A DNA stretch of 64,000 nucleotides from a bacterium (GTDB taxonomy: Bacteria > Patescibacteriota > Microgenomatia > Daviesbacterales > UBA10151): positions 52,537 through 116,536 of the forward strand of contig JAJYNW010000005.1 in the NCBI GenBank assembly GCA_021786105.1, in the 5' to 3' direction. Positions within the stretch are counted from its first letter, which is position 1, and each line of letters opens with the position of its first letter. A model generated the notes under the pieces. It ran no database searches and was not told where the DNA came from. It worked only from the letters and a program-made list of their open reading frames with translations. This document shows positions 1 through 64,000 of this stretch, in pieces. The position numbers and the translations under genes were made by a program.

Positions 1-684
1 TTTACTCCTGAATTATTCAAAAAAATCAACTTAGAAAGGCTTCCCTGGAAGGAACAAACTTTTATTGTCCAACCGGCATTTTTGCATGAGGCGGTCATAG
101 CCGGGGCCAAATATAAAGAGGTGCCGCTGGTTTTTGGTGATCGGGCGGAAGGGTATTCGAAAAACAAGGTTCTCAACTACACCTATGATGTTATAACTTA
201 CGCTGTTGATGCCAGGTTGCATGCTTGGGGAATTAACATCCCTTTTTTCAAGGTGACCAGGAAAGCTAAAACTTTAATAAAGTTTAGTTTGGTGGGGTTG
301 TTAGGAACTTTCGTCGACTTCTTCTTTTATAAATTATTTATCGGCAGTTTTAATATTCCTCCGGCTACTTCCAAAGGCATGTCAGCGGAATTAGCCATCA
401 TGAACAACTTTTTCTTTAATAATTTTTGGACTTTCCGCTCACGAAAAACCAATACTAACACTTGGCAAAGATTGGGAATGTTTAATCTTTTTAGTTTGGG
501 AGGGTTGGTAATGGGGGTGCTCATAGTTAAATTCCTGCATACGTTATATGGAGATGGTTTTGCAACTGTAGGAAATTTTAAGGTGGCATACAATAACTTT
601 TATTTCTTTGCCACCATCCCTCCGGTTTTAGTTTGGAACTTTACCATAAATCATTTTATTACCTGGAAAAAACAAAAAGACTGA
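1..684 (+). CDS. 5'-truncated (continues upstream of window) GT2 glycosyltransferase C-terminal region fused to a GtrA-like 4-TM flippase domain
   Basis: Frame is open from nt 1 with no stop before the listed ORF at 82. The C-terminal ~120 aa has a GtrA-family pattern (KFSLVGLLGTFVDFFFY ... NNFFFNNFWTFRSRK; N-F-x-x-N-x-x-W-T-F). The upstream part resembles the tail of DPM1-like GT2 enzymes. Confidence 0.6.
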   Translation, partial: FTPELFKKINLERLPWKEQTFIVQPAFLHEAVIAGAKYKEVPLVFGDRAEGYSKNKVLNYTYDVITYAVDARLHAWGINIPFFKVTRKAKTLIKFSLVGLLGTFVDFFFYKLFIGSFNIPPATSKGMSAELAIMNNFFFNNFWTFRSRKTNTNTWQRLGMFNLFSLGGLVMGVLIVKFLHTLYGDGFATVGNFKVAYNNFYFFATIPPVLVWNFTINHFITWKKQKD

Positions 685-933
685 TTAAAGATTTGTAAAT
701 ATTCGGACTAAGGCAAAAAACGCGATTGCTACCCAAATAATGTTAAGTACTGCTGGCTGGTAGTTTCTCTTATAAAATGAAATAGCTATAATTCCGATTG
801 CTCCGGTTAGGTTAAGGAGTTGATATAAAATAGTATTTGAATTTAGCAAGGACCAACTTACAAGTGCGTAAGACCCAACGATTGCTGCAGTCCCATACCA
901 GCCAAAAATTTCAATTAGTTGCTTTTTTGCCAT
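685..933 (-). CDS. small (~83 aa) 3-TM membrane protein, possibly LAB_N/PQ-loop-like; candidate lipid-linked sugar translocase accessory
   Basis: Track ORF is 685..999; start refined to the ATG at 933 (MAKKQLIEIFGWYG...) so that it abuts rather than overlaps the upstream gene, which ends at 938. Three hydrophobic segments. Size and topology resemble lipid-A-disaccharide-synthase N-terminal-domain proteins. Confidence 0.4.
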   Translation of the reverse strand: MAKKQLIEIFGWYGTAAIVGSYALVSWSLLNSNTILYQLLNLTGAIGIIAISFYKRNYQPAVLNIIWVAIAFFALVRIFTNL

Positions 934-937
934 ATTC

Positions 938-2122
938 TTAATTGAAAATTTGTGGGTTGGGGAAAGGCGCGGTGTTAGCCAAAATGAAATTTTGGGCATA
1001 AAGATAAATTGCCAAGGTAATAATTACTAAGACTATTTTAAACTCCTTGGAAGTAAGGTATCTCTCGAAAGCGATTAAGACAAAAGGAAAGATTGGTAAA
1101 ACATAACGGCTGACATCCCGGTGGGCAACAAAAGTAGTCGCCCCAAGATAAGTGAGAGTGAAGAAAGCTAGGGGATAAAGCTTCTTCTTAAAAAGCGCTA
1201 TTCCTCCGGCAAACCCTAAAAGAAGGATATAAACTATGTCTTCCAGCCACATACTTCCGACCCAGAATTGGTTTTTATTAAAGACTTGGTAAGGGGGGAA
1301 GGTAAGGTGAATATTGTCTCCGCTATGAAAGTAAGCGAAAAAATCTCCGTAGCTTATGGAATACCAATAAAATATCCCCAATAGTGTTAAAGGGGCAAGG
1401 ATTAAAGGGAAATAGGAAATTTTTAAGGAGATAATGCGCGGAAAAATATTATTCCATCCACCCTTAGCAAGTTTCCAAAGCAGATAGAGCGCTAAAGAGA
1501 TAAACAACAAAATTCCGGGGGGCCGGGTAATTTGAGCACCTAACCCGGAAATTCCTGCCAAAACAATAAATAAATAATTCTTTTTATCCTCATATTTCAT
1601 AAAGAAGTATAAAGTGAGAATGGTAAAGAAAATAAACATTGGCTCAGCAGAGCCAACCGTATGGACCACCAACCAACGGGCCGGAAGAATTAAAAAGACA
1701 ACGCTCAAAAACAGCGGGTGTTCGCTAAGCTTAAAATCCCGAACCAGAAAATAGAAAGTAATTGCCGAAAGAACGGTAAAGCCTACAGCCACAAAAATCA
1801 TTGATTTTAAAAAGCCCAAAATTGGGGCAAAAACTAGAATTGAAAGGGCATATCCGGGGAAATGAGCGGCAAAATAACCAGCTGGCATTGACTGGGGTAG
1901 GGTGGCAAAGGCTGGGGGACTATAAAGAGTTTTGGCGATCATGACATATTCCAGCCCGTCAAAATTCCTATAGATTGTGTTGAACCCTTCAGAGAAATTT
2001 AATCCATAAAAATTAGGGATTCTCAGGATATGAGGAAGCCAAACTAATAAAGTAATACCTAATGTTGCCAGTATAATTATAGAAATATCTATGAAGGTCT
2101 TCTTCGAGGTAGAAGTTTCCAT
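938..2122 (-). CDS. polytopic GT-C-fold glycosyltransferase, PIG-V (mannosyltransferase)-like
   Basis: About 10 predicted TM helices. Motif FDGLEYVMIAKTLY ... FPGYALSI resembles PIG-V family and the paralog at 38949 (FDGVHFLRIAMLGY ... FFPLYPLL). Confidence 0.5.
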   Translation of the reverse strand: METSTSKKTFIDISIIILATLGITLLVWLPHILRIPNFYGLNFSEGFNTIYRNFDGLEYVMIAKTLYSPPAFATLPQSMPAGYFAAHFPGYALSILVFAPILGFLKSMIFVAVGFTVLSAITFYFLVRDFKLSEHPLFLSVVFLILPARWLVVHTVGSAEPMFIFFTILTLYFFMKYEDKKNYLFIVLAGISGLGAQITRPPGILLFISLALYLLWKLAKGGWNNIFPRIISLKISYFPLILAPLTLLGIFYWYSISYGDFFAYFHSGDNIHLTFPPYQVFNKNQFWVGSMWLEDIVYILLLGFAGGIALFKKKLYPLAFFTLTYLGATTFVAHRDVSRYVLPIFPFVLIAFERYLTSKEFKIVLVIITLAIYLYAQNFILANTAPFPNPQIFN

Positions 2123-2150
2123 ATTCTAGGTTTAATGTTACCATACAACT

Positions 2151-2846
2151 ATGTCAGTGGACAGGTTATCAGTTTTTTTCCCGGCTTATAACGAAGAACA
2201 GAATATTGCCTTAACGGTTGAACAGGCATTAAAGGTTTTAAAAACTCTTGGGCTAAAAAACTATGAAGTGATCATTGTGGATGATGGTTCCAGGGATGAC
2301 ACAGGTAAAATCGCTGATGAGCTTGCTGTAGAATATCCCGAAGTAAAGGTGGTTCATCAGAAGAATCGTGGTTACGGCGGAGCGTTAAAAACCGGGTTTG
2401 AAAATTCAAAATATGAATGGGTAGCATTTGCTGATTCTGATGGACAGTTTGACTTTACGGATATCACCAAGTTTTTGAATGAAGCTGATCGAGGAGACCT
2501 AATAGTGGGGTACCGCATTAAAAGGGCAGATTCTACGCTCCGGAAAATTACTACGTTTGGATGGAAAACAATCGCTAGAATTTTGATGGGTCTTAATGTC
2601 AGAGATTATTCATGTGGCTTCAAATTAATTAAAAAAGAAGTTTATGAAGCTGTTCTTCCTTTGGTTGGGGAAGAAAAAGTAACCCAGATTGAAATGTTGG
2701 TCAAAGCTAAGAGGCTTGGATTTAAGTTTGTGGAAGTCGGAGTACCTCATTATCCTCGAAAATTTGGTATCCAAACCGGGGCCAATTTGAAGGTTGTGCT
2801 AAAGAGTATCTCTGACCTTTTTAAACTCTGGTGGAAAATCCGTTAA
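2151..2846 (+). CDS. GT2 polyprenyl-phosphate sugar synthase (DPM1/GtrB-like, soluble form)
   Basis: N-terminal LSVFFPAYNEE, IIVDDGSRDDT, GYGGALKTG and DSDGQFD motifs typical of DPM1/GtrB-like GT-A enzymes. Confidence 0.8.
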   Translation: MSVDRLSVFFPAYNEEQNIALTVEQALKVLKTLGLKNYEVIIVDDGSRDDTGKIADELAVEYPEVKVVHQKNRGYGGALKTGFENSKYEWVAFADSDGQFDFTDITKFLNEADRGDLIVGYRIKRADSTLRKITTFGWKTIARILMGLNVRDYSCGFKLIKKEVYEAVLPLVGEEKVTQIEMLVKAKRLGFKFVEVGVPHYPRKFGIQTGANLKVVLKSISDLFKLWWKIR

Positions 2847-2847
2847 G

Positions 2848-4356
2848 ATGAAGCCTTTTATTGCTTGGGTTAGGAAAAATCGTTTAGAAGTAGCAATTAT
2901 TGTGCTAATTTTTTTCATGGCTGCATTCATGCGGTTTTACAATCTATCCGGCTACATGACTTTTTTGGGAGATGAGGGTCGGGATGCAATCATAATAAAA
3001 CAGATTTTGGTGGACCATAATCTACCATTTATTGGGCCTCCGACATCGGTGGGGAACATCTACCTTGGTCCTTTTTATTACTACATGATGGCGGTATCGG
3101 AGACTTTCTTTTGGTTAAATCCGGTGGCAGCAGCGGGAATGGTGGCGGGGATCGGCGTAGCGACAGTATTTTTAGTCTATTATCTGGCTCGACGCTGGTT
3201 TGGGTTTTTACCAGCTGTACTCGCAGCATCGCTTTACGCTATTTCGCCGATAAATATCATCTATTCCCGTTCTTCCTGGAACCCCGATCCGGCACCGTTT
3301 TTTGCACTACTAGCTATCTTAGGAATCTATCAAGCCCGGGAGAGCCGGAATTTCCGCTGGTTTATCTTAACCGGGGTAAGTCTGGCGGCAGCTTTACAGA
3401 TGCATTATCTGGCGATGATTTTGATCCCGATATTGGGTTTACTATGGCTGTATGAATTAGTAGTTACCAAGACCAAAAATTATAGAAATTTCTGGACCAG
3501 TACTTTAGGAGCAGTTCTTGCCTTTATCTTAATTATGCTTCCACTGGTGCTTTTTGATTTCAAACACAATTTCCTTAATTTCAAAGCAATGACGTCATTA
3601 TTTTTTGGTGGAGGGAATTCTGTCGGGTTTAGTTTTTCCTCAACTTTAGGCCGGGTCCCTGCTATTTTTAATAACTTGTTAATTGAGAGGTATATTGGAG
3701 GGCAGACTGATTTTATTGGATATACTGTCTCGGTATTAGTGCTGCTTACTTTAGGGTTTGCCATTTGGAAGAAGTTTACTAAAGAGAGGGTTAGTTGGCC
3801 CTATTTTGCCTTAGGAACTTGGTTGGTGCTAGGAATTATAGGGATCTCTCTTTACCGCCAGCAGATCTATGACCATTACTTGGGTTTTGTAAATCCTGCT
3901 CCATTTTTACTTCTCGGGGGATTGGTTAGCTTTCTAAAAGGAAGGAAGCAACTGGCTTTAATGTTGGTGCTTTTGCTAACTTTGGGGATATTCAATATTG
4001 CCAAATCTCCGCTGCAATATTCACCCAACAATCAGCTCCAAAGGACTCAAGAGATTGCCAAGTTTATAATCACTGAATCGGGAAATAAGCCGTTTAATTT
4101 TGCTCTTTTGGCGGAACATAACTATGATTCAGCCTACCAGTATTACTTAGATATTTATGGCCACAAGCCAAAAGTTGTGCCTGATGAGATTACTGATCAG
4201 CTTTTTGTGGTTTGTGAAGATGTGGTTTGTAATCCTGTAGGCAGTCCAAAGTATGAAATAGCTGCCTTTGGTTGGGCAAAAGTAGAAAACAGATGGCAGG
4301 TGTTGGGAGTAAAAGTTTACAAATTGGTGCCTAATCCAACAGGTAAACCTTCCTGA
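2848..4356 (+). CDS. GT-C-fold membrane glycosyltransferase, ArnT/PMT-like (GT39/GT83-like)
   Basis: Multi-TM N-terminal region with an early loop DE motif (FLGDEGRDA) and a C-terminal soluble domain. Directly follows a GT2 Dol-P/Und-P-sugar synthase, a GtrB-GtrC-like pairing. Confidence 0.65.
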   Translation: MKPFIAWVRKNRLEVAIIVLIFFMAAFMRFYNLSGYMTFLGDEGRDAIIIKQILVDHNLPFIGPPTSVGNIYLGPFYYYMMAVSETFFWLNPVAAAGMVAGIGVATVFLVYYLARRWFGFLPAVLAASLYAISPINIIYSRSSWNPDPAPFFALLAILGIYQARESRNFRWFILTGVSLAAALQMHYLAMILIPILGLLWLYELVVTKTKNYRNFWTSTLGAVLAFILIMLPLVLFDFKHNFLNFKAMTSLFFGGGNSVGFSFSSTLGRVPAIFNNLLIERYIGGQTDFIGYTVSVLVLLTLGFAIWKKFTKERVSWPYFALGTWLVLGIIGISLYRQQIYDHYLGFVNPAPFLLLGGLVSFLKGRKQLALMLVLLLTLGIFNIAKSPLQYSPNNQLQRTQEIAKFIITESGNKPFNFALLAEHNYDSAYQYYLDIYGHKPKVVPDEITDQLFVVCEDVVCNPVGSPKYEIAAFGWAKVENRWQVLGVKVYKLVPNPTGKPS

Positions 4357-4380
4357 AGTTGTGTATAATAAAAGTTAAGA

Positions 4381-5127
4381 ATGAGTAATCCCAAATTATC
4401 AGTTATTATTCCCGCTTATAATGCTGCAGAAGACTTAAAACGGGGAATATTAGATGATGTGGCCAAATACCTAGCGAAGCAGGGTTACCCCTCCGAAGTG
4501 TTAATTGTCAATGACGGTTCATCTGACCAAACCGCAGAAATTGTTAAGAAAAATATCGCTGATAAGAAAAGTTTCCGGTTGATCGATAATCCACATAAAG
4601 GAAAAGCGGTGACGGTAATGACCGGGCTTTTAGAAAGCTGTGGGGAGATTGCGGTTTTTACCGATGTTGACCAGTCCACTCCGCTTCCTGAAATTGAGAA
4701 ATTTTTTCCTAAATTTGAGCAAGGGTTTGATATTGTAATTGGTTCCAGATCAGGAAGGTCAGGATCTCCTTTTATTCGGAAGATTGCAACTTTGGGATTT
4801 TCAATCTTAAGAACAGTTATTTTAGGTTTGAATATCTCCGATACCCAATGTGGGTTTAAAGCTTTTGACAGAAAAGCTATAGAACAAATTTTCCCTCCAC
4901 TGCTTAAAAAATACCAAGAGGTAAATGTTTCGGGGCGGGCTTTAAATGCTGATTTTGATGCGGGATTTTTGTTTTTAGCCGGAAAGAAAGGCTTAAAAAT
5001 TGCCGAAGTTAAAGTTGATTGGCATGATGAAAATCCGGAATCCGCTAATCTGGTTAAAAACGCTATTGATACTATCAAAGGGATGATCAGAATTCGGGTT
5101 AGTGATTTCCGGGGAGAGTATGCTTAA
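4381..5127 (+). CDS. GT2 polyprenyl-phosphate sugar synthase (DPM1/GtrB-like)
   Basis: LSVIIPAYNAAEDL, VLIVNDGSSDQT and DVDQSTP (DxD-like) motifs; paralog of 2151..2846. Confidence 0.8.
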   Translation: MSNPKLSVIIPAYNAAEDLKRGILDDVAKYLAKQGYPSEVLIVNDGSSDQTAEIVKKNIADKKSFRLIDNPHKGKAVTVMTGLLESCGEIAVFTDVDQSTPLPEIEKFFPKFEQGFDIVIGSRSGRSGSPFIRKIATLGFSILRTVILGLNISDTQCGFKAFDRKAIEQIFPPLLKKYQEVNVSGRALNADFDAGFLFLAGKKGLKIAEVKVDWHDENPESANLVKNAIDTIKGMIRIRVSDFRGEYA

Positions 5128-6670
5128 TCTATTAAAAACTCGCAAAGTGGAGTGCCTATCCTTAATCCTTTTAATAGGACTTTATTTTGTTTTAAGACTA
5201 CCACATTTAACTTTGCAGCCGATTTTTGCTGACGAGGCAATCTATATTCGCTGGGCCCAAGTGATGGTAGCAGAACCAACCCTTCGATTTTTACCCGTTA
5301 CTGATGGCAAAACACCACTTTTTATGTGGATCATGATGCCTTCATTCAAGTTTTTCGTTGACCCACTACTAACCGGGAGGATTTTGTCTGTTTTTGCCGG
5401 AGCTGCTACTTTGGCGGGAGTGTTCTTTTTAGGGTGGAAGTTTTTCAACTTGAGAAGTGGTTTGTGGGCAGCCCTTCTTGTTGCCGTTACCCCATTTATA
5501 GTTTTTTTTGACCGTTTGGCTTTGGTGGATTCCATGTTGGCAGCTTTTTCGCTTTGGGCGTTAATTTTGGGTTTATTGGTTGTGAAATATTTACGGGTAG
5601 ATTTAGCAATGTGTTTAGGGTACGCCTTGGGGGGTGCGTTACTAACTAAAACTCCAGCAATGTTTAATTTCATTGCCCTCCCTTTCACTATTTTAACTAC
5701 GAATTTTTCTCGGGTCGGTAGAGAAAAAAGGTTCTTAAAGATATTGTTGCTGTGGATTTTAGCAGTTGGCATTGCTCTGGTAATGTATAATTTTTTAAGG
5801 CTTGGACCGAGTTTTGAAAAACTTAATGCCAGGAATCAAGATTACGTTTTTTCCCCATTGGAGCTTGTTGGGAGGCCATTGGATCCTTTTATCCCTCACT
5901 TCCATGATGTTACTGAATTTTTCTCCAAATTAGTGGGAATAGTTGGGTCCTTGTTTGTAATTTTAGGAGTTATTTTGGCTATTGTTAAGAGAAACCGTGT
6001 GGGGTTGGTTATTTTGATTTGGAGTTTAATTCCGCTTTTAATCGAGATGGCTTTCCTAAAGACATTTACTGCAAGGTATATTCTCTCTTCTATTGCCCCG
6101 CTTCTTATTTTAGCTGGATGGGGAATTTCCGAGATTGAGAAATTGATGACTGCAAGAATAAAAAATAAAGTATTGCCCGCACTAGCTCTTTTTATAGTAA
6201 TTGTTTTTTACCCGTTGTCTTTTGATTACTTATTGATAACTGCTCCTGCTCAGGCGGCAGTTCCGGTGAACGACCATAAAGGTTATTTTGAGGAATGGAC
6301 TGCAGGTTATGGGTTTCCTGAGATTGCTCAATTTTTAATTGGGAAAGCCCAGAACGGTCCGGTTATAGTTTTGACGGAGGGATTTTTTGGGACGCTTCCG
6401 GATGGATTGGAAATTTACCTGGAAAAGTATATCCATCAAGCGCCGAAAGGACATGAGATTGTAGTAAAAGGTACAGGCGGCATCAAGATTCCTGAAGATA
6501 TAAGAAAAACAGCATTGACTAGTCAAGTGTATTTTGTTGCCAACCGTTCCCGGTTAGACCCTCTTCCGCCGGGGGTTGAATTAATTAAGGAATTCCCTAA
6601 AAATAAAACTTATATTAATTCACAGGAAGCGATCTTTCTTTTTAAAGTTTTGCCGGAGGTTAAAAAATGA
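5120..6670 (+). CDS. GT-C-fold membrane glycosyltransferase, ArnT/PMT-like
   Basis: Track ORF begins at GTG 5102; the ATG at 5120 is preceded by GGGGAGAG. Loop motif FADEAIYIRW (DE) after TM1, more than 10 TM helices, C-terminal soluble domain. Confidence 0.6.
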   Translation: MLNLLKTRKVECLSLILLIGLYFVLRLPHLTLQPIFADEAIYIRWAQVMVAEPTLRFLPVTDGKTPLFMWIMMPSFKFFVDPLLTGRILSVFAGAATLAGVFFLGWKFFNLRSGLWAALLVAVTPFIVFFDRLALVDSMLAAFSLWALILGLLVVKYLRVDLAMCLGYALGGALLTKTPAMFNFIALPFTILTTNFSRVGREKRFLKILLLWILAVGIALVMYNFLRLGPSFEKLNARNQDYVFSPLELVGRPLDPFIPHFHDVTEFFSKLVGIVGSLFVILGVILAIVKRNRVGLVILIWSLIPLLIEMAFLKTFTARYILSSIAPLLILAGWGISEIEKLMTARIKNKVLPALALFIVIVFYPLSFDYLLITAPAQAAVPVNDHKGYFEEWTAGYGFPEIAQFLIGKAQNGPVIVLTEGFFGTLPDGLEIYLEKYIHQAPKGHEIVVKGTGGIKIPEDIRKTALTSQVYFVANRSRLDPLPPGVELIKEFPKNKTYINSQEAIFLFKVLPEVKK

Positions 6671-8322
6671 ACCTAATAAAAAAAATTACCTGGGTTTTTT
6701 TAATAATTTTGGTTTCCATACCGGCGTTATTACCTTTAACTAGGCAAGGATTCTTCCCTACCCAAGATTTTATTCATGTAGCCAGAATCTACGAGATGGA
6801 CAAGGCTTTAAAGATAGGCCAGTTTCCAGTCAGGTGGGTTCCTGATTTTCGCTATGGTGAGCCAACCTTTGATTTTTATGCCCCGCTCCCATTCTATCTA
6901 GGATCATTAATTCACAACCTGAACTTTAGTTTCCTGGATACAACCAAAATTCTTTTCGGTTTAAGTTTCCTGCTCTCCGGTTTGGCGATGTACCTCCTGT
7001 CAAAGGAATTTTTCGGAAAGGTCGGTGGACTTATCTCAGCAACTTTATATATTTATGCGCCGTATCATTCCGTAGATATCTATGTTCGGGGAGCCTTATC
7101 AGAATCACTCGCGCTAATATTTTTCCCGCTAATTTTTTTAACTGCATTCAGACTAACAAAAGAAGTTAATACTAAAAATATTGCCTTGACTGCACTATCT
7201 TTTGGCGGGCTTTTCCTGACACACAACGTTATGACTGTGCTTTTCACCCCTTTTGCTTTGGGCTGGTTAGCATTTTTGGTTTGGAGGGAGAGGAACTTAA
7301 AGTTAATAAAACCTTTTGGAGTTTCACTTTTGCTTGGCGCAGGCCTTGCCGCAACATTTATGCTGCCGGCATTTTTTGAAAAGAATTTAGTCCAGTCGGA
7401 TAAGATGATTACCGGATACTTTGATTATCGCGGCCATTTCGTGGAAATTAAACAGTTCTTTTCGACATTTTGGGGATATGGGGCATCTTTGTGGGGTCCT
7501 GAAGACGGTATGTCTTTTCAGGTGGGGCTTGTCCATTGGGCCGTTTTTGGTTTGTCCCTTATTACCTCTTTTGTATTCTTTAAAAACAAAAAACAACTCT
7601 ACTTAATTTTGGCTTTGGCTGCAGCCTTCTTGTTTTCATTATTTATGCAGCACAATAAGTCCACCCCTATCTGGACCCACCTTTCACTTTTGGCTTACAC
7701 CCAATTTCCCTGGAGGTTCTTGGGAATTTCGATATTCCTGGTTTCTTTTATTGGTGGGGTATTAGGAACTGTCTTTAAAAAGAAGTTGGTTATCCTGGCG
7801 TTAGTCTTAATCGTTGCAACTGTTTACTTTAATATAAACTTTTTCCACCCGGAGTCATATTATTTGGATTCCATAGATGCTCATTATGTAGGCCCGGAAG
7901 TTTTGGCAAATGGTGATAAATTACCGAAGGATTATTTACCTATTTGGGTTCAGGATTTACAGAGAGACAGGATTATATTCCCCCATACAGTAGGAGGGGA
8001 GGCAATAATTTCTAATTATCAAAATAATTCAACTTCCGCGCAGTTTCAGGCAAAAGTAACCAAAGATGCGGACATTGAAGTACCTTTAACCTACTTTCCA
8101 GGATGGCAAGCTTCAGCAAACAATAAACCAGTCAATCTTGAAACTCCGGATAAATATGGGTTGATTAGAATAAAATTGACACCAGGAGACTACAATGTAA
8201 AATTAACGTTCTTGGATACTCCAATAAGAAGTTTTGGCAATGCCTTATCCATTGTCTCTCTTGTGACAATTATCGGCTTGCTGGCTATGAAAAAGTTTAA
8301 ATTTAAACCATGGTTAACCTAA
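6667..8322 (+). CDS. YfhO-like GT-C-fold membrane glycosyltransferase (tandem paralog 1)
   Basis: Polytopic N-terminal region. C-terminus has the YfhO-type signature (LTYFPGWQASANNKPVNL) followed by a final TM helix. ATGA overlap with the upstream gene. Confidence 0.55.
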   Translation: MNLIKKITWVFLIILVSIPALLPLTRQGFFPTQDFIHVARIYEMDKALKIGQFPVRWVPDFRYGEPTFDFYAPLPFYLGSLIHNLNFSFLDTTKILFGLSFLLSGLAMYLLSKEFFGKVGGLISATLYIYAPYHSVDIYVRGALSESLALIFFPLIFLTAFRLTKEVNTKNIALTALSFGGLFLTHNVMTVLFTPFALGWLAFLVWRERNLKLIKPFGVSLLLGAGLAATFMLPAFFEKNLVQSDKMITGYFDYRGHFVEIKQFFSTFWGYGASLWGPEDGMSFQVGLVHWAVFGLSLITSFVFFKNKKQLYLILALAAAFLFSLFMQHNKSTPIWTHLSLLAYTQFPWRFLGISIFLVSFIGGVLGTVFKKKLVILALVLIVATVYFNINFFHPESYYLDSIDAHYVGPEVLANGDKLPKDYLPIWVQDLQRDRIIFPHTVGGEAIISNYQNNSTSAQFQAKVTKDADIEVPLTYFPGWQASANNKPVNLETPDKYGLIRIKLTPGDYNVKLTFLDTPIRSFGNALSIVSLVTIIGLLAMKKFKFKPWLT

Positions 8323-10034
8323 AGTTGTGGATCAAAAATAATTGGACCTTCCTTTTGGGGCTAATTCTGACATTAGCCCTGCTTTGGCCCCTCTTTCAGG
8401 CTCCTTATTTCTCACAACATGACGATGTTCAGACTATCCGGCTTTATGAAATGGATAAATGCTTCAAGGATGGCCAGATTCCCTGCCGCTGGGTTCCTGA
8501 CTTGGGAGGATTATACGGATACCCGCTGTTTAATTACTATGCGCCTCTCCCATATTACTATGGGGAAATATTTTATTCACTAACCCACAGTTTGCTTTTC
8601 TCTGCCAAATTAATGTTCGTCACCGCTTTTGTCGGTTCTTTCATCTTCATGTTTCTTCTTGCAAGAAAGTTGTGGGGGGGTTATGGAGCCCTAATTTCGG
8701 GAGTGTTTTATGCCTATGCTCCTTATCATGCTGTTGATTTTTATGTCCGAGGAGCAATGGAAGAAATGTGGGCCTTAATGCTTTTTCCGGCAATTCTTTG
8801 GGCGCTATTCCGTTTAAAGGAATCGACACGGATTTATAACGTCATGCTCCTTGGCTTGTTTTTAGCCTTGTTAATGCTTTCGCATAATTTAAGTGCCATG
8901 ATTTTTCTGCCAATTATCTTCACCTTAGTGGTGTTTTTTATGTGGCAAAAAAGGGATTTTAGGCTTTTAAAACTTGTTGTCCTTTCGGGAGTATTAGCAT
9001 TTCTTCTTTCGGCTTTTTATTTTTTACCAATGGTAGCAGAGAAAAATTTGGTGCATGTTGAAACAACAGTTGAGGGTTATTTTTCCTATACTGAACATTT
9101 CAAAGGTTTATATAAACTTTTCATTCAGCGGAATTGGGGTTGGGGTGCATCAGTGAGGGAAGTTCCTGGTGGGGAAAAAGACGGAATGTCTTTTCAGATA
9201 GGATGGGTTCATCTTTTAGGATGGTTCCTGGCTTTGGCTACTGCTGCCTATCTCTGGAAAAAGGATAGACCTAAGAGTCTCCTCTTGGTTATGTTCTCGC
9301 TTTTTACGGTTGCTAGTGTATTTATGATTCATCCACGATCAGAATTCATTTGGAAGTTAATTGACCCCCTTAAATATTTACAATTTCCCTGGAGATTCTT
9401 GATGTTAATTATCTTTTTTGTGTCTTTGATGTCAGGGAGTATTTTTGTTTGGTTGAGCAAGAAAAAAGCAATTCTGCTCCTTTCGGGGCTGATTATTTTG
9501 GTGGTTGCGGCAAACTTTACCTATTTCCGGCCTGAAAAATTTATTCAAGTGACTGACCAGCAACTTTTAACTGGTAAAAATTGGGATACGGAAATTAAGC
9601 GTTCGATATTTGATTTCCTGCCGATTTACGCCCAAGAGCCGCCGGCAGAATTGGCCACAACCAGGTATCAAGTTGTTGTGGGTAATGCTAAGGTAACCAA
9701 CTTCAAAGAAGGGACTAATTGGTTTAACTTTAATGCCAACATTGATACCCACACCATACTCTTGTTGTCCCAATATTATTTCCCTAATTGGAAAGTTTAT
9801 GTTGATGGTCAAGAAGTAAAAGTGGAGTACAAGAATAACCATCTTGGTTTAATGAGTTTGATTATTGGGCCGGGAAACCATTATATTTCAGGGAAGCTTG
9901 AGAATACCACCATCCGCTCTGCCGGCAATTTGATTAGCCTTGGAGGGGTATTAATTTTCTTATTATTAATACCAACTCAGATTCCCAGTACAAGAAGGTG
10001 GCTTACTTACTATTTGAAAGCATTATATAGGTAG
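8310..10034 (+). CDS. YfhO-like GT-C-fold membrane glycosyltransferase (tandem paralog 2)
   Basis: Clear paralog of 6667..8322 (IRLYEMDKCFKDGQIPCRWVPD vs ARIYEMDKALKIGQFPVRWVPD). C-terminal YYFPNWKVYVDGQEV motif plus a terminal TM. Confidence 0.55.
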   Translation: MVNLKLWIKNNWTFLLGLILTLALLWPLFQAPYFSQHDDVQTIRLYEMDKCFKDGQIPCRWVPDLGGLYGYPLFNYYAPLPYYYGEIFYSLTHSLLFSAKLMFVTAFVGSFIFMFLLARKLWGGYGALISGVFYAYAPYHAVDFYVRGAMEEMWALMLFPAILWALFRLKESTRIYNVMLLGLFLALLMLSHNLSAMIFLPIIFTLVVFFMWQKRDFRLLKLVVLSGVLAFLLSAFYFLPMVAEKNLVHVETTVEGYFSYTEHFKGLYKLFIQRNWGWGASVREVPGGEKDGMSFQIGWVHLLGWFLALATAAYLWKKDRPKSLLLVMFSLFTVASVFMIHPRSEFIWKLIDPLKYLQFPWRFLMLIIFFVSLMSGSIFVWLSKKKAILLLSGLIILVVAANFTYFRPEKFIQVTDQQLLTGKNWDTEIKRSIFDFLPIYAQEPPAELATTRYQVVVGNAKVTNFKEGTNWFNFNANIDTHTILLLSQYYFPNWKVYVDGQEVKVEYKNNHLGLMSLIIGPGNHYISGKLENTTIRSAGNLISLGGVLIFLLLIPTQIPSTRRWLTYYLKALYR

Positions 10035-10041
10035 ACTATAA

Positions 10042-10203
10042 CCGCTTTGCCAGAACAGTGCATTTAAATTCTGAGTAAATTTGGCAAAGATAAGCGGAGC
10101 TTGCGACCTTCGGTCTAATGGTTTCAAACTTCCGCAGTTTAATGCTAGCAAAGCGGATGTAAACTTGAAAGGAGAAAATGCAGACTTTCGGTCTGCGGAA
10201 GTT
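10042..10203 (+). promoter_or_regulatory. structured intergenic leader with nested and mutually exclusive inverted repeats upstream of or around the Wzx start
   Basis: CCGCTTTGCCAG (10042..10053) pairs with TTGGCAAAG..GCGG (10081..10097). GACCTTCGGTC hairpin at 10105..10115. AACTTCCGCAG (10127..10137) is perfectly complementary to CTGCGGAAGTT (10193..10203), enclosing AAAGGAG and ATG 10178. Confidence 0.4.
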
Positions 10204-11698
10204 TATGGAAGACATTAATGCGGATGAGCACTTGGATGCTACAGGTGAAATTACAATCGAAACGGTTAAAAAAAGAGCAGTTGGCGGAATAGCTGCTTTA
10301 ACCGGGAGAACAATATTTTTTCAGGGTGTAACCCTTATCGCCACTTTCTTTCTGACTGTTTTTTTAAATCCCGGCCAGTATGGTGTGTTTTATATTGTTT
10401 CGGCGGTAGTAGGATTTTTTGCCAAATTTGATATGGGTTTGGCTGCAGCGTTAGTCCAAAAGAAGGATCACCCTGCACCGCAAGACTTAAAAACTGCATT
10501 TACGATCCAAAACTCGATAGTGCTCACTTTTGTTATCCTTATTTTTCTGACTACTCCTTTTATCTCTAGTTGGCAGCACCTAAACCAAGAAAGCACTTAT
10601 TTGCTTTGGGCTTTAGCTTTGGGGTTATTAATAGCATCTTTAAAAAGTATTCCCTCAACTCTTTTAGAAAGAGAATTGAATTTCAGCAGATATGTTATTC
10701 CTCAAATGGTGGAACAGTTATTGTTCTATACAGTGGCAGTATTTCTGGCTTGGCGGGGTTTAGGGGTAACCAGCTACACCGTTGCTGTATTGGTAAGCGG
10801 AGTATCGGGACTAATCTTGATTTATATTTTGCGTCCCTGGAAACCCGGGATTGCTTGGGATGGAAAATCTTTTAGGAATTTGCTTCGTTATGGGATACCT
10901 TACCAATTTAATACCATTTTGGCTTCAATTAAGGATGATGGCATGACTCTGGTATTGGGTGGAATCTTAGGGTCAGCGAATTACGGCTTGTTAGTTTGGG
11001 CCAAAAAGTGGGCTGAAGCTCCCCTCCGGTTCTTTATGGACCAGGTCATTAAGGTGACATTTCCAGCCTATTCCCGGATGCAAGACAACCAGGAAGAGCT
11101 TTCAAAAGCTGTAACAAAATCCTTGTTATTCATTTGTCTTTTGGTTTTTCCGGCGTTGGCTGGATTAGTCATCCTGGCTCCTTCTTTAGTTAATCTAATT
11201 CCCCGATATGGGAAGTGGGAACCTGCATTATTTGCCCTGGCGCTAATTTCCATAAACTCAGCTTGGGCAGCAATAACTACTCCTTTAACTAATGTGCTGA
11301 TGGCTATCGGGAAAATAAAAACTACTTCCCGCTTGATGGTCATGTGGACAGTACTTACTTGGGTACTTTTCCCGCTGCTTGCTTATCTTTACGGAATAAA
11401 CGGGGTAGCGTGGGGTTATGTTGTGGTAGGATGCAGCTCGCTGGTTGCTGTTCTGGTTGCTTTGAAATCTGTTAAAGTTGATATCCTCTCATGTATTGGT
11501 AAGCCTTTGTTTTCAACCCTAATTTTTGCTTTAGCTTTATTAGCCGGCCGTCAACTATTGCCCTTATCTTGGATCAGCTTTTTCTCTATTTTAATGTTCG
11601 GGTTATTAATATACCTGTTTTTTACCTTCCTGCTTTTGGGGCCGACTCTGAGCAAAGATGCTAAAAAATTAGCTTTAGGAATTAGGGGGAGGATCTAG
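10178..11698 (+). CDS. Wzx/PST-family (MOP superfamily) oligosaccharide flippase
   Basis: About 12-14 TM helices and an LNPGQYGVF motif near TM1 typical of polysaccharide-biosynthesis (PST) proteins. The alternative in-frame start ATG 10205 is favoured by the conserved upstream palindrome (see findings). Confidence 0.7.
   Translation: MQTFGLRKFMEDINADEHLDATGEITIETVKKRAVGGIAALTGRTIFFQGVTLIATFFLTVFLNPGQYGVFYIVSAVVGFFAKFDMGLAAALVQKKDHPAPQDLKTAFTIQNSIVLTFVILIFLTTPFISSWQHLNQESTYLLWALALGLLIASLKSIPSTLLERELNFSRYVIPQMVEQLLFYTVAVFLAWRGLGVTSYTVAVLVSGVSGLILIYILRPWKPGIAWDGKSFRNLLRYGIPYQFNTILASIKDDGMTLVLGGILGSANYGLLVWAKKWAEAPLRFFMDQVIKVTFPAYSRMQDNQEELSKAVTKSLLFICLLVFPALAGLVILAPSLVNLIPRYGKWEPALFALALISINSAWAAITTPLTNVLMAIGKIKTTSRLMVMWTVLTWVLFPLLAYLYGINGVAWGYVVVGCSSLVAVLVALKSVKVDILSCIGKPLFSTLIFALALLAGRQLLPLSWISFFSILMFGLLIYLFFTFLLLGPTLSKDAKKLALGIRGRI
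10181..10195. promoter_or_regulatory. 15-bp palindrome CAGACTTTCGGTCTG, 9 nt upstream of in-frame ATG 10205 of the Wzx gene
   Basis: Perfect 5+5 inverted repeat. Near-identical copy at 15170..15184 with identical spacing to a start codon; core GACCTTCGGTC also at 10105..10115. Confidence 0.45.
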
Positions 11699-14600
11699 GT
11701 GCTTAAAAGATTATTCCTTGTATTAAGTATATTCTTTTTAGTATTGTCCTTTTTATTTGTCCCTAAAAAGGTACAAGCTGCAGATAACTCCTTTGTAAAT
11801 ATAGTTAATCCTGTGAGGGGAGCAGATTTTTGGGATTTAAAAGGCCAAAAACCGGTAGATAGTGTTTTAGGGGAAGCCGAAATCCTAAAACAAGCAAACT
11901 TGCCTGCTACGTGGCTCATCCGCTTTGATGCCTTAAATGACAATCAAGTTACAGATGTTATTAAAAATTTACCCCAAAATCATGAAATTGGTTTGTTTTT
12001 AGAGGTCACTCCTACTTGGACTAAGGCAGCAAATGTAAATTATAAATCTTCAGGCAGTTGGCATGGAGCAGGGAGTGCATTTTTGACCGGTTATGAACCT
12101 TCTGAGAGAGAAAAATTAATAGATAGTGCCTTTGATAATTTCAAAAGAATTTACGGTTACTATCCCAAGTCTATTGGTGCCTGGTATATCGATAGTTACT
12201 CCTTAAGTTACATGCAGAAAAAATATGGAATTGTGGGGGCATTAATTGTTGCCGATCAACACAGTACCGATAGCTATCAAATCTGGGGACAATTTTGGTC
12301 AACCCCTTATTATCCTTCCTCAAAAAATACCCTGATACCGGCCCAAAATTCTGAAGATAAATTACCTGTAGTCATTACCCAATGGGCGGCGCGTGACCCT
12401 CTAAACGGATATGGCAAAGGGGTAGAGGAGAGTACCTACAGTGTTCAGCCAAATGATTATATTGATTACCATAATTTGGGCACTAACTACTTTTCTAATC
12501 TCTTAGATATCTACACTTCCCAAAATTTGAATCAATTTAACCAAATTGTAGTTGGATTGGAGAACACTTACTCCTGGAAAAAGTATCAATCTGAATATCA
12601 AAATCAAATAAACATTATCTCTGCAAAGAATAAATCAGGGCAGTTTGGGGTGAATACTATGAAAGATTTCGCGGGCTGGTACATGAATAAATTTACCGGT
12701 GTTTCCCCGACTCAAGTGGTAGTGGCTAAGGATCCGCTCGGAACGGATAAATTTGCAGTATGGTTTATGAATCCATTCTATCGGGCTGGATGGGTTTATA
12801 ACCAGGATGGAAGTTTATTCCGTGATGTAAGGCCTTATACCGAGGGGAGGGATGAACAGTGTTACTCAGTTTCCTGTGACAAACTGGAGTTTGCCACTTT
12901 TGCGCTTTGGACGATTGATGAAATTACCAGAAATCAAAAGTTTGTTTTGGATCCGGGTAAAGTTAAAGACATTGAGTTAGCTAAAGATGGTCAAAACTAT
13001 TTGCTCAAGTACTCTAATGAAGCAGGAAGAACACGGGAGGTGACTTTTATGCCCCGCGATATTGGGGTTGATGGAAAAGTTAAATCAATAGATGCCTTTA
13101 TCTTGGATGCGACTTCCGGCAGCCAAGGAGGGCAAACTACAAAGGAAAAATATCCCGAAAGCAATATCAAAGTACCGGCTCCCAATATTCCTCTGTTTTT
13201 GGGATCAATTTTGAAATTTGTGCTATTTTTGATATTCGCTTTATTTATTCCGGGGTTTGTGCTTTTGGGAAGGACCAAAGAATTACATATTTTAAACAGG
13301 GCTTTTCTTTCAATTTGTATAGGAATTGTCGGGATTACTGTTCTTTCGTATTTAACAGGGTACCTAAAGATAGGGTGGATAGCTTATCTCTATATAGCTG
13401 TGTTTTTGTTGATTTTTATATCGCGGAGATTTCACCATGATCTTAAAATAGACAAATCAGAAATTAGGTTCTCAAAGGTATCAGCTGCCATTCTTTTGGT
13501 AATTGTAGCAGGTACTATTTTCCAGTCTTTAGCCATGATCCGATCTGGTTGGCCTTACAGCTTTGGTTTAGGTTTTTGGGGACCAATCGGGCACGACGGC
13601 ATTTGGCATCAGGCATTAATTAACCAATTACTACAAAATGTTCCGCCTCAGAACCCCGGTTTTGCGGGTAATACTCTTTCTAACTATCATTACTTTTATG
13701 ACCTCCTTGTTGCCGTTACGGCGGCATTAACTCAAATACCAGTTCTGGATTTGTTGTACAGGTTTTATCCGGTGCTCTTATCGTTGCTGCTGGGAGCGGG
13801 GACTTATTTTTTGGTGATGAAATTGTCAAAGAGTAAAATTGCCGCTTTGTTGTCCTTATATTTTGTTTATTTTGCAGGCAGTTTTGGATGGATGGTAGAG
13901 TTTATTAAACAAAGGCACTTTGGTGGTGAATCATCTTTTTGGGCGAACCAACCGGTTTCTGCAAACCTGAATCCCCCCTTTGCAATCTCTTTGGTTTTGC
14001 TGGTTGCTTTAATGGTACTTGTTTCTTACATAAGAGAACGTAACCTCAGACTAGGTTTTTTGGTGGCGCTAACTGCCGGGTCATTAATTGAGTTTAAAGT
14101 GTATGCCGGTGTTATTGTTTTGGGAGGGCTATTTGCCACTGCGCTCTTGCAGTTTTTACAAAAAAGAGATTTATCGGCAATGAAAATGTTTTTTGGGGCA
14201 TTGGTGTTATCGCTGGTAGTTTTTCTGCCCCAAAACAGTAAGTCGGGTGAGCTTTTAGTGTTTTCTCCTTTTTGGTTTGTGAATTCAATGATTAATTTCC
14301 CCGATAGGGTAGGTTGGGAAAGACTGGCTTTAGCTCTTCAAGTGGCTCCCTTAAGGGGGGAATGGCTTAAGTTCTTTGTGGTAGAAGGGATAGCTTTGTT
14401 AATTTTTATAGTTGGAAACTTGGGGACCAGATTTTTGGCACTGTTTTCTTTGCCTGTATTTTTTAAGAGGAGATTATGGGAAATGCCCGAGTATCTTTTA
14501 ATTATTTTTATGTCCGCTCTGGCTTTTTTAATTCCGGTATTTTTTATTCAAAAGGGTAATCCCTGGAATACGATCCAATTTTTCTATTATTTCATTTACT

Positions 14601-15163
14601 TTGTGGCTATTTTTACGGGGGATGCCTTAATAGCTATAAGGAAACATCTGCCAAAATATTTAAGTTTTGTTCTTTTGGGAATTTTGCTAATAATTACTCC
14701 CATTAATGCTTTTGTGACGTTTACCAGCTATCTTTCCTCGTCTTCTCCCTCAAGGCTTACCGGCGGAGAGTATGCAGGACTTAGCTTTTTGCACAAACTT
14801 CCCGATGGTGTTGTATTGACTTATCCTTTTGATAAGAATGAGCGTTCTAAATTTAACGACCCGTTCCCCTTGCTAATTTATGATACAAGCAACTATGTTT
14901 CTGCTTTTTCAGGAAAACCAGTGTTTGTGGAAGATGAAATTCAGCAGGAAATTTTGCAAAATGATTACCAAAAGAGATTAGTAGAGGCCTCCGATTTCTT
15001 TAATGGAAGGGATCCCAAATGGTCTGCTAATTTCTTAAAGCAAAACAATATTAAATATATTTATCTTCCGAAGATATTCTCTGTTTCACTTGATGAAGAA
15101 TCGCTTAATTTAAAAAAGGTTTATGATAATGAAGAGGTGGATGTTTATGTTCGTCAGAACTAA
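11699..15163 (+). CDS. large fusion protein: signal peptide + ~500 aa extracytoplasmic domain + C-terminal polytopic HGHDG-x-WH GT-C-like membrane module
   Basis: GTG start directly after the upstream stop, with GGGGGAGGA 7 nt upstream. N-terminus MLKRLFLVLSIFFLVLSFLFVPKKVQA/AD is a classic signal peptide. Residues ~520-1154 are clearly homologous to the whole of 18570..20543 (shared HDG[IM]WH, NPxFAG, FAGSFG, GGES-FWA blocks). Confidence 0.5.
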   Translation: MLKRLFLVLSIFFLVLSFLFVPKKVQAADNSFVNIVNPVRGADFWDLKGQKPVDSVLGEAEILKQANLPATWLIRFDALNDNQVTDVIKNLPQNHEIGLFLEVTPTWTKAANVNYKSSGSWHGAGSAFLTGYEPSEREKLIDSAFDNFKRIYGYYPKSIGAWYIDSYSLSYMQKKYGIVGALIVADQHSTDSYQIWGQFWSTPYYPSSKNTLIPAQNSEDKLPVVITQWAARDPLNGYGKGVEESTYSVQPNDYIDYHNLGTNYFSNLLDIYTSQNLNQFNQIVVGLENTYSWKKYQSEYQNQINIISAKNKSGQFGVNTMKDFAGWYMNKFTGVSPTQVVVAKDPLGTDKFAVWFMNPFYRAGWVYNQDGSLFRDVRPYTEGRDEQCYSVSCDKLEFATFALWTIDEITRNQKFVLDPGKVKDIELAKDGQNYLLKYSNEAGRTREVTFMPRDIGVDGKVKSIDAFILDATSGSQGGQTTKEKYPESNIKVPAPNIPLFLGSILKFVLFLIFALFIPGFVLLGRTKELHILNRAFLSICIGIVGITVLSYLTGYLKIGWIAYLYIAVFLLIFISRRFHHDLKIDKSEIRFSKVSAAILLVIVAGTIFQSLAMIRSGWPYSFGLGFWGPIGHDGIWHQALINQLLQNVPPQNPGFAGNTLSNYHYFYDLLVAVTAALTQIPVLDLLYRFYPVLLSLLLGAGTYFLVMKLSKSKIAALLSLYFVYFAGSFGWMVEFIKQRHFGGESSFWANQPVSANLNPPFAISLVLLVALMVLVSYIRERNLRLGFLVALTAGSLIEFKVYAGVIVLGGLFATALLQFLQKRDLSAMKMFFGALVLSLVVFLPQNSKSGELLVFSPFWFVNSMINFPDRVGWERLALALQVAPLRGEWLKFFVVEGIALLIFIVGNLGTRFLALFSLPVFFKRRLWEMPEYLLIIFMSALAFLIPVFFIQKGNPWNTIQFFYYFIYFVAIFTGDALIAIRKHLPKYLSFVLLGILLIITPINAFVTFTSYLSSSSPSRLTGGEYAGLSFLHKLPDGVVLTYPFDKNERSKFNDPFPLLIYDTSNYVSAFSGKPVFVEDEIQQEILQNDYQKRLVEASDFFNGRDPKWSANFLKQNNIKYIYLPKIFSVSLDEESLNLKKVYDNEEVDVYVRQN

Positions 15164-15169
15164 AACAAA

Positions 15170-15184
15170 CAGACCGAAGGTCTG
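15170..15184. promoter_or_regulatory. 15-bp palindrome CAGACCGAAGGTCTG, 9 nt upstream of ATG 15194 (ArnT-like gene)
   Basis: Same palindrome as at 10181..10195 (one central mismatch) followed by YGNAAGTTT then ATG in both cases. Confidence 0.45.
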
Positions 15185-15193
15185 TGCAAGTTT

Positions 15194-16705
15194 ATGAAAC
15201 TCAGATTTAAAAATTATATCCCAATTATTCTTATTATCCTCCTGGCAATATTTTTGCGGTTTGTAAACATCAATTCTAATCCTCCTTCTATGTATGGAGA
15301 TGAACTTACCTTAGTCTATGATGCTTATTCAATCCTAAAGACAGGACATGACCAAACCGGAGCTTTTCTGCCCTTAACATTTGCCATGAGTGAAGGTAGG
15401 CCACCTGCTTATGTCTACCTAACTGTACCATTGGTGGCGGCATTTGGTCCTACGGCGTTTGCTGCAAGATTTTTCTCTCTGGTCTCGGGCGTAGGAATTG
15501 TTCTTTTACTCTATCTTATACTTAAATCGTTAGTTTCTGAACGGGTTGCAACAATTGGAGCTCTATTTGCGGCAATTTCTCCTTGGGATTTATCACTTTC
15601 CCGGGGTGGATTCGAAACCCATCTGGCTCTGTTCTTGTCGCTTTTGGGAGTATATGCAGCTGTTCGTGCCAAGGTCCGTCCTTGGTATTTATTGATTTCT
15701 GGGATCTCATTTGGTTTGGCAATCTTCACATATCACTCATATAAAGTTGTGGTTCCGGCGTTTTTACCATTCTTGTTGTGGTTTATTGATTTAAAACAAC
15801 TAATTAAAGATAAAAAATTTCGAAAGAGTTTCATTATCGGGGCGACTGCATTTTTGTTTTTTGTTTCATTCTGGTTATATCAGGTAATTGGAGGATCGGA
15901 AATCCGTTTTCAAAATACCAGTCTCTTAAGCAATGCTAAACTCTCATCTACTATAACCGAAAAGGTTAATACCGAGAGAACTTTAGATAACTCACCTTTT
16001 AAAGTTATCATTCACAATAGACCAGTGGAGTATTTAACAACTTTAGGGGATAACTATTTTTCTCATTTTTCTTTTGATTTTCTTTTTTTGCATGGAGACG
16101 GAAATCCTCGGCATAACCAGGGGTTAATGGGGGAAATGTATATTGCTGATTCATTGTTGGTATTGCTGGGAATAATTTTTCTTTGGCAAAAATACAAGAA
16201 AGTTGCGCTCCTTTTGGGAGGTTGGATGATAGTTTCGCCCTTAGCTACGATGGTAGTTTCTCCAGCTCATGCTTTAAGAAGCACATTCCTTCTACCACCG
16301 CTTTTAATCTTATCTGCAACAGGTTTTACATATCTTCTGGAATTATCGCGTGATAAATGGGTAGCAAAATTAGTGTTTTTTGCAGTGGTACTTGGCATAA
16401 TAACCCAATTCATTTTTCTTGTAGATAGAGTTTATTACTTATACCCCAAGCAGTTTGGAAATTTTTGGAGTCTGTCTGCAAAAACCGCATCCGAAGATGC
16501 ATTGGCTGAAAGCAAAAAATATGATTATGTCGTTTTATCTGACCAAATTGATAGCATCAATTTAGCTTTTCCTGTTTATGTAAAAGTTGACCCAAATCAA
16601 GTTATTTCCCAGTATAATCAAAACGTTAGAAATTTTGGTAATATTTATATTGGCAAGGTATCCAATTTGCCGGGTAATGTTTTATACATAAAAAATAATC
16701 AATGA
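15194..16705 (+). CDS. GT-C-fold membrane glycosyltransferase, ArnT/PMT_2-like
   Basis: YGDELTLVYDAYS loop (DE motif) and multi-TM core. Paralogous to the 32270/33919/35423 triplet. Confidence 0.7.
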   Translation: MKLRFKNYIPIILIILLAIFLRFVNINSNPPSMYGDELTLVYDAYSILKTGHDQTGAFLPLTFAMSEGRPPAYVYLTVPLVAAFGPTAFAARFFSLVSGVGIVLLLYLILKSLVSERVATIGALFAAISPWDLSLSRGGFETHLALFLSLLGVYAAVRAKVRPWYLLISGISFGLAIFTYHSYKVVVPAFLPFLLWFIDLKQLIKDKKFRKSFIIGATAFLFFVSFWLYQVIGGSEIRFQNTSLLSNAKLSSTITEKVNTERTLDNSPFKVIIHNRPVEYLTTLGDNYFSHFSFDFLFLHGDGNPRHNQGLMGEMYIADSLLVLLGIIFLWQKYKKVALLLGGWMIVSPLATMVVSPAHALRSTFLLPPLLILSATGFTYLLELSRDKWVAKLVFFAVVLGIITQFIFLVDRVYYLYPKQFGNFWSLSAKTASEDALAESKKYDYVVLSDQIDSINLAFPVYVKVDPNQVISQYNQNVRNFGNIYIGKVSNLPGNVLYIKNNQ

Positions 16706-17937
16706 TATCACCTAAATTGCAAAAGATTTTAATAATGGGAATTTTGTTGAGGCTTTTAATAATGCCTTTTTATTTTCACCCCGATATCAAAACTTATAAC
16801 TTTCAATCTTCATTTTTAAAAAATGGTGTCGTAAATATTTATTCATATCTTACAGATCATAAACAAGATTTACCTCTGAAAGAGGAATTTGTCTATTTCC
16901 CGTTAACTTATTTCTTTTTGGGAGGTTACCAAATATTAGCATCTCCGTTTTTGGGGCCGGGATTTCACCAGTGGCTTTTTGATGCTTCCCAATCTGCAAC
17001 TCAACGGCCTGATGTTTTTAGGTACCTTTTTATTTTAAAACTTCCTTACCTTCTTTTGGACATCGCCATAGGCTTTTTGCTAATGAAATTTTTTGAAAAG
17101 GACGAGGACAAGAAAAGGGTATTCACCATCTGGATGTTTAATCCTCTTTCCCTAGTTTTAATTTATGCTTTCTCGAACTTGGACATTATTGTTGTATTTT
17201 TGACTGTCCTGAGTTTATTACTGGCCCAAAAACAAAAACCCATATCTGCAGCTCTTGCGCTTGGAATTGGGGCAGGATTTAAGGCCTATCCGTTATTGTT
17301 TGCCCCATTCCTAATGCTCACAGTTAAAGATTGGAAACAAAGATTGGGAATTTTACTGGTCTCCGTTTTGCCCTTTATCCTGACAATTGCTCCGTTCTTA
17401 AGATCTACAAGTTTTAAAGAGGCAACTTTAACTTCTGGACTTATGACTAGACTTACTTTAATGGGAATGAATTTAGGTTTTAACGAAACATTGCTTGTCG
17501 GTGTAGCGGCACTCTCTGTATTATTTTTCTGGGGTTTTTCAGAGATGCAAATTTCCAAAGATAAACTTTGGCAATATTATCTGGCGCTTTTATTGTTACT
17601 TTTGTCTGTAATCCATTTTCATGTCCAGTGGATTTTATGGATGATGCCGTTTGCGGCCTTACTTTTTGTAAGATCTAAAAAACTAATCTTGCCTATGGCC
17701 TTACTTCTTTTAACGGCATTTTTTATTCCCTTGCTTTATGAGGACAAAGCTATGACCGTGGGGCTCTTTTCTGTCATTAACCCTACATATAATTTATTGC
17801 CAATTCCTTTTGCTATTGTTCAAAAGTTTTATGATCCCTATGTTATCCAGAGTATCTTGCATAGTATTTTTGCGGGGGGGAGTTTAGTGGTTGCTTGGAA
17901 AATACTGAGAAGTAGAAATGTAGATATCGATGAATAG
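16702..17937 (+). CDS. polytopic GT-C-like membrane protein (DUF2029/GT87-like)
   Basis: About 10 TM helices and a GAGFKAYPLLFAPF motif (K-x-x-P ... P-L-F) shared with 22102..23457 and the central module of 43995..47114. Confidence 0.45.
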   Translation: MISPKLQKILIMGILLRLLIMPFYFHPDIKTYNFQSSFLKNGVVNIYSYLTDHKQDLPLKEEFVYFPLTYFFLGGYQILASPFLGPGFHQWLFDASQSATQRPDVFRYLFILKLPYLLLDIAIGFLLMKFFEKDEDKKRVFTIWMFNPLSLVLIYAFSNLDIIVVFLTVLSLLLAQKQKPISAALALGIGAGFKAYPLLFAPFLMLTVKDWKQRLGILLVSVLPFILTIAPFLRSTSFKEATLTSGLMTRLTLMGMNLGFNETLLVGVAALSVLFFWGFSEMQISKDKLWQYYLALLLLLLSVIHFHVQWILWMMPFAALLFVRSKKLILPMALLLLTAFFIPLLYEDKAMTVGLFSVINPTYNLLPIPFAIVQKFYDPYVIQSILHSIFAGGSLVVAWKILRSRNVDIDE

Positions 17938-18562
17938 ATTATTTTGGATCTTGTTAATTTTGGTTATTTCAGCCCCGGCCATTTTAAGTTTGGGTATCAG
18001 ATTGGTTCCGAATAGTTTCCAGCCTTCTTTGGACGGTACCCAAAAAGTTTATGGAGAAGTAAAAGTTTCTTCCGATATCTCAAGTAGCTCTAATAATTTA
18101 TCCGGAATTGGTCTAAGCATTAAAAATCCAAACTTGATTAATAAAAAAGACATTAATCTTTCGGTATTTTCCAACGGAAATCTTTTGAGAAGCGTGACTT
18201 TAAACGGCAGGTCTATTGGTGACGGAAATTTTATAAAATTTATTTTTGATCCGATAGACGACTCCAAAGGAAAAGTATATAACATGGTTTTTTCGGCACC
18301 GGGAGTTGCTGATGGGGAAGCATTGGAGATTTTTCTTACCAGTAATCCGGATGGATCAGGGATTAAAGTGGGTAAGGATGTCCATACCGAAGGTTTATCG
18401 GACGTGGTTTTCTATCACCCAAGTAACCCCCTCTCATTAGCTACAATAATATATGAGGAACTGATAGGAAGACTGGCAAAAGATATGATGTTTTTTGCTT
18501 TTTATATTATTATCCTTGGAGGATTAGGAGCATACTTATTTACGCTATCCAAAAAATCCTAG
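17930..18562 (+). CDS. bitopic membrane protein with Ser/Asn/Gly-rich ectodomain, unknown function
   Basis: N-terminal signal anchor, ~150 aa hydrophilic S/N/G-rich domain, C-terminal TM; translationally coupled to the upstream GT-C gene. Confidence 0.35.
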   Translation: MNRLFWILLILVISAPAILSLGIRLVPNSFQPSLDGTQKVYGEVKVSSDISSSSNNLSGIGLSIKNPNLINKKDINLSVFSNGNLLRSVTLNGRSIGDGNFIKFIFDPIDDSKGKVYNMVFSAPGVADGEALEIFLTSNPDGSGIKVGKDVHTEGLSDVVFYHPSNPLSLATIIYEELIGRLAKDMMFFAFYIIILGGLGAYLFTLSKKS

Positions 18563-18569
18563 AGCTTTG

Positions 18570-20543
18570 TTAGTTGGTTTTCCAAATTTGGATTGATGGA
18601 TTCGAATAAACTTCTTGCAAATCGGTTTTTGTAAGATCAATAGCTGGTTGTAACTGAATTGGAAAATAAAGATAGCTAATTTTATTATCTCTCAATATTT
18701 TGTCAAAATTTATAGGGTCAGTTTCCTCAAACAGTTGCTTCTCAATATCTAAGCGATCATTAAACTTATATCCCATGATATCAACTTGTTCTGTGTCGGA
18801 AAGGAAGGTTCTGCGGGAAGAGAGCGCAGAAACATAGGCAGTATCAAACCAGGCCCAGATGGGAGGAGTAGAGGTATGAAGATCAAGGTATTTGTTATAA
18901 GGAGGAGTGACAACCACACTGTTTTCGGAGGTATTCTTTCGTAAAAATGTTAAAGCTGATTGTTCAGGAGAATCAATTTTTGCATAAGGTGGACGTGAGT
19001 AAAATCCATAAATTAATCCTACTTGGGTGGGAACTGCCAAAAGTATGATTAAAAATCCCAATGCGATTTGAATAGAGGACTTGAATTTAAGGGTAAATTT
19101 TCCCCAAGCAATTCCGGCGATGATTCCCATTAAAAGCAAGAAGTATTGCATGAATTGGATGGAGTTACTGGCTACGCCTTTTTGTAGAAAAAGCATCGGT
19201 AAAATAAATGATGAAAGCAAGATAAGAATCAAAAGTAAATGCAGATAATTTTTAAATATGGAGGTAACATATTTGGCAACATCAACAAGCCCGATAAACC
19301 TGAGCCCTAAATTCCCAAACAAAAAGATAAAAAAAGAAGTTCCTTCGAGTTGGGCAACTCTCTTTAGGTTGTGTTCTGCAAGATAGGTTTGCCTTCTCAA
19401 TTCCCAATCCAATAAGTTAAGCCTTCCGGGTATTACAACCATGGTTCGAATATACCACCATGGTTCCCAGATCAAAAACCCGACAGATCCTGTAGAGTTG
19501 GGTAGATATAAAATTGCCGAGAGTAAGCCACTTAAGGTGGTGAGTATTAAAATATGAACCCTTCTTTCTTTTAGGAGCTGCCACCCCCCCACAATACCAA
19601 GGCTTCCTAACAAGACTATTCCTCCATAGACTTTGAAGACGATGAGTGATCCGGCGATCATTGCTAATACTAAAAGTTTTAGCGTGCCTTTTTGATTTTC
19701 CAAAAAATGAATAAAGAAAAAGAGGAAAGTTAAAACTATAATAAAGGCAGCGATTTGAGGGGGATTCCCAATTGAGCTTTGAATTTGGGTGGCCCAGAAG
19801 ATGGACTCGCCTCCGATGGTCCTGCTTTGGATCCAGGTAACTATAAATCCAAAACTGCCGGCAAAATATGTAAAAATTGTTGCCCAAACCCCGGTCGAAA
19901 AACTTCCCCCGATCTTTTTCCCTAAAAAGTAAGCCAGGGATCCAAGGAGCAAAGAATAAATAAAAGGAAAGAAACGGAAGTAGAGGTCTAAATTAGAAAA
20001 ACGGAAATATTGGCTAAAGATTGTAGGGGCAATATCAGAAAAGAAATGGTAGTTAACTAACCTTTCTCCGGCAAATACTGGATTTTGTAAAGGAAATCCT
20101 TTTTTCATTTCTTCCATTAAACTGATATGCCACATTCCGTCATGGCCGTGCGCACTCCAAAAAACTAGATCTCCATTTACAAATCTACCACTCGGAGCAA
20201 TGACTAATAATTGTCCAATAATACCCAAAGCAAATAATAATGAAAGTAAAAGTTTTCGATTAGTTGAGGGTAGTGTCAAATGAGAAAATATATCTCGAAG
20301 CTCTTTTAGCCCGAGAATATCCAATAGTATTGCAAACGGAACAGCCAAAAAATTTAACTTTAGCACTATTCCTAAATAGGAAAGAAGTGTGAAGAATATC
20401 AACCCGGCAACCGTTCCAAAGAATAAGCTTTCCCAAGGGCTAATTTTGAAACTTGCCTTTTTAAGTAGAAATACCCCCGGAAGCGTAAAACAAAAAAAAG
20501 ACACTAAAACAAAGAGAGGAAATACAAAAAGCATATTACCCAT
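18570..20543 (-). CDS. polytopic membrane protein of an unrecognised GT-C-like family (HGHDG-x-WH motif)
   Basis: About 14 TM helices. Motifs SAHGHDGMWH, QNPVFAGERLVNYHFF, FAGSFGF and GGESIFWATQ match the C-terminal module of 11699..15163. Confidence 0.5.
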   Translation of the reverse strand: MGNMLFVFPLFVLVSFFCFTLPGVFLLKKASFKISPWESLFFGTVAGLIFFTLLSYLGIVLKLNFLAVPFAILLDILGLKELRDIFSHLTLPSTNRKLLLSLLFALGIIGQLLVIAPSGRFVNGDLVFWSAHGHDGMWHISLMEEMKKGFPLQNPVFAGERLVNYHFFSDIAPTIFSQYFRFSNLDLYFRFFPFIYSLLLGSLAYFLGKKIGGSFSTGVWATIFTYFAGSFGFIVTWIQSRTIGGESIFWATQIQSSIGNPPQIAAFIIVLTFLFFFIHFLENQKGTLKLLVLAMIAGSLIVFKVYGGIVLLGSLGIVGGWQLLKERRVHILILTTLSGLLSAILYLPNSTGSVGFLIWEPWWYIRTMVVIPGRLNLLDWELRRQTYLAEHNLKRVAQLEGTSFFIFLFGNLGLRFIGLVDVAKYVTSIFKNYLHLLLILILLSSFILPMLFLQKGVASNSIQFMQYFLLLMGIIAGIAWGKFTLKFKSSIQIALGFLIILLAVPTQVGLIYGFYSRPPYAKIDSPEQSALTFLRKNTSENSVVVTPPYNKYLDLHTSTPPIWAWFDTAYVSALSSRRTFLSDTEQVDIMGYKFNDRLDIEKQLFEETDPINFDKILRDNKISYLYFPIQLQPAIDLTKTDLQEVYSNPSIQIWKTN

Positions 20544-20587
20544 ATTCCAATTTTACATCATTGGTACTTTATATATAATGGGAATAT

Positions 20588-22102
20588 ATGAAAAGATGGT
20601 GGTTTCCACTGCTGGTATTAATTCTGCTAGTTGCTGTCCTAAAGTATACCGCAAACCTTCGCGCTCTTGGTTATGATAAAGTTCCCGATACTTACCCTAT
20701 TTTAGATGAGCGGACAAATGTTTGGCATGGGTTAAGTTTAAGGCAGAGCGGGATTCCGGCGGCGTGGTCGGGGTTAGGCGCTTATAAGAGGAATAATGCA
20801 GGCGGCAAAATAAATGGTTTTAATATTCAGGTGGATGACTTTACTCCTAATTTAAATAATTTCAGCCAGTTTCCTAAACCGAGCGCCATTTTACATGGAG
20901 TAGATTTGGGTTTAGGCCGGGGGATGACGGGTATTTTAATGGTCCAGCCTTATTTAGACCATCCTCCGTTAGCGGCGCTTATTTTCAGCTCTTTTGTGCC
21001 TAACAGCTTGAGAACTTTCGATGACCTGACTCCTTTTGACATGCGAAAAGGACCACTGGTATTGGCAGCTATTACAGGGTTTTTAATTTTTCTGCTTGGT
21101 TTCCAGCTGTTTAAAAATGTCTGGATTGGGCTTTTGGCAACAGCTATTTACGGGACCGCACCGACTTTTGTTCTTTTAAGCAGGTACACTCTTTTAGAAA
21201 ATGCCATGGTGCCCTTGATGCTAATTTCCTTAAATTTGCTTCTTTTTTCCCAGCAAGTAAAAAACAGGAAGAAGGTTGCCTTAACTGTTGGGTTAGCGGG
21301 AGTTTTTGGTGGGTTAACAGCCCTAACTAAAATTACCGGCTGGGCGATTCTGCCTATAGGAGTAATCCTTCTTTGGCAGTGGAAGTACCATCTGCGGGAG
21401 ATTTTATACTTTGCTTTCCCGGTTATTGTTTTAGGACTTTCGTATTTTGCCTGGGGGTTTTATTTGGCGCCGAATGTCTTTATAGATATCTTCCGCTATC
21501 AGGGAATAGATCGGGGATTTATTGGCTCAATTAATTTTTTGGTGACTATGACACGGGTGGGGATTGTTAATTTTCCTGTAGATGGGTGGTGGATTGGAGG
21601 GTTTTTAACCATGGGGTTGATTCTTTTAAAAAAAGAAAGCTTCCCCTATATAGTGAGCGTAGTTACACTATTGTTTACGGCACTGCTTTTAGGAGGAGCA
21701 AACTACCCTTGGTATTTTATCCCGCTGGTTCCTTTTATGTGTCTTGGGATAGCCTATTTAATTTGGCAGATAGTTACTTCGCCATCCCTCTTTAATCTAA
21801 TGGCTTTTTTCTTGCTGTTTTTTTCCAGTAGTTTTTATTGGGGATATGGTGTTTACCAAGCGGCATTGTCACCTACCGGTGACCAGCAGCCTTTTACCCT
21901 TTACAGGATTTTATTCCTGCTTTTCTTTGGGATAGGATTAATGTGGCCCCGTCTTGTAAAGTTAAATAAAGTTGCCAAGGCTTGGCCGGTGGTGGTGTTT
22001 TGTTTAATACTGATTACACTTAAATTGAATGAAAGGTCACTTTATTTTTTAATGTCTAATTGGGGGCATCTCCCGGCAATTTTTACGCCGGGGACATTTT
22101 AA
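20588..22102 (+). CDS. GT-C-fold membrane glycosyltransferase, ArnT/PMT-like
   Basis: Signal-anchor TM, then loop LDERTNVWHG (DE motif) and more than 10 TM helices. Confidence 0.55.
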   Translation: MKRWWFPLLVLILLVAVLKYTANLRALGYDKVPDTYPILDERTNVWHGLSLRQSGIPAAWSGLGAYKRNNAGGKINGFNIQVDDFTPNLNNFSQFPKPSAILHGVDLGLGRGMTGILMVQPYLDHPPLAALIFSSFVPNSLRTFDDLTPFDMRKGPLVLAAITGFLIFLLGFQLFKNVWIGLLATAIYGTAPTFVLLSRYTLLENAMVPLMLISLNLLLFSQQVKNRKKVALTVGLAGVFGGLTALTKITGWAILPIGVILLWQWKYHLREILYFAFPVIVLGLSYFAWGFYLAPNVFIDIFRYQGIDRGFIGSINFLVTMTRVGIVNFPVDGWWIGGFLTMGLILLKKESFPYIVSVVTLLFTALLLGGANYPWYFIPLVPFMCLGIAYLIWQIVTSPSLFNLMAFFLLFFSSSFYWGYGVYQAALSPTGDQQPFTLYRILFLLFFGIGLMWPRLVKLNKVAKAWPVVVFCLILITLKLNERSLYFLMSNWGHLPAIFTPGTF

Positions 22103-23457
22103 TGATGAACAAAATAATTAGATTTTGCCGGAATAAAGATGTTTTAATAGTTTTCCTATCTGCCTTAATTCTTCGTTTGGCAATTAGCAGTTTGGGTTTT
22201 CATGATGATATTTATAGCAATACGGCCTGGGGGAAATGGATCTTTCAAAATGGGCCAAGAGGATTTTATGAGGCAAGCGGTTGGATTTACTCTTCGCCCA
22301 CCCAACCTCCCCTTATAAGCTTGCTCTATGGGTTTAACCACTTTCTTTATGAAAGGCTAATGTTTTTCTTTTCTACTTTGGGGGTTTGGATAGCGACCTA
22401 TCATCTGGCCCCCACAAAAATGATGTGGTTTTTTGATTTTTCTAGGTGGTTTGGTAATGCAATGTATCAAGAAACACCATTTAAGTTTGGGGCATTAATT
22501 TCCATGAAAATAGTGGCGATTTTAGCTGATTTGGCGATTGCCTGGATTATATATTTGCTTGCTAAAAATCATACCTCTAAACCAATTCTTTGGAGCGTTG
22601 CTTATCTTTTTTCTCCCTTTAGTTGGTATTTAAGCGCTTTATGGGGACAGTATGACCAGACAAGTTTCCTCTTTTTGCTTTTGGCGTTTGTTTTGCTTGC
22701 CAGAAAGCATCTTTTGTGGACACCGTTGCTTTTATTGATAAGTATTGAATTAAAGCCTACAGCACTTATCTTTATTCCTTTATTCGCTTGGTTTTACTTG
22801 AAACAAAAACCATCTGTAAAAGATATAGTGGTGGGATTTTTGTCGGTGGCTGTTGTTTTTGTATACTCAGTTTGGCTATTTGCGGATAGGAATGTCGTTG
22901 ACTTTACTCAAAATGAGCTGCTTCCAAAAATCTTTGCTAAATCTGAACCCCGCGTATCAACCAATGCGTTTAATTTTTGGCGGATCTTTATCGGGAATGC
23001 TGCCATGAATCAGGATACGGTACTTTTCCTGTTACCGACAAAAATTTGGGGATATCTGATATTTTTCTCCGCATATATTTTATCGGTTGTTCATTTTAAA
23101 AAAATAACTATTGAAAATATTTTTAAATTGTTTTTCATCGTTGGAGGAACCGGATTTTTGTTTCTAACCAATATGTTGGATCGGTATTTTTTTGCTGGAG
23201 TGGTAGGACTTTTAATTGTTACGATTTTCAACAAAAGCTTATTTAAATTTTGGCTAATTTTAAGTTTAGTATTTTGGCTGAATCTATTTAATCAATGGTG
23301 GTTTCCGGAAAATCTGGGATTTTTACGGGAAGTATTAACTTGGCAAAACTTTATAGTAAGCAGGGTGTTGGCGGCAGTTAATGTCTCTATCTTTATTATT
23401 GTTTTATTTAAAATCTTCCCTAGCTTAAATTGGAAAAGCTTCACTTTTAGAAAGTAA
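22102..23457 (+). CDS. polytopic GT-C-like membrane protein (DUF2029/GT87-like)
   Basis: Track ORF starts at 22060 inside the upstream gene; start refined to the taATGATG at 22102/22105. ELKPTALIFIPLFAWFY motif; about 11 TM helices. Confidence 0.45.
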   Translation: MMNKIIRFCRNKDVLIVFLSALILRLAISSLGFHDDIYSNTAWGKWIFQNGPRGFYEASGWIYSSPTQPPLISLLYGFNHFLYERLMFFFSTLGVWIATYHLAPTKMMWFFDFSRWFGNAMYQETPFKFGALISMKIVAILADLAIAWIIYLLAKNHTSKPILWSVAYLFSPFSWYLSALWGQYDQTSFLFLLLAFVLLARKHLLWTPLLLLISIELKPTALIFIPLFAWFYLKQKPSVKDIVVGFLSVAVVFVYSVWLFADRNVVDFTQNELLPKIFAKSEPRVSTNAFNFWRIFIGNAAMNQDTVLFLLPTKIWGYLIFFSAYILSVVHFKKITIENIFKLFFIVGGTGFLFLTNMLDRYFFAGVVGLLIVTIFNKSLFKFWLILSLVFWLNLFNQWWFPENLGFLREVLTWQNFIVSRVLAAVNVSIFIIVLFKIFPSLNWKSFTFRK

Positions 23458-23474
23458 GTTGGTAATATGGGAAT

Positions 23475-25247
23475 ATGCTTCAGGTTTTAAGATTTGGGAA
23501 CCTTAAAAGAATTAATTTAAGAAACCCGACTTTAGGAATCTTTTTCCTCCTTCTTATATTGTTACTAATTGGAGAACTCCACTTTTTTTACCCCGATGAG
23601 TTTGACAACATTTTAGGAGGGCATTATATTTTGCAGGGACGTTTGCCTTATGTGGGATTTTTTTCCCACCATAACCCTTTTGCATATTTCTTCGCGGTAC
23701 CAATTTCTCTTTTTGCCGGCCAGTCATTTGTAAAGTTCCGGTTAGGTTTGGGGGTTGTTTATGCTTTACTGATGATTGGATTTTATGTTTGGACTAAAAA
23801 GCGTTTCGGGGTTGAGGTTGGGAAAATTATTTTAGGATGGCTTATCTTTTTGGCAGTTGGCGCAACTTATTGGTGGGGACAGATGCTTTTGGCTGACGTT
23901 TTGGGAAGCTATCTTATTTCTGTTCCGGTAATTCTACTCTTCTGGCTAATTTTTAATAAAGAGAAGATCCGCCAAAACGATTTATTGCTTATTTCTGTTT
24001 CCTCTGCCTTAGCTCTACTCACTACTTTTACCCTTTTATACTTGGTTGCTTTGATTTACTTAGTTACTCTGATATGGAGTTTTAAAAACTCCTCAGAAAA
24101 ACTTGTATCTTCCAAGAACCTGAAAGTTGTAGGAACACTAGCAGCTCCTTATTTAGTTTTTGGTTTTTACCTCCTTGTTACGGGAAGTATCCAGGAATAT
24201 TTTTATCAGTCTGTTGTCTTTAATTCAAAGTATTATGCATTTTTACCGGGAGGGGTATCAGTCAGAAATCCCTTAAGGGTAGTAATAGTTCTGTTTTACC
24301 AATTTTTCATTAACTTCAAAACAATGCTTGTAATGACCAAGGATTTAAACTTTGGTTCGCCCTTTGCACAAACTCTCGTTTTATCCAACGCTATAATGAT
24401 GGTCTACTCAATTTTACAAAGAAGGTTTTTCTTAGCGGCATTTATTTGGTTTGCCTTAACTTTTAGTATTGTTCGCAGTAACCCTTATACCACAGTAGAA
24501 ACTGATTACCAGGGCATGGCTTATCATCTTATCTCCATTTTTAACGGCTTGACGGTGTTAGTCTTTTTATGGAAATCTTTAAAGGAAAAAGTATTAGATG
24601 CCAAAGCTTTAGTATATGCTGTAAGCTTTTTATTCCTGGGGGCTTATTTTGTTTTTTTTAGCCTGCATTTATCGGAAAAATATTTAGAAAAGGCTTATCA
24701 AAAATATATGGGAGTACAGTCGCTGATTTATGATCGTCCTTCAGTGGCTCCGTTGCTCAACAAGCTACTTACAAAAAACGATTACTACTTCCTCGGGCCC
24801 TTTGATTATGAAAATCAACTTTATGTCAATGAAAAACCCGCATCTAAATATATTGATGTAATTCCGGCGATGGATAATTCTTTGAAGATACAGGCGGCAC
24901 TGCTATCCGATTTGCAAAAAAATAAACCTAAAATTATAGTTTTTGACACCGAAATGAGGGTTTTGGGAAATAAACCCGGGGGTTTTCTTAAGCCGTTCTT
25001 AGACAAAGATTACTTTAATTTAGAGGAATTGGGTGCACCTTGTATAGGTGTTAAAGCAACGACTAAATGGTTTGGTACTTATGATTTTGAAAGGCACTTT
25101 TTCTTTGAGAAGGAAGATCGGCCCCAGGTTTTAAAGGAACTAGAGGAACAAAAATTAATAGCGCCGGTAGACCCGAATAACTTGCCTGCTTTTTGTCACG
25201 ATCGTTACAGAAATTCTGAGTCCTCGGCTTCTGCAAAGCCTGAATAA
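23475..25247 (+). CDS. polytopic membrane protein with ~180 aa C-terminal soluble domain; GT-C-like candidate
   Basis: About 11 TM helices followed by a hydrophilic C-terminal domain; sits between GT-C and GT2 genes. No diagnostic motif recognised. Confidence 0.35.
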   Translation: MLQVLRFGNLKRINLRNPTLGIFFLLLILLLIGELHFFYPDEFDNILGGHYILQGRLPYVGFFSHHNPFAYFFAVPISLFAGQSFVKFRLGLGVVYALLMIGFYVWTKKRFGVEVGKIILGWLIFLAVGATYWWGQMLLADVLGSYLISVPVILLFWLIFNKEKIRQNDLLLISVSSALALLTTFTLLYLVALIYLVTLIWSFKNSSEKLVSSKNLKVVGTLAAPYLVFGFYLLVTGSIQEYFYQSVVFNSKYYAFLPGGVSVRNPLRVVIVLFYQFFINFKTMLVMTKDLNFGSPFAQTLVLSNAIMMVYSILQRRFFLAAFIWFALTFSIVRSNPYTTVETDYQGMAYHLISIFNGLTVLVFLWKSLKEKVLDAKALVYAVSFLFLGAYFVFFSLHLSEKYLEKAYQKYMGVQSLIYDRPSVAPLLNKLLTKNDYYFLGPFDYENQLYVNEKPASKYIDVIPAMDNSLKIQAALLSDLQKNKPKIIVFDTEMRVLGNKPGGFLKPFLDKDYFNLEELGAPCIGVKATTKWFGTYDFERHFFFEKEDRPQVLKELEEQKLIAPVDPNNLPAFCHDRYRNSESSASAKPE

Positions 25248-25303
25248 CGAGTTTGCATACCATCAAGTTTACTTGTGCCTCTGAAATTGTTAACATTTAC
25301 TGT

Positions 25304-26206
25304 ATGAATGGCAAGGTCTCGGTGGTGATAAACACGCTCAATGAGGAACAAAATGTTGAGCGGGCGATTAAGTCAGTTAAGTGGGCGGATGAAGTTGTGG
25401 TTTGTGACATGCATTCTGAGGACCGGACTGTGGACATCGCGAAGAAGTTGGGAGCAAAAGTGGTTTACCATGAAAAAACTAATTATGTTGAACCAGCGAG
25501 AAACTTTGCAGTTTCCAAGGCAACAGGAGACTGGATATTGGTACTGGACGCTGATGAAGAAATTCCATCTACGTTAGCTTCTAAACTGAAGGAGATTACT
25601 GAGGATAACAGCGTCGATTTTGTGGAGATTCCCCGGAAGAATATTATATTCAAAAAACAAGTCAGAGCTTCTTTTTGGTGGCCTGACTATCATCCCCGGT
25701 TCTATAAAAAGGGAAGTGTTACCTGGAAAAATGAGATTCATACTAAACCGGAAACAAAAGGTTCAAAACTAACCCTGTCGGCGGATGAGTCTTTAGCAAT
25801 CATCCATTACCATTACCAATCAGTTTCCCAATTTATTGAAAGACTAAACCGCTATACAACAATCCAGGCAAACGAGCTGGTCGAAGCTGGTTACATGTTC
25901 CAGTGGTCAGACTTGATAACAAAGCCTTTGAGCGAGTTTATGGGGAGATTTTTTGCCAACAGAGGCTTTGAGGATGGATTACATGGTTTGGTACTTTCCT
26001 TACTCCAAGCTTTTTCTTTTCTAGTGGTATATCTTAAAGTTTGGGAAGCTGATGGTTTCAAAGAAGAGAAAATCAATCTTTCTCAGCTTAAAGAAGTTAG
26101 CAAACAAGGTGGGAAAGAGATTGATTATTGGTTTAAGTATGTAAATCTTTCAAAAAACCCGGTTAAGAAATTGTTTCAAAAGATTGGCAATAAAGTATCA
26201 TTATGA
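25304..26206 (+). CDS. GT2 glycosyltransferase (WaaE/KdtX-like subgroup)
   Basis: Start refined to ATG 25304 (MNGKVSVVINTLNEE). Motifs SVKWADEVVVCD and LDADEE; paralogous to 29560 and 37071. Confidence 0.7.
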   Translation: MNGKVSVVINTLNEEQNVERAIKSVKWADEVVVCDMHSEDRTVDIAKKLGAKVVYHEKTNYVEPARNFAVSKATGDWILVLDADEEIPSTLASKLKEITEDNSVDFVEIPRKNIIFKKQVRASFWWPDYHPRFYKKGSVTWKNEIHTKPETKGSKLTLSADESLAIIHYHYQSVSQFIERLNRYTTIQANELVEAGYMFQWSDLITKPLSEFMGRFFANRGFEDGLHGLVLSLLQAFSFLVVYLKVWEADGFKEEKINLSQLKEVSKQGGKEIDYWFKYVNLSKNPVKKLFQKIGNKVSL

Positions 26207-27054
26207 GAAAAGTTAGTGTAGTTATCCTCAACTACAAAGTTAAAGATCAGGCGGTTAAATGTGTAAAATCTGTCCAAAAATCGACTTACGGCAATGTAGA
26301 TATTATTGTGGTGGATAACAATTCCGGTGATGGATTAGAGAAAGAACTGGAAAAACTTCCCGATATACTTTTTATCCAAAGCGGAAAGAACTTAGGGTAT
26401 ACAGGGGGCAATAATATCGGAATTAAAAAGGCTTTAGAGAGAGACGCAGATTATGTTTTTATCCTCAACCCCGACACGACAATCGAAGAGGATGCTATAG
26501 GGAATTTAGTAGCTACAGCTGAACTGGAAAAAGCCGGAATTGTCGGTCCTAAGATTTTATTTGCGGATGATAAAAAAGATACTATCTGGTATGCAGGAGG
26601 AATTTTAGACTTGGCTAATGTTTTAGGCAAACACAGAGGTGTGGACGAGAAGGATAAAAAACAGTACGACACCATAGAAGAAACGGAATTTGTTACTGGC
26701 GGTGCAATTTTTGTCCGCCGCGATGTTTTTGAAAAAATTGGGTTCTTTGACGATAGATACTTCATGTATTTAGAGGATGTTGATTTTTGTTATAGAGCAA
26801 AAAAAGCTGGATTTAAGGTTCTTTATGTCCCTACGGCGGAAGTTTTCCATAAAAACGCCCAGTCAGCCGGGTTAGGGTCTCCAAGACAGGATTATTATCT
26901 AACTAGAAATAGAATGTTATTTGCCTCTAAATTCTTGTCTTTGAGAACAAGATTTGCCTTATTAAGGGAGGCTATCCGTAACTTAGCAATTCCTGCCCGA
27001 AGGCTGGCTCTAGTGGATTTCCTATTAGGTGATTTAGGAAAAGGTAATATTTGA
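26203..27054 (+). CDS. GT2 glycosyltransferase, WbbL/RfbF (rhamnosyltransferase)-like
   Basis: VVILNYK, VDNNSGDG, NLGYTGGNNIG and YLEDVDFCYRAKKAGF motifs. ATGA overlap with the upstream gene. Confidence 0.75.
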   Translation: MRKVSVVILNYKVKDQAVKCVKSVQKSTYGNVDIIVVDNNSGDGLEKELEKLPDILFIQSGKNLGYTGGNNIGIKKALERDADYVFILNPDTTIEEDAIGNLVATAELEKAGIVGPKILFADDKKDTIWYAGGILDLANVLGKHRGVDEKDKKQYDTIEETEFVTGGAIFVRRDVFEKIGFFDDRYFMYLEDVDFCYRAKKAGFKVLYVPTAEVFHKNAQSAGLGSPRQDYYLTRNRMLFASKFLSLRTRFALLREAIRNLAIPARRLALVDFLLGDLGKGNI

Positions 27055-29472
27055 TTCCTTGTGTCTTAGAACAGAAGCTAAGGTAAAGGTTCCTAATATT
27101 ATGAAGCTCACTACGGAGATCCATAATCCATATTTAAATGAATCCGGTTCGAACTTGAATTGAATTAATGATTCCCCTGTTTCGATTTCTACAGCTCGAA
27201 AGATACCGTCGGCAACTATCAATTTCTGTGGCTTGTCGTTTACATAAACTTTCCACCCTGGATAGTAGGTGTCGGTAAGCATTAATATCCCCCCGTTTTT
27301 AGTTTGAGTTTTAATATCAACTTCATTTGGTAAGTAACTTACAATTTTTGCTTGATCGGTAGGTGATATATTGTAACTACTTTGCGTGGGCTTATTATCC
27401 AAAATCACTTTCTTAGAAAAGTCATAGCCTTCATGAATTTTGGTTAGCGCTTCTTGGTAATCTGTTTCAATATCAAAATCCCCAAAAATTTTAACTCTTG
27501 GCAAGACGTTAGTGTTTTCTAAAACTATGTTACTTTGGTCTGTGAATACTTCCTTAAACTTAGGTTTAGAAAATTTTGCTGAAATACTTCCTTGTTTATC
27601 TATTGATCCGTTTGACTTTCTCTTGGCTACAACCAGGTATTTGACACCAGCTAAGTCTAGTATGGGTGAGTTATAGCCGCTAAGTTCGGCATACCTGGTA
27701 AAGGTATTTTTTGTGGGGTTGCCATTGTAAACGTTATAAAAGGTGGCATATTGTTTGGAATATAAGGGATCGTAGCCTGAAGGAGACATTAATTTGTAGG
27801 ACATCCAGGTATTAGGAGGTAAAGTTTCGCTCTGTTCCCTTTCAACCCTAAAGTTTCCCATATTTTTTTGGAGAAACTCTAAAGTTGGTGTTTCTGGAAA
27901 CAGATAACTGTTGGGCACAAAGGGATTATATTTTAAACCAAAACGAAAAAGATCAAAAATAGCGAGAACAAGAATTAGGGGGATGAGAAGTTTGGAAGAA
28001 GAAATAAATCTAATTCCCAACAGAAGGAAAGAAATTAACCCTAACGGCAGTATTAGATTTTTTAGGGCAACAGAAAGATGAGCGATATCCTCGGAGCTTA
28101 AGAAGGTTAACGGTTTTTTAAGTATTGTGACAGCTAAGGCAATAGCAATAGTTATGGATAGCGTAATAATCCAAGCCCCGAACGCAGACCTTAAAGTTAG
28201 TTTTCGGGAGGCTAAAAGATTATTTAGGCCGAATGCTGTAAGAATGGCGGCAGAAAAATCTACCAAAAATAAGGCTCGTGAGGCATAACTTGTAGAAAGT
28301 AGGGGAACGTGCAGTTGATAGATTAGTCTTCCTACCGGATTATCAAATACCAAGAATAAAGAGATGATAAAAACACTGGTAAAGAAAGTAGTAATAAAAT
28401 TATGTCTTTTGAATATGGCAGTAATAATTAAAGGAATGGAAATAATCCCAAAATATCCGGTAGTTTCGTGGTAGATAAATCCCCAGAAATTTCCGGTAGC
28501 AGGATTGCCAAAGAAGTCGGGTGCAAAAAAAGTGACAATATTTTGCAAGGGGAGCAAGCCAAAGTTATACATAATAATGTTTTTATCGGTTTGCCTGATG
28601 GAGTTTTGAAAAAGCTCAAATGTGGGAAGGATCTGAATAGCTGCCAGACCCAGACCGATAAGGTAGAAGGCAATTCCTTTCCAAAAAACTTTGAGTGCCG
28701 TTTTTGTGATACCGTGAACAAATACCAACCTTCCCAATAAATAGAGTGCGGATATCGTTAAAGAGTAAAAAGAAACTTGAAAATTACCGGCTGAAAGAAG
28801 AATAAAAATTGCCAGGGATATTCCAGATAACCAGAAAGTTTTTTGTTGCCTAAGAAATTTTTCTATAAGGAAAAGAATTAACGGGAGCCAGATGGCAGTT
28901 TGGGCGGGAGAGTTATACTCAAGAAAAATCATTAAGAATCCTGAAAAAGCGTAAGTTATGGCTCCTAAGATGGCAGCTGGTTGCCTCAGCTTAATCTCTT
29001 GTAGATACAGATAAGTAAATACCATGGACAGGAATGGTTGTAACATAATAATGGCAGTCCACCCGCGGATATTTCCCATTACGAGCATGAGAATATTTAA
29101 AGGATAAAAAACTACCGACTGCCAATCAGCAAGAAGAGGAGTTCCGGAGAAAGAATAAGGATTCCAAAGTGGAACAAAGCCCTGCCTGAAGGTATTAATC
29201 ACTAGCTCTCTCCAGGGATAATATTGGGAAAAAACATCGGAAATGATCGGATTTTTGACAGGTACCCCTACGGTAGATCCCCATTTATAATCTAGCCAAG
29301 GTAAGTAGGTCCCAACCAGTGCATCCGCAGGAATGGGGATTTTACCTAAGAATACTTGATAAAAAAAGAGCAGAGTTAAGAATGCAAAAAGAAGGATAGC
29401 CAAAAAATTCCTATTCTTTGCTAGGCTCAACATGACCTTATCATAGCATATAAGCATCTTGTATTTGTGCAT
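27034..29472 (-). CDS. YfhO-family GT-C-fold membrane glycosyltransferase
   Basis: 812 aa with about 14 TM helices. C-terminus has the YfhO signature TDTYYPGWKVYVNDKP and a terminal TM. An alternative start MLSLAKN at 29433 is possible. Confidence 0.65.
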   Translation of the reverse strand: MHKYKMLICYDKVMLSLAKNRNFLAILLFAFLTLLFFYQVFLGKIPIPADALVGTYLPWLDYKWGSTVGVPVKNPIISDVFSQYYPWRELVINTFRQGFVPLWNPYSFSGTPLLADWQSVVFYPLNILMLVMGNIRGWTAIIMLQPFLSMVFTYLYLQEIKLRQPAAILGAITYAFSGFLMIFLEYNSPAQTAIWLPLILFLIEKFLRQQKTFWLSGISLAIFILLSAGNFQVSFYSLTISALYLLGRLVFVHGITKTALKVFWKGIAFYLIGLGLAAIQILPTFELFQNSIRQTDKNIIMYNFGLLPLQNIVTFFAPDFFGNPATGNFWGFIYHETTGYFGIISIPLIITAIFKRHNFITTFFTSVFIISLFLVFDNPVGRLIYQLHVPLLSTSYASRALFLVDFSAAILTAFGLNNLLASRKLTLRSAFGAWIITLSITIAIALAVTILKKPLTFLSSEDIAHLSVALKNLILPLGLISFLLLGIRFISSSKLLIPLILVLAIFDLFRFGLKYNPFVPNSYLFPETPTLEFLQKNMGNFRVEREQSETLPPNTWMSYKLMSPSGYDPLYSKQYATFYNVYNGNPTKNTFTRYAELSGYNSPILDLAGVKYLVVAKRKSNGSIDKQGSISAKFSKPKFKEVFTDQSNIVLENTNVLPRVKIFGDFDIETDYQEALTKIHEGYDFSKKVILDNKPTQSSYNISPTDQAKIVSYLPNEVDIKTQTKNGGILMLTDTYYPGWKVYVNDKPQKLIVADGIFRAVEIETGESLIQFKFEPDSFKYGLWISVVSFIILGTFTLASVLRHKESNITFS

Positions 29473-29500
29473 TTTAGCCTCAAATGGTGTATGATTCCTC

Positions 29501-29524
29501 GATTGCTTTCCTAAGGTAGCAATC
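29501..29524. promoter_or_regulatory. inverted repeat GATTGCT-N10-AGCAATC in the divergent intergenic region between the YfhO gene (-) and a GT2 gene (+)
   Basis: Perfect 7-bp arms with a 10-nt spacer, located 36 nt upstream of ATG 29560 and about 29 nt upstream of the minus-strand start. Confidence 0.35.
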
Positions 29525-29559
29525 TTTGCTAAACTTAAGAAAGAGGCCAGAACTAACTT

Positions 29560-30363
29560 ATGATTTCCGTTATTGTTATTACGAAGAACGAAGAAGAAAG
29601 AATTAAGGCGTGCCTGGAGTCCGTAAAATGGGCTGATGAAATTATCATTGCTGACACAGGCTCAACCGATAACACTCTTGAAATTGCCCGAGGGTATACA
29701 AAAAATATTTTTGCTTGTAAGGGAAACAATTTTATGGTTTGGAGAAACGAAGCTATAGAGAAGGCTTCAGGAGATTGGATCCTTTATTTAGACAGTGACG
29801 AGAGGGTTTTAGAGTCTTTACGAAAAGAAATAGAAGAGGTAACCAAATCAGCAGAAAATTCAGCTTATGCCATTTCCCGGAGGAATATAATTTTTGGCCA
29901 GGAAGAAAAATATGGACCTTTTTGGCCGGATTGGGTTGTCAGGCTCTTTAAAAAATCTGATTTTGAGACTTGGGTAGGGGAAGTACATGAATATCCAAAG
30001 TTTAAGGGAAGGTTAGGCTACACAAAGAATTCGTTTTTGCATTTGACCCATCGGGACATAGACCATGTGGTTCTTAAGAGTTTATCGTGGTCTAAAATTG
30101 ATGCCAAGTTGAGGTTGGAAGCAGGCCATCCCCAAATTTCTGGGTGGAGACTTCTAAGAATTTTAACAACAGAACTTTTTAACCAGGGCATAAAAAGAAA
30201 AGGTTTTTTTTCGGGAACTGTGGGGGTAATTGATTCCCTGATGCAGACGTTTAGCATGGTGATTACCTATATCAGACTTTGGGAATTGCAACAGCCAAAG
30301 ACACGCAGAGAAGTTTATCAGGATTTGGACAAAAAATTAATTGAGAGTAATTTTAACTTCTGA
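29560..30363 (+). CDS. GT2 glycosyltransferase (WaaE/KdtX-like subgroup)
   Basis: ISVIVITKNEEERI, SVKWADEIIIADTGSTDNT and LDSDE motifs; paralog of 25304 and 37071. Confidence 0.7.
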   Translation: MISVIVITKNEEERIKACLESVKWADEIIIADTGSTDNTLEIARGYTKNIFACKGNNFMVWRNEAIEKASGDWILYLDSDERVLESLRKEIEEVTKSAENSAYAISRRNIIFGQEEKYGPFWPDWVVRLFKKSDFETWVGEVHEYPKFKGRLGYTKNSFLHLTHRDIDHVVLKSLSWSKIDAKLRLEAGHPQISGWRLLRILTTELFNQGIKRKGFFSGTVGVIDSLMQTFSMVITYIRLWELQQPKTRREVYQDLDKKLIESNFNF

Positions 30364-31439
30364 TGAAAATTGGTATTTATACTCCGTATTTGGATAGTTT
30401 TGGTGGAGGCGAAAGGTATATGCTCACTATTGCTGAGGCTTTATTATTAGACCATGAGGTGGATATTTTTTTGGATAATCACTTATCTTCCAAAGAACCC
30501 GATAAATTAATTTCTGATTTGGCTGCCCGTTTTAATTTAAATCTTTCAAAAACCAATCTGATTAAAGCACCATTGGGATTAGGTGGAAAATTTTTTAAAA
30601 AGAACTCGTTTCTTAAAAAATATGACTTAATTTTTTATTTAACTGATGGGAGCGTTTTTTACTCAACTGCCAAAAAAAGCATAATTCACTTTCAGGTTCC
30701 TTTTAAAAATACTGCAGCCAAAAATCCCTGGGGAAGGATTAAACTCTCAACATGGAATTTAGCTATCTGCAACTCCTGTTTTACCCAAGAGGTTATTAAA
30801 AAAGAATGGCCTATTAAAACAGAAGTTGTTTACCCGCCCGTAGAGGTTGAGGCGGTTAAGCCTCTAAAAAAGAAAAAACAAATACTTACTGTAGGACGTT
30901 TCACCAGTTTCACTAAATCTAAAAAACAGGAGGAAATGATAAATGCTTTTGTGGATTTATATAAAACCGGAAAGATAGACGGATGGAGTTTTCATTTAGC
31001 GGGATCTGTGGAGGGGGATGAAAAATATATACAGGAATTAAAGGAACAAGCGAAAGGATTCCCTGTGTCATTTTATCCAAACCTTCCATTTAAAAATTTG
31101 GTGAAACTTTATGGGGAATCAAGTATATATTGGCATGCAGCCGGGTTTGGGGAAGATGATCCGGCAAAGATGGAGCACTTCGGAATTACCACAGTTGAAG
31201 CAATGGCAGGAGGGTGTGTGCCGATTGTCATTAATAAAGGCGGCCAACCGGAGATAGTAGAAAACGGTAAGTCAGGGTTGTTGTGGAACAGTTTAGAAGA
31301 ATTGCAGGCACTAACGCTGCAAATTATTAAAGATCAAAAACTGATGGAAGAGATTGGGGATCATGCGATTTCCCGGAGCAAGTTTTTCTCAAAAGGGAAA
31401 TTTGAGGAAAAGATCAAATTTCTTGTAAAAACTATATGA
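30363..31439 (+). CDS. GT4 (GT-B fold) glycosyltransferase
   Basis: C-terminal EHFGITTVEAMAGGCVPIV ... GKSGLL motif typical of GT4/Glycos_transf_1. Confidence 0.75.
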   Translation: MKIGIYTPYLDSFGGGERYMLTIAEALLLDHEVDIFLDNHLSSKEPDKLISDLAARFNLNLSKTNLIKAPLGLGGKFFKKNSFLKKYDLIFYLTDGSVFYSTAKKSIIHFQVPFKNTAAKNPWGRIKLSTWNLAICNSCFTQEVIKKEWPIKTEVVYPPVEVEAVKPLKKKKQILTVGRFTSFTKSKKQEEMINAFVDLYKTGKIDGWSFHLAGSVEGDEKYIQELKEQAKGFPVSFYPNLPFKNLVKLYGESSIYWHAAGFGEDDPAKMEHFGITTVEAMAGGCVPIVINKGGQPEIVENGKSGLLWNSLEELQALTLQIIKDQKLMEEIGDHAISRSKFFSKGKFEEKIKFLVKTI

Positions 31440-32254
31440 ATAAAATAAGCGTTATCACGGTTACCTACAACAGTGAGAGAACCATTAAAGAATGTCTTGA
31501 ATCCATAAAGAAATTTTCACCTGAATCGGAAATTATTGTGGTGGACAATGGTTCTAATGATAGAACCTTAGAAATTATTGAGAGTATTGGTAAAAAAATA
31601 AAATTAATTGAAACAGGGGAAAATCTAGGATTTTCTAAAGCAAATAATTTAGGGGCAAAAGATGCAATAGGGGACTACTTAGTTTTCTTAAACCCTGATG
31701 CAATATTAACCAAAAATGGTGATTTGGAATCTTTAAAGAAGATACTGGAGAAAAACCCCCAGTATGCCATTTTAGGGCCGAAACTCATTTATCCGGATAA
31801 TGCCCTTCAACCCAAAGCAAGGAATTTACCGACCGTGTTTCGGGCTTTTGAAGAATATGTATTAGGATTAAGGGGAGCATATAGTTTTTATGAACCTAAG
31901 TGTCAGAATTTTTGTGAGGTGGAAAGTGTAAACGGTGCCTGTATGATTATCAGAAAAGAACTATTTAATAGTATTGGAGGTTTTGATGAAAAATATTTTA
32001 TGTATTACGAGGAACTTGATTTATGCAGGAAGCTGCGTAAATTGGGAAAGAAAATCGGGTTTGCGCCTGAGGCGGTAGTGATCCATGCAGAAGGTATATC
32101 GTCTGGCCAAAACGAGAAAACTGCAGCGATAATGAAAGACTCAGCAAAGAAATATTTCGGCCTTTTGAATTATTTCTTACTACAACCGATCTTTTTCTAT
32201 AACCGAATTCTCAATAGAATCAGAAAAACCATTGGGCTTAGGGTTTATGCCTAA
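31436..32254 (+). CDS. GT2 glycosyltransferase, WbbL/RfbF-like
   Basis: ISVITVTYNSE, VVDNGSNDRT, NLGFSKANN and YYEELDLCRKLRKLG motifs. Confidence 0.75.
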   Translation: MNKISVITVTYNSERTIKECLESIKKFSPESEIIVVDNGSNDRTLEIIESIGKKIKLIETGENLGFSKANNLGAKDAIGDYLVFLNPDAILTKNGDLESLKKILEKNPQYAILGPKLIYPDNALQPKARNLPTVFRAFEEYVLGLRGAYSFYEPKCQNFCEVESVNGACMIIRKELFNSIGGFDEKYFMYYEELDLCRKLRKLGKKIGFAPEAVVIHAEGISSGQNEKTAAIMKDSAKKYFGLLNYFLLQPIFFYNRILNRIRKTIGLRVYA

Positions 32255-32269
32255 AGTATAATTGCCATT

Positions 32270-33922
32270 ATGAGTAAAAAGACCCTTTTTCTTTTAATTT
32301 TAATCACCGCTTTAGCCTTTTTCTTAAGGTTCTATAAAGTGACAGAAGTTCCTCCTTCTTTAAACTGGGATGAAGTTTCCATTGGCTACAACGCTTATTC
32401 TGTATTAAAGACCGGTAGGGATGAATGGGGAGTTCTATTACCGGTTCACTTTGAAGCGTTCGGTGAATTTAAGCTTCCTGTACAAATTTATGCCTCTATT
32501 CCTGCAATCGCCATTTTTGGTCTAAATGATTTTGGAGTCAGAATTACACCTGTTGTTTACGGAACATTAACAGTGCTTCTGCTTTTCTTTCTGGCAAGGA
32601 AAATTTTCAAAAGTGATTTTATTGGATTAGCATCCGCATTCCTTTTGGCATTTTCACCCTGGCATATTCAGCTGACTAGAGCCTCATTTGAATCATCATT
32701 TTCAGTCTTTTGGGTACTTTTAGGAATGCTGCTTTTTATTAAGGGATTTGAAAAGAAGAAATACTTTGCCTGGTCAATGGTCCCCTTTGCTATTTCTGTA
32801 TATACCTACAATAGTGCCCGTGTCTTTACACCCATGTTCTTAGTTGCCTTACTTTATATATACCGCAATTACTTTTGGAAGTTTCGCAAAGCTCTAGCAA
32901 TTTCTGCGGCCGTCTTTGCTGTTTGTATGTTGCCTTTGATGCCATCACTTCTAGGCAGTGAAAGAAATGCCCGATTTAAACTGGTGAGCGTTACAGATGA
33001 CCCGGGTTTGTTGCCAAGAATTAACCAAAACCGGGGTAACTCAACTCTACCGCAACCGCTGCCCAGATTGGTCAACAATAAAATCACCTATGTTTCTTTT
33101 TATGTGGTTGAACATTATCTAGCTCACTTTACTCCGCAATTCCTCTTTATAAGTGGCGCTCCCCATAAACAACACCATGTGCAGGGTATGGGGGAGCTTT
33201 ATTATTTCCAGGCGCCGTTTCTTTTGTTAGGGTTGTACTTTTTGTTTAAAAAGAAACAACAATACAGATGGCTTTTAAGCTCCTGGGTACTTTTGGCTTT
33301 TATTCCGGTTTCTATTACCAATGACAGTATCCCACATGCATTAAGGACATTAATTGCGGCTCCTTTTTATCAATTGGTTACGGCTTTTGGTGCTTATGAA
33401 GTATATTTGTGGTTGAAGCAAAAACATGTGAGTTGGCGGATACTAATCGGCACAATTTTGGCTCTGGTTATGATGTTTGAGTTGGGACGTTACCTGAACA
33501 ATTACTACAATATATATCCTAATCTCTATTCCCGGGATTGGCAGTACGGATATGAACAGGTTGTTAACTATATAAGAGATCATCAGAATGAATATGACGA
33601 AATTGTTTTTAGCAGGACATATGGGGAGCCGCACATTTTTACTCTGTTCTATTTAAATTATGATCCTTACGAGTACCAACATGATCCCAATTTGGTGCGC
33701 TATGAGACTAACGATTGGGTTTGGGTTTTAAGGTTTGGAAAATTCTATTTCCCTGATTTAGGAGACAAGGGAACTCATTTTACTGACATTGTTGCTCAAA
33801 ATCCGGGTAAAAAAATATTATTTATCGGAAAACCCGGCGACTTTCCCCCTAACATACCGCCGCTCAAACAAATTAAGTTCTTGAATGGTGACTTGGATTT
33901 TGAAATAGTGGAGGTAAGATGA
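32270..33922 (+). CDS. GT-C-fold membrane glycosyltransferase, ArnT/PMT_2-like (tandem paralog 1 of 3)
   Basis: FFLRFYKVTEVPPSLNWDEVSIGYNAYS (DE loop) and a multi-TM core with C-terminal soluble domain. Confidence 0.7.
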   Translation: MSKKTLFLLILITALAFFLRFYKVTEVPPSLNWDEVSIGYNAYSVLKTGRDEWGVLLPVHFEAFGEFKLPVQIYASIPAIAIFGLNDFGVRITPVVYGTLTVLLLFFLARKIFKSDFIGLASAFLLAFSPWHIQLTRASFESSFSVFWVLLGMLLFIKGFEKKKYFAWSMVPFAISVYTYNSARVFTPMFLVALLYIYRNYFWKFRKALAISAAVFAVCMLPLMPSLLGSERNARFKLVSVTDDPGLLPRINQNRGNSTLPQPLPRLVNNKITYVSFYVVEHYLAHFTPQFLFISGAPHKQHHVQGMGELYYFQAPFLLLGLYFLFKKKQQYRWLLSSWVLLAFIPVSITNDSIPHALRTLIAAPFYQLVTAFGAYEVYLWLKQKHVSWRILIGTILALVMMFELGRYLNNYYNIYPNLYSRDWQYGYEQVVNYIRDHQNEYDEIVFSRTYGEPHIFTLFYLNYDPYEYQHDPNLVRYETNDWVWVLRFGKFYFPDLGDKGTHFTDIVAQNPGKKILFIGKPGDFPPNIPPLKQIKFLNGDLDFEIVEVR

Positions 33923-35466
33923 GGAAACCCTGGCTAATATTGCTGGCTATTTTATGTCTCTTTTTGGCTACTAGGTTTTATAAGCTTGGTGAGGTTCCGG
34001 TTTCAGCTTATTGGGACGAGGCATCTATTGGATATAATGCTTATTCGATTTTACAGACCGGTAAAGATGAATGGGGAAATTCGTTTCCGCTGCACTTTAA
34101 GGCTTTCGGAGAATATAAACTTCCTTTTTATATATATGCTACTGTTTTACCAGTAAAATTATTTGGCTTAAATGAATTTAGTGTTAGGCTGCCATCGGTA
34201 ATTTTTGCACTATTTAATGTATTACTTATGTACTTCATTGCAAAAAAGATTTCCGGGAAACAGTCTGTAGGGTTATTAAGCGCTTTCTTTTTGTCTATCT
34301 CACCGTATTTCTTTATTTTTTCCAGGACGGGATATGAAGCAGTTCCGGGAATGACCTTTTTCCTTTTGGGGGTCCTCTTCTTCCTTAAATCCCAGCAAAG
34401 ACCTTGGTGGTTTCTATTGACCGGATTGGTTATGGCTGTAAGTATGTATGTCTATAATGGGTATCGGATTATCTCTCCGCTTGTTTTATTAATTTTTACT
34501 GTTCAACTTTTTGTTCTTCATAAGAAAAATTTAGTTAAGAATTTTACCCCTATTGTATTAGCTGGGGTCATTTTCCTAATAGGCTGTTATCCTCTAATTA
34601 ATTTCTTAAGAAGCGATGGTTCTGTTAGTCGTTTTCAGGCTATTGGTATTGAAGGTTTGGATAGAAAGAAAATTTTCGTTGGCCTCGATATTGCCAAAAA
34701 CTATCTTACTCACTTTAATCCGGTGTATTTATTTGTGGACGGAGATAAAAACCTACGTTCTCAAATAGCGGGTTTTGGAGAACTTTATGTTTTTGATGCT
34801 GGATTATTAGTGTTTGGTTTAATTTTTTTAAGGAAAAATCCGAAATTGAGTAGGTGGCCGCTAGCGCTACTTTTAATTGGATTTTTACCGGCAGCTGTGA
34901 CCCGAGAAGTCCCCCATGCATTAAGGTCTCTAGCTGCTGCGCCGTTTCTCAGTATGGTTTCCGCATTGGGTGTAGTTTATCTGCAAGACAAACTGGCTAT
35001 AGAGAAAGGGAAAGTGGTTCTAGCTGTTGTAGGAATATATCTGGCATTTTTCTTGGTTTACTTCAATAATTTTCTTACTGTTTATCCAGCTCAGAGTTCC
35101 GCTTCCTGGCAACAAGATTATAAATTAATTTACCAAGATTATTCCAAGGAATTTAGTAACTATGACCATATCTTAATTTCTGACAGATACGATCAGCCGT
35201 ATATTTTTTCGCTCTTTTACCAAAAATACGATCCAAATAAATTCCGGTCCGAGGTTGTATATAACACTGATAATCGAAGGGCAACTTCTTTAGTAAAGAG
35301 TTTTGACAAATATATTTTTGATGATATTGATTTTAATCAGCTACCACCTGGAAAGACTCTAATCTTTTCTCATCCCACTGACAGGTTAAATGAACTTTGG
35401 GTAAAAAATATTTTGTATCACAGTGACGGAACTGTTGCCTTTTATGTTTACGAATATCAAAAGTGA
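33919..35466 (+). CDS. GT-C-fold membrane glycosyltransferase, ArnT/PMT_2-like (tandem paralog 2 of 3)
   Basis: About 50% identical N-terminal region to 32270 (RFYKLGEVPVSAYWDEASIGYNAYS). ATGA overlap with the upstream gene. Confidence 0.7.
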   Translation: MRKPWLILLAILCLFLATRFYKLGEVPVSAYWDEASIGYNAYSILQTGKDEWGNSFPLHFKAFGEYKLPFYIYATVLPVKLFGLNEFSVRLPSVIFALFNVLLMYFIAKKISGKQSVGLLSAFFLSISPYFFIFSRTGYEAVPGMTFFLLGVLFFLKSQQRPWWFLLTGLVMAVSMYVYNGYRIISPLVLLIFTVQLFVLHKKNLVKNFTPIVLAGVIFLIGCYPLINFLRSDGSVSRFQAIGIEGLDRKKIFVGLDIAKNYLTHFNPVYLFVDGDKNLRSQIAGFGELYVFDAGLLVFGLIFLRKNPKLSRWPLALLLIGFLPAAVTREVPHALRSLAAAPFLSMVSALGVVYLQDKLAIEKGKVVLAVVGIYLAFFLVYFNNFLTVYPAQSSASWQQDYKLIYQDYSKEFSNYDHILISDRYDQPYIFSLFYQKYDPNKFRSEVVYNTDNRRATSLVKSFDKYIFDDIDFNQLPPGKTLIFSHPTDRLNELWVKNILYHSDGTVAFYVYEYQK

Positions 35467-37066
35467 GAAAAGATTAATTTTTGTTGTCCTGCTACTAATT
35501 CTTGGATTGGCTTCTGTTCTGCGTTTTTATAAATTAGACCAGGTCCCCCCGGCAATTTATTGGGACGAGGCAGCTAATGGTTATAACGCTTATACCATTG
35601 CCAATTGGGGCCGAGATGAATGGGGGAAATTTTTACCCACCTCTTTTAAGTCATTTGGAGATGATAAGAATCCGGTGCACATATATCTCACAGTAATTCC
35701 GGTAAGGATCTTAGGTCTAAACGAATTTAGCACCCGTTTACCGGCAGCCTTAATGGGGATCTTAGGTGTATTAATGGTTTATCTGTTGGGAGAAGCGATC
35801 TTTAACAACAAGAAAATTGGGCTTATTTCAGCGTTAGTTTTTGCTGTTTCCCCTTATACCTTACAATTTTCCCGTTTTAACCATGAAGCGATTTTTACAA
35901 TTTTCTTTTTCATGCTGGGGTTATGGTTGTTTTTAAAAGGTGTAAAAGTTAAGCCTAAACTTATTCCTTTATCATTTTTTGTTTTTGGAGTTTCTATTTT
36001 AACCTACCACTCAGCAAAGATTGTAGTGCCACCCGTTATACTACTGCTTATTGTTTTGTATTTTAAAGACCTTTGGAAGCAAAAAGGGTTATTTTTGGGA
36101 GGACTAATTATTCTGGGGATAGTTATGAGCGTATTTATTTTTAACCCCGCACTTTTAGGGATGGCCCGGGCTAGCCAAACTTCAGTACCGGTAGAATCAA
36201 TCCAGAAGATGAGTCTTTATAAAAAAACAGGGAATGAACTTTTAGGAAGGGTAGAGCTGAGTTGGCAAAGGTACTTAACTTACTTTGGCTATGATTTTCT
36301 CTTCGTTTCCGGAGATAAAATTGCCCGTCATTCTTCCCAGGGAGCGGGAGAATTTTACAGAATAGATTTAATATTTTTAGTTATTGGACTTTTATCCTTA
36401 ATCCGTTATCGAAGGAAAGAAAGTCTAATTCTTTTGTCTTGGGCGGTTTTGGCACCCATCCCCGGAAGCATCGCTGGAGGAATTACCGAAACAGCGCACG
36501 CAGGCAGGTCGCTTTTTATAATGGGTAGTTGGCATCTACTGGCTGGACTGGGTTACTATAGTTTCTTAAAAATTTTCCGGAAAACTTGGGTCATTGTAAT
36601 TGTCGGGGTGATACTTTTGGGTATTTTAGGGTGGCAGATGAAAGATTATCTGAATTATTACTATGGTGAATATGTCACCAGATATGCTATTGAGTGGCAA
36701 TATGGAATGAAACAAATTTCCCAGTATCTTCAGGAACATGATGGATATTCCCAGGTTTATATTACTGATGCCAGGGTAGAGCCATATATCTTCCTTCTTT
36801 ACTATATGCAGGTACCGTTACCAAGATTTTTGGATACGGTTTACTACAACGATACACAGAGCCGTCCATCTAATTTAGTGACTTTTTTTGATAAGTATCA
36901 TTTTGGAGACTGGGACCCAATTGAGAGTTTCCCAAATCCCGGTGTCCTTTATGTCCTGACTCCCAGCCAATATGATGGATTACGATATAAACAACAATTT
37001 AAAGTGAAAAAACTGATAAAATATCCTAATGGGCTGGATGCCTTTTATCTGGTAGCCCTTTATTAA
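35423..37066 (+). CDS. GT-C-fold membrane glycosyltransferase, ArnT/PMT_2-like (tandem paralog 3 of 3)
   Basis: RFYKLDQVPPAIYWDEAANGYNAYT. Start may be the internal MFTNIK at 35444; overlaps the upstream gene either way. Confidence 0.7.
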   Translation: MTELLPFMFTNIKSEKRLIFVVLLLILGLASVLRFYKLDQVPPAIYWDEAANGYNAYTIANWGRDEWGKFLPTSFKSFGDDKNPVHIYLTVIPVRILGLNEFSTRLPAALMGILGVLMVYLLGEAIFNNKKIGLISALVFAVSPYTLQFSRFNHEAIFTIFFFMLGLWLFLKGVKVKPKLIPLSFFVFGVSILTYHSAKIVVPPVILLLIVLYFKDLWKQKGLFLGGLIILGIVMSVFIFNPALLGMARASQTSVPVESIQKMSLYKKTGNELLGRVELSWQRYLTYFGYDFLFVSGDKIARHSSQGAGEFYRIDLIFLVIGLLSLIRYRRKESLILLSWAVLAPIPGSIAGGITETAHAGRSLFIMGSWHLLAGLGYYSFLKIFRKTWVIVIVGVILLGILGWQMKDYLNYYYGEYVTRYAIEWQYGMKQISQYLQEHDGYSQVYITDARVEPYIFLLYYMQVPLPRFLDTVYYNDTQSRPSNLVTFFDKYHFGDWDPIESFPNPGVLYVLTPSQYDGLRYKQQFKVKKLIKYPNGLDAFYLVALY

Positions 37067-37070
37067 AAAG

Positions 37071-37931
37071 ATGAAAATATCGGTAGCGTTAGCTGCATAC
37101 AATGAAGAGGAGAATATTGGCGAGTGCTTAAAATCTATCCAGGATTTAGCGGATGAGATAGTTGTGGTGGTTGGTAAGTCTCCGGATAAGACGGCTGAAA
37201 TAGCTAGAGGCTTTGGTGCAAAGGTTGTGGAAATTGAGAATGACCCAACAATGTTTCACAGGATGAAACAAAAAGCTTTTGATTTAGCTCAGGGCGAATG
37301 GGTTCTCTATTTAGATGCGGATGAGAGGGTTTCTTTAAAACTTGCTGAGGAAATTAAAAAAATAACCTCAATGAGTGATGAGGAAATTGAAAAATATCAA
37401 AAAAGTCTCAAGGACAGAAACCTATTTTTGCGCCACCAAAAGTTATTGGAGGGCAGGGATGGCAAAATCGGCGATGAGAATAAAGAATACGTTGCTTTTT
37501 TCTTTCCGCGTTTAAACTTTTTCCTGGGTAAATACTTACGTTTTGGAGGTGTATATCCGGATGGTGTGATTAGGCTATTTAAGAAGGGTAAGGCCCATCT
37601 TCCCTGTAAGGATGTCCATGAACAGATGACGGTTGAAGGCAAAGTGGGCTGGCTGCAAAATGATTTATTGCATATGGCGGATCCAACATTTTCCAGATAT
37701 TTAAACAGAAACAGCCGTTATATAAGTTTAATTGCCGGCCAGTTAAAAGACCAAAAAGTTGGCAAAAACTTCCTTCAATTTTTTAATTATTTTATTTTTA
37801 AGCCCATACACTGGTTTATTCTGACACAGGTAAGGCATAAAGGTATTCTGGATGGTTTCCAGGGGATAGTTTTTTCTTTCTTTTCTGCTTTGAGGTTCCC
37901 GCGGGCTTACTGGAGGTACTTAACTCAATGA
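37071..37931 (+). CDS. GT2 glycosyltransferase (WaaE/KdtX-like subgroup)
   Basis: ISVALAAYNEEENI, DLADEIVVVVGKSPDKT and LDADER motifs; third paralog of this GT2 subgroup. Confidence 0.7.
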   Translation: MKISVALAAYNEEENIGECLKSIQDLADEIVVVVGKSPDKTAEIARGFGAKVVEIENDPTMFHRMKQKAFDLAQGEWVLYLDADERVSLKLAEEIKKITSMSDEEIEKYQKSLKDRNLFLRHQKLLEGRDGKIGDENKEYVAFFFPRLNFFLGKYLRFGGVYPDGVIRLFKKGKAHLPCKDVHEQMTVEGKVGWLQNDLLHMADPTFSRYLNRNSRYISLIAGQLKDQKVGKNFLQFFNYFIFKPIHWFILTQVRHKGILDGFQGIVFSFFSALRFPRAYWRYLTQ

Positions 37932-38977
37932 TTAAGGTTGCTTTAGATACTTCTCCGCTTGTTTCTGGTCATAAAAGCCGGGGAATCGGCTTTTACACCA
38001 AAAATTTACTGGCTGCTATGGAGAAAAACTCAACTATCCAGGTTCGGGAATTTGAAAAAATTGATCAGCTTGAAGATGCCGATATTATCCACTATCCCTA
38101 TTTTGATCTTTTTCAACAAACACTCCCCTTTAGGAAAAAACTCCCTACAGTTGTTACCATCCATGATGTTATTCCCTTGGAGTTTCCCCAACATTATCCT
38201 TCCGGTGTTCGGGGATCAATGAATAATTTTCTTCAAAAAATATCTTTAAAAAATGTTGCGGCAGTACTTACCGATTCCAAATTTTCACAGCAAGAAATCA
38301 TTAAGTACTTGGGTGTGCCAAAGGAAAAAGTCTTTCCGGTTTATCTGGCACCAGCGGCCCATTTTCATCAGATCAAAGATCAAAATGTTCTGAAAAATAC
38401 CCAACAAGAGTTCCAGTTACCGGAGAAGTTTGCTTTATTTAGCGGCGGTGCTAACTATAATAAAAATTTGCTTAATCTTACAGAGGCAACTTTAAAAGCA
38501 GGCTTGGATTTAGTAGTGGTGGGCAAGAGTTTTGAAACCCGGGAAAACCTTAACCATCCGGAACTTTCGACTTTTGCTGAATTTTTAAAAAAATACGTCG
38601 ACAATCCATTGGTCCATATGTTGGGTTTTGTGGAAGATGCGGATTTGGTAGCAATAATGAATCTGGCAACAGTTCTGCTTTTACCTTCCTTTGCTGAAGG
38701 ATTCGGGCTGACTATCTTGGAAGCTCAAATTTGCGGCACGCCGGTGATTACCAGTAATATCTCTTCAATGCCGGAGGTGGCGGGAGAAGGAGCTATTCTA
38801 GTTGATCCATATTCAGTGGCGAATATATCCAAAGCCATTGAAGAGATAGTAACAGATAAGACAGTGGCAGAAGATTTGAGGAAAAAGGGGTTTGAAAATG
38901 TCAGTAAGTTTTCCTGGGAGAAGACTACTGAGGAGACCATTCAGGTTTATGAAAAAGTTATTTCCTCAAGAATTTAA
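37928..38977 (+). CDS. GT4 (GT-B fold) glycosyltransferase
   Basis: SFAEGFGLTILEAQICGTPVITSNISSMPEVAG motif. Confidence 0.75.
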   Translation: MIKVALDTSPLVSGHKSRGIGFYTKNLLAAMEKNSTIQVREFEKIDQLEDADIIHYPYFDLFQQTLPFRKKLPTVVTIHDVIPLEFPQHYPSGVRGSMNNFLQKISLKNVAAVLTDSKFSQQEIIKYLGVPKEKVFPVYLAPAAHFHQIKDQNVLKNTQQEFQLPEKFALFSGGANYNKNLLNLTEATLKAGLDLVVVGKSFETRENLNHPELSTFAEFLKKYVDNPLVHMLGFVEDADLVAIMNLATVLLLPSFAEGFGLTILEAQICGTPVITSNISSMPEVAGEGAILVDPYSVANISKAIEEIVTDKTVAEDLRKKGFENVSKFSWEKTTEETIQVYEKVISSRI

Positions 38978-40103
38978 GAGAATCCTTTCTTTGTTTATTA
39001 TTTGGCGGGTATCTTTATTTGTAGTTGCCTTTTTGGCTACTACACTGATCCCCAATTTTGGCGCCCGCTTCCCGTATTATAATAATTTACTGATTCCCAC
39101 CGGGCTACCTTCCTGGATCTGGGGTTTTGGGAATTTTGATGGTGTGCACTTTTTAAGGATTGCCATGCTTGGTTACGAAGGATCAAATCTTTCTCAGGCT
39201 TTTTTCCCGCTGTACCCTCTGCTAATAAAAATATTTGCCTTCGGTAACCAATGGTTTTTGTCAGGTTTCATAGTTGCAAATATTTTTTCCCTATTTAGCT
39301 TATTTGTATTTTATAAACTGGTGAAACTGGACTTTAACGAGAAAGTTGCTTGGAGATCAGTGCTATTGCTTATCGTATTTCCAACCTCATTTTATTTAGG
39401 GTCAATTTATTCAGAATCCTTATTTATTTTCTTGACTATTTCGAGCATTTACCTTTTGAGAAGGAAAAATTATTTAGGAGCAGGTCTTTTGGGAGGAATG
39501 GCTGCCGCTACCCGGCTTGTGGGGTTAATATTGGTACCTCTTTTTCTGGCAGAGATCTATCAAAGAAGAGGTGAGTTAAAAGATATAAGCAAAAAAGAAA
39601 TTGCTAAGTATGTGGCAAGTATAGGGCTTGTTGGCGCAGGCTTTTTGTCTTATGTATATTTTTTACAGATTCGTTTTGCCAATCCGTTGTATTTTCTTTC
39701 TGCCCCTTCTCAATTTGGGACAGGAAGAGAGAATATGCCTTTGGTTCTACTCCCCCAAGTCTTATTTAGATACTTTAAAATGTTAGTTTCTACGCCGGTT
39801 ATCTCCTTACCTTTTTTAAACGCCGCCCTAGAGGTCTTATTTACAGTCATTCCTCTGGCACTTCTGGTGCTTTTCTTTAAAAGGATGAGGTTGAGCTACT
39901 GGTTTTTTACCTTAACTTGTTTGGTAATTCCCACTCTGACCGGAACCTTTACTTCAATGCCCCGATATGCACTTGTAAGTTTCCTGCTACTTCCTTTAGT
40001 CGCCCAAAAAACAGAGCGGTATTTTTATCTTTTAATCCTGTCACTTGTACTCTTGGGGGCAATTTTGTTAGGGTTATTTATTAGGGGGTATTGGGTGGCA
40101 TAA
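38949..40103 (+). CDS. polytopic GT-C-fold glycosyltransferase, PIG-V (mannosyltransferase)-like
   Basis: Start refined from 38892 to ATG 38949 (MKKLFPQ). Motif FDGVHFLRIAMLGYEGSNLSQAFFPLYPLL matches the PIG-V family signature; about 9 TM helices. Confidence 0.5.
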   Translation: MKKLFPQEFKRILSLFIIWRVSLFVVAFLATTLIPNFGARFPYYNNLLIPTGLPSWIWGFGNFDGVHFLRIAMLGYEGSNLSQAFFPLYPLLIKIFAFGNQWFLSGFIVANIFSLFSLFVFYKLVKLDFNEKVAWRSVLLLIVFPTSFYLGSIYSESLFIFLTISSIYLLRRKNYLGAGLLGGMAAATRLVGLILVPLFLAEIYQRRGELKDISKKEIAKYVASIGLVGAGFLSYVYFLQIRFANPLYFLSAPSQFGTGRENMPLVLLPQVLFRYFKMLVSTPVISLPFLNAALEVLFTVIPLALLVLFFKRMRLSYWFFTLTCLVIPTLTGTFTSMPRYALVSFLLLPLVAQKTERYFYLLILSLVLLGAILLGLFIRGYWVA

Positions 40104-40105
40104 AA

Positions 40106-41347
40106 ATGATTCATAAAGTAAAACGCATTGTAAAGAATCCGTTATTTTCCGGCAGCCTGGTTATGATTGTTGGCTCCAACGTTGGCAATGTCATTAATTA
40201 TGTTTACCACTTGATTATGGGAAGAATGTTGGGTCCGTCCGCCTATGGTGAACTGGCAGTGCTGCTTTCCCTATTTGGAATTTTAGGGGTAGCTGCCACT
40301 GCGTTAAACCTGGTAGTAGTTAAATATATTTCGGCTGCAGAAGATGAAAAAGAAATTGCCGGATTGGTAAAGTGGTTTGAAAGCAATACCTTCAGATTAT
40401 CCCTAATTATTTTTGTTTTGATCGCCTTTATCTCTCCACTCGCTGCAAAGTTTCTAAATGTCAGCAGTTTTATCACAATTATCCTCATTGCTTTAGCTGT
40501 TGTCATTTCTTTTATAACTACAGTTGTGCGGTCTGCATTGCAGGGGTTATTAATGTTTACTCAAAATGTAGCCTCGTTCCTGATTGAACATATTTTAAAA
40601 CTAACAATTGGAGTGATACTTGTCGTATTGGGTTTTTCGGTAGGAGGAGCAGTTTTTGCTTTAGTGATAGCAACACTTTTGAGCTTAATCGTTAGTCGGA
40701 AATTTCTTTCTCTTAAACCCTTAAATAGCACAGTTCCATTACCTGTAAAATCAGTCTTGTATTATTCGATGCCTGTTTTATTTCAGTCAATTGCCATTAC
40801 CTCGCTATATTCAACCGATCTTATTTTAGTAAAACATTTTTTTAATTCGCAGGATGCAGGCATTTATGCAGCCGTTTCTACTCTGGGAAAAATAATTTTC
40901 TTTACTGCCGGCCCAATTAGTTCAGTAATGTTTCCTATTGTTTCTAGAAGACATGCAAGAGGTGAAGATTACCAGAAACCTCTTTATTATAGTCTAGTGG
41001 CAACCGCTTTATCAGCTATTGTAGTTTTACTACTTTTTCAGTTTATACCCCAGCAGACATTGACTGTTCTCTATGGAACATCTTATCTTTCTGGTGCGGG
41101 TTTGCTTATATACTTTGGAATCTTTGCAACACTCTTTACATTGTCATCACTACTTATAAATTTCCACCTTTCGCTCAAAAGATCGTGGGTAGTGGTTTTC
41201 CCGATTTTAGCAGCAATAGCGCAGATTATTGGTATCTGGAGTTTCCACTTTAGTCTTTTATCTGTTATTATGGTTTCCATAGTAGTAAGCAGTGGGCTTT
41301 TTGTAAGCCTGTTTGCTTATACAGTTTTCAAATACTATCTGCGCTAA
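40106..41347 (+). CDS. Wzx/PST-family (MOP superfamily) flippase
   Basis: Track start 40091 overlaps the upstream gene; ATG 40106 follows the upstream stop. GRMLGPSAYGEL motif near TM1 and about 12-14 TM helices. Confidence 0.7.
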   Translation: MIHKVKRIVKNPLFSGSLVMIVGSNVGNVINYVYHLIMGRMLGPSAYGELAVLLSLFGILGVAATALNLVVVKYISAAEDEKEIAGLVKWFESNTFRLSLIIFVLIAFISPLAAKFLNVSSFITIILIALAVVISFITTVVRSALQGLLMFTQNVASFLIEHILKLTIGVILVVLGFSVGGAVFALVIATLLSLIVSRKFLSLKPLNSTVPLPVKSVLYYSMPVLFQSIAITSLYSTDLILVKHFFNSQDAGIYAAVSTLGKIIFFTAGPISSVMFPIVSRRHARGEDYQKPLYYSLVATALSAIVVLLLFQFIPQQTLTVLYGTSYLSGAGLLIYFGIFATLFTLSSLLINFHLSLKRSWVVVFPILAAIAQIIGIWSFHFSLLSVIMVSIVVSSGLFVSLFAYTVFKYYLR

Positions 41348-41348
41348 T

Positions 41349-42143
41349 ATGGCTAAGAAGCAATTAATATCGATCATTGTTCCCGCATACCGACAAGGTA
41401 GCACTATAAAGAAAGATTTGGAAAACATAGACCATGTACTTTCGGAAAGCTTACAGGATTTTGATTATGAGATCATTTGTGTTGTAGATGGGATGATCGA
41501 CAAAACTTACGAAGAAGCGCAAAAAGTAAAATTGCCCAGAGTTAAAGTGGTAGGTTATGAGCAGAATAAGGGAAAAGGGTATGCAGTCCGTTTTGGGATG
41601 GCCAGATCAAAAGGAGACCTTATTTCTTTTTTGGATGCAGGAATGGAGATCAGCCCGGCTTCGGTCATGATGTTGATGGCCCATATGAAATGGTATAACG
41701 CTGATATTATCGTTGGTTCCAAGCGCCACCCCGTTTCCCGGGTAAATTATCCACTGTTACGCCATATTTTTAGTATCGGATATCACCTTGGGGTAAAGAT
41801 CCTTTTTGGGTTACCTCTAAGTGATACTCAAAGCGGAATCAAAATATTTAAAAGAAAGGTAATGGAAGTAGTATTGCCTCGGCTATTAGTTAAAAAATAT
41901 GCTATGGATATTGAAATGCTGGCAGTGGCGCGGTGCTTAGGGTTTAAACGCATTTACGAGGCTCCGATTGAGGTGACCTTTGATAAAAAAACGAGTGCAA
42001 TCTCCTGGAAAGTTATTTTAAGGATGGTCATGGATACATTAGCAATTTTTTACCGGCTAAAGGTTCTTGGGTATTACAATGATGGGAATGAAAGAAAATG
42101 GCGTTTTGACCCCGATTTGCATTTCAGAGTAAATGTAGGCTAA
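41349..42143 (+). CDS. GT2 polyprenyl-phosphate sugar synthase (DPM1/GtrB-like)
   Basis: Start refined to ATG 41349 (MAKKQLISIIVPAY). Motifs IICVVDGMIDKT, FLDAGMEI and SDTQSG. Confidence 0.75.
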   Translation: MAKKQLISIIVPAYRQGSTIKKDLENIDHVLSESLQDFDYEIICVVDGMIDKTYEEAQKVKLPRVKVVGYEQNKGKGYAVRFGMARSKGDLISFLDAGMEISPASVMMLMAHMKWYNADIIVGSKRHPVSRVNYPLLRHIFSIGYHLGVKILFGLPLSDTQSGIKIFKRKVMEVVLPRLLVKKYAMDIEMLAVARCLGFKRIYEAPIEVTFDKKTSAISWKVILRMVMDTLAIFYRLKVLGYYNDGNERKWRFDPDLHFRVNVG

Positions 42144-42156
42144 AATACCCTCTAGT

Positions 42157-43182
42157 ATGTTGGCTGAAGCAAAATTAGAAGCCATTCATTTTGGAGTTCG
42201 ATTGGCTGCCGAACAGGTTTTAGGTCATTTAAAACCCGTTAAACTTGATTACAGAGAAGATGCTAATTTAGAAAACGCCTGGGAGGCGAGCCGTAATCAA
42301 GGAAATCACACTGAATCAGCGAGTAGATATTATTCTGTTTACACTACCTCAACAGATACTTTGATCCGGTCTCAAGCTCTAATCGGCCTTACTCGTGGGT
42401 TAATAGATTTGGGTTCATTTGGACAAGCACGACAATTTTTATCTCAGGCTTCAGCGCTATGCAATGATTTTTCAGTTGAGACGAGACGCCGGTTATTTAT
42501 AGCTCATATTGAAGGCCAAAAAGGATGGATAGCAGATTATGAACTTGGTTATCATGCTGAGATTAAACATTTCGGTAACGCTTTGAATGGTTTAAATGTG
42601 GTGCAAAGGTTGGAATGGGGTATACCTGAAGAGGAGCTAAATTCAACTGCTTATCATTGTATTGGCCGTGCAAGAGTGGGATTGGCTGATGCAGGAGTGG
42701 ATAGGGAAGAGAATATTAGGCTTGCTATGGAAGATATCACAATGGCAAGAAGATTGGATGAAAAGTTGCCGATGCCCACTATCAATGAAAAAGTTGGACA
42801 TGGTTTTGCGTGGGAAGCGAGATGTTGTTTGAGGTTGGGAGAGTTTGCCAGAGCTGATGAACTGACCGAGAAAGCAGAACTTAATTTTAGAAAGCACCAT
42901 TCTCTTTTTCCAGATTCTCCAATAATGGCACACTACTACTTGCTTTTAGGAGAACGTGATTTTAAACATGGGTTTACTTTAGAGGCGAGAAGAGATTTTG
43001 AAGAGGCTGCGAGAATTAGAACAGGCAAAAGTGCGATTTACCCAAAAGGTGTATCCGATGCTTATAAGGGTATAGCAGCTACGTACTGGAAGGAAGGAGA
43101 TATAAAGAACGCGGCAAGATTCCTTATTAAGGCAGCAAAAATTAATCCCCAATCGGTAGCTAGAGGAATGTTGGGTGGTTAG
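42157..43182 (+). CDS. soluble TPR-like helical-repeat protein, unknown function
   Basis: No TM helix or signal peptide. Repeated A/Y/G/L-spaced helical pairs (AYKGIAATYWKEGDIKNAARFLIKAAKINP and similar); Arg/Ala-rich, unlike the neighbouring membrane proteins. Confidence 0.4.
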   Translation: MLAEAKLEAIHFGVRLAAEQVLGHLKPVKLDYREDANLENAWEASRNQGNHTESASRYYSVYTTSTDTLIRSQALIGLTRGLIDLGSFGQARQFLSQASALCNDFSVETRRRLFIAHIEGQKGWIADYELGYHAEIKHFGNALNGLNVVQRLEWGIPEEELNSTAYHCIGRARVGLADAGVDREENIRLAMEDITMARRLDEKLPMPTINEKVGHGFAWEARCCLRLGEFARADELTEKAELNFRKHHSLFPDSPIMAHYYLLLGERDFKHGFTLEARRDFEEAARIRTGKSAIYPKGVSDAYKGIAATYWKEGDIKNAARFLIKAAKINPQSVARGMLGG

Positions 43183-43186
43183 ATAG

Positions 43187-43192
43187 TATAAT
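43187..43192 (+). promoter_or_regulatory. TATAAT -10-like hexamer 6 nt upstream of GTG start 43199
   Basis: Exact TATAAT in a 16-nt intergenic gap; the spacing implies transcription would start at or next to the start codon. Confidence 0.25.
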
Positions 43193-43198
43193 AACTTT

Positions 43199-43993
43199 GT
43201 GATTAAATCTATTTTTGTTAGTTCCAAGCACCTTCAGGGAATCGAAAATAGCGGAGCCAACCATTTAGTGGTTAACGGTAGTGATTTAGATAATGAGGGT
43301 TGGGAAAAACTTCAAGGATTAGATACAAGGCTTATTATTTCCGTAAATGCCATAGAAAAAGGCGAAGAAGCTTGTATTTTGGATCCTCAAATTCAAAAAA
43401 GATTACTCGATCGTTTAGATAAAGCCTTGCAATTTCAACCGGAAGGAATTTTGATAGACCGTTTGCGTTTTGGAGGAGATTGTACGGATATTAGGGATGA
43501 AGATATTTCAAAAGCTCACCAAGTATGTCAATTCTGCCAGGGAAAAGATCGCGTAGACACTTTAACGGAATTTGGGAAGCAGCTGAGTAAATATGTAAAT
43601 GGTAGAAGTAAGTTGGGTATTTTTGCCGTTGCTTTTAAGGATGATGAAGCGCCAAAGTTGGGTCAGGTTTTAGGGGTTAATTATTCGAAACTTGGAAAAG
43701 TTTTTGACTTATTTTCTCCGATGTTATATCACCAGATGCTACAAAAACCGGTAACCTATATCTCCGATTATACAAAATGGATAAGTGAGAAAACGGGAAA
43801 ACCAATTTTACCAATCATTCAAATTAAAAACATGCCGGATGATTTAGAGGATAATATTACCGAAGAAGAAATTGCCGCTGCTTTTAATGAGGCTATTAAG
43901 TACCCTTCGGAAGGAATATGCTTTTTCTGGTGGGCTCATGCCTTGGAGAAAAATAAAACAAGCATTATTGGGAAGCTATTTTGCAGCCATTAA
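43199..43993 (+). CDS. soluble protein, possible TIM-barrel glycoside-hydrolase-like fold (unknown)
   Basis: GTG start (first start after an in-frame TAG) and no internal ATG for ~170 codons. No TM helices. Function not recognisable. Confidence 0.3.
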   Translation: MIKSIFVSSKHLQGIENSGANHLVVNGSDLDNEGWEKLQGLDTRLIISVNAIEKGEEACILDPQIQKRLLDRLDKALQFQPEGILIDRLRFGGDCTDIRDEDISKAHQVCQFCQGKDRVDTLTEFGKQLSKYVNGRSKLGIFAVAFKDDEAPKLGQVLGVNYSKLGKVFDLFSPMLYHQMLQKPVTYISDYTKWISEKTGKPILPIIQIKNMPDDLEDNITEEEIAAAFNEAIKYPSEGICFFWWAHALEKNKTSIIGKLFCSH

Positions 43994-43994
43994 T

Positions 43995-46900
43995 TTAGTG
44001 TAGCTTTGGGGAATCGATTAAGAGGTTGGTAACTTTATATTGCCCTTCCGCATTTTTTTTAAAAGACACTTCAATTACTCCTTGATCCAAAGAAAATTCG
44101 GCTCGGTATTTAAACGTGGTCTCGCTCCGATTTACTGAAATTATCGGTTTTCCCAAGCTGACTAAAGGTCCGACCTTAGCATAATTACCATCTCTAATTT
44201 TTTCAAATTCTTTTCGATCAACTTTCTTTAGCAAGTCTGGGCTAAAGTCATGTGTTGTTTGCTCATAATTATTTAAACCGATACCAGCAATTAAATTATC
44301 CACTGTATAAGTTAAAGATTGGGTTCGTGGATTGACTAGGAACTTTGATGAGTCAAATTTAAAAATAGGTAATTTTAAGGTAACAAAAAGAAGAGTTGTG
44401 ACAACCAGAGTAAATATTATTACGTTTCTGTTAATGGTAGGTAATTTAACACTTGCTCTAGGTAAGTAAGAAAATGAACTGTTGAATCTCAGGTAATCTC
44501 TAATGACTACCCCATATACTACAAGGTAATAAAAAGCAAAAATGACAGTTAGATCTACTCTAAGGAAAACCCGATTAAAGGCGGACCCGGTTCCTGTGAT
44601 GCCGTAGAAAAATACCTGTCCCATAAAGTTCATAATATCGAAGAGAATAAGTATTAACCTATTTTTGGAGGTCGGATTTATTAAATAAAGCATTAACATC
44701 ATAAATACGAAATAAAAAGAATGGTTTTGGTATACACCTTTATTAAACATATAATGAGAAAAATAGATTAGCACAGCGGCTGATAAGAAATGAGGGAGGT
44801 CTTTTTTGGAAAATAACCAGTATCTAAAGAGGATAATCCCTGAAATAAGATAGAAAAAATAACCTTGAAAAATTTTAGGCGCTTGGTAAGTCCCTATCTG
44901 CCAATTCATCCAGTTTGACAGTTCCGGCGAACCGAAAATTTGAGGTTGATTTACGTGAAGATAATAAGTAACAATCCAGTTTAAATTCATCGCTAAACCT
45001 GACAATAATGGTGGCGATTCAATTAGGAATTTAATAACTCCGATATCAAAAGAAAACCTGCCGTTGGGTTGGGCGAGGATAAGTAACCAAGTAATAATCG
45101 GTACAAAAAGAAGCCCGATAATGAGTTTTATGGAGGATGGCAAAGTTTGAGAGAGTTTTTCCCGTAGGCTAAAAACTGTTAGCCCAAAAAGAGGAAATAA
45201 GGCCACTGGCTGCCATTTGATCGAAGCAGAAGTTCCTAGGAACAGTCCAGCAAGGAAATATTTTTTCTTAAATAAACAAATGATGGCAAGAATAATTGTG
45301 GGGGCTGTTAAGATATCGGTGGATGTTAAACTATTTGATTGCAGACCTAAAGAAAATGTAGTTAAAAAAATAAGCAGGATATTAGTTTTGTTAAGGCCCC
45401 CTTTCCTCTTAATGATTTTTCCGAGAAGGAGGATTAGTCCCATTGAAATCATATAAAAAACACTGGTGCTTATTTTAGTTGCCAAAGCGAATTGCCCAAC
45501 CACTTCGGGGTGAGAATCTTTGAAGCCAATAATGTTTTGATAAAGATGAGTAAAAGCGGTATAGATAACTGTGGAAAGCGGCGGATATTGATTGTCTGTT
45601 AAAGTGTGGTTGTAGAACGGATTGGCATGAAGAATGGCTACCCGATTGAAGCCCTCAAAAACACCCATATCTGCGGTTCCTTGGGAGGGAATTAAGCTAA
45701 AGTTCAGTAAAAGTATAAGTATGATAAGGAAAACTTTTGAATAGCGTGAAGCTTCTAGCTGTTTTTTAATAGTCGTTCTGTTTAAGACTATTGGAAGTTG
45801 CCACACAGTTAACAACAGGAAGATAGAGGCAAAGAAAAGCTTAAATACTTCTATGTAATTAGAACGCGTATCCGGTCCGACTCCGTTATTCCCGTAGGTT
45901 AAAAAAAGAATACTGAAAGCTAAAACATTGACTAATATTAAACGTACCTGGTTTTCTTTATTTGGCGAGATCATGAATGTCAGAATAGAAAAAATTACCA
46001 ACCATATGAGGTTACCTGCTGAAACTAGAGGGAAAAATACCAAAAATACCATATAGATAATAGAAATGAAATCAAAAAAAGTTGAGGAATCTACGTTTTT
46101 ACAATTTTGAAATTTTTTATACACTAAAAGATACAACAGTAAAAAAGTAAAAGTTAGGGATAAAAACGGGCTTGCTAGGATAGCAAGTGCAAAAGTGATG
46201 GTTAACCAAATAAAGGTATATGTTATTAGTTTTTTCTTTCCAAGGTATGGGCAAAAAATATGCTTTATGAAGTAAAATGAAGAAAAAAAGAGGACGCCTC
46301 CTGTTAATATGGAAGGTAGGATAGCAAGTGTAAGTTGGGAAGGTGTTAACAGATAATATTTCTGTAAATAACCTAATGAGTGATTCAATAGCCAGGGGAT
46401 ATTTAATACCTGGGACGATTTGGTGATAAAGAATGTTGGGGCTAAGACGTAACCATTTACATGAGCGATAGCGGCAAACAAGGTAATTAATGACAGGTTG
46501 AAGACTGTATTTAATTTTGAAGAAGATTTATTCGAAAAAATATATATTGAAAAAATAGGAGCCAAAATTAATAGAGTCCAGTTAAAGAGAATACTTATTA
46601 CATAAAATGTTATGGCTAGGCGGTACCGTTTTCTAAACAGGAATGATAATCCTAGAATAAAAACCGGAGCAATAAATAAGTCCCAGAATCCTAGTGCTAG
46701 ATTAGAAAGCATTAAAGAAAAGCTCAAAAAGTAAACGGTCGCAAGAGAAATTTTTTTAATCCGCCTTGTTTTTACTGACTTGAAGAAGTGAATGAACGAT
46801 ATAAAAGTTAAGAAATATGAAACCAGCAGAAGGGATTTTGATATTATCCACGAGTGTTGTTGGTAATAGAAATTTATGTCTTTGCTGAAAGGGAACCAGT

Positions 46901-47114
46901 GAAGCACAAAGGTGAAAAGAGCAGATGTTCCCGCGTTATACCTAAAAACCAACTCTAATATTGTGTCTACTGTATGTTTTTGTGTTTGAAAAGAAGATGG
47001 GTCGGTCAGTAAGTTATTAAAAAGAGCAAGTGTCGCTACTCCTGGATAGTTATAAAAGAGACTTATGCTTATGAGTATTGCTAAACCTGTAATTAAATAT
47101 AAGTAAATTTTCAT
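43995..47114 (-). CDS. giant (1039 aa) multi-module membrane protein: N-terminal polytopic module + DUF2029/GT87-like GT-C module + C-terminal soluble domain
   Basis: More than 20 hydrophobic segments. The central region has TSASIKWQPVALFPLFGL (K-x-x-P ... PLF, as in 16702 and 22102). The last ~170 aa are hydrophilic. Confidence 0.5.
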   Translation of the reverse strand: MKIYLYLITGLAILISISLFYNYPGVATLALFNNLLTDPSSFQTQKHTVDTILELVFRYNAGTSALFTFVLHWFPFSKDINFYYQQHSWIISKSLLLVSYFLTFISFIHFFKSVKTRRIKKISLATVYFLSFSLMLSNLALGFWDLFIAPVFILGLSFLFRKRYRLAITFYVISILFNWTLLILAPIFSIYIFSNKSSSKLNTVFNLSLITLFAAIAHVNGYVLAPTFFITKSSQVLNIPWLLNHSLGYLQKYYLLTPSQLTLAILPSILTGGVLFFSSFYFIKHIFCPYLGKKKLITYTFIWLTITFALAILASPFLSLTFTFLLLYLLVYKKFQNCKNVDSSTFFDFISIIYMVFLVFFPLVSAGNLIWLVIFSILTFMISPNKENQVRLILVNVLAFSILFLTYGNNGVGPDTRSNYIEVFKLFFASIFLLLTVWQLPIVLNRTTIKKQLEASRYSKVFLIILILLLNFSLIPSQGTADMGVFEGFNRVAILHANPFYNHTLTDNQYPPLSTVIYTAFTHLYQNIIGFKDSHPEVVGQFALATKISTSVFYMISMGLILLLGKIIKRKGGLNKTNILLIFLTTFSLGLQSNSLTSTDILTAPTIILAIICLFKKKYFLAGLFLGTSASIKWQPVALFPLFGLTVFSLREKLSQTLPSSIKLIIGLLFVPIITWLLILAQPNGRFSFDIGVIKFLIESPPLLSGLAMNLNWIVTYYLHVNQPQIFGSPELSNWMNWQIGTYQAPKIFQGYFFYLISGIILFRYWLFSKKDLPHFLSAAVLIYFSHYMFNKGVYQNHSFYFVFMMLMLYLINPTSKNRLILILFDIMNFMGQVFFYGITGTGSAFNRVFLRVDLTVIFAFYYLVVYGVVIRDYLRFNSSFSYLPRASVKLPTINRNVIIFTLVVTTLLFVTLKLPIFKFDSSKFLVNPRTQSLTYTVDNLIAGIGLNNYEQTTHDFSPDLLKKVDRKEFEKIRDGNYAKVGPLVSLGKPIISVNRSETTFKYRAEFSLDQGVIEVSFKKNAEGQYKVTNLLIDSPKLH

Positions 47115-47207
47115 CTGATTAATCCAAGCATACTATTACCGATAGCTTATCTAAAGTCAACCTATATAAAGCTTTAAAATTTTGTTAAAATCACCATAGC
47201 TACACCT

Positions 47208-48701
47208 ATGTCGTTTGTCTCTGTACAGTTTATAATATTTTTCTTCTTCGTTACGGCTCTTTATTTTGTCCTTCCCCATAAATTTAGGTGGTTTTTGTTG
47301 CTTATTTCCAGTGTGATTTTTTATATGGCCTTTATTCCTCAATATATCTTAATTCTTTTGGCACTTATAATTATCGACTATACCGCAGGAAGATTAATTG
47401 CTTCCTCCAAGGGACACAAAAGAAGGGTTTACCTGATAATAAGCATTCTTTCAACTTGTTTGACTCTTTTTGTCTTTAAATACTTCAACTTTTTTATTGA
47501 TAACTATGTTGATGTTGTACGTTTATTCCATGCGAAAAGTACAGTTAGACACTTGGATATTATTTTGCCCCTCGGATTATCCTTTCATACGTTTCAGAGT
47601 TTGGCTTATGTCATTGAAGTCTACAGAAAGAAACAGAAACCTGAGAAAAATTTTGGAATTTATGCGCTGTACGTTATGTTTTACCCGCAATTGGTTGCAG
47701 GGCCAATTGAACGTCCGCAAAACTTACTGCACCAATTTTATGAAAAACATCATTTTGAGTATGAGCGAATTGTTAGTGGCTTAAGATTAATGCTTTGGGG
47801 CGTTTTTATGAAGATTGTCATTGCTGATAGGTTAGCGATGATTGTCAATTATGTTTACAAAGACCCCACGAAATTTGAAGGGTTACCTTTGATCGTGGCA
47901 ACAATTGCTTTTGCCTTCCAAATTTTTTGCGATTTTGCCGGTTATTCCAATATTGCTATTGGAGCTGCAAGAGTTATGGGTTTTAACTTAATGAAGAACT
48001 TTAACAATCCTTATATTTCCAGAAGTGTTCAGGAATTTTGGACCAGGTGGCATATATCGCTTTGTACTTGGTTTAGGGATTACGTCTATATCCCTTTGGG
48101 AGGAAACAGGGTAGGTATCCCGCGATGGGCCATCAATATTATGATAGTTTTCCTTCTTAGCGGTTTATGGCATGGTGCGAATTGGACTTTTGTAATTTGG
48201 GGAGGTCTAAATGGTGTTTATATGATTATCCATCGTTTTTTGGGTAAATACTTTTATGCACTAGCTGATCTTTTTTTCCTGCCGAAACAACAGACATTGT
48301 TTAAAGTCGTGCAGACGGTCACTACTTTCTCTTTGGTCACTTTTTCATGGATCTTTTTTAGAGCACAAAATTTAAGTGATGCTTTGTATATATCCACGCA
48401 TCTTTTTAACCATCTAGGGAGAGATTTAGGTGGCTTAGTTAATATCAACGTGAACATGCTGCTGACAGGTATAGCTCAAAAAACAACTGTCTTGGGAATC
48501 CCTGCTTTCGATCTAATTATGGTGGTATTGGCCATAATCGGTATGGAAACAATCCTTATTAAACAAGAGTCTGTAGGACTGAAGAAGATTTTCTCCTCAA
48601 AACCGATATTTCTTAGGTGGGCCGCATATTACATTCTGATTTTCCTTATAGCCTATTACGTTACTACCCGCCAAGAACAATTTATCTACTTCCAGTTTTA
48701 A
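47208..48701 (+). CDS. MBOAT-family membrane O-acyltransferase (AlgI/DltB/PatA-like)
   Basis: FWTRWHISLCTWFRDYVYIPLGGNR and GLWHGANWTFVIWGGLNG (conserved MBOAT His) with about 10 TM helices. Confidence 0.85.
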   Translation: MSFVSVQFIIFFFFVTALYFVLPHKFRWFLLLISSVIFYMAFIPQYILILLALIIIDYTAGRLIASSKGHKRRVYLIISILSTCLTLFVFKYFNFFIDNYVDVVRLFHAKSTVRHLDIILPLGLSFHTFQSLAYVIEVYRKKQKPEKNFGIYALYVMFYPQLVAGPIERPQNLLHQFYEKHHFEYERIVSGLRLMLWGVFMKIVIADRLAMIVNYVYKDPTKFEGLPLIVATIAFAFQIFCDFAGYSNIAIGAARVMGFNLMKNFNNPYISRSVQEFWTRWHISLCTWFRDYVYIPLGGNRVGIPRWAINIMIVFLLSGLWHGANWTFVIWGGLNGVYMIIHRFLGKYFYALADLFFLPKQQTLFKVVQTVTTFSLVTFSWIFFRAQNLSDALYISTHLFNHLGRDLGGLVNINVNMLLTGIAQKTTVLGIPAFDLIMVVLAIIGMETILIKQESVGLKKIFSSKPIFLRWAAYYILIFLIAYYVTTRQEQFIYFQF

Positions 48702-48702
48702 C

Positions 48703-49941
48703 ATGAAGAAGGAGAAGTTGAATTCAGGAAGAGAAAGAGACAAGGATGTAAAAAGATTCCTGTTTAAACTGTCTATATTTCTTTTTCTACCTCTTGTCTG
48801 GATTATTGCTTCAGTGAACTCACTTCTTAATGAACCGATAGACATAAACCAAATCCGTTCTTGGGAATCGCTATCTGTTTTAGAAAAGAACGCTTTTTTA
48901 AAAGGTCCTTTTTACCCATATATGACCCTGCACAAAATTGAACAAGGAGATACGCCACATCCAAAGAGATTAGCGGTTGCTAAAGATGTTATATGGAAAA
49001 CTGATCGATATGGATACAGAAAGGAAGACAAGGGAATGGATAAATACGATGTTGTTATTATTGGCGACTCTCAGACGGCAGGCTCAACTTTAACTCAAAA
49101 CGATATGTTGACTGAGAAATTAGAAAAAGACTTAGGATTAACGACTTATCCCTACGCTCCTTCAAATATACTTTTTTATGCTCAAGATGAACGGTTTCAA
49201 AAGAATCCGCCTAAGATTGTAGTTTTAGCGTCAGCAGAAAAATTATTTATGAATATTCCGGATGTTGAAGGAGTAAAAAGTGCTTCTTTTATAGACCAAT
49301 ATTTGTCTCCTTTGGCTGCTAATAAGTGGGTTATAAATATGGCAGTGATTTTTGACCGGCTCAAGAAGAAATATTTCGTTGACTATTTTAGGGCGATGAT
49401 TTGGAGATTGCCGGAAGACATAAAACATTTGATGGCTATTTCACAAGGACAACAGGCTAAAGTAGCTAAAAGCGGAGATGTTAACCTAGGACCAGTAGTC
49501 GTTTCTCCGCAGGAGGTCAGAGAAGGGGAAACTAATAATATTAATTTAGCATTGGACGGGTCGATGGTTTTTTCATTGCAATCTGATGACGCTTATATCG
49601 AAGTTACAGATAGTGAGTTATATTGGCAAGTGCAAAAAATGCTTCATTATCAAAAGTATTTTAAATCTCAAGGTGTACGGTTTATTATTATGCCAATTCC
49701 CAACAAAGAAAATATTTACTGGGAGAAGGTTCCAAGAGGGAAACATCCCACTACAATTCCTCAGTTCATTGAAAAGGCTCGGGAAGTTGGGTTAGAAGTT
49801 GTTGACTTACAAACTCCGTTTGAAAAATTCCACCAAGAAAATCCTGAAGAGCTTCTATATAATATAGACGATACACACTGGAATGCCAGAGGGGCAGAGA
49901 TGGCTGCTTCAATTTTGGCGGAAGAAATTAAGAAAAAATGA
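48703..49941 (+). CDS. SGNH/DHHW-like extracytoplasmic O-acyltransferase partner (AlgJ/AlgX/PatB/DltD-like)
   Basis: N-terminal signal-anchor TM, VVIIGDSQTAGS (SGNH block I-like) and a C-terminal DDTHWNARGAEM (DHHW-type) motif. Placed immediately after the MBOAT gene with 1-nt spacing. Confidence 0.5.
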   Translation: MKKEKLNSGRERDKDVKRFLFKLSIFLFLPLVWIIASVNSLLNEPIDINQIRSWESLSVLEKNAFLKGPFYPYMTLHKIEQGDTPHPKRLAVAKDVIWKTDRYGYRKEDKGMDKYDVVIIGDSQTAGSTLTQNDMLTEKLEKDLGLTTYPYAPSNILFYAQDERFQKNPPKIVVLASAEKLFMNIPDVEGVKSASFIDQYLSPLAANKWVINMAVIFDRLKKKYFVDYFRAMIWRLPEDIKHLMAISQGQQAKVAKSGDVNLGPVVVSPQEVREGETNNINLALDGSMVFSLQSDDAYIEVTDSELYWQVQKMLHYQKYFKSQGVRFIIMPIPNKENIYWEKVPRGKHPTTIPQFIEKAREVGLEVVDLQTPFEKFHQENPEELLYNIDDTHWNARGAEMAASILAEEIKKK

Positions 49942-51053
49942 ATATATTAGTATTTTCATGGCGAGATCCAAAACACCCTTTGGCGGGCGGTGCTGAACAA
50001 GTTATGCACGAACATATGAAGGGGTGGATCTCCTCCGGCCATATGGTTACCCTTTTTGCATCATATACCCCGGGATTAAAAACAGAAGAGAAAATTGACG
50101 GAGTCCGGATCATTCGGATGGGGTATCAATACTGGGGAGTCCAATTGGCTGGCTTTTTATATTATTTAAAACATAAAGAGGAGTTTGATTTTATTGTTGA
50201 CCAATTCCATGGTTTGCCATTTTTTACTCCTTTATATGTCCGAAAGCCAAAATTGGCAGTAATTCAGGAGACTGCAAGAAAAGTTTGGTTTTTAAATCCC
50301 TTACCGCGACCCATAAACTGGTTAATAGGAATAATAGGTTACTTGGGAGAACCGTTCATCTTTCTAATTTATAGAAATATGCCATTCATGACAGGCTCGG
50401 ATTCAGCTAAAAAAGATGTGGAGAAAATGGGAATTTCGTCTAATCATATTGCTGTAGTCCCGCATGGAGTTATTGTTAAAAATCCACCCACATCCATTAA
50501 GAAAGAACCAAAACCTACAATTATTTTTTTGGGAGTTTTATCAAGGGATAAAGGAATTGAGGATGCATTAAAGTGTTTCAAACTTCTTTCTCAAGGAAGA
50601 GACTTCAATTTTTGGGTAGTTGGTAAACCGGAAACCGAAGAATATGGGAAAAAGATTGAAAAAATCACAAGCGCACTAGGGATGATGGGGAAAGTAAAGT
50701 TTTGGGGGTTTGTTTCACAGGAGAAGAAATTTGAACTTCTAAAAAGATCTCATATATTGGTAAATCCTTCTGTTAGAGAAGGATGGGGTTTGGTGAACAT
50801 TGAAGCCAATAGCATGGGAACCCCAGTTGTAGCCTATGTATCTGCAGGTCTTACGGATTCTGTAAAGAACGGTTTAAACGGGGTACTTTGCAGTAAAAAT
50901 ACTCCTGAGAATCTAACAGAAGATATTTTAAGAATCATAAGTAATGATAGCGAACTAAAAAAACTGCAAGAAGGGGCAGTTAAATGGAGCCGCAAATTTT
51001 CCTGGGATAACTCTGTGGAACAAAGTTTGCTGTTGATTGAAGGAAGAAGATGA
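49938..51053 (+). CDS. GT4 (GT-B fold) glycosyltransferase
   Basis: VNPSVREGWGLVNIEANSMGTPVVAY ... NGLNGVL motif. Confidence 0.75.
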   Translation: MNILVFSWRDPKHPLAGGAEQVMHEHMKGWISSGHMVTLFASYTPGLKTEEKIDGVRIIRMGYQYWGVQLAGFLYYLKHKEEFDFIVDQFHGLPFFTPLYVRKPKLAVIQETARKVWFLNPLPRPINWLIGIIGYLGEPFIFLIYRNMPFMTGSDSAKKDVEKMGISSNHIAVVPHGVIVKNPPTSIKKEPKPTIIFLGVLSRDKGIEDALKCFKLLSQGRDFNFWVVGKPETEEYGKKIEKITSALGMMGKVKFWGFVSQEKKFELLKRSHILVNPSVREGWGLVNIEANSMGTPVVAYVSAGLTDSVKNGLNGVLCSKNTPENLTEDILRIISNDSELKKLQEGAVKWSRKFSWDNSVEQSLLLIEGRR

Positions 51054-51997
51054 AAATTATAAGGAAAATCATTCCGTTTATTGTTGTAGGAGCCATATTT
51101 ACTTTTCTCTTTGAGAATATATTGAGGCAGTGGCATAGTATTACAAGTATCTCCTGGAATCTAAATCCCGGGAATTTAGCTCTTTTTATAATTTTTCTTT
51201 TACCTATTTATGCTATTGATGCACTTTCATGGCATTTGATAACCCGTGCTTTGGGAGCAAGAATTGACTATCTTAGTAATTTTAAATTATGGACTTTTTC
51301 AAACGCGGGAAGATTTTTACCAGGGTCTATTTGGCAATATGCAGGTAGGGTTTATTTGGCGCACCAAAAAGGGATGAGCAAGCCAAAGGCAACAACAGCT
51401 GTGGTTCTCGAAGCGTTGTTTGTGCTTTTACTTGGTTCAGTAATTATTTTGGCTACACTGACATTCTGGCAGTTACCAATTAGTATTATCCAAAACCGGA
51501 GAATGTTTACCTTAATTACTGCTGTCGGAGCGACGCTACTTTTATTATTAGTAATCCTACTTAGTAACAAGCTTATCGCAGGATATCTAATAGGTTTGGT
51601 GAAAAAGCTTACTAAAAAAGATGGTGCTATAGAAGAGACTAAAATTCCGATCTCTCAACTTCCACTAATTGCAGGAAGCTTTTTTCTGCAATTTTTGTTT
51701 GGAGGTTTAGTACTTTTCTTTCTTTCAAGGAGTGTTGTAGATCTATCTTCAAGTCTTATACCGGTGTTTATCGGAATATATGCTGCTTCTTGGCTTTTGG
51801 GATATATCACTCTTGTGGCACCATCGGGATTAGGTGTTCAGGAAGTTACACTAGCGACGTTACTCTCGTCGTATATGCCGTTTCCTGTAGCTGTGGTAAT
51901 TGCTATTTTACTTCGTATCTCTTTTCTTTCATCCGAAACATTAGCTTTGGTATTTAATTTATTAAGAAAGGCACAACTAGGTATAATAGATAAATGA
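51050..51997 (+). CDS. LPG_synthase_TM / flippase-like (UPF0104) membrane protein
   Basis: About 8 TM helices, with motifs LSWHLITRALGARI and FSNAGRFLPGSIWQYAGRVYL typical of the MprF-flippase-like domain often coupled to GT2 genes. Confidence 0.5.
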   Translation: MKIIRKIIPFIVVGAIFTFLFENILRQWHSITSISWNLNPGNLALFIIFLLPIYAIDALSWHLITRALGARIDYLSNFKLWTFSNAGRFLPGSIWQYAGRVYLAHQKGMSKPKATTAVVLEALFVLLLGSVIILATLTFWQLPISIIQNRRMFTLITAVGATLLLLLVILLSNKLIAGYLIGLVKKLTKKDGAIEETKIPISQLPLIAGSFFLQFLFGGLVLFFLSRSVVDLSSSLIPVFIGIYAASWLLGYITLVAPSGLGVQEVTLATLLSSYMPFPVAVVIAILLRISFLSSETLALVFNLLRKAQLGIIDK

Positions 51998-52761
51998 AAA
52001 GAAATGATTACCAACTTGAATATGCCTCAGGCGTGCCTGAGATGTACAACAAAAAATCCCGTGAACAAAAGGCCAGAAGAATGGTGAAGATTTTAGAGTC
52101 TTACTGGGGGAAAGAAAAGATGTCCCGGTTAACTTTATTAGATTTGGGATCCTCGACAGGTTTTATAGATAATATTTTAGCTTCCCATTTTAAGAGTGTC
52201 GTTGGGATTGATATTGATAAAGGAGCGGTAAAATTTGCTAAGGAGAATTTTAGAAGAAAGAACTTATCTTTTACTGAAGGAAATGCAATGAATCTTAATT
52301 TTCAGGATAGCACTTTTGATGTGGTAATTTGTTCTCATATTTACGAACATGTTCCGAGTTCTGCCAAACTTCTCTCGGAGATTCACCGGGTACTCAAGCC
52401 CGGAGGAACTTGTTTTCTGGCAGCGGTCAATAAATTGTGGCCACTGGAACCTCACTATAAATTATTCTTCTTGTCATGGATGCCTAAGAAATTGGCTAAT
52501 ATCTATATAAAGATTACCGGAAAAGGGAATTATTACTATGAAAACTTAAGATCTTACTGGGGATTAAAGGTGCTTACTAAGGATTTTTATATCGTTGAGT
52601 ACACGGACAAAATACTTCGTAGTCCTAGAATTTTCGGTTATGACGATGCTCTAAAATCAGGGAGTTGGCAGGAAAAATTTGCTTTTCTCCTATCTCCCTT
52701 GAGTAAGATTTTGTCACCCACATTTTTTTGGTTGTTAGTAAAAGAAGGAGAAATGAACTAG
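51994..52761 (+). CDS. class I SAM-dependent methyltransferase
   Basis: LLDLGSSTGF (motif I), VVGIDIDKGAVKFA and VLKPGGTCFLA (post-II). Confidence 0.7.
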   Translation: MKRNDYQLEYASGVPEMYNKKSREQKARRMVKILESYWGKEKMSRLTLLDLGSSTGFIDNILASHFKSVVGIDIDKGAVKFAKENFRRKNLSFTEGNAMNLNFQDSTFDVVICSHIYEHVPSSAKLLSEIHRVLKPGGTCFLAAVNKLWPLEPHYKLFFLSWMPKKLANIYIKITGKGNYYYENLRSYWGLKVLTKDFYIVEYTDKILRSPRIFGYDDALKSGSWQEKFAFLLSPLSKILSPTFFWLLVKEGEMN

Positions 52762-52765
52762 GGTT

Positions 52766-53749
52766 ATGAAAGCGTTTGTTACAGGAGCGACAGGTTTCAT
52801 CGGACAGAATTTAGTTAAACGTTTAATTGCTGATAGCTGGGAAGTGAGTGTCTTGATTAGGTCAAAAGGAAAGATGGGAGATTTGGATGGCAAAAAGGTA
52901 AATATTGTTTCCGGTGATTTAACTGATCTAAGTAAAGTAAAGAACGCCCTTAAAAAGAATGATGTGGTTTTTAATCTAGCAGCGGTATTAATGCACCATA
53001 AATTACCTGAAAAGAAATACTGGGAGACCAATGTTACGGGTTTAGAAAATTTATTGAAAATTTATCAAAACTCCAATATAAAGCGATTTGTCCATGTTTC
53101 TACAGTTGGTATATATGGACCTACAGGAGGAAAGATGCTTGACGAGTCATCTCCTATTCATCCCTCAGATATTTATTCAAGGACAAAAGCTACTGCAGAA
53201 AATTTATTATTCAGGTATTATAAAAAGACAGGTTTCCCGATGACTATTGTAAGGCCGACGATTGCTTTTGGTCCGGGTGATTTGCGCCCAGGTTTTTCAA
53301 ATCTTTTTCCACTGGTAAAAAAGAAACTTTTTATTCCGATAGGAGATGGGAAGAATTTTTTTCATACAGTATATGTAGAGAATTTAGTTCAAGGTTTAAT
53401 ACTTGCGGCGACTCATAAAAATGCTATAGGTGAAGATTTTATTATCGGAGACGATCCTTGCCCAACTATGGAAAAGCTAATAAGGACAATCGCTGAAGTT
53501 GAAGGAGTTACTTTATTCCCGCTCTCTTTGCCTCAGGATTTAGCTTTGCTAATAGGGAAAGCGTTTGATTTAGGAGATAAATTTAATATTCCTCAAGTAT
53601 TGAACTCAAAGAGAGTTAAATTTATTACCGAGAATAGAAAATACGATATTTCAAAGGCGAAAAAATTAATCGGGTACCACCCCTTTTTTGATCTAAAAAC
53701 TGGGATTCAAAAAACTTTTGATTGGTACCAAGAGAAGGGACTAATATGA
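52766..53749 (+). CDS. NAD-dependent sugar epimerase/dehydratase (extended SDR)
   Basis: MKAFVTGATGFIGQNLVKRL Rossmann motif; YSRTKATAE (YxxxK catalytic dyad). Confidence 0.8.
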   Translation: MKAFVTGATGFIGQNLVKRLIADSWEVSVLIRSKGKMGDLDGKKVNIVSGDLTDLSKVKNALKKNDVVFNLAAVLMHHKLPEKKYWETNVTGLENLLKIYQNSNIKRFVHVSTVGIYGPTGGKMLDESSPIHPSDIYSRTKATAENLLFRYYKKTGFPMTIVRPTIAFGPGDLRPGFSNLFPLVKKKLFIPIGDGKNFFHTVYVENLVQGLILAATHKNAIGEDFIIGDDPCPTMEKLIRTIAEVEGVTLFPLSLPQDLALLIGKAFDLGDKFNIPQVLNSKRVKFITENRKYDISKAKKLIGYHPFFDLKTGIQKTFDWYQEKGLI

Positions 53750-54999
53750 AAATCTGTGTTTTAACCCATACATTTCCCCGTAATGATAAGGATGTATCAG
53801 CGGCGTTCATGAAAGAATTTGCCGATGGTTTAGCTCAAAATGGCAATCAGGTAACAGTAATTACACCTTATGATCCCAAATTTTCCAGGAAAAATGATCC
53901 ATTTAAGGTAATTACCTATAAATATATTTGGCCGGATAGCCTACATCTATTAGGTTATTCACAGACAATGGAGGAGGATGTCAAACTTCGCAAGAGGGCA
54001 TATATGTTGTTACCGTTCATGTTACTTTTCTCGTTGATAACTTTAGTTAAGGTTATTAAGAAAGAGAGAATAGAACTTATCTCTGTCCACTGGATTTTAC
54101 CTAACGGATTAGTGGCTTTTATCGCTTCGCTAATTACAAAAGTACCGTATGTCGTAACTTTACCAGGAACAGATGTTTATCTGGCGAGTCGAATTAAGCC
54201 GTTTGGTTGGGTAGCGAAAATTATTGCTTTAAATGGGGCAGGAATTACATCAAACAGTTCGTATTTATTAAAAAGGTTGCTAAATTTAGGAATTTCTAAT
54301 AAGCCAACTCTAATTATTAGTTACCCAGCTGATGTGTCGAGATTTAAACCTTTGGAGGCTAATAAAAATCAATACAGAGAAAAATTTGGATTAGAAGTCA
54401 ATAATTTTGTTATTTTAGCGATTGGACGTTTAGTTTATAAAAAAGGTTTTGAATATCTTATAAAATCACTACCTGATGTTTTAAGAAAGCATACTAATGT
54501 ACGTCTTTTAATTGGTGGCGATGGGGATTTGAAGCCGGAATTACAGAAAACAGTTGAAAAAATGGGTTTGCAAGACAAAGTTATTTTTGCAGGGACGATT
54601 TCTCGGGATGAAATTTTAAACGTCTATAATTTGGCTGATGTGCTAGTGGCTCCTTCGGTAATAGATAAAAAGGGGAATGTTGATGGGGGACCGGTTGTGT
54701 GTTTAGAATCTATGGCTTGTGGGAAGCCGCAAATAGTTACTAATATTTTAGGGATGGCCGATGTGGTGGAGGATGGTGTAAATGGCTTTATTGTTCCAGA
54801 GAAAGACCCTCAAGCTTTAAGTGCAGCAATCGAAAAACTTGTTGTGTCTCCAAAACTTAGGAAAGAGATGGGAATAAAAAATCGGCAGCTAGTTACAGAG
54901 AGACTCGGAACTCAGTCTGTGGGGAAAATATATACTGATTTTTTCAACGATGTTTTAAAGAATCGAGGTGTAAAACAGAAAAAGCTTTCATATGCATAA
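53746..54999 (+). CDS. GT4 (GT-B fold) glycosyltransferase
   Basis: Start refined to ATG 53746 (MKICVLTHTFP; ATGA overlap with upstream). C-terminal region matches the GT4 pattern (APSVIDKKGNVDGGPVVCLESMACGKPQIVT). Confidence 0.75.
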   Translation: MKICVLTHTFPRNDKDVSAAFMKEFADGLAQNGNQVTVITPYDPKFSRKNDPFKVITYKYIWPDSLHLLGYSQTMEEDVKLRKRAYMLLPFMLLFSLITLVKVIKKERIELISVHWILPNGLVAFIASLITKVPYVVTLPGTDVYLASRIKPFGWVAKIIALNGAGITSNSSYLLKRLLNLGISNKPTLIISYPADVSRFKPLEANKNQYREKFGLEVNNFVILAIGRLVYKKGFEYLIKSLPDVLRKHTNVRLLIGGDGDLKPELQKTVEKMGLQDKVIFAGTISRDEILNVYNLADVLVAPSVIDKKGNVDGGPVVCLESMACGKPQIVTNILGMADVVEDGVNGFIVPEKDPQALSAAIEKLVVSPKLRKEMGIKNRQLVTERLGTQSVGKIYTDFFNDVLKNRGVKQKKLSYA

Positions 55000-57085
55000 G
55001 TTAAAACTTATTTCAGATTGGAAAATTGCCGTTGTGCTCAGTTTATTGTTTTTTGTGGTAGCTGTGATCACACTTCCTGATTATGGTATCAACTGGGACA
55101 CCATTAACCACTTACCTAGGGGGCAGGCCTACCTACATTATTTTTTGACAGGAAATAAAGACTATAACGACCTGCCTGAATGGAGTATATATTGGCAGAA
55201 CCCTCAATCGCTTTCGATAAATGCAAATTTACCCAGTGATGAAGTAAAAGGGCGTAGTTTTTATGAGAGTGTTGGTATGCCGTTTACTTGGATGATACAA
55301 CATGAGGGAGGAAGTAGTGGAGGCGGTCATCCTCCTTTAAGTGACATACTCTCCTCAGTATTTAATGTTGTCTTATTTCAAAATCTGGGAATAATAAATG
55401 ATATTGATTCGTATAGAGTTTATAGCATACTCCTTGCATCTTTATTGGTAGGTTTGATTTATAAGTGGGTTGCGTCAAAATATGGAAAGTTACCTGCATT
55501 AATATCTGCCCTATCTTTAGCGTTATATCCTCTTTTTTGGGCAGAATCTCATTTTAATAATGAAAAGGATATACCGGAAACCGTTTTTATATCATTTATG
55601 ATTTTCTTTTTCTGGCAGGGAATCGTTCAGGAGAAATGGAAGAAGGTTTTAATTTCTGGTTTATTTTTCGGTTTGGCTCTGGGTACGAAATTTAATGTCT
55701 TATTTGTCCCATTTATTATTTTGCCCTGGCTTACAATATATTGGTGGGGTAAAAAACAAGAATGGGAAAAAGGGTTTGGGAGATGGTTTCTTTCTAAACG
55801 TAGTCTATTTTTTTCTTCCGTTGCAGCACTTGCAATTGGCTCTGCTATATTTATTTTTTCTTGGCCTTATCTTTGGACGAATACAATCTCCCGGGTTGCC
55901 AAGGTGGTTGGGTTTTATAAAGAGATAGGCCTTACTGCTAATATCAATCAGAACTACGTTGGCCCATTTAAAATTAATACCTATCCCATTCAGTGGATTG
56001 CTTATACCACTCCGCCCATAATTTTAATTTTAACTTTAATTGGGATTATCTCTATCCCAAAGTTAATAAGAAAAGATAATGAAAAGCTTTCTTTATTAAT
56101 TTTGTTGTGGTTGGCAATCCCGATTTTGCGGGTTACAGCTCCCGGTACAACAATTTATGGTGGTATCCGCCAGATTATGGAGTATATTCCTCCGTTGGCA
56201 ATTCTTTCAGGTATTGGAACTGCAACTATACTTGGGCTTTTGAAGAAAAGGCTTTACCGGTTTATTGCTATTGGATTAATTGTTCTGGGATTTTCATTTA
56301 ACATTTATCGTCTGATATCTATTCACCCGAATGAAAATGTGTATTTTAATTTTTTAATTGGAGGTTTGAAGGGCGCCAAAGAGAGAAATATTCCTTCCTG
56401 GGGGAATACTTTTGGGGCAGCTTATAGAGAGGGAATTATCTGGATAAATAAAAATGCTGAGCCAGGTAGTTCGGTAGTAATGGCGCACGGTTTAATGCCA
56501 AACATACCCAAGATTTGGTTAAGGTCCGACCTGAACTTTACCAATAGTTTACGGAGTGGATATTTACGTCAGGGAGAGTATGCTATCTCTTTAACTTCCG
56601 AAGGAACAGATGATTCGTCGTACTATGACACTTACCTGTCTAAATTCATGAAACCAGTTTATGAGGTAAAAGTAGATGGTGTAGATATTTTGGAAGTTTG
56701 GAAAAATGATAATACTCATCTGATTTCCCCTTGGAATGAAGAAAATTTGTCGGGGGTAAAAATGACCAGAGATAATAATGGACTGACATTTGATTTGGGT
56801 CAGGTTGAGAGGGTATCGAGATTAGAAATTGATTATCAGGAAAGTAGTTGTCAGCCTTTAAGTTCCGGGTATGTGAGATATTCAGTTAACGGTAAAGATT
56901 GGGGAGAAAATGAAGGGAAGCTTCCTCAAAGTTGGAGAATAGCAACATTGGGTCAGCAACCAAAGGATGGAAAATTTTTAGAACCTTTTGTTGGTCAAGA
57001 AATTCGGTATATAAAGCTAGGCCTATCACCGCAAGATGCTTGTTTAAACAATGTAGTAGACTATAAAGTGTTTGCATTTAAGTAA
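54992..57085 (+). CDS. GT-C-fold membrane glycosyltransferase (ArnT-like) with C-terminal discoidin (F5/8 type C)-like domain
   Basis: TM1 then a DYGINWDTINHLPRGQAY loop and a multi-TM core. The last ~130 aa (LTFDLGQVERVSRLEIDY ... YSVNGKDWGE ... IRYIKLGL) follow the discoidin-domain pattern. Confidence 0.55.
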   Translation: MHKLKLISDWKIAVVLSLLFFVVAVITLPDYGINWDTINHLPRGQAYLHYFLTGNKDYNDLPEWSIYWQNPQSLSINANLPSDEVKGRSFYESVGMPFTWMIQHEGGSSGGGHPPLSDILSSVFNVVLFQNLGIINDIDSYRVYSILLASLLVGLIYKWVASKYGKLPALISALSLALYPLFWAESHFNNEKDIPETVFISFMIFFFWQGIVQEKWKKVLISGLFFGLALGTKFNVLFVPFIILPWLTIYWWGKKQEWEKGFGRWFLSKRSLFFSSVAALAIGSAIFIFSWPYLWTNTISRVAKVVGFYKEIGLTANINQNYVGPFKINTYPIQWIAYTTPPIILILTLIGIISIPKLIRKDNEKLSLLILLWLAIPILRVTAPGTTIYGGIRQIMEYIPPLAILSGIGTATILGLLKKRLYRFIAIGLIVLGFSFNIYRLISIHPNENVYFNFLIGGLKGAKERNIPSWGNTFGAAYREGIIWINKNAEPGSSVVMAHGLMPNIPKIWLRSDLNFTNSLRSGYLRQGEYAISLTSEGTDDSSYYDTYLSKFMKPVYEVKVDGVDILEVWKNDNTHLISPWNEENLSGVKMTRDNNGLTFDLGQVERVSRLEIDYQESSCQPLSSGYVRYSVNGKDWGENEGKLPQSWRIATLGQQPKDGKFLEPFVGQEIRYIKLGLSPQDACLNNVVDYKVFAFK

Positions 57086-57088
57086 TAT

Positions 57089-57688
57089 ATGAAATTTATA
57101 TCTTTTATTTGGCTAAAAGCTGCCTTTATTTTTAACCCAGTCCAGATGTTTTTTAACGGAAACTTTTGGGAGGTTTTTGCAAAAAAGTTTGGAAGCTACA
57201 CACAAAAAACTGTAGTGGATTTGGCTTGTGGCACAGGAGAGTTAAGAAAAAGTATAAAACCTAAAAAATATCTCGGAATAGATATTAATGCTGCCTATAT
57301 TGATTATGCCAGAAAGAACATCAAGAGTGAGAATACAAAATTTATTCTTGGAAATGCTTTAGAATTCTCCCTTCCGGAAAAGTTTGATATTGCCTTTTTA
57401 ATTGCAGCTGCTCATCATTTATCAGATCAACAGCTGCTAACCTTATTTTCAACAATTGAGAAGAACAAGATTAAAAATTTTATCCTTATAGATGACATTC
57501 CCCAAGGTTTTCTATCGAACATATTAATGTGGTTGGATGATGTTTTAGGAGGTGGAAAATATTTCCGACAGTTGGATGAGTTGGCGGATTTGGTGGGACG
57601 TAAATTTAAGATCGAAGATCAAGGGACTTTTTCGGCGCGGGGCTCTTTCTACAAGTACCGTTATATTGTTTCTTCCTCAAAAGCGTAG
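57089..57688 (+). CDS. class I SAM-dependent methyltransferase
   Basis: VVDLACGTGEL (motif I), YLGIDINAAYIDYARKN and FDIAFLIAAAHHL. Confidence 0.65.
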   Translation: MKFISFIWLKAAFIFNPVQMFFNGNFWEVFAKKFGSYTQKTVVDLACGTGELRKSIKPKKYLGIDINAAYIDYARKNIKSENTKFILGNALEFSLPEKFDIAFLIAAAHHLSDQQLLTLFSTIEKNKIKNFILIDDIPQGFLSNILMWLDDVLGGGKYFRQLDELADLVGRKFKIEDQGTFSARGSFYKYRYIVSSSKA

Positions 57689-58421
57689 AGGTCAATTTAT
57701 TAACTTTTCTCATCAATATAAGCTCGATCCAGAGCAAAGTTAGTTCTTTAAACGTAGAGAGTAAACGGCTGGGGTGAAAAAATTGTGAGTGGCCAAACCT
57801 TCTTTCGTAGTGATGTACTGAAACCTGACGATATTTCGCGCCTGCTTTTTGGGCTTTCTTCACAAGTTCCACGCATATAGATCCACTATTACTTCTTAGG
57901 TTAACTTTGCTAAGTAGACTTCTCCTGATTAGTCTAAAATCGCAATCTACATCATAAGTCGGGAGCCAAAACATCCAGCGGGTAACGAAAGAGTATAAAT
58001 TCCCAATAAGAATTCTATAAGTCGCGTCTTGCCGGGCCATTTTAATGCCGTTAACGAAATTTACATCATCGGTCATGAGAGTAAAGAGTATGGGGAGTTC
58101 TTTGACATCATACTGACCGTCACCATCAGTATAAAAAATTAAATCCTTGGTCGCAGTCTTAAAACCTGTTCTCAATGCTCCGCCATATCCTTGATTATGG
58201 GTATGAAAAACTGGTTTGAAATGAGGGTATTTCAGAGCCAACTTTTTTAATATTTCAGGACTGTTGTCTTTCGAACCGTCATCAACAACTATAACTTCAA
58301 AGTCATGAGTTAAAAGGCTTGCGGTTTCAATTGCATTTTCAACTAACTTTCCGATACTCTTTCCATCGTTATAACAAGGGAAGAAGATAGAGAGACTTGG
58401 TTTTCTTGTTGGGTTAGCCAT
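57606..58421 (-). CDS. GT2 polyprenyl-phosphate sugar synthase (DPM1/GtrB-like)
   Basis: LSIFFPCYNDGKSI, VIVVDDGSKDNS, GYGGALRTGF and YTDGDGQYD motifs. The basic low-complexity C-terminal tail is encoded antisense to the 3' end of the methyltransferase gene. Confidence 0.75.
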   Translation of the reverse strand: MANPTRKPSLSIFFPCYNDGKSIGKLVENAIETASLLTHDFEVIVVDDGSKDNSPEILKKLALKYPHFKPVFHTHNQGYGGALRTGFKTATKDLIFYTDGDGQYDVKELPILFTLMTDDVNFVNGIKMARQDATYRILIGNLYSFVTRWMFWLPTYDVDCDFRLIRRSLLSKVNLRSNSGSICVELVKKAQKAGAKYRQVSVHHYERRFGHSQFFHPSRLLSTFKELTLLWIELILMRKVNKLTSTLLRKKQYNGTCRKSPAPKKSLDLRS

Positions 58422-58427
58422 ACCTAA

Positions 58428-59366
58428 TTAAATTACTTTTTTAATAAAAGAGGAATAGTCAGATTTCCCTTTAGAGTGAACTAACATTTCTGCAAGAAGT
58501 CCAGTGGAAATAAATTGGATTCCGATAACCATCAGCAATATTCCTAGGAATAACAATGGTTGCCGGTATTGGATGGTTCCTGTTGTTATCCTTAGATAAG
58601 AAATATAGAGACCGATTAAGAATCCCAAAAAGAATGATATTAAACCAAAAGTTCCGAAGAAATGACCAGGTCTGCGAGTATAACCAGTGAGGAATATAAT
58701 TGTCAGGAGGTCTAAGATTCCCTTAATTCCTCTACTCCAGCCAAATTTAGTTTTACCGTATTTCCGCGCTCGGTGTTCGACTATCACTTCCCCGACTCTA
58801 AAATTTTGTTTAGCGGCAATGATAGGAATAAAGCGATAAAGTTCGCCATAAAGGTTAAGGTTATCGATCAGTTCTCTCCGGTAAGCTTTAAAACCGCAAT
58901 TGGTGTCATGTATCTTAATTCCTGTAAGCCTGCGGGTTAGGAAGTTAATAATTCGGGAAGGAATGACTTTCCCGATTGAAGGATCGTGGCGATTCTTTTT
59001 CCACCCTGACACCAGATCGTAACCTTCTTCAATCATATTAATAAACGAGGGGATTTCCTTAGGGTTGTCTTGGAGGTCAGCGTCTAAAGTGAAGATTATT
59101 TTACCTTCAGCATGATCAAAACCGACTTGGAGAGCAGCAGATTTACCAAAATTTCCTCGGAACCTAATAACTTTTACATTCCTATCATTTTGGTGAATTT
59201 TTTCCATAACCTGGAAAGTTTTATCAGTAGATCCGTCATCAATGAAAATAATTTCGTAGGTTTTCTTAAGTTGTTTGACGACCTCGAGGATTTCGGTATA
59301 GAGGATCTCTATGGAATCTTCTTCGTTTTTTGCTGGTATAATAAAGGACAACTCACAGCTTTTCAT
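58428..59366 (-). CDS. GT2 polyprenyl-phosphate glycosyltransferase, GtrB/ArnC-like with two C-terminal TM helices
   Basis: LSFIIPAKNEEDSI, IIFIDDGSTDKT, LDADLQDNP and CGFKAYRRE motifs, plus C-terminal hydrophobic helices (LLTIIFLTGY ... FLGILLMVIGIQF), the classic GtrB/ArnC architecture. Confidence 0.8.
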   Translation of the reverse strand: MKSCELSFIIPAKNEEDSIEILYTEILEVVKQLKKTYEIIFIDDGSTDKTFQVMEKIHQNDRNVKVIRFRGNFGKSAALQVGFDHAEGKIIFTLDADLQDNPKEIPSFINMIEEGYDLVSGWKKNRHDPSIGKVIPSRIINFLTRRLTGIKIHDTNCGFKAYRRELIDNLNLYGELYRFIPIIAAKQNFRVGEVIVEHRARKYGKTKFGWSRGIKGILDLLTIIFLTGYTRRPGHFFGTFGLISFFLGFLIGLYISYLRITTGTIQYRQPLLFLGILLMVIGIQFISTGLLAEMLVHSKGKSDYSSFIKKVI

Positions 59367-59422
59367 AAGATTGTTTCTTTATGCCTAATATCATATCATT
59401 ACAGGTGTGTAAAGTACATTAG

Positions 59423-60451
59423 ATGAAAGCGACCAAGCCACAAAATCCCAAGATTTCCGTTATCATGCCCACTCTTAATTCACAGAGAACTTTAAGGCTT
59501 TGTCTTAGTTCCATTGCTAACCAAAAATATTCAGGGGAAGTAGAAATTATAGTAGCCGACGGAGGCAGTACCGACGAAACTCTTAAGATTGCTAAGGAAT
59601 TTCAAGCTAAGATTTATAAAAATATCTTAAAGACCGCGGAAGCAGGTAAGGCTGTGGGAGCCAAGTATGCAACTGGCGGAATATTAGCTTTTATTGATTC
59701 GGATAATATTTTGCCTGAAGATGATTGGTTTGAAAAAATGATCCAACCATTTAAAGAAGATAGCAGTATTGTGGCTTCAGAACCGCTTTATTTTACTTAT
59801 AGAAAAGACGACCATTGGTTAACAAGATATTTTGCGCTCTTGGGTATGGGTGATCCTTTAAGCCTATTTATTGGGTACTATGATAGGTATAGTTACATTT
59901 CAAATAGATGGACAGATTTGGATATAAAGTACAAGGAGAATAAAGATTACTTAGTACTTTCCTTGGATAAAGTGGACCTAACTATTGGTGCAAACGGTTT
60001 TTTAATGAAGAAAGACGAACTTAAGAAATATCCAATTAAAGATTATTTGTTTGACATAGATGTTTTAAAATTTTTAGCTAAAGAAAAGCCAATAAAAGTA
60101 GCAAAGGTAAAGACTGGAGTTGTACATTTATTCAGTGGAAATATTTCGACATTTATTAGGAAACAAAGGCGGCGCGTTAAGGACTTTTTGTATTTTCAAA
60201 GTAATGGCATGAGAGTTCAGAAGATCCAAGATTCAATCGTCTTTTGGGGTGTTTTAAAATTTGCTTTAGCCAGTGTGACAATTTTTCCATTAATTTTCCA
60301 AACCCTAAGCGGATTTTTGAGAAAAAGAGACGTCGCATTATTTTTTCACCCCTTAGCTTGCTGGTTAACTCTTTGGACGTATGGCACAGAATCCTTAAAA
60401 TCCTGGATTACTCCCATTGAACAATTAGATAGAAAGAAATGGAGTCAATGA
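59423..60451 (+). CDS. GT2 glycosyltransferase
   Basis: ISVIMPTLNSQRTL, IIVADGGSTDET and IDSDN (DxD) motifs, with a C-terminal region containing one or two hydrophobic helices. Confidence 0.7.
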   Translation: MKATKPQNPKISVIMPTLNSQRTLRLCLSSIANQKYSGEVEIIVADGGSTDETLKIAKEFQAKIYKNILKTAEAGKAVGAKYATGGILAFIDSDNILPEDDWFEKMIQPFKEDSSIVASEPLYFTYRKDDHWLTRYFALLGMGDPLSLFIGYYDRYSYISNRWTDLDIKYKENKDYLVLSLDKVDLTIGANGFLMKKDELKKYPIKDYLFDIDVLKFLAKEKPIKVAKVKTGVVHLFSGNISTFIRKQRRRVKDFLYFQSNGMRVQKIQDSIVFWGVLKFALASVTIFPLIFQTLSGFLRKRDVALFFHPLACWLTLWTYGTESLKSWITPIEQLDRKKWSQ

Positions 60452-61497
60452 ATTCGAAGTTCCCCCTGGTTTCTGTCATCATTGTTAACTGGAATGGTGG
60501 AAAGGTTTTTGATGATTGTCTAAAAACATTATCCAAAATTGATTATCCTAATTGGGAATTGATTGTGGTGGATAATGCTTCAACTGATAAAAGCGAAGAT
60601 CTGCCTGCAAAGTATAAGCAGATCAAATCGATACAATACATTAAAAATGAAAAGAACTTGGGTTTTGCTCCAGCTAATAATCAAGGATTAAAACTGGCAA
60701 AAGGAGAGTTTGTTTTACTTTTAAATAATGACACTAAAGTAACTCCTGAATTTCTTTCCGAATTAGTCGGTAGATTAATGCAGGATCCTAAAATTGCAGT
60801 GATCCAGCCTAAAATATTTCTTTATGACAACCCGGGATATTTGGATAACGCTGGGTCATATCTTACGAAGATTGGATTTTTGAAACATTGGGGTTTCATG
60901 AAAAAAGATGGACCGGAGTTTAATCAGGAAACAGAGATTTTCTCAGCAAAAGGTGCTTGTATGCTTATTAGGAAATCAGCAATTTTAAAAGCGGAAGGGT
61001 TATTTGATGAGGAATTCTTTTCATATTTTGAAGAGAGCGATTTTTGTTGGAGGATTTGGTTAAGTGGATATAAAATTATCTACTATCCTCAAGCAGTTAT
61101 CTATCATAAATTGGGATATACTATCCGTCGATTAAATGTGGTCAAGCTAAACTACCATTACTATAAGAATAGAATTTGCTCTTTAATTAAGAATCTAGAA
61201 TTTAGAAACTTATTATTCATCGGAACCGTTCATTTATTTATATCATTAGGAATTATTACTGCATTTCTCGTGACATTTAAGTTCCACAATGCTTCTATGG
61301 TAGCAAAGGGTATAATTTGGAATTTATTGAATTTGCCGAAAACTTTACAAAAAAGGAGAGATATTCAAAAGAGGAGAAAGGTATCCGATAAAGAAATTTT
61401 TAATCGCCTTGGAAAATCAATTGAGTGGTTTAAGTACTTGGAAGATTTCCGCCGTGTAAGCAAAGATACGGAAAGAAAAGTGGTCTCCACAGTTTAG
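60439..61497 (+). CDS. GT2 glycosyltransferase, WbbL/RfbF-like, with C-terminal TM region
   Basis: VSVIIVNWNGG, VVDNASTD, NLGFAPANNQG and YFEESDFCWRIWLSGY motifs; C-terminal hydrophobic helices. Confidence 0.75.
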   Translation: MESMNSKFPLVSVIIVNWNGGKVFDDCLKTLSKIDYPNWELIVVDNASTDKSEDLPAKYKQIKSIQYIKNEKNLGFAPANNQGLKLAKGEFVLLLNNDTKVTPEFLSELVGRLMQDPKIAVIQPKIFLYDNPGYLDNAGSYLTKIGFLKHWGFMKKDGPEFNQETEIFSAKGACMLIRKSAILKAEGLFDEEFFSYFEESDFCWRIWLSGYKIIYYPQAVIYHKLGYTIRRLNVVKLNYHYYKNRICSLIKNLEFRNLLFIGTVHLFISLGIITAFLVTFKFHNASMVAKGIIWNLLNLPKTLQKRRDIQKRRKVSDKEIFNRLGKSIEWFKYLEDFRRVSKDTERKVVSTV

Positions 61498-61498
61498 A

Positions 61499-63784
61499 AT
61501 GAAGAAAATTGCTCACTTAATTTACAGTTGGATCCAGGAAAATAAGTTATTGGCTGGGATTTTGGCGATTGCTGCTTTGTTGCGATTTATAGGCGTCTAT
61601 CCGGGCTATCCTCCAACTCATCCAGATGAAACATATATCTATGGACATGCACTGCAAATGATCAAGAACTTAAACATTGATCCTACCAGGTATGACTACC
61701 CGGCATTTATTCCCTTAATTCATGCGATGTTGTATATGTTAATCTTTAACCCGGTTTTTATAGTCTACAGTTTCATTTTTTCTCCTGATAATCTGCCTGT
61801 TTTTAGGAATGTACTCTTTTTTTATCAGCATGTGCCTCTATATAATCAACAAACTGCTGCTATTTTTTGGGGACGGGCAATTACTGCTGCGTTTAGTTTG
61901 GGAACTGTCTATTTAGTTTTTCAAGTTGGTAAAAAATACTTTAATTACTACACAGGAATTGCGGCAGCGTTGTTAACTGCAGTGAATTTTAGAGAGGTAT
62001 TAAACAGCCATATTGGCTTACCGGATGTCTATAACGCTTTTTTCTTACTCTTGTGTTTCTACTTTTTTAAACAATTATTAGAAAGTCCGAATAAGAAGAA
62101 TTACTTTTTAAGCGGTATCTCATTGGCATTCTTTTTCTCTACAAAGTCTCAAGTCTTTCCTATACTAACATTTTTCTTGGTCCATCTAATTGCTGTCTGG
62201 CCAAAGAAAATACAAGGGAATCTAAGAGCATTAATAAGGGGATTGTTTAAAAAAGATTTTATCATAGCTGCCTTAATTTCCCCAATTTTCTATCTAATAA
62301 TTAACGTTTACCAATTTATCCATTGGGATAAATTTTATGCAAGCAACTATTACACTACATTGCAATATCGTTTTGGAATAAATAACTTGGATTTTTATCC
62401 CATTTCCTACATGTATCATATTGGGATTGGAGGAATAATTCTAATGCTTATTCCAGTTGGTTTAATATTAGGTTTCTGGAGATTTAGATTACAAACAAGC
62501 TTGCTTTCATCTGTGCTAATTCCATTTTTAATTGTTTTTCTTTATTACAGTAATGGAGGCTTTTACATTCGTAATTTTGTAACAGTTATTCCTCTGTTAT
62601 TAATTTTTGCAAGTGTTGCTATAAGTGAAATCTTCACTGTTGTAAGCAGGATTCTAATACTTAATTCTAAAGTAACGACATTACTCATAATTGTTGCAGT
62701 AATGGTTCTTTCTGCCCAACAAATCAGAGATTCGTTTATTAATACGCTTAGCTTTACGAGGCCATGGGCAATGACTGAGGCCAGAATGTGGGTTGAGAGA
62801 AATGTTCCGAACGGAGAAACAATTGCTGTTAGGCAATTTGACAAATTTTCAAAAGGTAAAAATTTTAAACGAGTAGCTTTTGGAATGGATAACGTTTTTT
62901 CTTTAGCCGAGATGCAGGAAGAGAGGGCCTCTTATGGGTACATATCTTTAGATGAGCTCTCAAATAATTTTTACTGGTGGATGAGGACAATGTCAGACGA
63001 ATCAATAAAATATTGGAATAAGGAAAATGCCGACTCAATCTCTCAAAACATGTATCCCGCCGTTGCCTCATCAGAGCTGGCCTCTTGGGCGGTGGCTGCA
63101 TATATTAAACCATGGCAAGCTCCTGATTCGAGTTTCTTTATCGTTCGGGTTCCTGATGTATTAAGTTTAGGTAACAAAAAATTAATTGCAGAATTCCCTT
63201 TTAATGATTCACGCAGTTTATCTTCCTGGAGTTTGGTAAATGGTTGGGATAAGGATGTTAAAAATATTAACTGGGATGGTAATTTGGGTTATGACAAGAA
63301 AGGATCGTTACGATTAGTAAGATCAGGCGCTTATCCTTCGGTAATTCGGGCTGTTTCACCGGCAATTTCGGTAGTGAGTAACGGTAATCAGATAAAGGCT
63401 TACGAGGTTGCGGCTTGGATGAAAACAGGAGATAGTTTGGCAAAGAAAGTTCGTGATGGATATATAAGGGTTGATTTTTATGAAAATGATCCTGGCAAAA
63501 TTACACTTACAACCGGAAGTTTGTACACTGCTTTATCATCCAGAGTTTATGGAACATCAGATTGGGTGGAGAAAAGAGTTACTGTGGTTCCTCCTGTGAA
63601 TTCTAAATTTATGACTGTGAGCTTAGAAATGCAGGGCCAGGGGGGGACGGATATATGGGCTGATGATGTAAGTATTTTTGAGTCAGAGAAATTTTTCTCG
63701 GATCCTAGGGTTCAGAAACCATACCTAAACTATTATAAAATCCCCAAAAACGTTTTATTCCCCGTGAGTCATGGCAATCTTTAG
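61499..63784 (+). CDS. GT-C-fold membrane glycosyltransferase (ArnT-like) with C-terminal CBM_4_9-like carbohydrate-binding domain
   Basis: PPTHPDETYIYGHALQ (DE loop) and a multi-TM core. The last ~200 aa form a beta-rich domain ending IWADDVSIFE, similar to CBM4/9/22-type modules. Confidence 0.6.
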   Translation: MKKIAHLIYSWIQENKLLAGILAIAALLRFIGVYPGYPPTHPDETYIYGHALQMIKNLNIDPTRYDYPAFIPLIHAMLYMLIFNPVFIVYSFIFSPDNLPVFRNVLFFYQHVPLYNQQTAAIFWGRAITAAFSLGTVYLVFQVGKKYFNYYTGIAAALLTAVNFREVLNSHIGLPDVYNAFFLLLCFYFFKQLLESPNKKNYFLSGISLAFFFSTKSQVFPILTFFLVHLIAVWPKKIQGNLRALIRGLFKKDFIIAALISPIFYLIINVYQFIHWDKFYASNYYTTLQYRFGINNLDFYPISYMYHIGIGGIILMLIPVGLILGFWRFRLQTSLLSSVLIPFLIVFLYYSNGGFYIRNFVTVIPLLLIFASVAISEIFTVVSRILILNSKVTTLLIIVAVMVLSAQQIRDSFINTLSFTRPWAMTEARMWVERNVPNGETIAVRQFDKFSKGKNFKRVAFGMDNVFSLAEMQEERASYGYISLDELSNNFYWWMRTMSDESIKYWNKENADSISQNMYPAVASSELASWAVAAYIKPWQAPDSSFFIVRVPDVLSLGNKKLIAEFPFNDSRSLSSWSLVNGWDKDVKNINWDGNLGYDKKGSLRLVRSGAYPSVIRAVSPAISVVSNGNQIKAYEVAAWMKTGDSLAKKVRDGYIRVDFYENDPGKITLTTGSLYTALSSRVYGTSDWVEKRVTVVPPVNSKFMTVSLEMQGQGGTDIWADDVSIFESEKFFSDPRVQKPYLNYYKIPKNVLFPVSHGNL

Positions 63785-63789
63785 ATTAA

Positions 63790-64000
63790 TCATTTAACAA
63801 CGGATTGACCCATGTTTACTTCTACCCATCTGATAAACGGGAATTGTTTGGAAAAAAGCCAAAACTTTTCGGATTCCAAGATTGCGTCGGGACGTTTTGA
63901 CTTGCTGGAGGGAACTACTGAAGAATTATAGTGGATACCGGGTCTATCTGCGGTTCGCGACCAGCCAGCGAATTTTTCGGCAGGCATTTTGTATTTATCG
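63790..64000 (-). CDS. 3' end of an unidentified CDS continuing beyond the window edge
   Basis: The minus-strand frame is open from 64000 down to a stop at 63790; no recognisable motif. Confidence 0.25.
   Translation of the reverse strand, partial: DKYKMPAEKFAGWSRTADRPGIHYNSSVVPSSKSKRPDAILESEKFWLFSKQFPFIRWVEVNMGQSVVK

Follow-up and report, generated by a model that had tools for sequence, protein, structure and literature searches.

Layout, glycosyltransferases and accessory genes

The window, the whole stretch of 64,000 nucleotides analysed here, is part of a gene cluster of ~70-71 kb that takes up about 7% of the largest assembled contig of a groundwater Candidatus Daviesbacteria (Microgenomates, CPR) with a genome of ~1 Mb. 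It is 98.6% coding, 42 of its 49 genes lie on the + strand (as do all genes below unless marked −), and nine gene junctions overlap by exactly 4 nt, in agreement with the overlaps that a preliminary description of this DNA had reported in co-directional runs. Nearly all gene coordinates of that description were reproduced by an ORF map and Pfam scans, and the CPR-like host it proposed was borne out by Candidatus Daviesbacteria and Patescibacteria MAGs, which carry full-length orthologs in matching order. Intergenic gaps precede the genes at 10178 (143 nt), 29560 (87 nt) and 47208 (93 nt), and there are several strand switches. Three different samples yielded contigs on which identical window proteins recur in unchanged order, so the locus is no assembly artefact. 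The genes rmlA-D lie directly upstream, and no tRNA or Rfam features are present in the window. The window and its sequenced flanks gave no sign of an initiating phosphoglycosyltransferase (WecA/MraY type or WbaP/PglC type), a Wzy polymerase, a chain-length regulator, an LCP ligase or an ABC exporter, which leaves the primer pathway, as it can be seen here, incomplete.

Four GT4 genes were found, as previously counted, and 12 complete GT2 genes; the thirteenth GT2 of the earlier count may be a 395-aa GT2 and GtrA/DPMS-TM fusion that is cut by the window start. The 3' part of this gene (1-684) matches GtrA_DPMS_TM at 69 bits, on L017 the complete gene has both PF00535 and PF04138, and its product is a predicted polyprenyl-P-sugar synthase of the DPMS type that includes its own GtrA-like membrane domain. 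Besides this fusion, only five complete GT2s resemble polyprenyl-phosphate-sugar synthases: the soluble protein at 2151-2846 (best NCBIfam match ArnC; aligned full length to the catalytic domains of ArnC and DPMS, E 1e-14 to 1e-16), 4381-5127 (best matches PgfS, ArnC and dolichyl-P-hexose transferase), 41313-42143 (PgfS/PpgS-like) and a pair at 57606-59366 (−). The second member of this pair (58428-59366) is a full-length homolog of ArnC (E 1e-47) and GtrB (E 2e-39), including the two C-terminal TM helices. The ArnC, PgfS, Dol-P-hexose and PpgS models ranked top or near top for these five GT2s only, and since every NCBIfam match is far below its equivalog cutoff, sugar specificity is not assignable.

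The remaining seven GT2s are rhamnosyltransferase/EpsD/MftF-like or SunS/TIGR04283-like. They comprise 25253-26206 (SunS/TIGR04283-like) and 26203-27054 (rhamnosyltransferase-like); 29560-30363 and 31436-32254, which enclose a GT4 (30363-31439) in a run annotated as cytoplasmic nucleotide-sugar transferases; 37071-37931, followed by a GT4 (37928-38977), both assigned by Pfam; and two MftF/PgaC/rhamnosyltransferase-like genes at 59423-61497, each with one C-terminal TM helix. These seven and the GT4s resemble conventional transferases that depend on nucleotide sugars in the cytoplasm. Rhamnosyltransferase-like GT2s occur in a window that rml genes adjoin. The earlier proposal that the GT2s are polyprenyl-P-sugar synthases working by a GtrA/GtrB/GtrC-type logic is supported for the five complete genes and the truncated fusion, with 58428 as an ArnC/GtrB homolog and with conserved pairs of synthase and GT-C enzyme (the fusion beside 938, 2151 then 2848, and 4381 then 5102), and is not supported for the other seven. 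Nor is the triad repeated one-for-one, with synthases, flippases and GT-Cs standing at about 6:4:21.

Of five flippase candidates previously listed, four have Pfam support: the GtrA domain at 82-684, a Wzx-type protein at 10178-11698 (Polysacc_synt_3, 176 bits), which is always directly upstream of the 11699 ortholog, a second Wzx-type protein at 40091-41347 (Polysacc_synt, 71 bits) and an LPG_synthase_TM protein at 51050. The last lies in a run at 49938-54999 comprising a GT4 (49938), this flippase-like gene, a SAM methyltransferase (51994), an SDR sugar epimerase/dehydratase (52766) and a GT4 (53722); another SAM methyltransferase is encoded at 57089-57688. An MBOAT acyltransferase (47208-48701; MBOAT 83.7 bits; 159 bits for the DltB model, whose cutoff is 375) and a membrane-anchored AlgX-like SGNH protein (48703-49941; ALGX 67.8 bits) form a predicted extracytoplasmic O-acylation pair. 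Other genes encode an 82-aa membrane protein of the CBU_0592 family (PF26604; 685-933, −), which is a called gene on L017, a 210-aa membrane protein with no Pfam match (17930-18562) that sits between the 16702 and 18570 orthologs in L004, L007 and L008, a TPR protein (42157-43182) and a 264-aa soluble protein whose family is not assigned (43199-43993).

GT-C enzymes and the HGHDGxWH family

The GT-C enzymes number 20 proteins with 21 modules, close to the 20 or so reported earlier, and their 12,151 aa account for ~57% of the window (summed ORF lengths). Fifteen of the proteins score above the Pfam gathering score for the GT-C clan, at least seven sequence families are represented, and Pfam together with further searches upheld the assignment of the polytopic proteins to GT-C enzymes rather than transporters. 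An acidic motif (DE, DD or D) follows shortly after TM1 in 19 of the 20, and in both structural models the first loop helix carries an Asp at its N-terminal tip; in GT-CA enzymes, an acidic residue at this tip is the defining catalytic position (PMC12041299).

Several of the proteins match PMT_2 or PMT. They include 2848-4356 (ArnT-like; PMT_2 39.3 bits; DE after TM1), 5102-6670 (PMT_2 37 bits; called start 5120; a 516-aa called gene on L017), 15194-16705 (PMT_2 48.3 bits), 20588-22102 (PMT 40.8 bits) and three tandem paralogs at 32270-33922, 33919-35466 and 35423-37066 (PMT_2 39-67 bits; WDE after TM1; mutual identity 33-35%). Two larger members follow, 54992-57085 (PMT_2 52.5 bits), which has a weak C-terminal F5/8-type-C domain (F5_F8_type_C 22.2 bits, below cutoff), and the 761-aa protein at 61499-63784 (PMT_2 30.4 bits), whose C-terminal domain of ~340 aa has no Pfam match. 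The open frame at 63790-64000 (−; stop codon at 63790) is the 3' end of a 677-aa gene running off the window, and it probably encodes a 21st GT-C protein, the full-length product on L001 scoring 26.0 bits for PMT_2 against a cutoff of 26.1. The 394-aa protein at 938-2122 (−) is PMT/PIG-V-like (PMT 23.4 bits against a cutoff of 22.7; NFDG after TM1) and is linked by BLAST to 38892-40103, where the earlier PIG-V-like call, made at 38949, was confirmed (Mannosyl_trans2 38.1 bits).

A YfhO-like assignment was correct for the 812-aa protein at 27034-29472 (−; YfhO 116.7 bits) and had to be replaced for the paralogs at 6667-8322 and 8310-10034, which match PTPS_related (PF10131; 33.5 and 28.7 bits) and are 35% identical to each other. 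PIG-M- and GT87-like enzymes are encoded at 16702-17937 (Mannosyl_trans 26.5 bits; GT87 21.4 bits), at 22060-23457 (GT87, DUF2029; 24.0 bits, below the cutoff of 25, E 3.8e-5; DD after TM1) and at 43995-47114 (−). The last is a 1039-aa protein with a short C-terminal domain in which profile searches gave GT-C matches for both halves, and it is therefore a tandem of two GT87/PIG-M-like modules: stand-alone relatives of the N-terminal half match GT87 and its profile matches a PIG-M structure (E 8.7e-4), the C-terminal half scores 22.4 bits for GT87 (sub-cutoff), and a 59% identical homolog carries PF09594. Two families are Pfam-less, one of them at 23475-25247 (YPDEFDN after TM1).

The other Pfam-less family is new and is defined by an invariant HGHDGxWH. 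It comprises 18570-20543 (−) and, at 31% identity, the GT-C domain (residues 507-1150) of the 1154-aa fusion at 11699-15163, whose residues 1-500 form an extracytoplasmic DUF3863-like domain (profile match to 3lm3 at E 4e-4; PF12979 on the L018 ortholog). All 21 significant Foldseek matches of the 18570-family fold belong to the STT3/AglB/PglB/DPY19 group, at TM-scores of only 0.45-0.49, and through homology to 18570 the GT-C domain of 11699 is predicted to share this fold. The resemblance extends to the number of TM helices (~13), to a large external loop that precedes the last four, to a globular C-terminal domain matching the core domain of AglB and, as for STT3-type OSTs, to an adjoining Wzx flippase gene. 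However, the catalytic loop comes after helix 3 instead of helix 1, HGHDGxWH stands in place of the OST DxD motif, the family has no Pfam STT3 match and no PDB sequence match, and the strict WWDYG motif is absent, with W-x-W-F-D as a candidate motif. Because of the STT3-like modelled fold, and because the long form (11699) always directly follows a Wzx gene in relatives, we regard the family as a candidate, unproven oligosaccharyl-transfer enzyme.

Conservation and possible products of the locus

Gene order was kept in at least eight species representatives, and other Microgenomates have comparable arrays. Orthologs correspond one-to-one across species at 45-60% identity, with limited copy-number change (PTPS_related genes number 2 to 4 in relatives, and the 18570 type also varies between species), and paralogs within the window are old, being only 28-35% identical to one another. 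We therefore did not favour the "combinatorial" system suggested earlier. A generator of diversity, in which interchangeable GT-Cs would produce variable surface glycans for phage or host evasion, is accordingly improbable: the tandem paralogs (three PMT_2 at 32270-37066, two PTPS_related at 6667-10034) and the varying copy numbers are what it would predict, but the age of the paralogs, their positional orthologs in other species, the lack of tRNA or Rfam features and the identical proteins from three samples all speak against it.

The window is, in our judgement, probably the central part of a conserved locus for assembling a cell-envelope glycan, with most glycosidic bonds predicted to form at the membrane's outer face. 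Beside the families, folds, motifs, gene order and conservation documented here, the donors, order of steps and acceptor are ones that we infer. RmlABCD and SDR epimerases would supply cytoplasmic nucleotide sugars. The seven conventional GT2s, the four GT4s and the two Wzx proteins indicate a lipid-linked oligosaccharide primer or repeat that would be built in the cytoplasm and exported, while the six ArnC/GtrB/DPMS-like GT2s would load single sugars onto polyprenyl phosphate, to be flipped by the GtrA-type domain, the LPG_synthase_TM-type protein or Wzx. Once the glycan is exported, each of the ~21 GT-C enzymes would extend it by a single sugar or linkage, and proteins may be acceptors as well; the first juxtamembrane helix, which carries a conserved Asp/Glu at its tip, would provide the catalytic base. 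The STT3-like proteins (11699, 18570) beside Wzx may carry out en-bloc or ligase-type transfer from a diphosphate-linked intermediate, and the product would be O-acylated by the MBOAT/AlgX pair and methylated on its sugars by the two methyltransferases. The parts of the locus fit the published multi-component mechanism of transmembrane glycosylation (PMC8035078, PMC11127046). That all genes serve a single product is an assumption of this reading. By analogy with mycobacterial LM, LAM and arabinogalactan and with the way streptococcal or lactococcal rhamnose polysaccharides are decorated, we favour a complex, branched polysaccharide of the wall or a lipoglycan as the product, and about 21 predicted extracytoplasmic sugar-attaching membrane enzymes suggest an unusually elaborate sugar coat.

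The same genes could instead be a 'glycan island' of adjacent, independent pathways with different products (for example, a rhamnose wall polysaccharide, a YfhO teichoic-acid-type decoration and an ArnT-like lipid modification), a possibility that we hold more tentatively. Two Wzx genes, seven GT-C families and the division into blocks by strand switches and gaps are consistent with it, and blocks do shift relative to each other, 25253-29560-30363 lying directly after 15194 or 18570 in three relatives (L004, L009, L010). Yet the blocks stay physically linked in every relative examined, including Levybacteria-like loci; the GT-Cs greatly outnumber synthases and flippases, so that different blocks must draw on common donors; and no block amounts to a complete known pathway by Pfam scans, with initiating transferase, polymerase and ligase missing. 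A role mainly in protein glycosylation appears unlikely. In that case, PMT/PMT_2-like enzymes would use polyprenyl-P-sugars to O-glycosylate proteins that are secreted or exposed at the surface (S-layer, pilins, Ser/Thr-rich regions), and the STT3/DPY19-like 11699 and 18570 would transfer a Wzx-flipped oligosaccharide or single sugar to proteins. PMT-type and STT3-like enzymes do glycosylate proteins elsewhere, which counts against a glycan-only acceptor; nine window proteins match PMT or PMT_2, the ArnC/GtrB-like GT2s match the model for PgfS, part of a streptococcal protein-glycosylation system, and the Wzx-11699 pairing is kept in relatives. However, PMT_2 scores are modest (30-67 bits) and PMT_2 also spans ArnT-type lipid and glycan transferases, the STT3-like proteins depart from STT3 in Pfam match and WWDYG motif, and, to our knowledge, 21 distinct transferases exceed the need of any protein-glycosylation system. 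The accessory domains of the large GT-Cs, although weakly matched (F5/8C-like, sub-cutoff, on 54992; DUF3863-like on 11699), suit carbohydrate rather than peptide binding, in line with the published idea that such enzymes carry acceptor-binding carbohydrate modules (PMC8035078).

Comparison with known systems

Likeness to the ArnC/ArnT system of lipid A aminoarabinose modification is limited to 58428, which is most similar to ArnC, and to the several GT-Cs matching PMT_2, the Pfam family that contains ArnT. ArnA, ArnB, ArnD and ArnE/F are missing, all scores fall far short of the equivalog cutoffs, and lipid A is not expected in a CPR monoderm. In mycobacteria, LM/LAM and arabinogalactan are assembled by Ppm1, PimA/B, PimE, MptA-C, EmbA-C and AftA-D. 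Shared with the locus are many GT-Cs, including GT87/PIG-M-like ones, that form one extracytoplasmic linkage each from polyprenyl-P-sugars after cytoplasmic GT4 steps, as well as acyltransferases and carbohydrate-binding domains on large GT-Cs. Unlike in mycobacteria, a decaprenyl-P-arabinose pathway (UbiA-type synthase, DprE1/E2) and the Emb and Aft families are lacking, and the genes are gathered in one locus rather than scattered, in a ~1 Mb genome of an unrelated phylum.

The multi-component (three-component, GtrA/GtrB/GtrC-type) systems include Shigella Gtr, Bacillus and Listeria CsbB-GtcA-YfhO and GtlA/GtlB, and Streptococcus GacI/J/K/L (PMC8035078; PMC11127046). As in these, a polyprenyl-P-sugar synthase GT2 (58428), a GtrA- or Wzx-type flippase and GT-Cs occur side by side, a YfhO member is present, and rml genes are adjacent as in rhamnose-polysaccharide loci. 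Whereas known systems use one to few GT-Cs to decorate a polymer from a separate, recognisable pathway, no separate backbone pathway (initiating transferase, polymerase, ABC exporter) is visible here, and ~21 GT-Cs, three- to five-fold more than the synthases and flippases, fill over half of the 64-kb window.

GT-C transferases and accompanying genes

Pfam scans of all 49 ORFs in the window placed 15 proteins above the Pfam gathering score for models of the GT-C clan of membrane transferases (genes are named here by their start coordinates in the window). The matches were to PMT (938, on the minus strand, and 20588), PMT_2 (2848, 5102, 15194, 32270, 33919, 35423, 54992, and 61499), PTPS_related (6667 and 8310), YfhO (27034, on the minus strand, 117 bits), PIG-M/GT87 (16702), and PIG-V (38892); the preliminary description had called 6667, 8310, and 27034 all YfhO-like, which held for the last but not for the first two. 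GT87 matches just under the cutoff were obtained for 22060 and 43995 (minus strand), and three large polytopic proteins (11699, 18570, and 23475) and two small proteins (17930 and 43199) were Pfam-less. The GT-C tally came to 20 proteins with 21 modules (12,151 aa, ~57% of the window), bearing out the earlier view of the locus as a GT-C-rich supercluster. All 20 candidates had 5–18 TM segments in a hydropathy scan, and the candidates match known GT-C families by sequence or structure.

In GT-CA enzymes the catalytic residue, a conserved Asp/Glu, sits in the first external loop, at the tip of its first juxtamembrane helix (PMC12041299). Of the 20 GT-C proteins, 19 have an acidic motif (DE, DD, or D) 5–25 residues downstream of TM1; in the modules of 43995 its placement is not clear. 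AlphaFold models of 18570 and 23475 have ~13 and ~12 membrane helices, respectively; the invariant D135 of 18570 begins helix 133–148, and D41/E42 of 23475 begin helix 40–53. The models thereby place these residues at the N-terminal end of the first loop helix, where GT-CA enzymes have their catalytic Asp. The 23475 model was confident (pLDDT 92.1), and one of the 50 relatives of this protein is named "glycosyltransferase family 39".

We interpret 43995 as a tandem of two GT87/PIG-M-like modules, because its C-terminal half matches GT87 (22.4 bits), a 59%-identical homolog carries PF09594, stand-alone relatives (~410 aa) of its N-terminal half match GT87 (best 33 bits), and the profile of the N-terminal half matches a PIG-M structure (E 8.7e-4). 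The assignment of the N-terminal half, for which an exhaustive HMMER search recovered 57 relatives, draws on the last two of these results and not on hhalign, which gave a probability of only 13.5% against 16702.

Among the other glycosyltransferases, Pfam identified 12 complete GT2 genes and, as previously claimed, four GT4 genes. The expectation that the GT2s make polyprenyl-P-sugars fitted five synthase-like proteins (2151, 4381, 41313, 57606, and 58428), whose best or near-best NCBIfam and PDB matches were ArnC, PgfS, Dol-P-hexose transferase, and PpgS, but not the remaining seven, which are conventional and resemble rhamnosyltransferase/EpsD/MftF or SunS/TIGR04283 models. None of the GT2 matches to NCBIfam reached an equivalog cutoff, and the assignments are to class, without sugar specificity. 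Residues 4–295 of 58428, TM helices included, matched ArnC (1e-47) and GtrB (sll0501, 2e-39), so this protein appears to be a full-length ArnC/GtrB homolog with both C-terminal TM helices and a predicted polyprenyl-P-sugar synthase. Synthases adjoin GT-C genes at three places (the GT2-GtrA fusion with 938, 2151 with 2848, and 4381 with 5102), and this adjacency is kept in four comparison loci (L005, L007, L010, and L012).

Flippase-type proteins comprised a GtrA domain (82–684, GtrA_DPMS_TM, 69 bits) and two Wzx proteins (10178, Polysacc_synt_3, 176 bits; 40091, Polysacc_synt, 71 bits), joined by a flippase-like LPG_synthase_TM protein (51050, 77 bits). Also encoded are an MBOAT and AlgX-SGNH pair (47208 and 48703), two SAM methyltransferases, an SDR epimerase, and a TPR protein. 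The MBOAT protein was rejected as DltB (159 bits versus a cutoff of 375), its partner is AlgX-like and not DltD, and neither DltA nor DltC was found in the window.

Several small proteins accompany these enzymes. An 82-aa membrane protein of the CBU_0592 family (PF26604; 685–933, minus strand) lies between the GT2-GtrA fusion and 938 and may be a GacJ-like helper or flippase partner. Two more fall into no recognizable family: one of 210 aa (17930–18562), which has TM helices at both ends and is always found between the 16702 and 18570 orthologs, and a 264-aa soluble protein (43199–43993) that adjoins the TPR protein; both may be accessory subunits. The former was also considered as a small PglC-like initiating transferase and rejected, having no Pfam match even at E ≤ 1.

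Extent and conservation of the locus

The window is 98.6% coding, with 42 of its 49 ORFs (86%) on the plus strand and nine gene junctions overlapping by exactly 4 nt, in keeping with the co-directional overlapping runs described earlier. Its GC content is 35–40% with positive GC skew in every 4-kb bin, and scans of the 64 kb for tRNA and tmRNA genes and for Rfam matches at gathering score yielded nothing. Window proteins recur verbatim and in the same order on contigs of up to 942,606 bp, assembled from three groundwater metagenome samples (SRR13178629, SRR13201255, and ERZ27237183). Because of this identity in three samples and the synteny found in other species, an assembly artefact or chimera can be ruled out.

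The first ORF is cut by the window edge: positions 1–684 hold the 3' part of the 395-aa GT2-GtrA fusion. On a contig that extends into the flank, an epimerase gene followed by rmlD, rmlC, rmlB, and rmlA lies directly upstream of the fusion (L017:11439–17040), so that the cluster includes dTDP-rhamnose synthesis; beyond these genes are housekeeping genes (TsaD, RF-1, and an ABC ATPase). At the other end, the last 70 codons of a convergent 677-aa gene fall within the window (63790–64000, minus strand; L001:3544–5577). Since this protein scored 26.0 bits against PMT_2 (cutoff 26.1), it is probably the 21st GT-C protein, and beyond it the content is unrelated (DUF362, amine oxidase, DUF5667, and an 874-aa F5/8C protein). 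Based on the rml/housekeeping boundary upstream and on the 677-aa gene and its unrelated neighbors downstream, we put the cluster at about 71 kb and ~21 GT-C proteins; it takes up roughly 7% of the largest contig.

A comparison of synteny in related MAGs, proposed in the preliminary description, found gene order to be conserved. Among GTDB species representatives, full-length 11699 orthologs (47–50% identity) turned up in MAGs of Candidatus Daviesbacteria and Patescibacteria, and a tblastn search of these loci with all window proteins showed the order 938-2151-2848-4381-5102-6667-8310-10178-11699-...-15194-16702-17930-18570 to be kept at 45–60% identity. Copy number varies within this framework. 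PTPS_related genes number 2–4 across species (four paralogs in L004, L006, and L009 versus two in the window), and five relatives (L004–L010, ~13.4–15.4 kb) carry an extra 18570-type gene (35–44% identical), which the window lacks, right after the 11699 ortholog. Similar GT-C-rich arrays were found at L018, which is a Microgenomates locus, and at L019, which is Levybacteria-like. Given these arrays and the orthologous order, the GT-C array is a trait of the Microgenomates lineage and not a peculiarity of one genome.

Related loci also occurred in four MAG records of GTDB that bear the title "uncultured Gammaproteobacteria bacterium" (L004, CAYLXC01; L010, CAZVEX01; L011, CAZSWA01; L012, CAYMYO01). 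Two of these (L004 and L010) hold a syntenic cluster of Daviesbacteria type with 45–60% protein identity. The GT-C array of L012 is more distant, and L011 contains mainly the 11699 N-terminal domain. The titles look taxonomically wrong.

A Pfam-less family with an oligosaccharyltransferase-like fold

The family marked by HGHDGxWH, noted earlier in 18570 and at the C-terminus of 11699, was confirmed: these are paralogous sequences with 31% identity across 650 residues, and in a 32-sequence alignment the motif is invariant, together with many residues in predicted external loops. We detected 688 relatives. Among the matches listed, none of 120 had a Pfam domain, and the few named relatives all came from Daviesbacteria, Microgenomates, or Parcubacteria and were annotated as "hypothetical protein". 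Sequence searches added little: 18570 had no Pfam match, STT3 (PF02516) included, at E ≤ 0.01 and the C-domain of 11699 none at E ≤ 1, the family profile matched no PDB sequence, and PDB searches with profiles of Pfam-less families A1 and A2 gave nothing useful.

The structure of 18570 was modeled with confidence (pLDDT 88.7, pTM 0.90). When it was checked with Foldseek, as earlier suggested, all 21 significant matches were catalytic subunits of oligosaccharyltransferases (OSTs) or DPY19 (E 4e-10 to 2e-7), and the model is similar in fold to STT3/AglB/PglB across the membrane and C-terminal domains. The WWDYG motif is absent from the C-terminal domain of the family. A nearly invariant P560-x-I562-W563-x-W565-x-D567, ~47 residues past the last TM segment in the alignment, is reminiscent of WWDYG without being that motif.

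The extracytoplasmic N-domain of 11699 (11699–13198, ~390–500 aa) is weakly DUF3863-like, its profile (A3) giving only a weak DUF3863 match among PDB sequences, and it is found fused to other C-terminal parts in further loci (L011–L015), as in ORFs of 758 aa in L012 and 806 aa in L015. It also occurs in MAGs labelled Puniceicoccales and Ruminococcus. DUF3863 itself may, we assume, be a member of the glycoside-hydrolase/deacetylase superfamily.

In all cases examined, a Wzx gene lies immediately upstream of the 11699 ortholog. It is conceivable, albeit improbable in our estimation, that the HGHDGxWH family is an unrecognized bacterial branch of STT3/AglB/PglB/DPY19 that acts with Wzx in transferring a flipped oligosaccharide or sugar to proteins or wall, and that the Microgenomates envelope is thus built almost wholly by extracytoplasmic GT-C chemistry. 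Were this true, Microgenomates would spend ~7% of a 1-Mb genome on a heavily glycosylated envelope.

A proposed assembly line and its relation to known systems

In multi-component transmembrane glycosylation, a GT2 synthase makes the lipid-linked sugar, a GtrA/Wzx flippase moves it, and a GT-C enzyme transfers it (PMC8035078; PMC11127046). The parts in the window match this logic, and to that extent the GtrA/GtrB/GtrC triad of the preliminary description stands; however, the ratio of synthases to flippases to GT-Cs is ~6:4:21, and a conventional cytoplasmic set (seven GT2s, four GT4s, two Wzx, and the rml genes) is present alongside. Because the two sets are combined, we propose an assembly line, whose donors, step order, and acceptor we infer beside the observed families, folds, motifs, adjacency, and conservation. 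A lipid-linked primer would be made intracellularly and flipped, after which many GT-Cs, each specific for a linkage, would lengthen and branch it on the outer side using a few shared polyprenyl-P-sugar donors, and the product would be O-acylated and methylated. A weak point is that an initiating phosphoglycosyltransferase was not detected in the window or flanks, nor were a polymerase, a ligase, or an ABC exporter, and no acceptor-polymer pathway was recognizable there.

The system could instead be directed mainly at proteins, as the PMT-type enzymes, the PgfS-like synthases, and the STT3/DPY19-like family beside Wzx would suggest; weak accessory-domain matches (F5/8C on 54992 and DUF3863-like on 11699) favor glycan acceptors. 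Several independent pathways might also be merely juxtaposed. The "combinatorial" diversity generator put forward earlier is unlikely, since the paralogs are old and have positional one-to-one orthologs in other species.

CPR/Patescibacteria are abundant and mostly uncultivated, have ~1-Mb genomes, and are believed to spend their lives attached to other cells, which makes the cell surface central to their biology. A conserved ~71-kb locus with ~21 GT-Cs, a number comparable to the complement expected of a whole 4.4-Mb mycobacterial genome, implies a surface glycan or glycoproteome of great complexity, which would be made outside the membrane. The locus supplies targets for studies of attachment, host recognition, and phage receptors, and brings in no fewer than two GT-C families whose structures were predicted with confidence and for which Pfam has no model; the STT3-like family could widen the known range of bacterial OST-type enzymes.

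All component classes are already known. What appears new is the scale and concentration of the array (~21 GT-Cs, drawn from at least seven families, at a single locus in a genome of ~1 Mb), its conservation across Microgenomates, and the occurrence of two or more GT-C families that Pfam does not cover, one with a predicted fold like that of STT3/DPY19. The literature found, in a search of incomplete coverage, on glycosyltransferases of CPR, Patescibacteria, Microgenomates, or Daviesbacteria and on Patescibacteria oligosaccharyltransferases did not describe this expansion.

With STT3/AglB/PglB, the 18570 family shares the fold but differs in lacking both the Pfam STT3 domain and WWDYG. Wzx/Wzy-dependent clusters of O-antigen or capsule type share Wzx (10178 and 40091) with the window, whereas PF00953, PF02397, and Wzz were unmatched by the 49 ORFs or the flank genes, and the lone Wzy_C match (17.7 bits, under the cutoff) lies within the PMT_2 protein 35423. 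What the locus appears, by homology, to share with multi-component systems is a GtrB/ArnC/CsbB-type GT2, a GtrA- or Wzx-type flippase, and a GT-C beside the synthase. Functionally, the closest counterparts to the proposed line are mycobacterial LM/LAM/arabinogalactan assembly and, likewise, the decoration of streptococcal and lactococcal rhamnose polysaccharides.

Follow-up and report, generated by a model that had tools for sequence, protein, structure and literature searches.

A tandem pair of predicted short-form YfhO relatives in an envelope glycan island of a Daviesbacteria-like CPR bacterium

Introduction

Do genes resembling yfhO imply teichoic acids in a bacterium from a lineage that is not expected to make them and, if they do not, onto what do their products transfer sugars? 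The question is raised by a 64-kb stretch of DNA (the window, hereafter), for which a first-pass annotation had described a tandem pair of YfhO-like genes (A and B) and a third one (C) in what looked like a CPR-type genome. The YfhO family (PF09586) includes YfhO from Bacillus subtilis and Staphylococcus aureus, which add GlcNAc to lipoteichoic acid (LTA), and Lmo1079 from Listeria monocytogenes, which adds GlcNAc to wall teichoic acid (WTA), as well as PgtC2 from Streptococcus pyogenes and PgfM1/PgfM2 from S. mutans, which participate in protein O-glycosylation. To our knowledge, the envelopes of CPR/Patescibacteria are chemically almost unstudied, and literature searches on CPR, Patescibacteria or Microgenomates together with glycosyltransferase, teichoic acid or rhamnose did not turn up any work on the locus or the family.

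Results

The three ORFs lie where they had been placed: gene A at 6667..8322 and gene B at 8310..10034, both on the plus strand and encoding 551 and 574 aa, and gene C, of 812 aa, at 27034..29472. C is on the minus strand, which had not been indicated previously. Packing is operon-like, as stop codons overlap with the starts of the genes that follow. B has an alternative TTG start at 8355, producing 559 aa, and gene calls differ between the two lengths; in turn, residues 1–18 of C were modelled with low confidence, so its true start may be a few codons downstream. A and B are full-length paralogs, with 35% identity along their entire length (E 1e-96).

The assignment of the trio to YfhO held for C and failed for the pair. 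C matches PF09586 with 116.7 bits, above the gathering score of 28.5 bits, whereas A and B gave zero matches to this profile even at E ≤ 10, passing instead the gathering score (26.4 bits) of PF10131 (PTPS_related, GT-C clan CL0111) with 33.5 and 28.7 bits, respectively. These are low scores, in the range of 29–34 bits, and the matches span only positions 1–312 of the 621 of the profile; B also matches PMT_2, with 24.9 bits, below the cut-off. The function of PF10131 is listed as unknown (PMC7801869), and we found in the literature no characterised enzyme of the A/B subfamily or any other PF10131 member, so this assignment is silent on substrate. The name given by NCBI to relatives of A and B is '6-pyruvoyl-tetrahydropterin synthase-related protein'.

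The pair is nonetheless related to YfhO, as had been proposed, because both ends are homologous and collinear. Profile comparison of the N-terminal core of the A/B family with YfhO yielded a probability of 99.1% (E 1.6e-18), and comparison of the C-terminal modules with hhalign yielded 98.4% (E 9e-15) over 98 columns. In relatives of A, PF09586 is found in the last ca. 70 residues, through profile positions 750–825 only and with 25–36 bits. The N-terminal core also matched that of the PMT_2 paralogs of the window (98.4%, E 7.6e-15), and by this measure it appears about equally close to these paralogs and to YfhO.

The C-terminal signature attributed to all three proteins is common to them, as [Y/F][Y/F]P[G/N]W in a beta-sandwich, after which the chain ends in a TM helix. 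It reads YFPGW in A (8092..8106, plus strand), YFPNW in B (9777..9791, plus strand) and YYPGW in C (27253..27267, minus strand), always at 71–80 residues from the C-terminus; a six-frame scan of the whole window with the pattern [YFW][YFW]P[GNDS]W located the three motifs, those of A and C being placed also by hhalign, and produced one further match, at 29920, which is unrelated. Within the A/B family alignment, P478 of YFPGW is conserved in 168 of 169 sequences and W480 in 135 of 169. The terminal TM helix comprises residues 519–544 in the AF2 model of A and 777–810 in that of C. The last two TM helices are joined by a loop of ca. 125 aa in A (residues 393–518) and in B, of ca. 265 aa in C (residues 515–776) and of 389 aa in B. 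subtilis YfhO (PMC5836110); by the length of this loop, A and B fall short of YfhO and are a short form. BLASTP similarity to C is confined to the C-terminal module (E 8e-5 for A and 4e-4 for B) and this, together with the gap in loop length and an N-terminal core about equally close to PMT_2, led us to reject the idea that A and B are merely diverged YfhO copies of C. Judged from their sequences, then, A and B represent a short form related to YfhO and belong to a Microgenomates-wide subfamily that Pfam files under PF10131, inside which they arose by an ancient tandem duplication; C is, by its profile match, a true YfhO, the sole one of the three.

All three products are very probably extracytoplasmic GT-C glycosyltransferases. 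A and B have the overall plan of YfhO, in which a GT-C core with multiple TM helices precedes an extracytoplasmic beta-sandwich and the chain ends in a further TM helix. The AlphaFold models of A and C (pLDDT of ca. 91) are both GT-C folds, with Pmt4, STT3, AglB, AftA and AftD as best structural matches for the two proteins. When the PDB was searched by sequence, neither the A-family profile nor C retrieved anything meaningful, and there is no solved structure of YfhO or PF10131 for comparison. The first extracytoplasmic loop of A carries a conserved acidic residue, Asp34 (in FFPTQD; codon at 6766..6768, plus strand), which is a candidate catalytic base by analogy with other GT-C enzymes. It is invariant in alignment A1 and is Asp in all 166 non-gapped of the 169 family sequences, and B carries the equivalent residue in HDD. 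Likewise, R56, R141, E146, H186 and QFPWR are, with Asp34, conserved wherever the residue is present (166–169 of 169 sequences, the rest being gaps); QFPWR (residues 346–350 of A; 7702..7716, plus strand) is a signature found in 169/169 family members. Several conserved first-loop positions of A also align with C in the profile comparison, among them those of a Pro-x(1-2)-Trp (P54/W57 with P101/W103) and a Gly-x-Pro (G64/P66 with G110/P112).

We also evaluated B as a degenerate copy and rejected it. B retains every family-invariant residue and, in the six species-representative loci with clear orthologs of both genes, the B-type copies (46–61% identical to B, and 57–61% in five of the six loci) were at least as conserved as the A-type copies (45–49%). 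Since A and B both keep all the family-invariant residues, both are probably active and probably differ in donor or linkage specificity.

A contig search with protein A alone gave 246 pattern matches and zero relatives, which were found by repeating the search with alignment A1. The pair family is present in at least 573 species genomes and all the informative genome titles correspond to Microgenomates/Patescibacteria; the named relatives, which are Candidatus Daviesbacteria, Woesebacteria, Collierbacteria and Microgenomates, agree with the suspected CPR-type genome. The genes are arranged in tandem arrays of one to four copies, with a PMT_2 gene directly upstream in 32 of 55 species-representative loci and a Wzx gene directly downstream in 26 of the 55. 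Many Microgenomates loci show the recurrent order GT2-GtrA / PMT / GT2 / PMT_2 / GT2 / PMT_2 / array / Wzx / 1150-aa protein. Additionally, the island of this genome is immediately preceded by rmlA, rmlB, rmlC and rmlD, and one relative likewise has rml-type genes upstream of the locus.

Here, the array is part of an envelope glycan island of more than 75 kb in a genome of ca. 1 Mb (longest contig, 0.94 Mb) from a Daviesbacteria-like CPR bacterium. At the start of the window, a GtrA-type domain (82..684, plus strand; PF04138, 69 bits) is the C-terminal half of a 395-aa fusion with GT2 and GtrA_DPMS_TM domains, which starts upstream of the window; the upstream sequence was reached through gene 2151–2843. 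Two genes upstream of A, in a position kept in relatives, is a 248-aa GT2 that lacks TM helices (4381..5127, plus strand; PF00535, 88 bits), a candidate polyprenyl-phosphate sugar synthase that in NCBIfam best matches PgfS, ArnC and Dol-P-hexose transferase, with each score under its cut-off. It is followed by the conserved PMT_2-type GT-C gene (5102..6670, plus strand; 37 bits), directly upstream of the array. Downstream of the array, the conserved neighbour is a Wzx/MOP-family flippase (10178..11698, plus strand; Polysacc_synt_3, 176 bits; 140 bits against a MOP flippase model with a cut-off of 273), and then a conserved protein of 1154 aa with ca. 14 TM helices (11699..15163, plus strand), whose orthologs, of ca. 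1140–1160 aa, hold the same position. The latter had zero Pfam matches at E ≤ 0.01, and a relaxed scan gave DUF3863 alone (14.4 bits, E 0.017).

Gene C has its ortholog in the same island in relatives, and a 66%-identical ortholog is flanked by the same local gene order as C with the GT2 that converges on it (26203..27054, plus strand; rhamnosyltransferase subfamily TIGR01556, 93.7 bits, cut-off 200.55). In all, the window contains 12 GT2 genes plus the GT2-GtrA fusion, and every NCBIfam subfamily score of the GT2 genes was lower than the curated cut-off. The best matches of GT2s 2151, 4381, 41313 and 57606 are polyprenyl-phosphate sugar synthases, through the catalytic domain only, and those of GT2s 26203 and 31436 are rhamnosyltransferases. 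The GT2 at 58428..59366 (minus strand), with two C-terminal TM helices, aligns full-length to the ArnC (196.6 bits) and PgfS (149.9 bits) models, with both scores below the equivalog cut-offs. The surroundings of the trio do include a GtrA domain and GT2s resembling polyprenyl-phosphate sugar synthases. The many GtrB-like GT2s of the first-pass annotation were partly borne out, with 58428–59366 as the only full-length candidate for an ArnC/PgfS/GtrB-type enzyme with two C-terminal TM helices.

In the window, 15 GT-C-type proteins exceed the Pfam cut-offs and two more fall slightly short of them, and GT87-, PIG-M- and PIG-V-like genes occur there; the island contains four GT4s together with two Wzx flippases. 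As far as it can be seen, the polymer pathway is incomplete, because we recognised in the window no priming phosphoglycosyltransferase, Wzy-type polymerase, LCP ligase or ABC exporter. Relaxed Pfam scans gave nothing usable for the dark multi-TM ORFs 11699, 17930, 18570, 23475, 43199 and 43995, and promoters and terminators in positions 1–16000 showed no excess over shuffled sequences.

Discussion

To take YfhO as a sign of teichoic acid is outdated. The YfhO-family enzymes PgtC2 and PgfM1/PgfM2 carry out protein O-glycosylation in streptococci, using lipid-linked sugars made by GtrB/PgfS (PMC12041528), and rhamnan is, with other polysaccharides of the wall, a substrate for decoration by sister GT-C enzymes (PMC8035078). 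The teichoic-acid paradox is therefore weak, a YfhO outside a teichoic-acid producer is not anomalous, and nothing in the trio requires teichoic acid. The ca. 48 ORFs of the window plus ca. 18 kb of flanking DNA contained no backbone family, with no match to Glyphos_transf (TagB/TagF), LtaS-type sulfatase, TagA, LCP, DltA or DltC. This absence and the CPR host set the trio apart from known YfhO systems, which it resembles in the membership of C, in the collinear GT-C core and YYPGW-type C-terminal module of A/B and in the proximity of candidate GtrB-type GT2 genes and of GtrA genes to A, B and C.

The logic of three components, GT2, flippase and GT-C, is described in the literature (PMC8035078, PMC5836110). 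By extension to this island, cytoplasmic GT2s of the GtrB/ArnC/DPMS type would put single sugars on polyprenyl phosphate, GtrA-type or Wzx-type proteins would bring the lipid-linked sugars or oligosaccharides to the other side of the membrane, and there the GT-C enzymes would transfer the sugar to an acceptor through the Asp of their first outer loop, which in A is Asp34. The terminal TM helix would keep the C-terminal beta-sandwich at the membrane, where this module would aid in binding the acceptor. For A/B, we infer a polyprenyl-phosphate-linked donor from their fold and from the neighbouring GT2, GtrA and Wzx genes, with a likely role in extracytoplasmic sugar transfer onto a rhamnose-containing envelope glycan or surface proteins. 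The explanation that we favour, and consider reasonably probable, is that the GT-C trio works in one large envelope glycan island whose acceptor is most likely a rhamnose-containing glycopolymer. The upstream rmlABCD, the rhamnosyltransferase-like GT2s and the two Wzx flippases narrow the acceptor to a wall or membrane glycopolymer of this type, built by the island, rather than teichoic acid, as the most likely; our choice of a glycopolymer over a protein is tentative.

PMT enzymes are protein O-glycosyltransferases, and some combination of A, B and C might likewise modify S-layer proteins, pilins or surface proteins with disordered regions rich in Ser/Thr, a possibility that we see as unlikely though appreciable. 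Apart from the streptococcal precedent (PMC12041528), it would agree with PgfM2 as the only NCBIfam match of C (40 bits), with PgfS as the best match of GT2 4381 and with a match of flippase Wzx1 to an 'O-glycosylation flippase' model (107.6 bits, cut-off 720). However, these family matches are all far below cut-off, no Ser/Thr-rich candidate acceptor was identified beside the genes, and the rmlABCD, rhamnosyltransferase-like GT2, GT4 and two Wzx genes better suit the assembly of a polymer or oligosaccharide. It is improbable that the trio glycosylates LTA or WTA, as in Bacillus, Staphylococcus and Listeria, with the backbone pathway encoded elsewhere in the genome. The genuine YfhO status of C and the LTA or WTA acceptors of the characterised YfhO enzymes (PMC5836110, PMC8035078) would fit, as would an MBOAT gene (47208–48701) whose only NCBIfam match is DltB (158.9 bits, cut-off 375); nevertheless, the partner of this MBOAT matches AlgX-type SGNH, backbone domains are lacking in the window and flanks, the A/B subfamily is confined, among informative titles, to Patescibacteria-type genomes, and one study of a Patescibacterium suggested a rhamnose wall polysaccharide in place of teichoic acid (PMC11809585). 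We regard as very improbable that A and/or B are polymerase, ligase or accessory subunits (Wzy/WaaL-like or flippase-associated) partnering the adjacent Wzx, instead of single-sugar transferases. Their frequent adjacency to Wzx, the lack of another recognisable Wzy polymerase in the window and a weak Wzy_C match of B (E 0.017) point in that direction, but this match has 15.4 bits, far under the cut-off of 31.7, the model of A is clearly GT-C and not a Wzy/WaaL fold, and the Asp of the first loop does not vary, nor do other GT-C-like polar residues.

Among the closest known systems are the three-component ones for extracytoplasmic glycosylation of the GtrA/GtrB/GtrC type, such as CsbB-GtcA-YfhO, GacI-GacK-GacL and CsdAB/CD/EF-CflA, with which the window shares candidate GT2 polyprenyl-phosphate sugar synthases, a GtrA domain, Wzx and GT-C transferases. 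The GacL and Csd systems decorate rhamnan (PMC8035078), which fits the rml genes found here. Unlike these systems, which are single GT2/GT-C pairs decorating a polymer made elsewhere, here there are at least 15 GT-C, 12 GT2 and four GT4 genes in one island, which suggests that much of its glycan is assembled outside the membrane.

Many paralogous GT-C enzymes also occur in the mycobacterial and corynebacterial lines (AftA-D, EmbA-C, PimE and the GT87 mannosyltransferases), which build wall glycan from polyprenyl-P-sugars. The top structural matches include AftD and AftA, and GT87-, PIG-M- and PIG-V-like genes are in the window. The present case differs in that no sequence-level membership was found, genes for arabinose or galactan are absent and the envelope of the host is of another kind. 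More speculatively, and we think this rather doubtful, the A/B arrays, the rml/GT2-GtrA/PMT_2/Wzx/1150-aa locus and more than 15 GT-C genes could form a Microgenomates-wide assembly line, akin to that of mycobacterial arabinogalactan/LAM, that builds a rhamnose-containing glycopolymer largely outside the membrane from polyprenyl-P-sugars and, in CPR bacteria, replaces teichoic acids in their Firmicutes role, with each tandem paralog adding a distinct residue or linkage.

Our results do not reveal a new type of mechanism. They do correct a name, '6-pyruvoyl-tetrahydropterin synthase-related', which is meaningless for the relatives of A/B, and the annotation habit of equating YfhO with teichoic acid. 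They also indicate that a genome of ca. 1 Mb devotes at least 75 kb to surface glycan genes, the largest group of which are GT-C enzymes, acting outside the membrane. Their conservation across Microgenomates, the tandem expansion to one to four copies and the fixed slot between PMT_2 and Wzx, downstream of rmlABCD, make the A/B arrays a marker locus for the main surface glycan of this lineage, which is probably what hosts and phages see.

Genes A, B and C and their family assignment

The three genes that the first-pass annotation took for YfhO-like were found where it had placed them, with A (6667-8322, plus strand, 551 aa) and B (8310-10034, plus strand, 574 aa, or 559 aa in other gene calls that use a TTG start at 8355) in tandem, and C (27034-29472, 812 aa) on the minus strand. 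The ATG of A lies 8 nt downstream of a GGAGG and overlaps the stop codon of the preceding gene (ATGA), and the 574-aa call of B shares its first 13 nt with the end of A; owing to these overlaps, the upstream gene, A and B look like a single operon. The upstream gene (5102-6670, plus strand) encodes a PMT_2 protein with a sub-threshold NCBIfam match to the archaeal Agl23 'flippase activity-associated protein' (43.3 bits, cut-off 126). A and B are paralogs along their full length (35% identity, E 1e-96), and their alignments with C are confined to the C-terminal 50-90 residues (E 8e-5 for A and 4e-4 for B). The C-terminal signature proposed for the three proteins is real and not a product of chance: in a six-frame scan of the whole 64 kb, the motif [YFW][YFW]P[GNDS]W occurred in A, B and C, always 71-80 residues before the C-terminus and followed by a terminal hydrophobic helix, and in a single unrelated match elsewhere.

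Membership of the YfhO family held for C, which matches PF09586 with 116.7 bits (E 1.4e-33), as do 120 of 120 of its relatives among the matches listed. It did not hold for A and B, which show no match to PF09586 even at E<=10 and pass instead PF10131 'PTPS_related' (33.5 and 28.7 bits, respectively; gathering score 26.4), with matches limited to profile positions 1-312 of 621; an NCBIfam search with both returned no match. Relatives of A with 50-60% identity match PF10131 in their N-terminal 70-400 residues, and their last ca. 70 residues match positions 750-825 of the YfhO profile (25-36 bits), which corresponds to the same motif that had been noticed in A, B and C. PF10131 is a member of the GT-C clan of membrane glycosyltransferases, of unknown function (PMC7801869), and no functional work on it was found in the literature searched. 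A and B, already covered by Pfam and named, unhelpfully, by NCBI, add two new members, both uncharacterised, to the known GT-C kind.

Relation of the A/B family to YfhO

We compared the profiles of two alignments, one of 43 A/B-family sequences (A1) and one of 40 relatives of C (A2). The N-terminal cores matched with 99.1% probability (A 7-251 with C 23-302, E 1.6e-18); among conserved positions of the first loop, R40 of A aligned with the Arg of the YPWR motif in C, and the Pro-x(1-2)-Trp elements (P54/W57 of A with P101/W103 of C) and Gly-x-Pro elements (G64/P66 with G110/P112) of the two families aligned with each other. As a control, the A/B core was almost as close to the PMT_2 paralogs of the window (98.4%, E 7.6e-15), so the N-terminal half shows membership of the GT-C superfamily only. 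The C-terminal parts alone (A 440-541 with C 702-799), consisting of a beta-sandwich and the terminal TM helix, matched with 98.4% probability (E 9e-15).

The specific link of A and B to YfhO is the C-terminal module together with the collinear architecture. The last two TM helices are joined by an extracytoplasmic loop that is much shorter in A, with about 125 aa, than in C, with about 265 aa, or in YfhO from B. subtilis, with 389 aa (PMC5836110). Considering the C-terminal module, the collinear order and the short loop, we refer to A and B as a short-form YfhO-like subfamily, and not as members of YfhO.

Predicted structures and conserved residues

AlphaFold2 models of A (with A1; pLDDT 90.5, pTM 0.91) and C (with A2; pLDDT 91.1, pTM 0.90) identify both proteins as canonical GT-C enzymes. 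Their structural neighbours include, with equal scores, protein-modifying and polysaccharide-building enzymes, indicating that the GT-C fold does not identify the acceptor; a sequence search of the PDB found no solved structure related to the A family or to C.

Residue conservation was evaluated in an alignment of 169 sequences, namely A, B and a further 167 ORFs of the family drawn from 80 species-representative loci, leaving out at each position the sequences with a gap. Asp34, in the first outer loop (166/166), R56, R141 and E146 (168/168 each), H186 and the QFPWR motif (169/169 each) are invariant, and in the C-terminal motif P478 is conserved in 168 and W480 in 135 of the 169 sequences. 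B keeps all the residues that are invariant in A1, and therefore both copies are probably active.

A large glycan island with conserved gene order

The window consists almost entirely of glycan genes. It encodes 15 GT-C proteins above Pfam cut-offs (PMT, PMT_2, PF10131, YfhO, PIG-M-like and PIG-V-like) and two more, GT87-like, just below them, besides 12 GT2 and four GT4 glycosyltransferases, two Wzx/MOP flippases, one GtrA domain, an MBOAT/AlgX-like pair, an LPG_synthase_TM protein, methyltransferases and an epimerase. The GtrA domain is in ORF 82-684, which forms one half of a 395-aa GT2-GtrA fusion; the GT2 half lies upstream of the window. Directly before the first position of the window, rmlA, rmlB, rmlC and rmlD, plus an extra epimerase gene (positions 2933-8534 of the flanking record L088), point to a rhamnose-containing glycan, and downstream the island continues with more PMT_2 and GT4 genes. 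Altogether, glycan genes run uninterrupted for at least 75 kb through the window and its flanks (L087 and L088), and nearly all lie on the same strand.

The view that many of the GT2 enzymes are GtrB-like was partly right, as deduced from best NCBIfam matches, all below curated cut-offs. Only the product of 58428-59366 (minus strand) is a full-length ArnC/PgfS/GtrB-type GT2, with two C-terminal TM helices; genes 2151, 4381, 41313 and 57606 encode catalytic-domain relatives of polyprenyl-phosphate sugar synthases, and 26203 and 31436 are rhamnosyltransferase-like.

Several other genes are of note. ORF 11699-15163 (plus strand) encodes 1154 aa with about 14 TM helices and an N-terminal extracytoplasmic domain of ca. 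480 aa, for which Pfam gives only a 14-bit hint of DUF3863; its orthologs (ca. 1140-1160 aa) come after Wzx in many Microgenomates loci, of which it is a conserved component. The 1039-aa product of 43995-47114 (minus strand) has about 18 TM helices by prediction, matches only GT87, weakly and in its middle, and may consist of two fused GT-C-like modules. The MBOAT gene 47208-48701 (plus strand), whose sole NCBIfam match is DltB (158.9 bits, cut-off 375), directly precedes one whose single-TM product contains an AlgX-type SGNH domain (48703-49941, plus strand), and together they look like an extracytoplasmic O-acyl modification pair (acetyl, possibly D-alanyl). ORF 51050-51997 (plus strand), between GT4 and methyltransferase genes, contains an LPG_synthase_TM domain alone (77 bits); such stand-alone domains are frequently annotated as flippase-like glycosyltransferase partners. 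No family match was found, even at relaxed thresholds, for 17930-18562 (plus), 18570-20543 (minus), 23475-25247 (plus) and 43199-43993 (plus), three of which encode membrane proteins (2, 10 and 9 TM helices predicted); the first two (210 and 657 aa) are conserved beside GT87-like genes in relatives.

The order GT2-GtrA / PMT (minus strand) / GT2 / PMT_2 / GT2 / PMT_2 / tandem A/B array / Wzx / ca. 1150-aa protein is conserved among Daviesbacteria and recurs in varied form across Microgenomates; the Daviesbacteria relative GCA_040959955.1 also has rml-type genes upstream of the locus. In the 55 loci where 2.5 kb or more of sequence lay on either side of the array, this contained one (24 loci), two (9), three (16) or four (6) copies, flanked upstream by a PMT_2-type gene in 32 and downstream by Wzx in 26; a C-type YfhO occurred within the 21 kb in seven. 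Clear orthologs of A and of B coexist in Daviesbacteria-like loci, indicating that their duplication is older than those species. As for C, a 66%-identical ortholog keeps the local order, flanked by GT2 genes, on the opposite strand, and another shares a contig with an A homolog, at a distance of about 28 kb.

Distribution

Metagenomic contigs as long as 942,606 bp encode the exact proteins, and their named relatives are from Candidatus Daviesbacteria and Parcubacteria. A scan in which each GTDB species was represented by one genome identified at least 573 stretches encoding A/B-family relatives. The attribution to a CPR-type genome stands, and all the informative titles among the best 80 of these correspond to Daviesbacteria, Woesebacteria, Collierbacteria, Amesbacteria, Blackburnbacteria, Microgenomates, Patescibacteria or Paceibacterota. 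Many GTDB species-representative MAGs whose titles read 'uncultured Gammaproteobacteria (or Pseudomonadales) bacterium isolate binchicken_...' hold a Microgenomates-type locus (L008, L010, L012, L018, L022 and others), as exemplified by the 615-kb chromosome OZ246397.1; the same locus appears on CPR-sized chromosomes, and these titles are probably placeholders or wrong taxonomy.

Candidate acceptors

Beyond the established enzyme class, fold, conserved polar residues, operon context and conserved synteny, we propose a mechanism in which GT2 enzymes would produce polyprenyl-P-sugars, GtrA or Wzx would flip the lipid-linked intermediates, and A, B and C would transfer the sugar outside the membrane via the first-loop Asp, with the C-terminal beta-sandwich binding the acceptor.

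The premise tying YfhO to teichoic acid is weak, because the YfhO-family proteins PgtC2 and PgfM1/M2 O-glycosylate proteins of streptococci (PMC12041528) and rhamnan, pellicle and SCWP are decorated by PMT_2-type GT-C enzymes (PMC8035078). We consider it unlikely that A, B and C act on teichoic acid: neither the window nor its readable flanks contain TagB/TagF, LtaS, TagA, LCP, DltA or DltC domains, and the sole hint there is the DltB-like MBOAT, whose AlgX-type SGNH partner would fit polysaccharide O-acylation at least as well as a Dlt role. The main rival, O-glycosylation of surface proteins, agrees with the activity of PgtC2 and PgfM1/M2; with rml genes adjoining the island, we regard it as possible, if rather improbable. 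The likeliest acceptor, we tentatively suggest, would be a rhamnose-containing envelope glycan that the island itself produces, and a rhamnose wall polysaccharide has been proposed in place of teichoic acid in a study of Patescibacteria (PMC11809585). Overall, the initial observation was confirmed in part, and its interpretation receives partial support.

More speculatively, and with considerable doubt, the island might be an extracytoplasmic GT-C assembly line for a rhamnose polymer that replaces teichoic acid in CPR bacteria. Its glycan genes represent an unusually large outlay for a reduced genome, whose longest contig is 0.94 Mb, and this conserved Microgenomates island, dominated by GT-C genes and with a tandem expansion of the A/B family, is the more interesting object.

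What the first reader, a model, noticed from the sequence alone, without database searches (positions are those of the whole stretch)
10181..15196. Conserved 15-bp palindrome CAGAC(C/T)TTCGGTCTG with identical 9-nt spacing to the start codons of two different genes
CAGACTTTCGGTCTG-cggaagttt-ATG (10181..10207, Wzx flippase) and CAGACCGAAGGTCTG-tgcaagttt-ATG (15170..15196, ArnT-like GT-C) share a near-perfect palindrome, the same distance to ATG, and a conserved aAGTTT spacer. A third copy of the core GACCTTCGGTC lies at 10105..10115. A palindrome of this size at a fixed promoter-proximal position is the signature of a dimeric transcription-factor operator, or alternatively a conserved 5'-UTR hairpin with UUCG/GAA loop controlling translation initiation. 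It also argues that the flippase really starts at ATG 10205, not 10178. No regulator gene is visible in the window, so the cognate factor would be encoded elsewhere.
Basis: seen in the sequence. Interest (0 to 1): 0.65.

Follow-up and report, generated by a model that had tools for sequence, protein, structure and literature searches.

The report
Duplicated hairpin before two start codons
Two neighbouring sugar-pathway genes in an uncultured Microgenomates bacterium each have nearly the same small GC-rich hairpin 9 bases before the start codon; the repeat is real and non-random, but it is private to this genome, absent from six related genomes, and its function is unproven.

Summary
CAGACTTTCGGTCTG (10181-10195) and CAGACCGAAGGTCTG (15170-15184) each lie 9 nt before an ATG. 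They share the spacer NGNAAGTTT and extend to 7-bp stems. A degenerate inverted copy sits at 10105-10115. Homologue N-termini support ATG 10205 as the flippase start. These are the only two stable hairpins in the window's ~1.2 kb of intergenic DNA. They precede the only two same-strand genes that have no Shine-Dalgarno, no leaderless-type TATAAT box and no overlap with the upstream gene.

The module is not conserved. Six syntenic relatives (~60% protein identity) have 0-19 nt junctions with no hairpin. No other copy occurs in 84 kb of this genome, including more than 20 other glycosylation genes. Scans of the public genome and metagenome collections gave only chance hits. Rfam finds nothing.

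The 170-nt flippase leader is lineage-specific and made partly of inverted copies of the start site. One is a perfect 12-nt segment predicted to pair with the spacer.

Best guess (about 0.35): a plus-strand mRNA stem-loop that shapes the translation start or protects the mRNA. An operator and a functionless template-switch product remain serious rivals. Interest is low to moderate.

The parts
10180..10196 (+). Hairpin A: G-CAGACT-TTC-GGTCTG-C. Seven pairs including one U.G that pairs only on the plus strand. RNA folding energy -9.9 kcal/mol.
10197..10204 (+). Spacer A, GGAAGTTT. With C10196 it makes the 9 nt CGGAAGTTT between the 15-nt palindrome and the ATG.
   Evidence: (D3)
10205..10207 (+). 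Probable true start codon of the Wzx-type flippase (MEDINADEHLD...).
   Evidence: homologues have a mode of 7 residues before EHLD
15169..15185 (+). Hairpin B: A-CAGACC-GAA-GGTCTG-T. Seven Watson-Crick pairs, -10.5 kcal/mol. It starts 6 nt after the TAA stop of the 1154-aa gene.
15186..15193 (+). Spacer B, GCAAGTTT. With T15185 it makes the 9 nt TGCAAGTTT.
15194..15196 (+). Start codon of the PMT_2 (GT-C) glycosyltransferase. There is no in-frame ATG, GTG or TTG between the stop at 15161-15163 and this ATG.
10096..10124 (-). Copy C: an inverted, degenerate copy of the B-type module. The core GACCTTCGGTCT is intact. A 3-nt deletion removes the outer stem, and the GCAAG flank is kept.
   Evidence: (I4)
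10116..10137 (+). Leader segment complementary to the flippase start site. TAATGGTTTC-AAACTTCCGCAG is the reverse complement of 10193-10217 without the ATG. Predicted pairing probability for 10130-10200 is 0.90.
10035..10204 (+). Lineage-specific 170-nt leader upstream of the flippase; relatives have -4 to +19 nt here. It is rich in internal inverted repeats, with a folding z-score of -2.5 on the plus strand and -3.2 on the minus strand.
   Evidence: (I17, I18)
10170..10180 (+). AGGAG, then AAA, then ATG 10178: a Shine-Dalgarno-like sequence with an in-frame upstream ATG. The gene caller chose this start. It lies in the loop of the predicted long-range helix.
10160..10166 (+). TAAACTT, a second short inverted copy of AAGTTTA (10199-10205).

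Best explanation
This is a lineage-private, locally duplicated start-site module of about 30 nt. It consists of a 7-bp GC-rich stem-loop, 8-9 unstructured nucleotides (NGNAAGUUU) and the AUG. I think it most likely acts in the plus-strand mRNA. The stem-loop would form a fixed structured boundary just 5' of the ribosome landing site of two internal genes that cannot use the start mechanisms their neighbours use. It would keep the AAGUUUAUG stretch single-stranded. If the polycistronic RNA is cut in the A-rich stretch just upstream, the stem-loop would also protect the downstream mRNA as a 5' hairpin. At the flippase gene the module sits in a 170-nt leader that carries a perfect 12-nt antisense copy of the spacer, so that gene's start is predicted to be additionally closable. 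Shown: the sequence anatomy, its non-randomness, its absence from relatives, and the outlier status of the two starts. Inferred: that it acts as RNA, and any effect on translation or stability.
For: 1) The segment from -32 to -5 folds at -9.9 (A) and -9.5 (B) kcal/mol. The other 46 gene starts in the window range from 0 to -5.7. 2) A and B are the only same-strand genes more than 24 nt from the upstream gene. They are also the only ones lacking a Shine-Dalgarno sequence, a near-consensus TATAAT-like box 6-11 nt upstream, and an overlap or near-abutment of 5 nt or less (gene 23475, 17-nt gap, has only TAATAT, which matches TATAAT at 4 of 6 positions). 3) A carries a T-G position that pairs as U.G only on the plus strand (7 pairs on plus, 6 pairs with a 5-nt loop on minus). 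4) The closing pair differs by a compensatory change, G-C against A-T, and all stem cells are paired. 5) All 9 bases AAGTTTATG are identical, and the differences cluster in the loop and the closing pair. 6) Both hairpins are preceded by A-rich single-stranded sequence, AAAAUG and AAAACAAA. From general knowledge, this is the usual context for RNase E or RNase Y cleavage beside a stem-loop. 7) A perfect 12-nt leader complement of the flippase spacer exists (about 0.001 expected by chance for segments of this size) and pairs with probability 0.9 in the ensemble.
Against: There are no comparative data. The six syntenic relatives lack the hairpin and the leader. No second strain exists: independent assemblies are identical over more than 24 kb. 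With three copies, covariation is not informative (264 of 500 shuffles do as well). Template switching during replication can create perfect stems, flip loops and make multi-base compensatory changes without selection (PMC8794818). Copy C keeps the 11-12 bp core but loses the outer stem, which suits a DNA half-site reading better than an RNA hairpin. Hairpin A and the leader helix partly exclude each other, and in the full leader hairpin A has only about 0.2 pairing probability. Only about 9% of the genome could be inspected.
Confidence: 0.35

Rival explanations
1. Functionless by-product of local mutation. Replication template switching or illegitimate recombination copied a 30-nt start region, including the ATG, to a second junction. 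It also scattered inverted fragments into the flippase leader. The hairpins persist because palindromes are self-correcting, not because they are used.
For: The module is private to one genome and absent from six relatives. All three copies lie within 5 kb and there are none in the other roughly 79 kb inspected. The leader is a patchwork of direct and inverted fragments of the flippase 5' end: AAACTTCCGCAG, TAAACTT, TTAATGC and GCGGATG. The flipped loop and the paired double change are typical template-switch footprints (PMC8794818). Copy C is visibly decaying.
Against: The genome is extremely compact, with about 1.8% intergenic DNA, so 170 nt of junk plus a 17-nt insert would be unusual. Both full copies ended up exactly at working start codons of genes that lack any other start signal. 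AAGTTTATG has no substitutions, whereas the loop and closing pair have diverged.
Confidence: 0.25
2. Operator for a dimeric DNA-binding regulator that recognises AGACC-N3-GGTCT. Sites C and A lie in the flippase leader, 78 bp apart centre to centre, and site B lies before the GT-C gene. This would give coordinated repression or activation.
For: The sites are near-perfect 15-17 bp dyads. The inner core GACY-N3-GGTC(T) is the best-kept part in all three copies, including C, where the RNA stem is crippled. GACYNNNGGTC gives 7 matches, counting both strands, against 1.2 expected, and 5 of the 7 come from the three sites. A and C lie in the only intergenic region of the 18-kb same-strand gene string that is large enough to hold a promoter.
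Against: No regulator domain was found in the window. The nearest helix-turn-helix gene is a weak HTH_3 hit about 8 kb left of the window start. Site B sits in a 30-nt gap 6 nt after a stop codon, and no promoter-like site was detected nearby; no sigma-70-like site was found on the plus strand in the leader either. There are no further sites before more than 20 other glycosylation genes. The sites are absent from orthologous junctions. An operator does not require an identical spacer or identical spacing to the ATG.
Confidence: 0.2
3. Intrinsic terminators for antisense (minus-strand) transcription. On the minus strand both hairpins are followed by U-rich tails.
For: The terminator scan flags both on the minus strand: ACAGACCTTCGGTCTGT followed by TTGTTTTAGT, and GCAGACCGAAAGTCTGC followed by ATTTTCTCCT.
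Against: All genes from 2151 to 18562 are on the plus strand, so no minus-strand gene ends here. The scan found 7 terminator-like sites against 6.7 expected from shuffles. Convergent gene ends elsewhere in the window have no hairpins. The A-C mismatch in A falls on the minus strand.
Confidence: 0.05
4. Recombination sites. Read by their asymmetric centres (TTC against GAA), A and B are inverted repeats, 14 of 15 identical. A site-specific recombinase could then invert the 5-kb flippase plus 1154-aa gene segment as an on/off switch. Alternatively, the 12-nt inverted repeats at 10126-10137 and 10193-10204 could flip a 55-bp segment.
For: A and B are 93% complementary as inverted repeats (I20). 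A perfect 12-bp inverted repeat exists in the leader. Surface-polysaccharide loci are classic targets of invertible switches (general knowledge, for example Bacteroides).
Against: No recombinase domain was found in the window. Independent assemblies from several samples all have the same orientation and an identical sequence. A 3-bp centre is too short for the 6-8 bp overlap region of tyrosine recombinases, and 55 bp is too short to synapse (general knowledge).
Confidence: 0.04

Closest known systems
Intercistronic or 5'-proximal mRNA stem-loops that set differential stability and expression within operons (for example the ompA 5' hairpin, malE-malF REP stem-loops, and B. subtilis cggR-gapA processing by RNase Y). 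Recalled from general knowledge.
   Same: A short, stable GC-rich stem-loop in a tiny gap between same-strand genes. It is preceded by A-rich single-stranded RNA and followed by an open start region.
   Different: No processing site or half-life data exist here. There are only two copies and no sequence relation to any described element. The fixed 9-nt distance to the AUG and the shared spacer are not features of those systems.
Operators of dimeric regulators, for example GntR/HutC-type dre sites (TGGTCTAGACCA). Recalled from general knowledge.
   Same: A perfect dyad of 5-6 bp half-sites using the same words, AGACC and GGTCT, in front of sugar-related genes.
   Different: The half-sites are in the opposite (everted) order with a 3-bp spacer. 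No regulator gene is nearby, no promoter was detected at B, and the motif does not recur in the regulon or in orthologous regions.
JUMPstart/ops element upstream of polysaccharide operons (RfaH recruitment).
   Same: A short shared element just upstream of polysaccharide-gene starts, accompanied by stem-loops.
   Different: The ops 8-mer GGCGGTAG is not in either module or in the leader. Its only exact copies in the window are inside coding sequence, and matches with up to one mismatch are only modestly above the shuffle mean (27 against 17.7 expected; 3 of 100 shuffles reached 27).
Dispersed palindromic repeats (REP/BIME, MITE-like elements).
   Same: An imperfect palindrome in intergenic DNA, with copies in both orientations.
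   Different: There are only 3 copies, all within 5 kb, and none in the other roughly 79 kb. No terminal repeats, target duplications or associated transposase gene were noticed, but these were not searched for systematically.
Start-site sequestration by a long-range 5'-UTR helix (translational riboswitch or thermometer logic).
   Same: A 12-bp perfect complement of the -12 to -1 region lies 55 nt upstream and is predicted to pair (probability 0.9).
   Different: It occurs at the flippase only. No Rfam family matches. No ligand-binding fold and no conservation could be tested.

Membership tests
Transcription-factor operator | Dyad-symmetric double-stranded DNA site of about 12-20 bp | tested here: met
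   15-17 bp palindromes at A and B, and an 11-12 bp core at C
Transcription-factor operator | Lies at or next to a promoter | tested here: inconclusive
   The sigma-70 consensus scan finds no plus-strand promoter in the leader or near B. Promoters of this phylum are poorly defined.
Transcription-factor operator | Recurs at other regulon members and at orthologous positions in relatives | tested here: not met
   No further sites in 84 kb that include more than 20 glycosylation genes. Absent from six syntenic relatives.
Transcription-factor operator | A cognate DNA-binding regulator | tested here: inconclusive
   None found in the window. There is a weak HTH_3 gene about 8 kb outside it.
Intrinsic terminator | GC-rich hairpin followed directly by a U-tract, downstream of a gene on the same strand | tested here: not met
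   The U-rich tails are on the minus strand only, and no minus-strand gene ends there. The plus-strand tails, GCAAGUUUAU and GGAAGUUUAU, are poor.
JUMPstart/ops | The ops core GGCGGTAG in the leader | tested here: not met
   No match in 10035-10204 or 15164-15193
Described cis-regulatory RNA (Rfam) | Match to a curated covariance model | tested here: not met
   No hit at gathering score in the whole window. Only noise (E of 0.19 or higher, far below gathering scores) around both sites.
Dispersed palindromic repeat (REP or MITE) | Many copies spread through the genome's intergenic regions | tested here: inconclusive
   Three copies clustered within 5 kb and none elsewhere in 84 kb, but about 91% of the genome could not be read. 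The module pattern is not found in the genome or metagenome collections beyond chance.
Invertible DNA switch | Inverted repeats, a nearby recombinase, and both orientations present in the population | tested here: not met
   Inverted repeats are present (I20). No recombinase domain was found. Assemblies from different runs are identical and show one orientation. Raw reads were not available.
5' or intercistronic mRNA stabiliser or start-site stem-loop | The stem-loop is present in the sense transcript and stem integrity changes expression or half-life | not testable with these tools
   Only predicted folding is available. Testing needs transcript mapping and mutagenesis.

The most novel reading that the evidence does not exclude
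The 170-nt flippase leader is a regulatory RNA that carries antisense copies of both start-site modules. Segment 10116-10137 pairs with the flippase start site. Copy C (10096-10124) can pair with the GT-C start site 5 kb downstream: predicted duplex -39.8 kcal/mol, against -18.6 (sd 3.2) for shuffled leaders. One leader would then coordinately gate translation of a flippase and a glycosyltransferase in a Patescibacteria surface-glycan operon, with the hairpins acting as the docking or kissing elements.
Probability: 0.06. Interest if true: 0.6.

Novelty: new member of a known kind. Interest (0 to 1): 0.25.

Why it matters
Almost nothing is known about gene regulation in Patescibacteria/CPR genomes, which have very little non-coding DNA. 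A start-site hairpin used where Shine-Dalgarno, leaderless and coupled initiation are all unavailable would be a small but concrete clue to how internal genes are expressed in these operons. As it stands, the element is a single-genome curiosity. Its practical value is to correct the flippase start codon to 10205 and to flag the 170-nt leader as the only candidate regulatory region in an 18-kb gene string.

Tried and rejected
1) Rfam at gathering score on the whole window, and at E up to 10 around both sites: nothing credible. No tRNA or tmRNA.
That is roughly what chance would give for a 15-mer, and it showed the bare palindrome is too short for collection scans.
3) The module pattern CAGACNNNNGGTCTGNGNAAGTTT gave 8 hits in genome contigs and 14 in metagenome contigs. 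The matched stretches come from contigs of unrelated organisms and varied GC content, and none is followed by ATG, so they look like chance. The source genome itself is not in genome contigs, so a whole-genome count was impossible.
4) Extending the window by 10 kb on each side found no new copy. The other assemblies are the same strain with 0 mismatches, so there is no population variation to use.
5) Six syntenic relatives showed no hairpin, no core motif at the junctions and no leader.
6) Protein-level reading: QT(F/E)GL(R/C)KFM is just the same DNA read in the same frame. B has no possible start codon upstream.
7) Stop-codon readthrough at B: the stop at 15161 is in frame with ATG 15194 and a hairpin follows 6 nt later, but A has no equivalent and the frame match has a 1-in-3 chance. 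Dropped.
8) The ops/JUMPstart 8-mer is absent.
9) attC or dif-like sites: I saw no matching core motifs when reading the sequence. No pattern search was run.
10) A literature search for the exact sequences found 0 papers. A search for leaderless, Patescibacteria and Shine-Dalgarno together found 0 papers.
11) Covariation counting on the three copies is uninformative at this sample size.
Full report
ORIGIN AND CONTEXT

The window is part of contig DAHXJP010000001.1 (942,606 bp) of assembly GCA_027372145.1. The closest flippase homologues carry Microgenomates, Daviesbacteria or Patescibacteria labels and are at most about 62% identical. The window is one large glycosylation island. It holds more than 15 GT-C/PMT-like membrane glycosyltransferases, GT2 and GT4 enzymes, two Wzx-type flippases, and MBOAT/AlgX-like acyltransferases. 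No DNA-binding regulator or recombinase domain was found. Coding density is extreme: about 1176 of 64000 bases are intergenic.

THE OBSERVATION

It is correct as written.
- Site A is CAGACTTTCGGTCTG (10181-10195), followed by CGGAAGTTT and ATG 10205.
- Site B is CAGACCGAAGGTCTG (15170-15184), followed by TGCAAGTTT and ATG 15194.
- The degenerate palindrome pattern occurs only at these two places, against 0.02 expected.
- The core GACCTTCGGTC with up to one mismatch occurs only at A, B and 10105-10115, against 0.44 expected.
- The similarity is a 30-nt direct repeat (D3).
- Each stem extends by one extra pair, G-C in A and A-T in B. A contains a T-G position that pairs (as U.G) only in plus-strand RNA. 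The loops are reverse complements of each other, TTC and GAA.
- Predicted hairpin energies are -9.9 and -10.5 kcal/mol.

START CODON OF THE FLIPPASE

The gene caller used ATG 10178, which follows AGGAG after only 3 nt. Among 120 homologues, 96 have 4-8 residues before the conserved EHLD motif, with a mode of 7. ATG 10205 gives 7 (MEDINAD-EHLD) and ATG 10178 gives 16. Use of 10178 cannot be excluded: it is in frame and lies unpaired in the predicted structure.

The third copy is not just a core.
- In reverse orientation, CTTGC---GACCTTCGGTCTAATGGTTT aligns with the reverse complement of B, CTTGCACAGACCTTCGGTCTGTTTGTTT. A 3-nt deletion removes the outer stem (I4, 36, 66).
- Directly after it, 10116-10137 (TAATGGTTTC-AAACTTCCGCAG) is the reverse complement of 10193-10217 (CTGCGGAAGTTT-ATG-GAAGACATTA). 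The match is 12 of 12 over the spacer, and the gap falls exactly on the start codon.
- Further small fragments of the flippase 5' end recur in the leader: TAAACTT, TTAATGC and GCGGATG.
- The 170-nt leader folds better than shuffles, with z of -2.5 on the plus strand and -3.2 on the minus strand.
- With the coding start included, the minimum-energy structure pairs the complementary segment with the spacer. Pair 10130-10200 has probability 0.90 and hairpin A falls to about 0.2.
- Enforcing hairpin A together with 8 of the 12 long-range pairs costs only 1.2 kcal/mol more.

HOW UNUSUAL THE TWO STARTS ARE

- Folding of -32 to -5 gives -9.9 and -9.5 kcal/mol for A and B. The other 46 starts range from 0 to -5.7.
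- The other same-strand genes fall into three groups. Some overlap or abut the upstream gene (gap of 5 nt or less). Some have GGAGG-type Shine-Dalgarno sequences. Those with gaps of 13-24 nt carry a TATAAT-like box 6-11 nt before the start, the pattern expected for leaderless mRNAs (gene 23475, gap 17, has only TAATAT, a 4-of-6 match).
- A (gap 170) and B (gap 30) have none of these.
- This is the main positive argument that the module is tied to how these two genes are expressed.

COMPARATIVE EVIDENCE

- Six related loci keep the order PTPS-like/GT-C, Wzx, an approximately 1140-aa protein, then a GT-C or other gene (L002, L004/5, L006/7, L152, L153, L154).
- In all six, the flippase overlaps the upstream gene or follows it within 19 nt. 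The gap after the large gene is 10-19 nt.
- Upstream folding energies there are 0 to -4.7 kcal/mol, and no GACY-N3-GGTC core lies at these junctions.
- L153 and L002 are syntenic on both sides, so A and B are insertions into conserved junctions, not synteny breakpoints.
- These relatives are only about 60% identical in protein. The result shows that the element is lineage-private. It does not show that the element is inert.
- No closer relative exists in the protein collection.
- Independent assemblies of the same organism are identical to the window over 12,122 and 12,502 bases.

WIDER SEARCHES

- The module pattern (18 specified bases) gave 8 matches in the genome collection and 14 in the metagenome collection. 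The matched stretches come from contigs of unrelated organisms and varied GC content, and none is followed by ATG. I read these as chance.
- The source genome is not in that genome collection, so only 84 kb of it (the window plus 10 kb on each side) could be examined. No further copy was found.
- Rfam has no match.
- The ops 8-mer of JUMPstart is absent from both sites.
- No paper contains the sequences.

INTERPRETATION

Three readings survive.

a) An RNA element of the sense transcript.
- In favour: the plus-strand-only U.G, the maintained and compensated stem, the perfectly kept single-stranded AAGUUUAUG, the A-rich 5' flank, and the outlier status of exactly those two genes that lack any other start signal.
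- The likely role is to define an open start site downstream of a stable stem. A second possible role is to protect the downstream RNA after cleavage.
- At the flippase, a leader complement can additionally close the start.

b) A DNA operator.
- In favour: the dyad, and the fact that the inner AGACC/GGTCT half-sites are the best-kept part in all three copies, including C, whose RNA stem is crippled.
- Against: no promoter at B, no regulator nearby, no recurrence in the island and none in relatives.

c) A neutral product of template switching or duplication.
- In favour: the privacy of the element, the local clustering, the patchwork leader, and the flipped loop.
- The same mechanism can produce compensatory changes without selection (PMC8794818).
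- Against: the genome's compactness, and the placement of both intact copies at working start codons.

Minus-strand terminators and recombination or inversion sites (I20) were considered and are unlikely, for the reasons given under the rival explanations.

I commit to (a) at about 0.35, with (c) at about 0.25 and (b) at about 0.20.

VERDICT

This is a real, statistically solid, but single-genome repeat of a start-site hairpin module. The phrase "conserved operator" does not. Nothing places it in a described family, and it is best filed as a new instance of the generic class of gene-proximal stem-loop elements. Interest is low to moderate.

Noticed in passing
window 4381, 20588, 32270, 43199, 51994 (perfect TATAAT 6-11 nt before the start); 18570(-) and 42157 (TAAAAT): Several genes have a -10-type box ending 6-11 nt before the start codon, and no Shine-Dalgarno sequence. 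Some of these sit inside tightly packed same-strand strings. This is the pattern expected for leaderless mRNAs with promoters embedded in the 3' end of the upstream gene. Gaps of 13-24 nt go with such a box, and gaps of 5 nt or less go with overlap or coupling.
   Followed up: partly
window 29501-29524: GATTGCT-ttcctaaggt-AGCAATC: 7-bp inverted arms with a 10-nt centre, in the 87-nt divergent intergenic region between the YfhO-like gene (27034-29472, minus strand) and a GT2 gene (29560 onward). It is a candidate operator or shared regulatory site, unrelated in sequence to the palindrome under study.
   Followed up: no
window 11699-15163; L002 8508-11945; L006 8515-11940; L153 7507-10962; L154 7500-10970: A protein of about 1140-1156 aa has no Pfam family in the window copy and only weak DUF3863 hits in relatives. 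It follows the Wzx flippase directly in the five relatives whose contigs reach that far (L152 ends inside the next gene). This is a conserved flippase partner of unknown function in Microgenomates.
   Followed up: no
window 10142-10162: A 6-codon mini-ORF, ATG CTA GCA AAG CGG ATG TAA, lies in the flippase leader. It overlaps the 3' arm of the leader's closing stem (10145-10161 pairs with 10037-10053). It could be a leader peptide or could be chance.
   Followed up: no
window 37972-37995: A 9-bp perfect hairpin, TAAAAGCCGgggaatCGGCTTTTA, lies 45 nt inside the GT4 gene 37928-38977. It looks like a terminator, but it appears to encode part of the GT4 N-terminus (reading ...KSRGIGFY..., judged by eye and not checked). 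It is probably coding coincidence.
   Followed up: no
window 7503-7515 and 9179-9191: AGACGGTATGTCT and AGACGGAATGTCT occur within the two tandem PTPS_related paralogues. They look like shared coding sequence from gene duplication rather than copies of the palindrome.
   Followed up: no
L150 18598-18921 (about 8 kb left of the window start): A 107-aa protein with a weak HTH_3 (XRE-type) hit is the nearest possible DNA-binding regulator to the island. No link to the palindrome was tested.
   Followed up: no
L153 5982-6000 and L154 5990-6000: In two relatives, the short gap before the flippase start contains TATTAT- or GATAAT-like boxes 6-10 nt from the ATG. This suggests the flippase begins a leaderless transcription unit there. 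In the window genome that junction has been replaced by the 170-nt leader.
   Followed up: no
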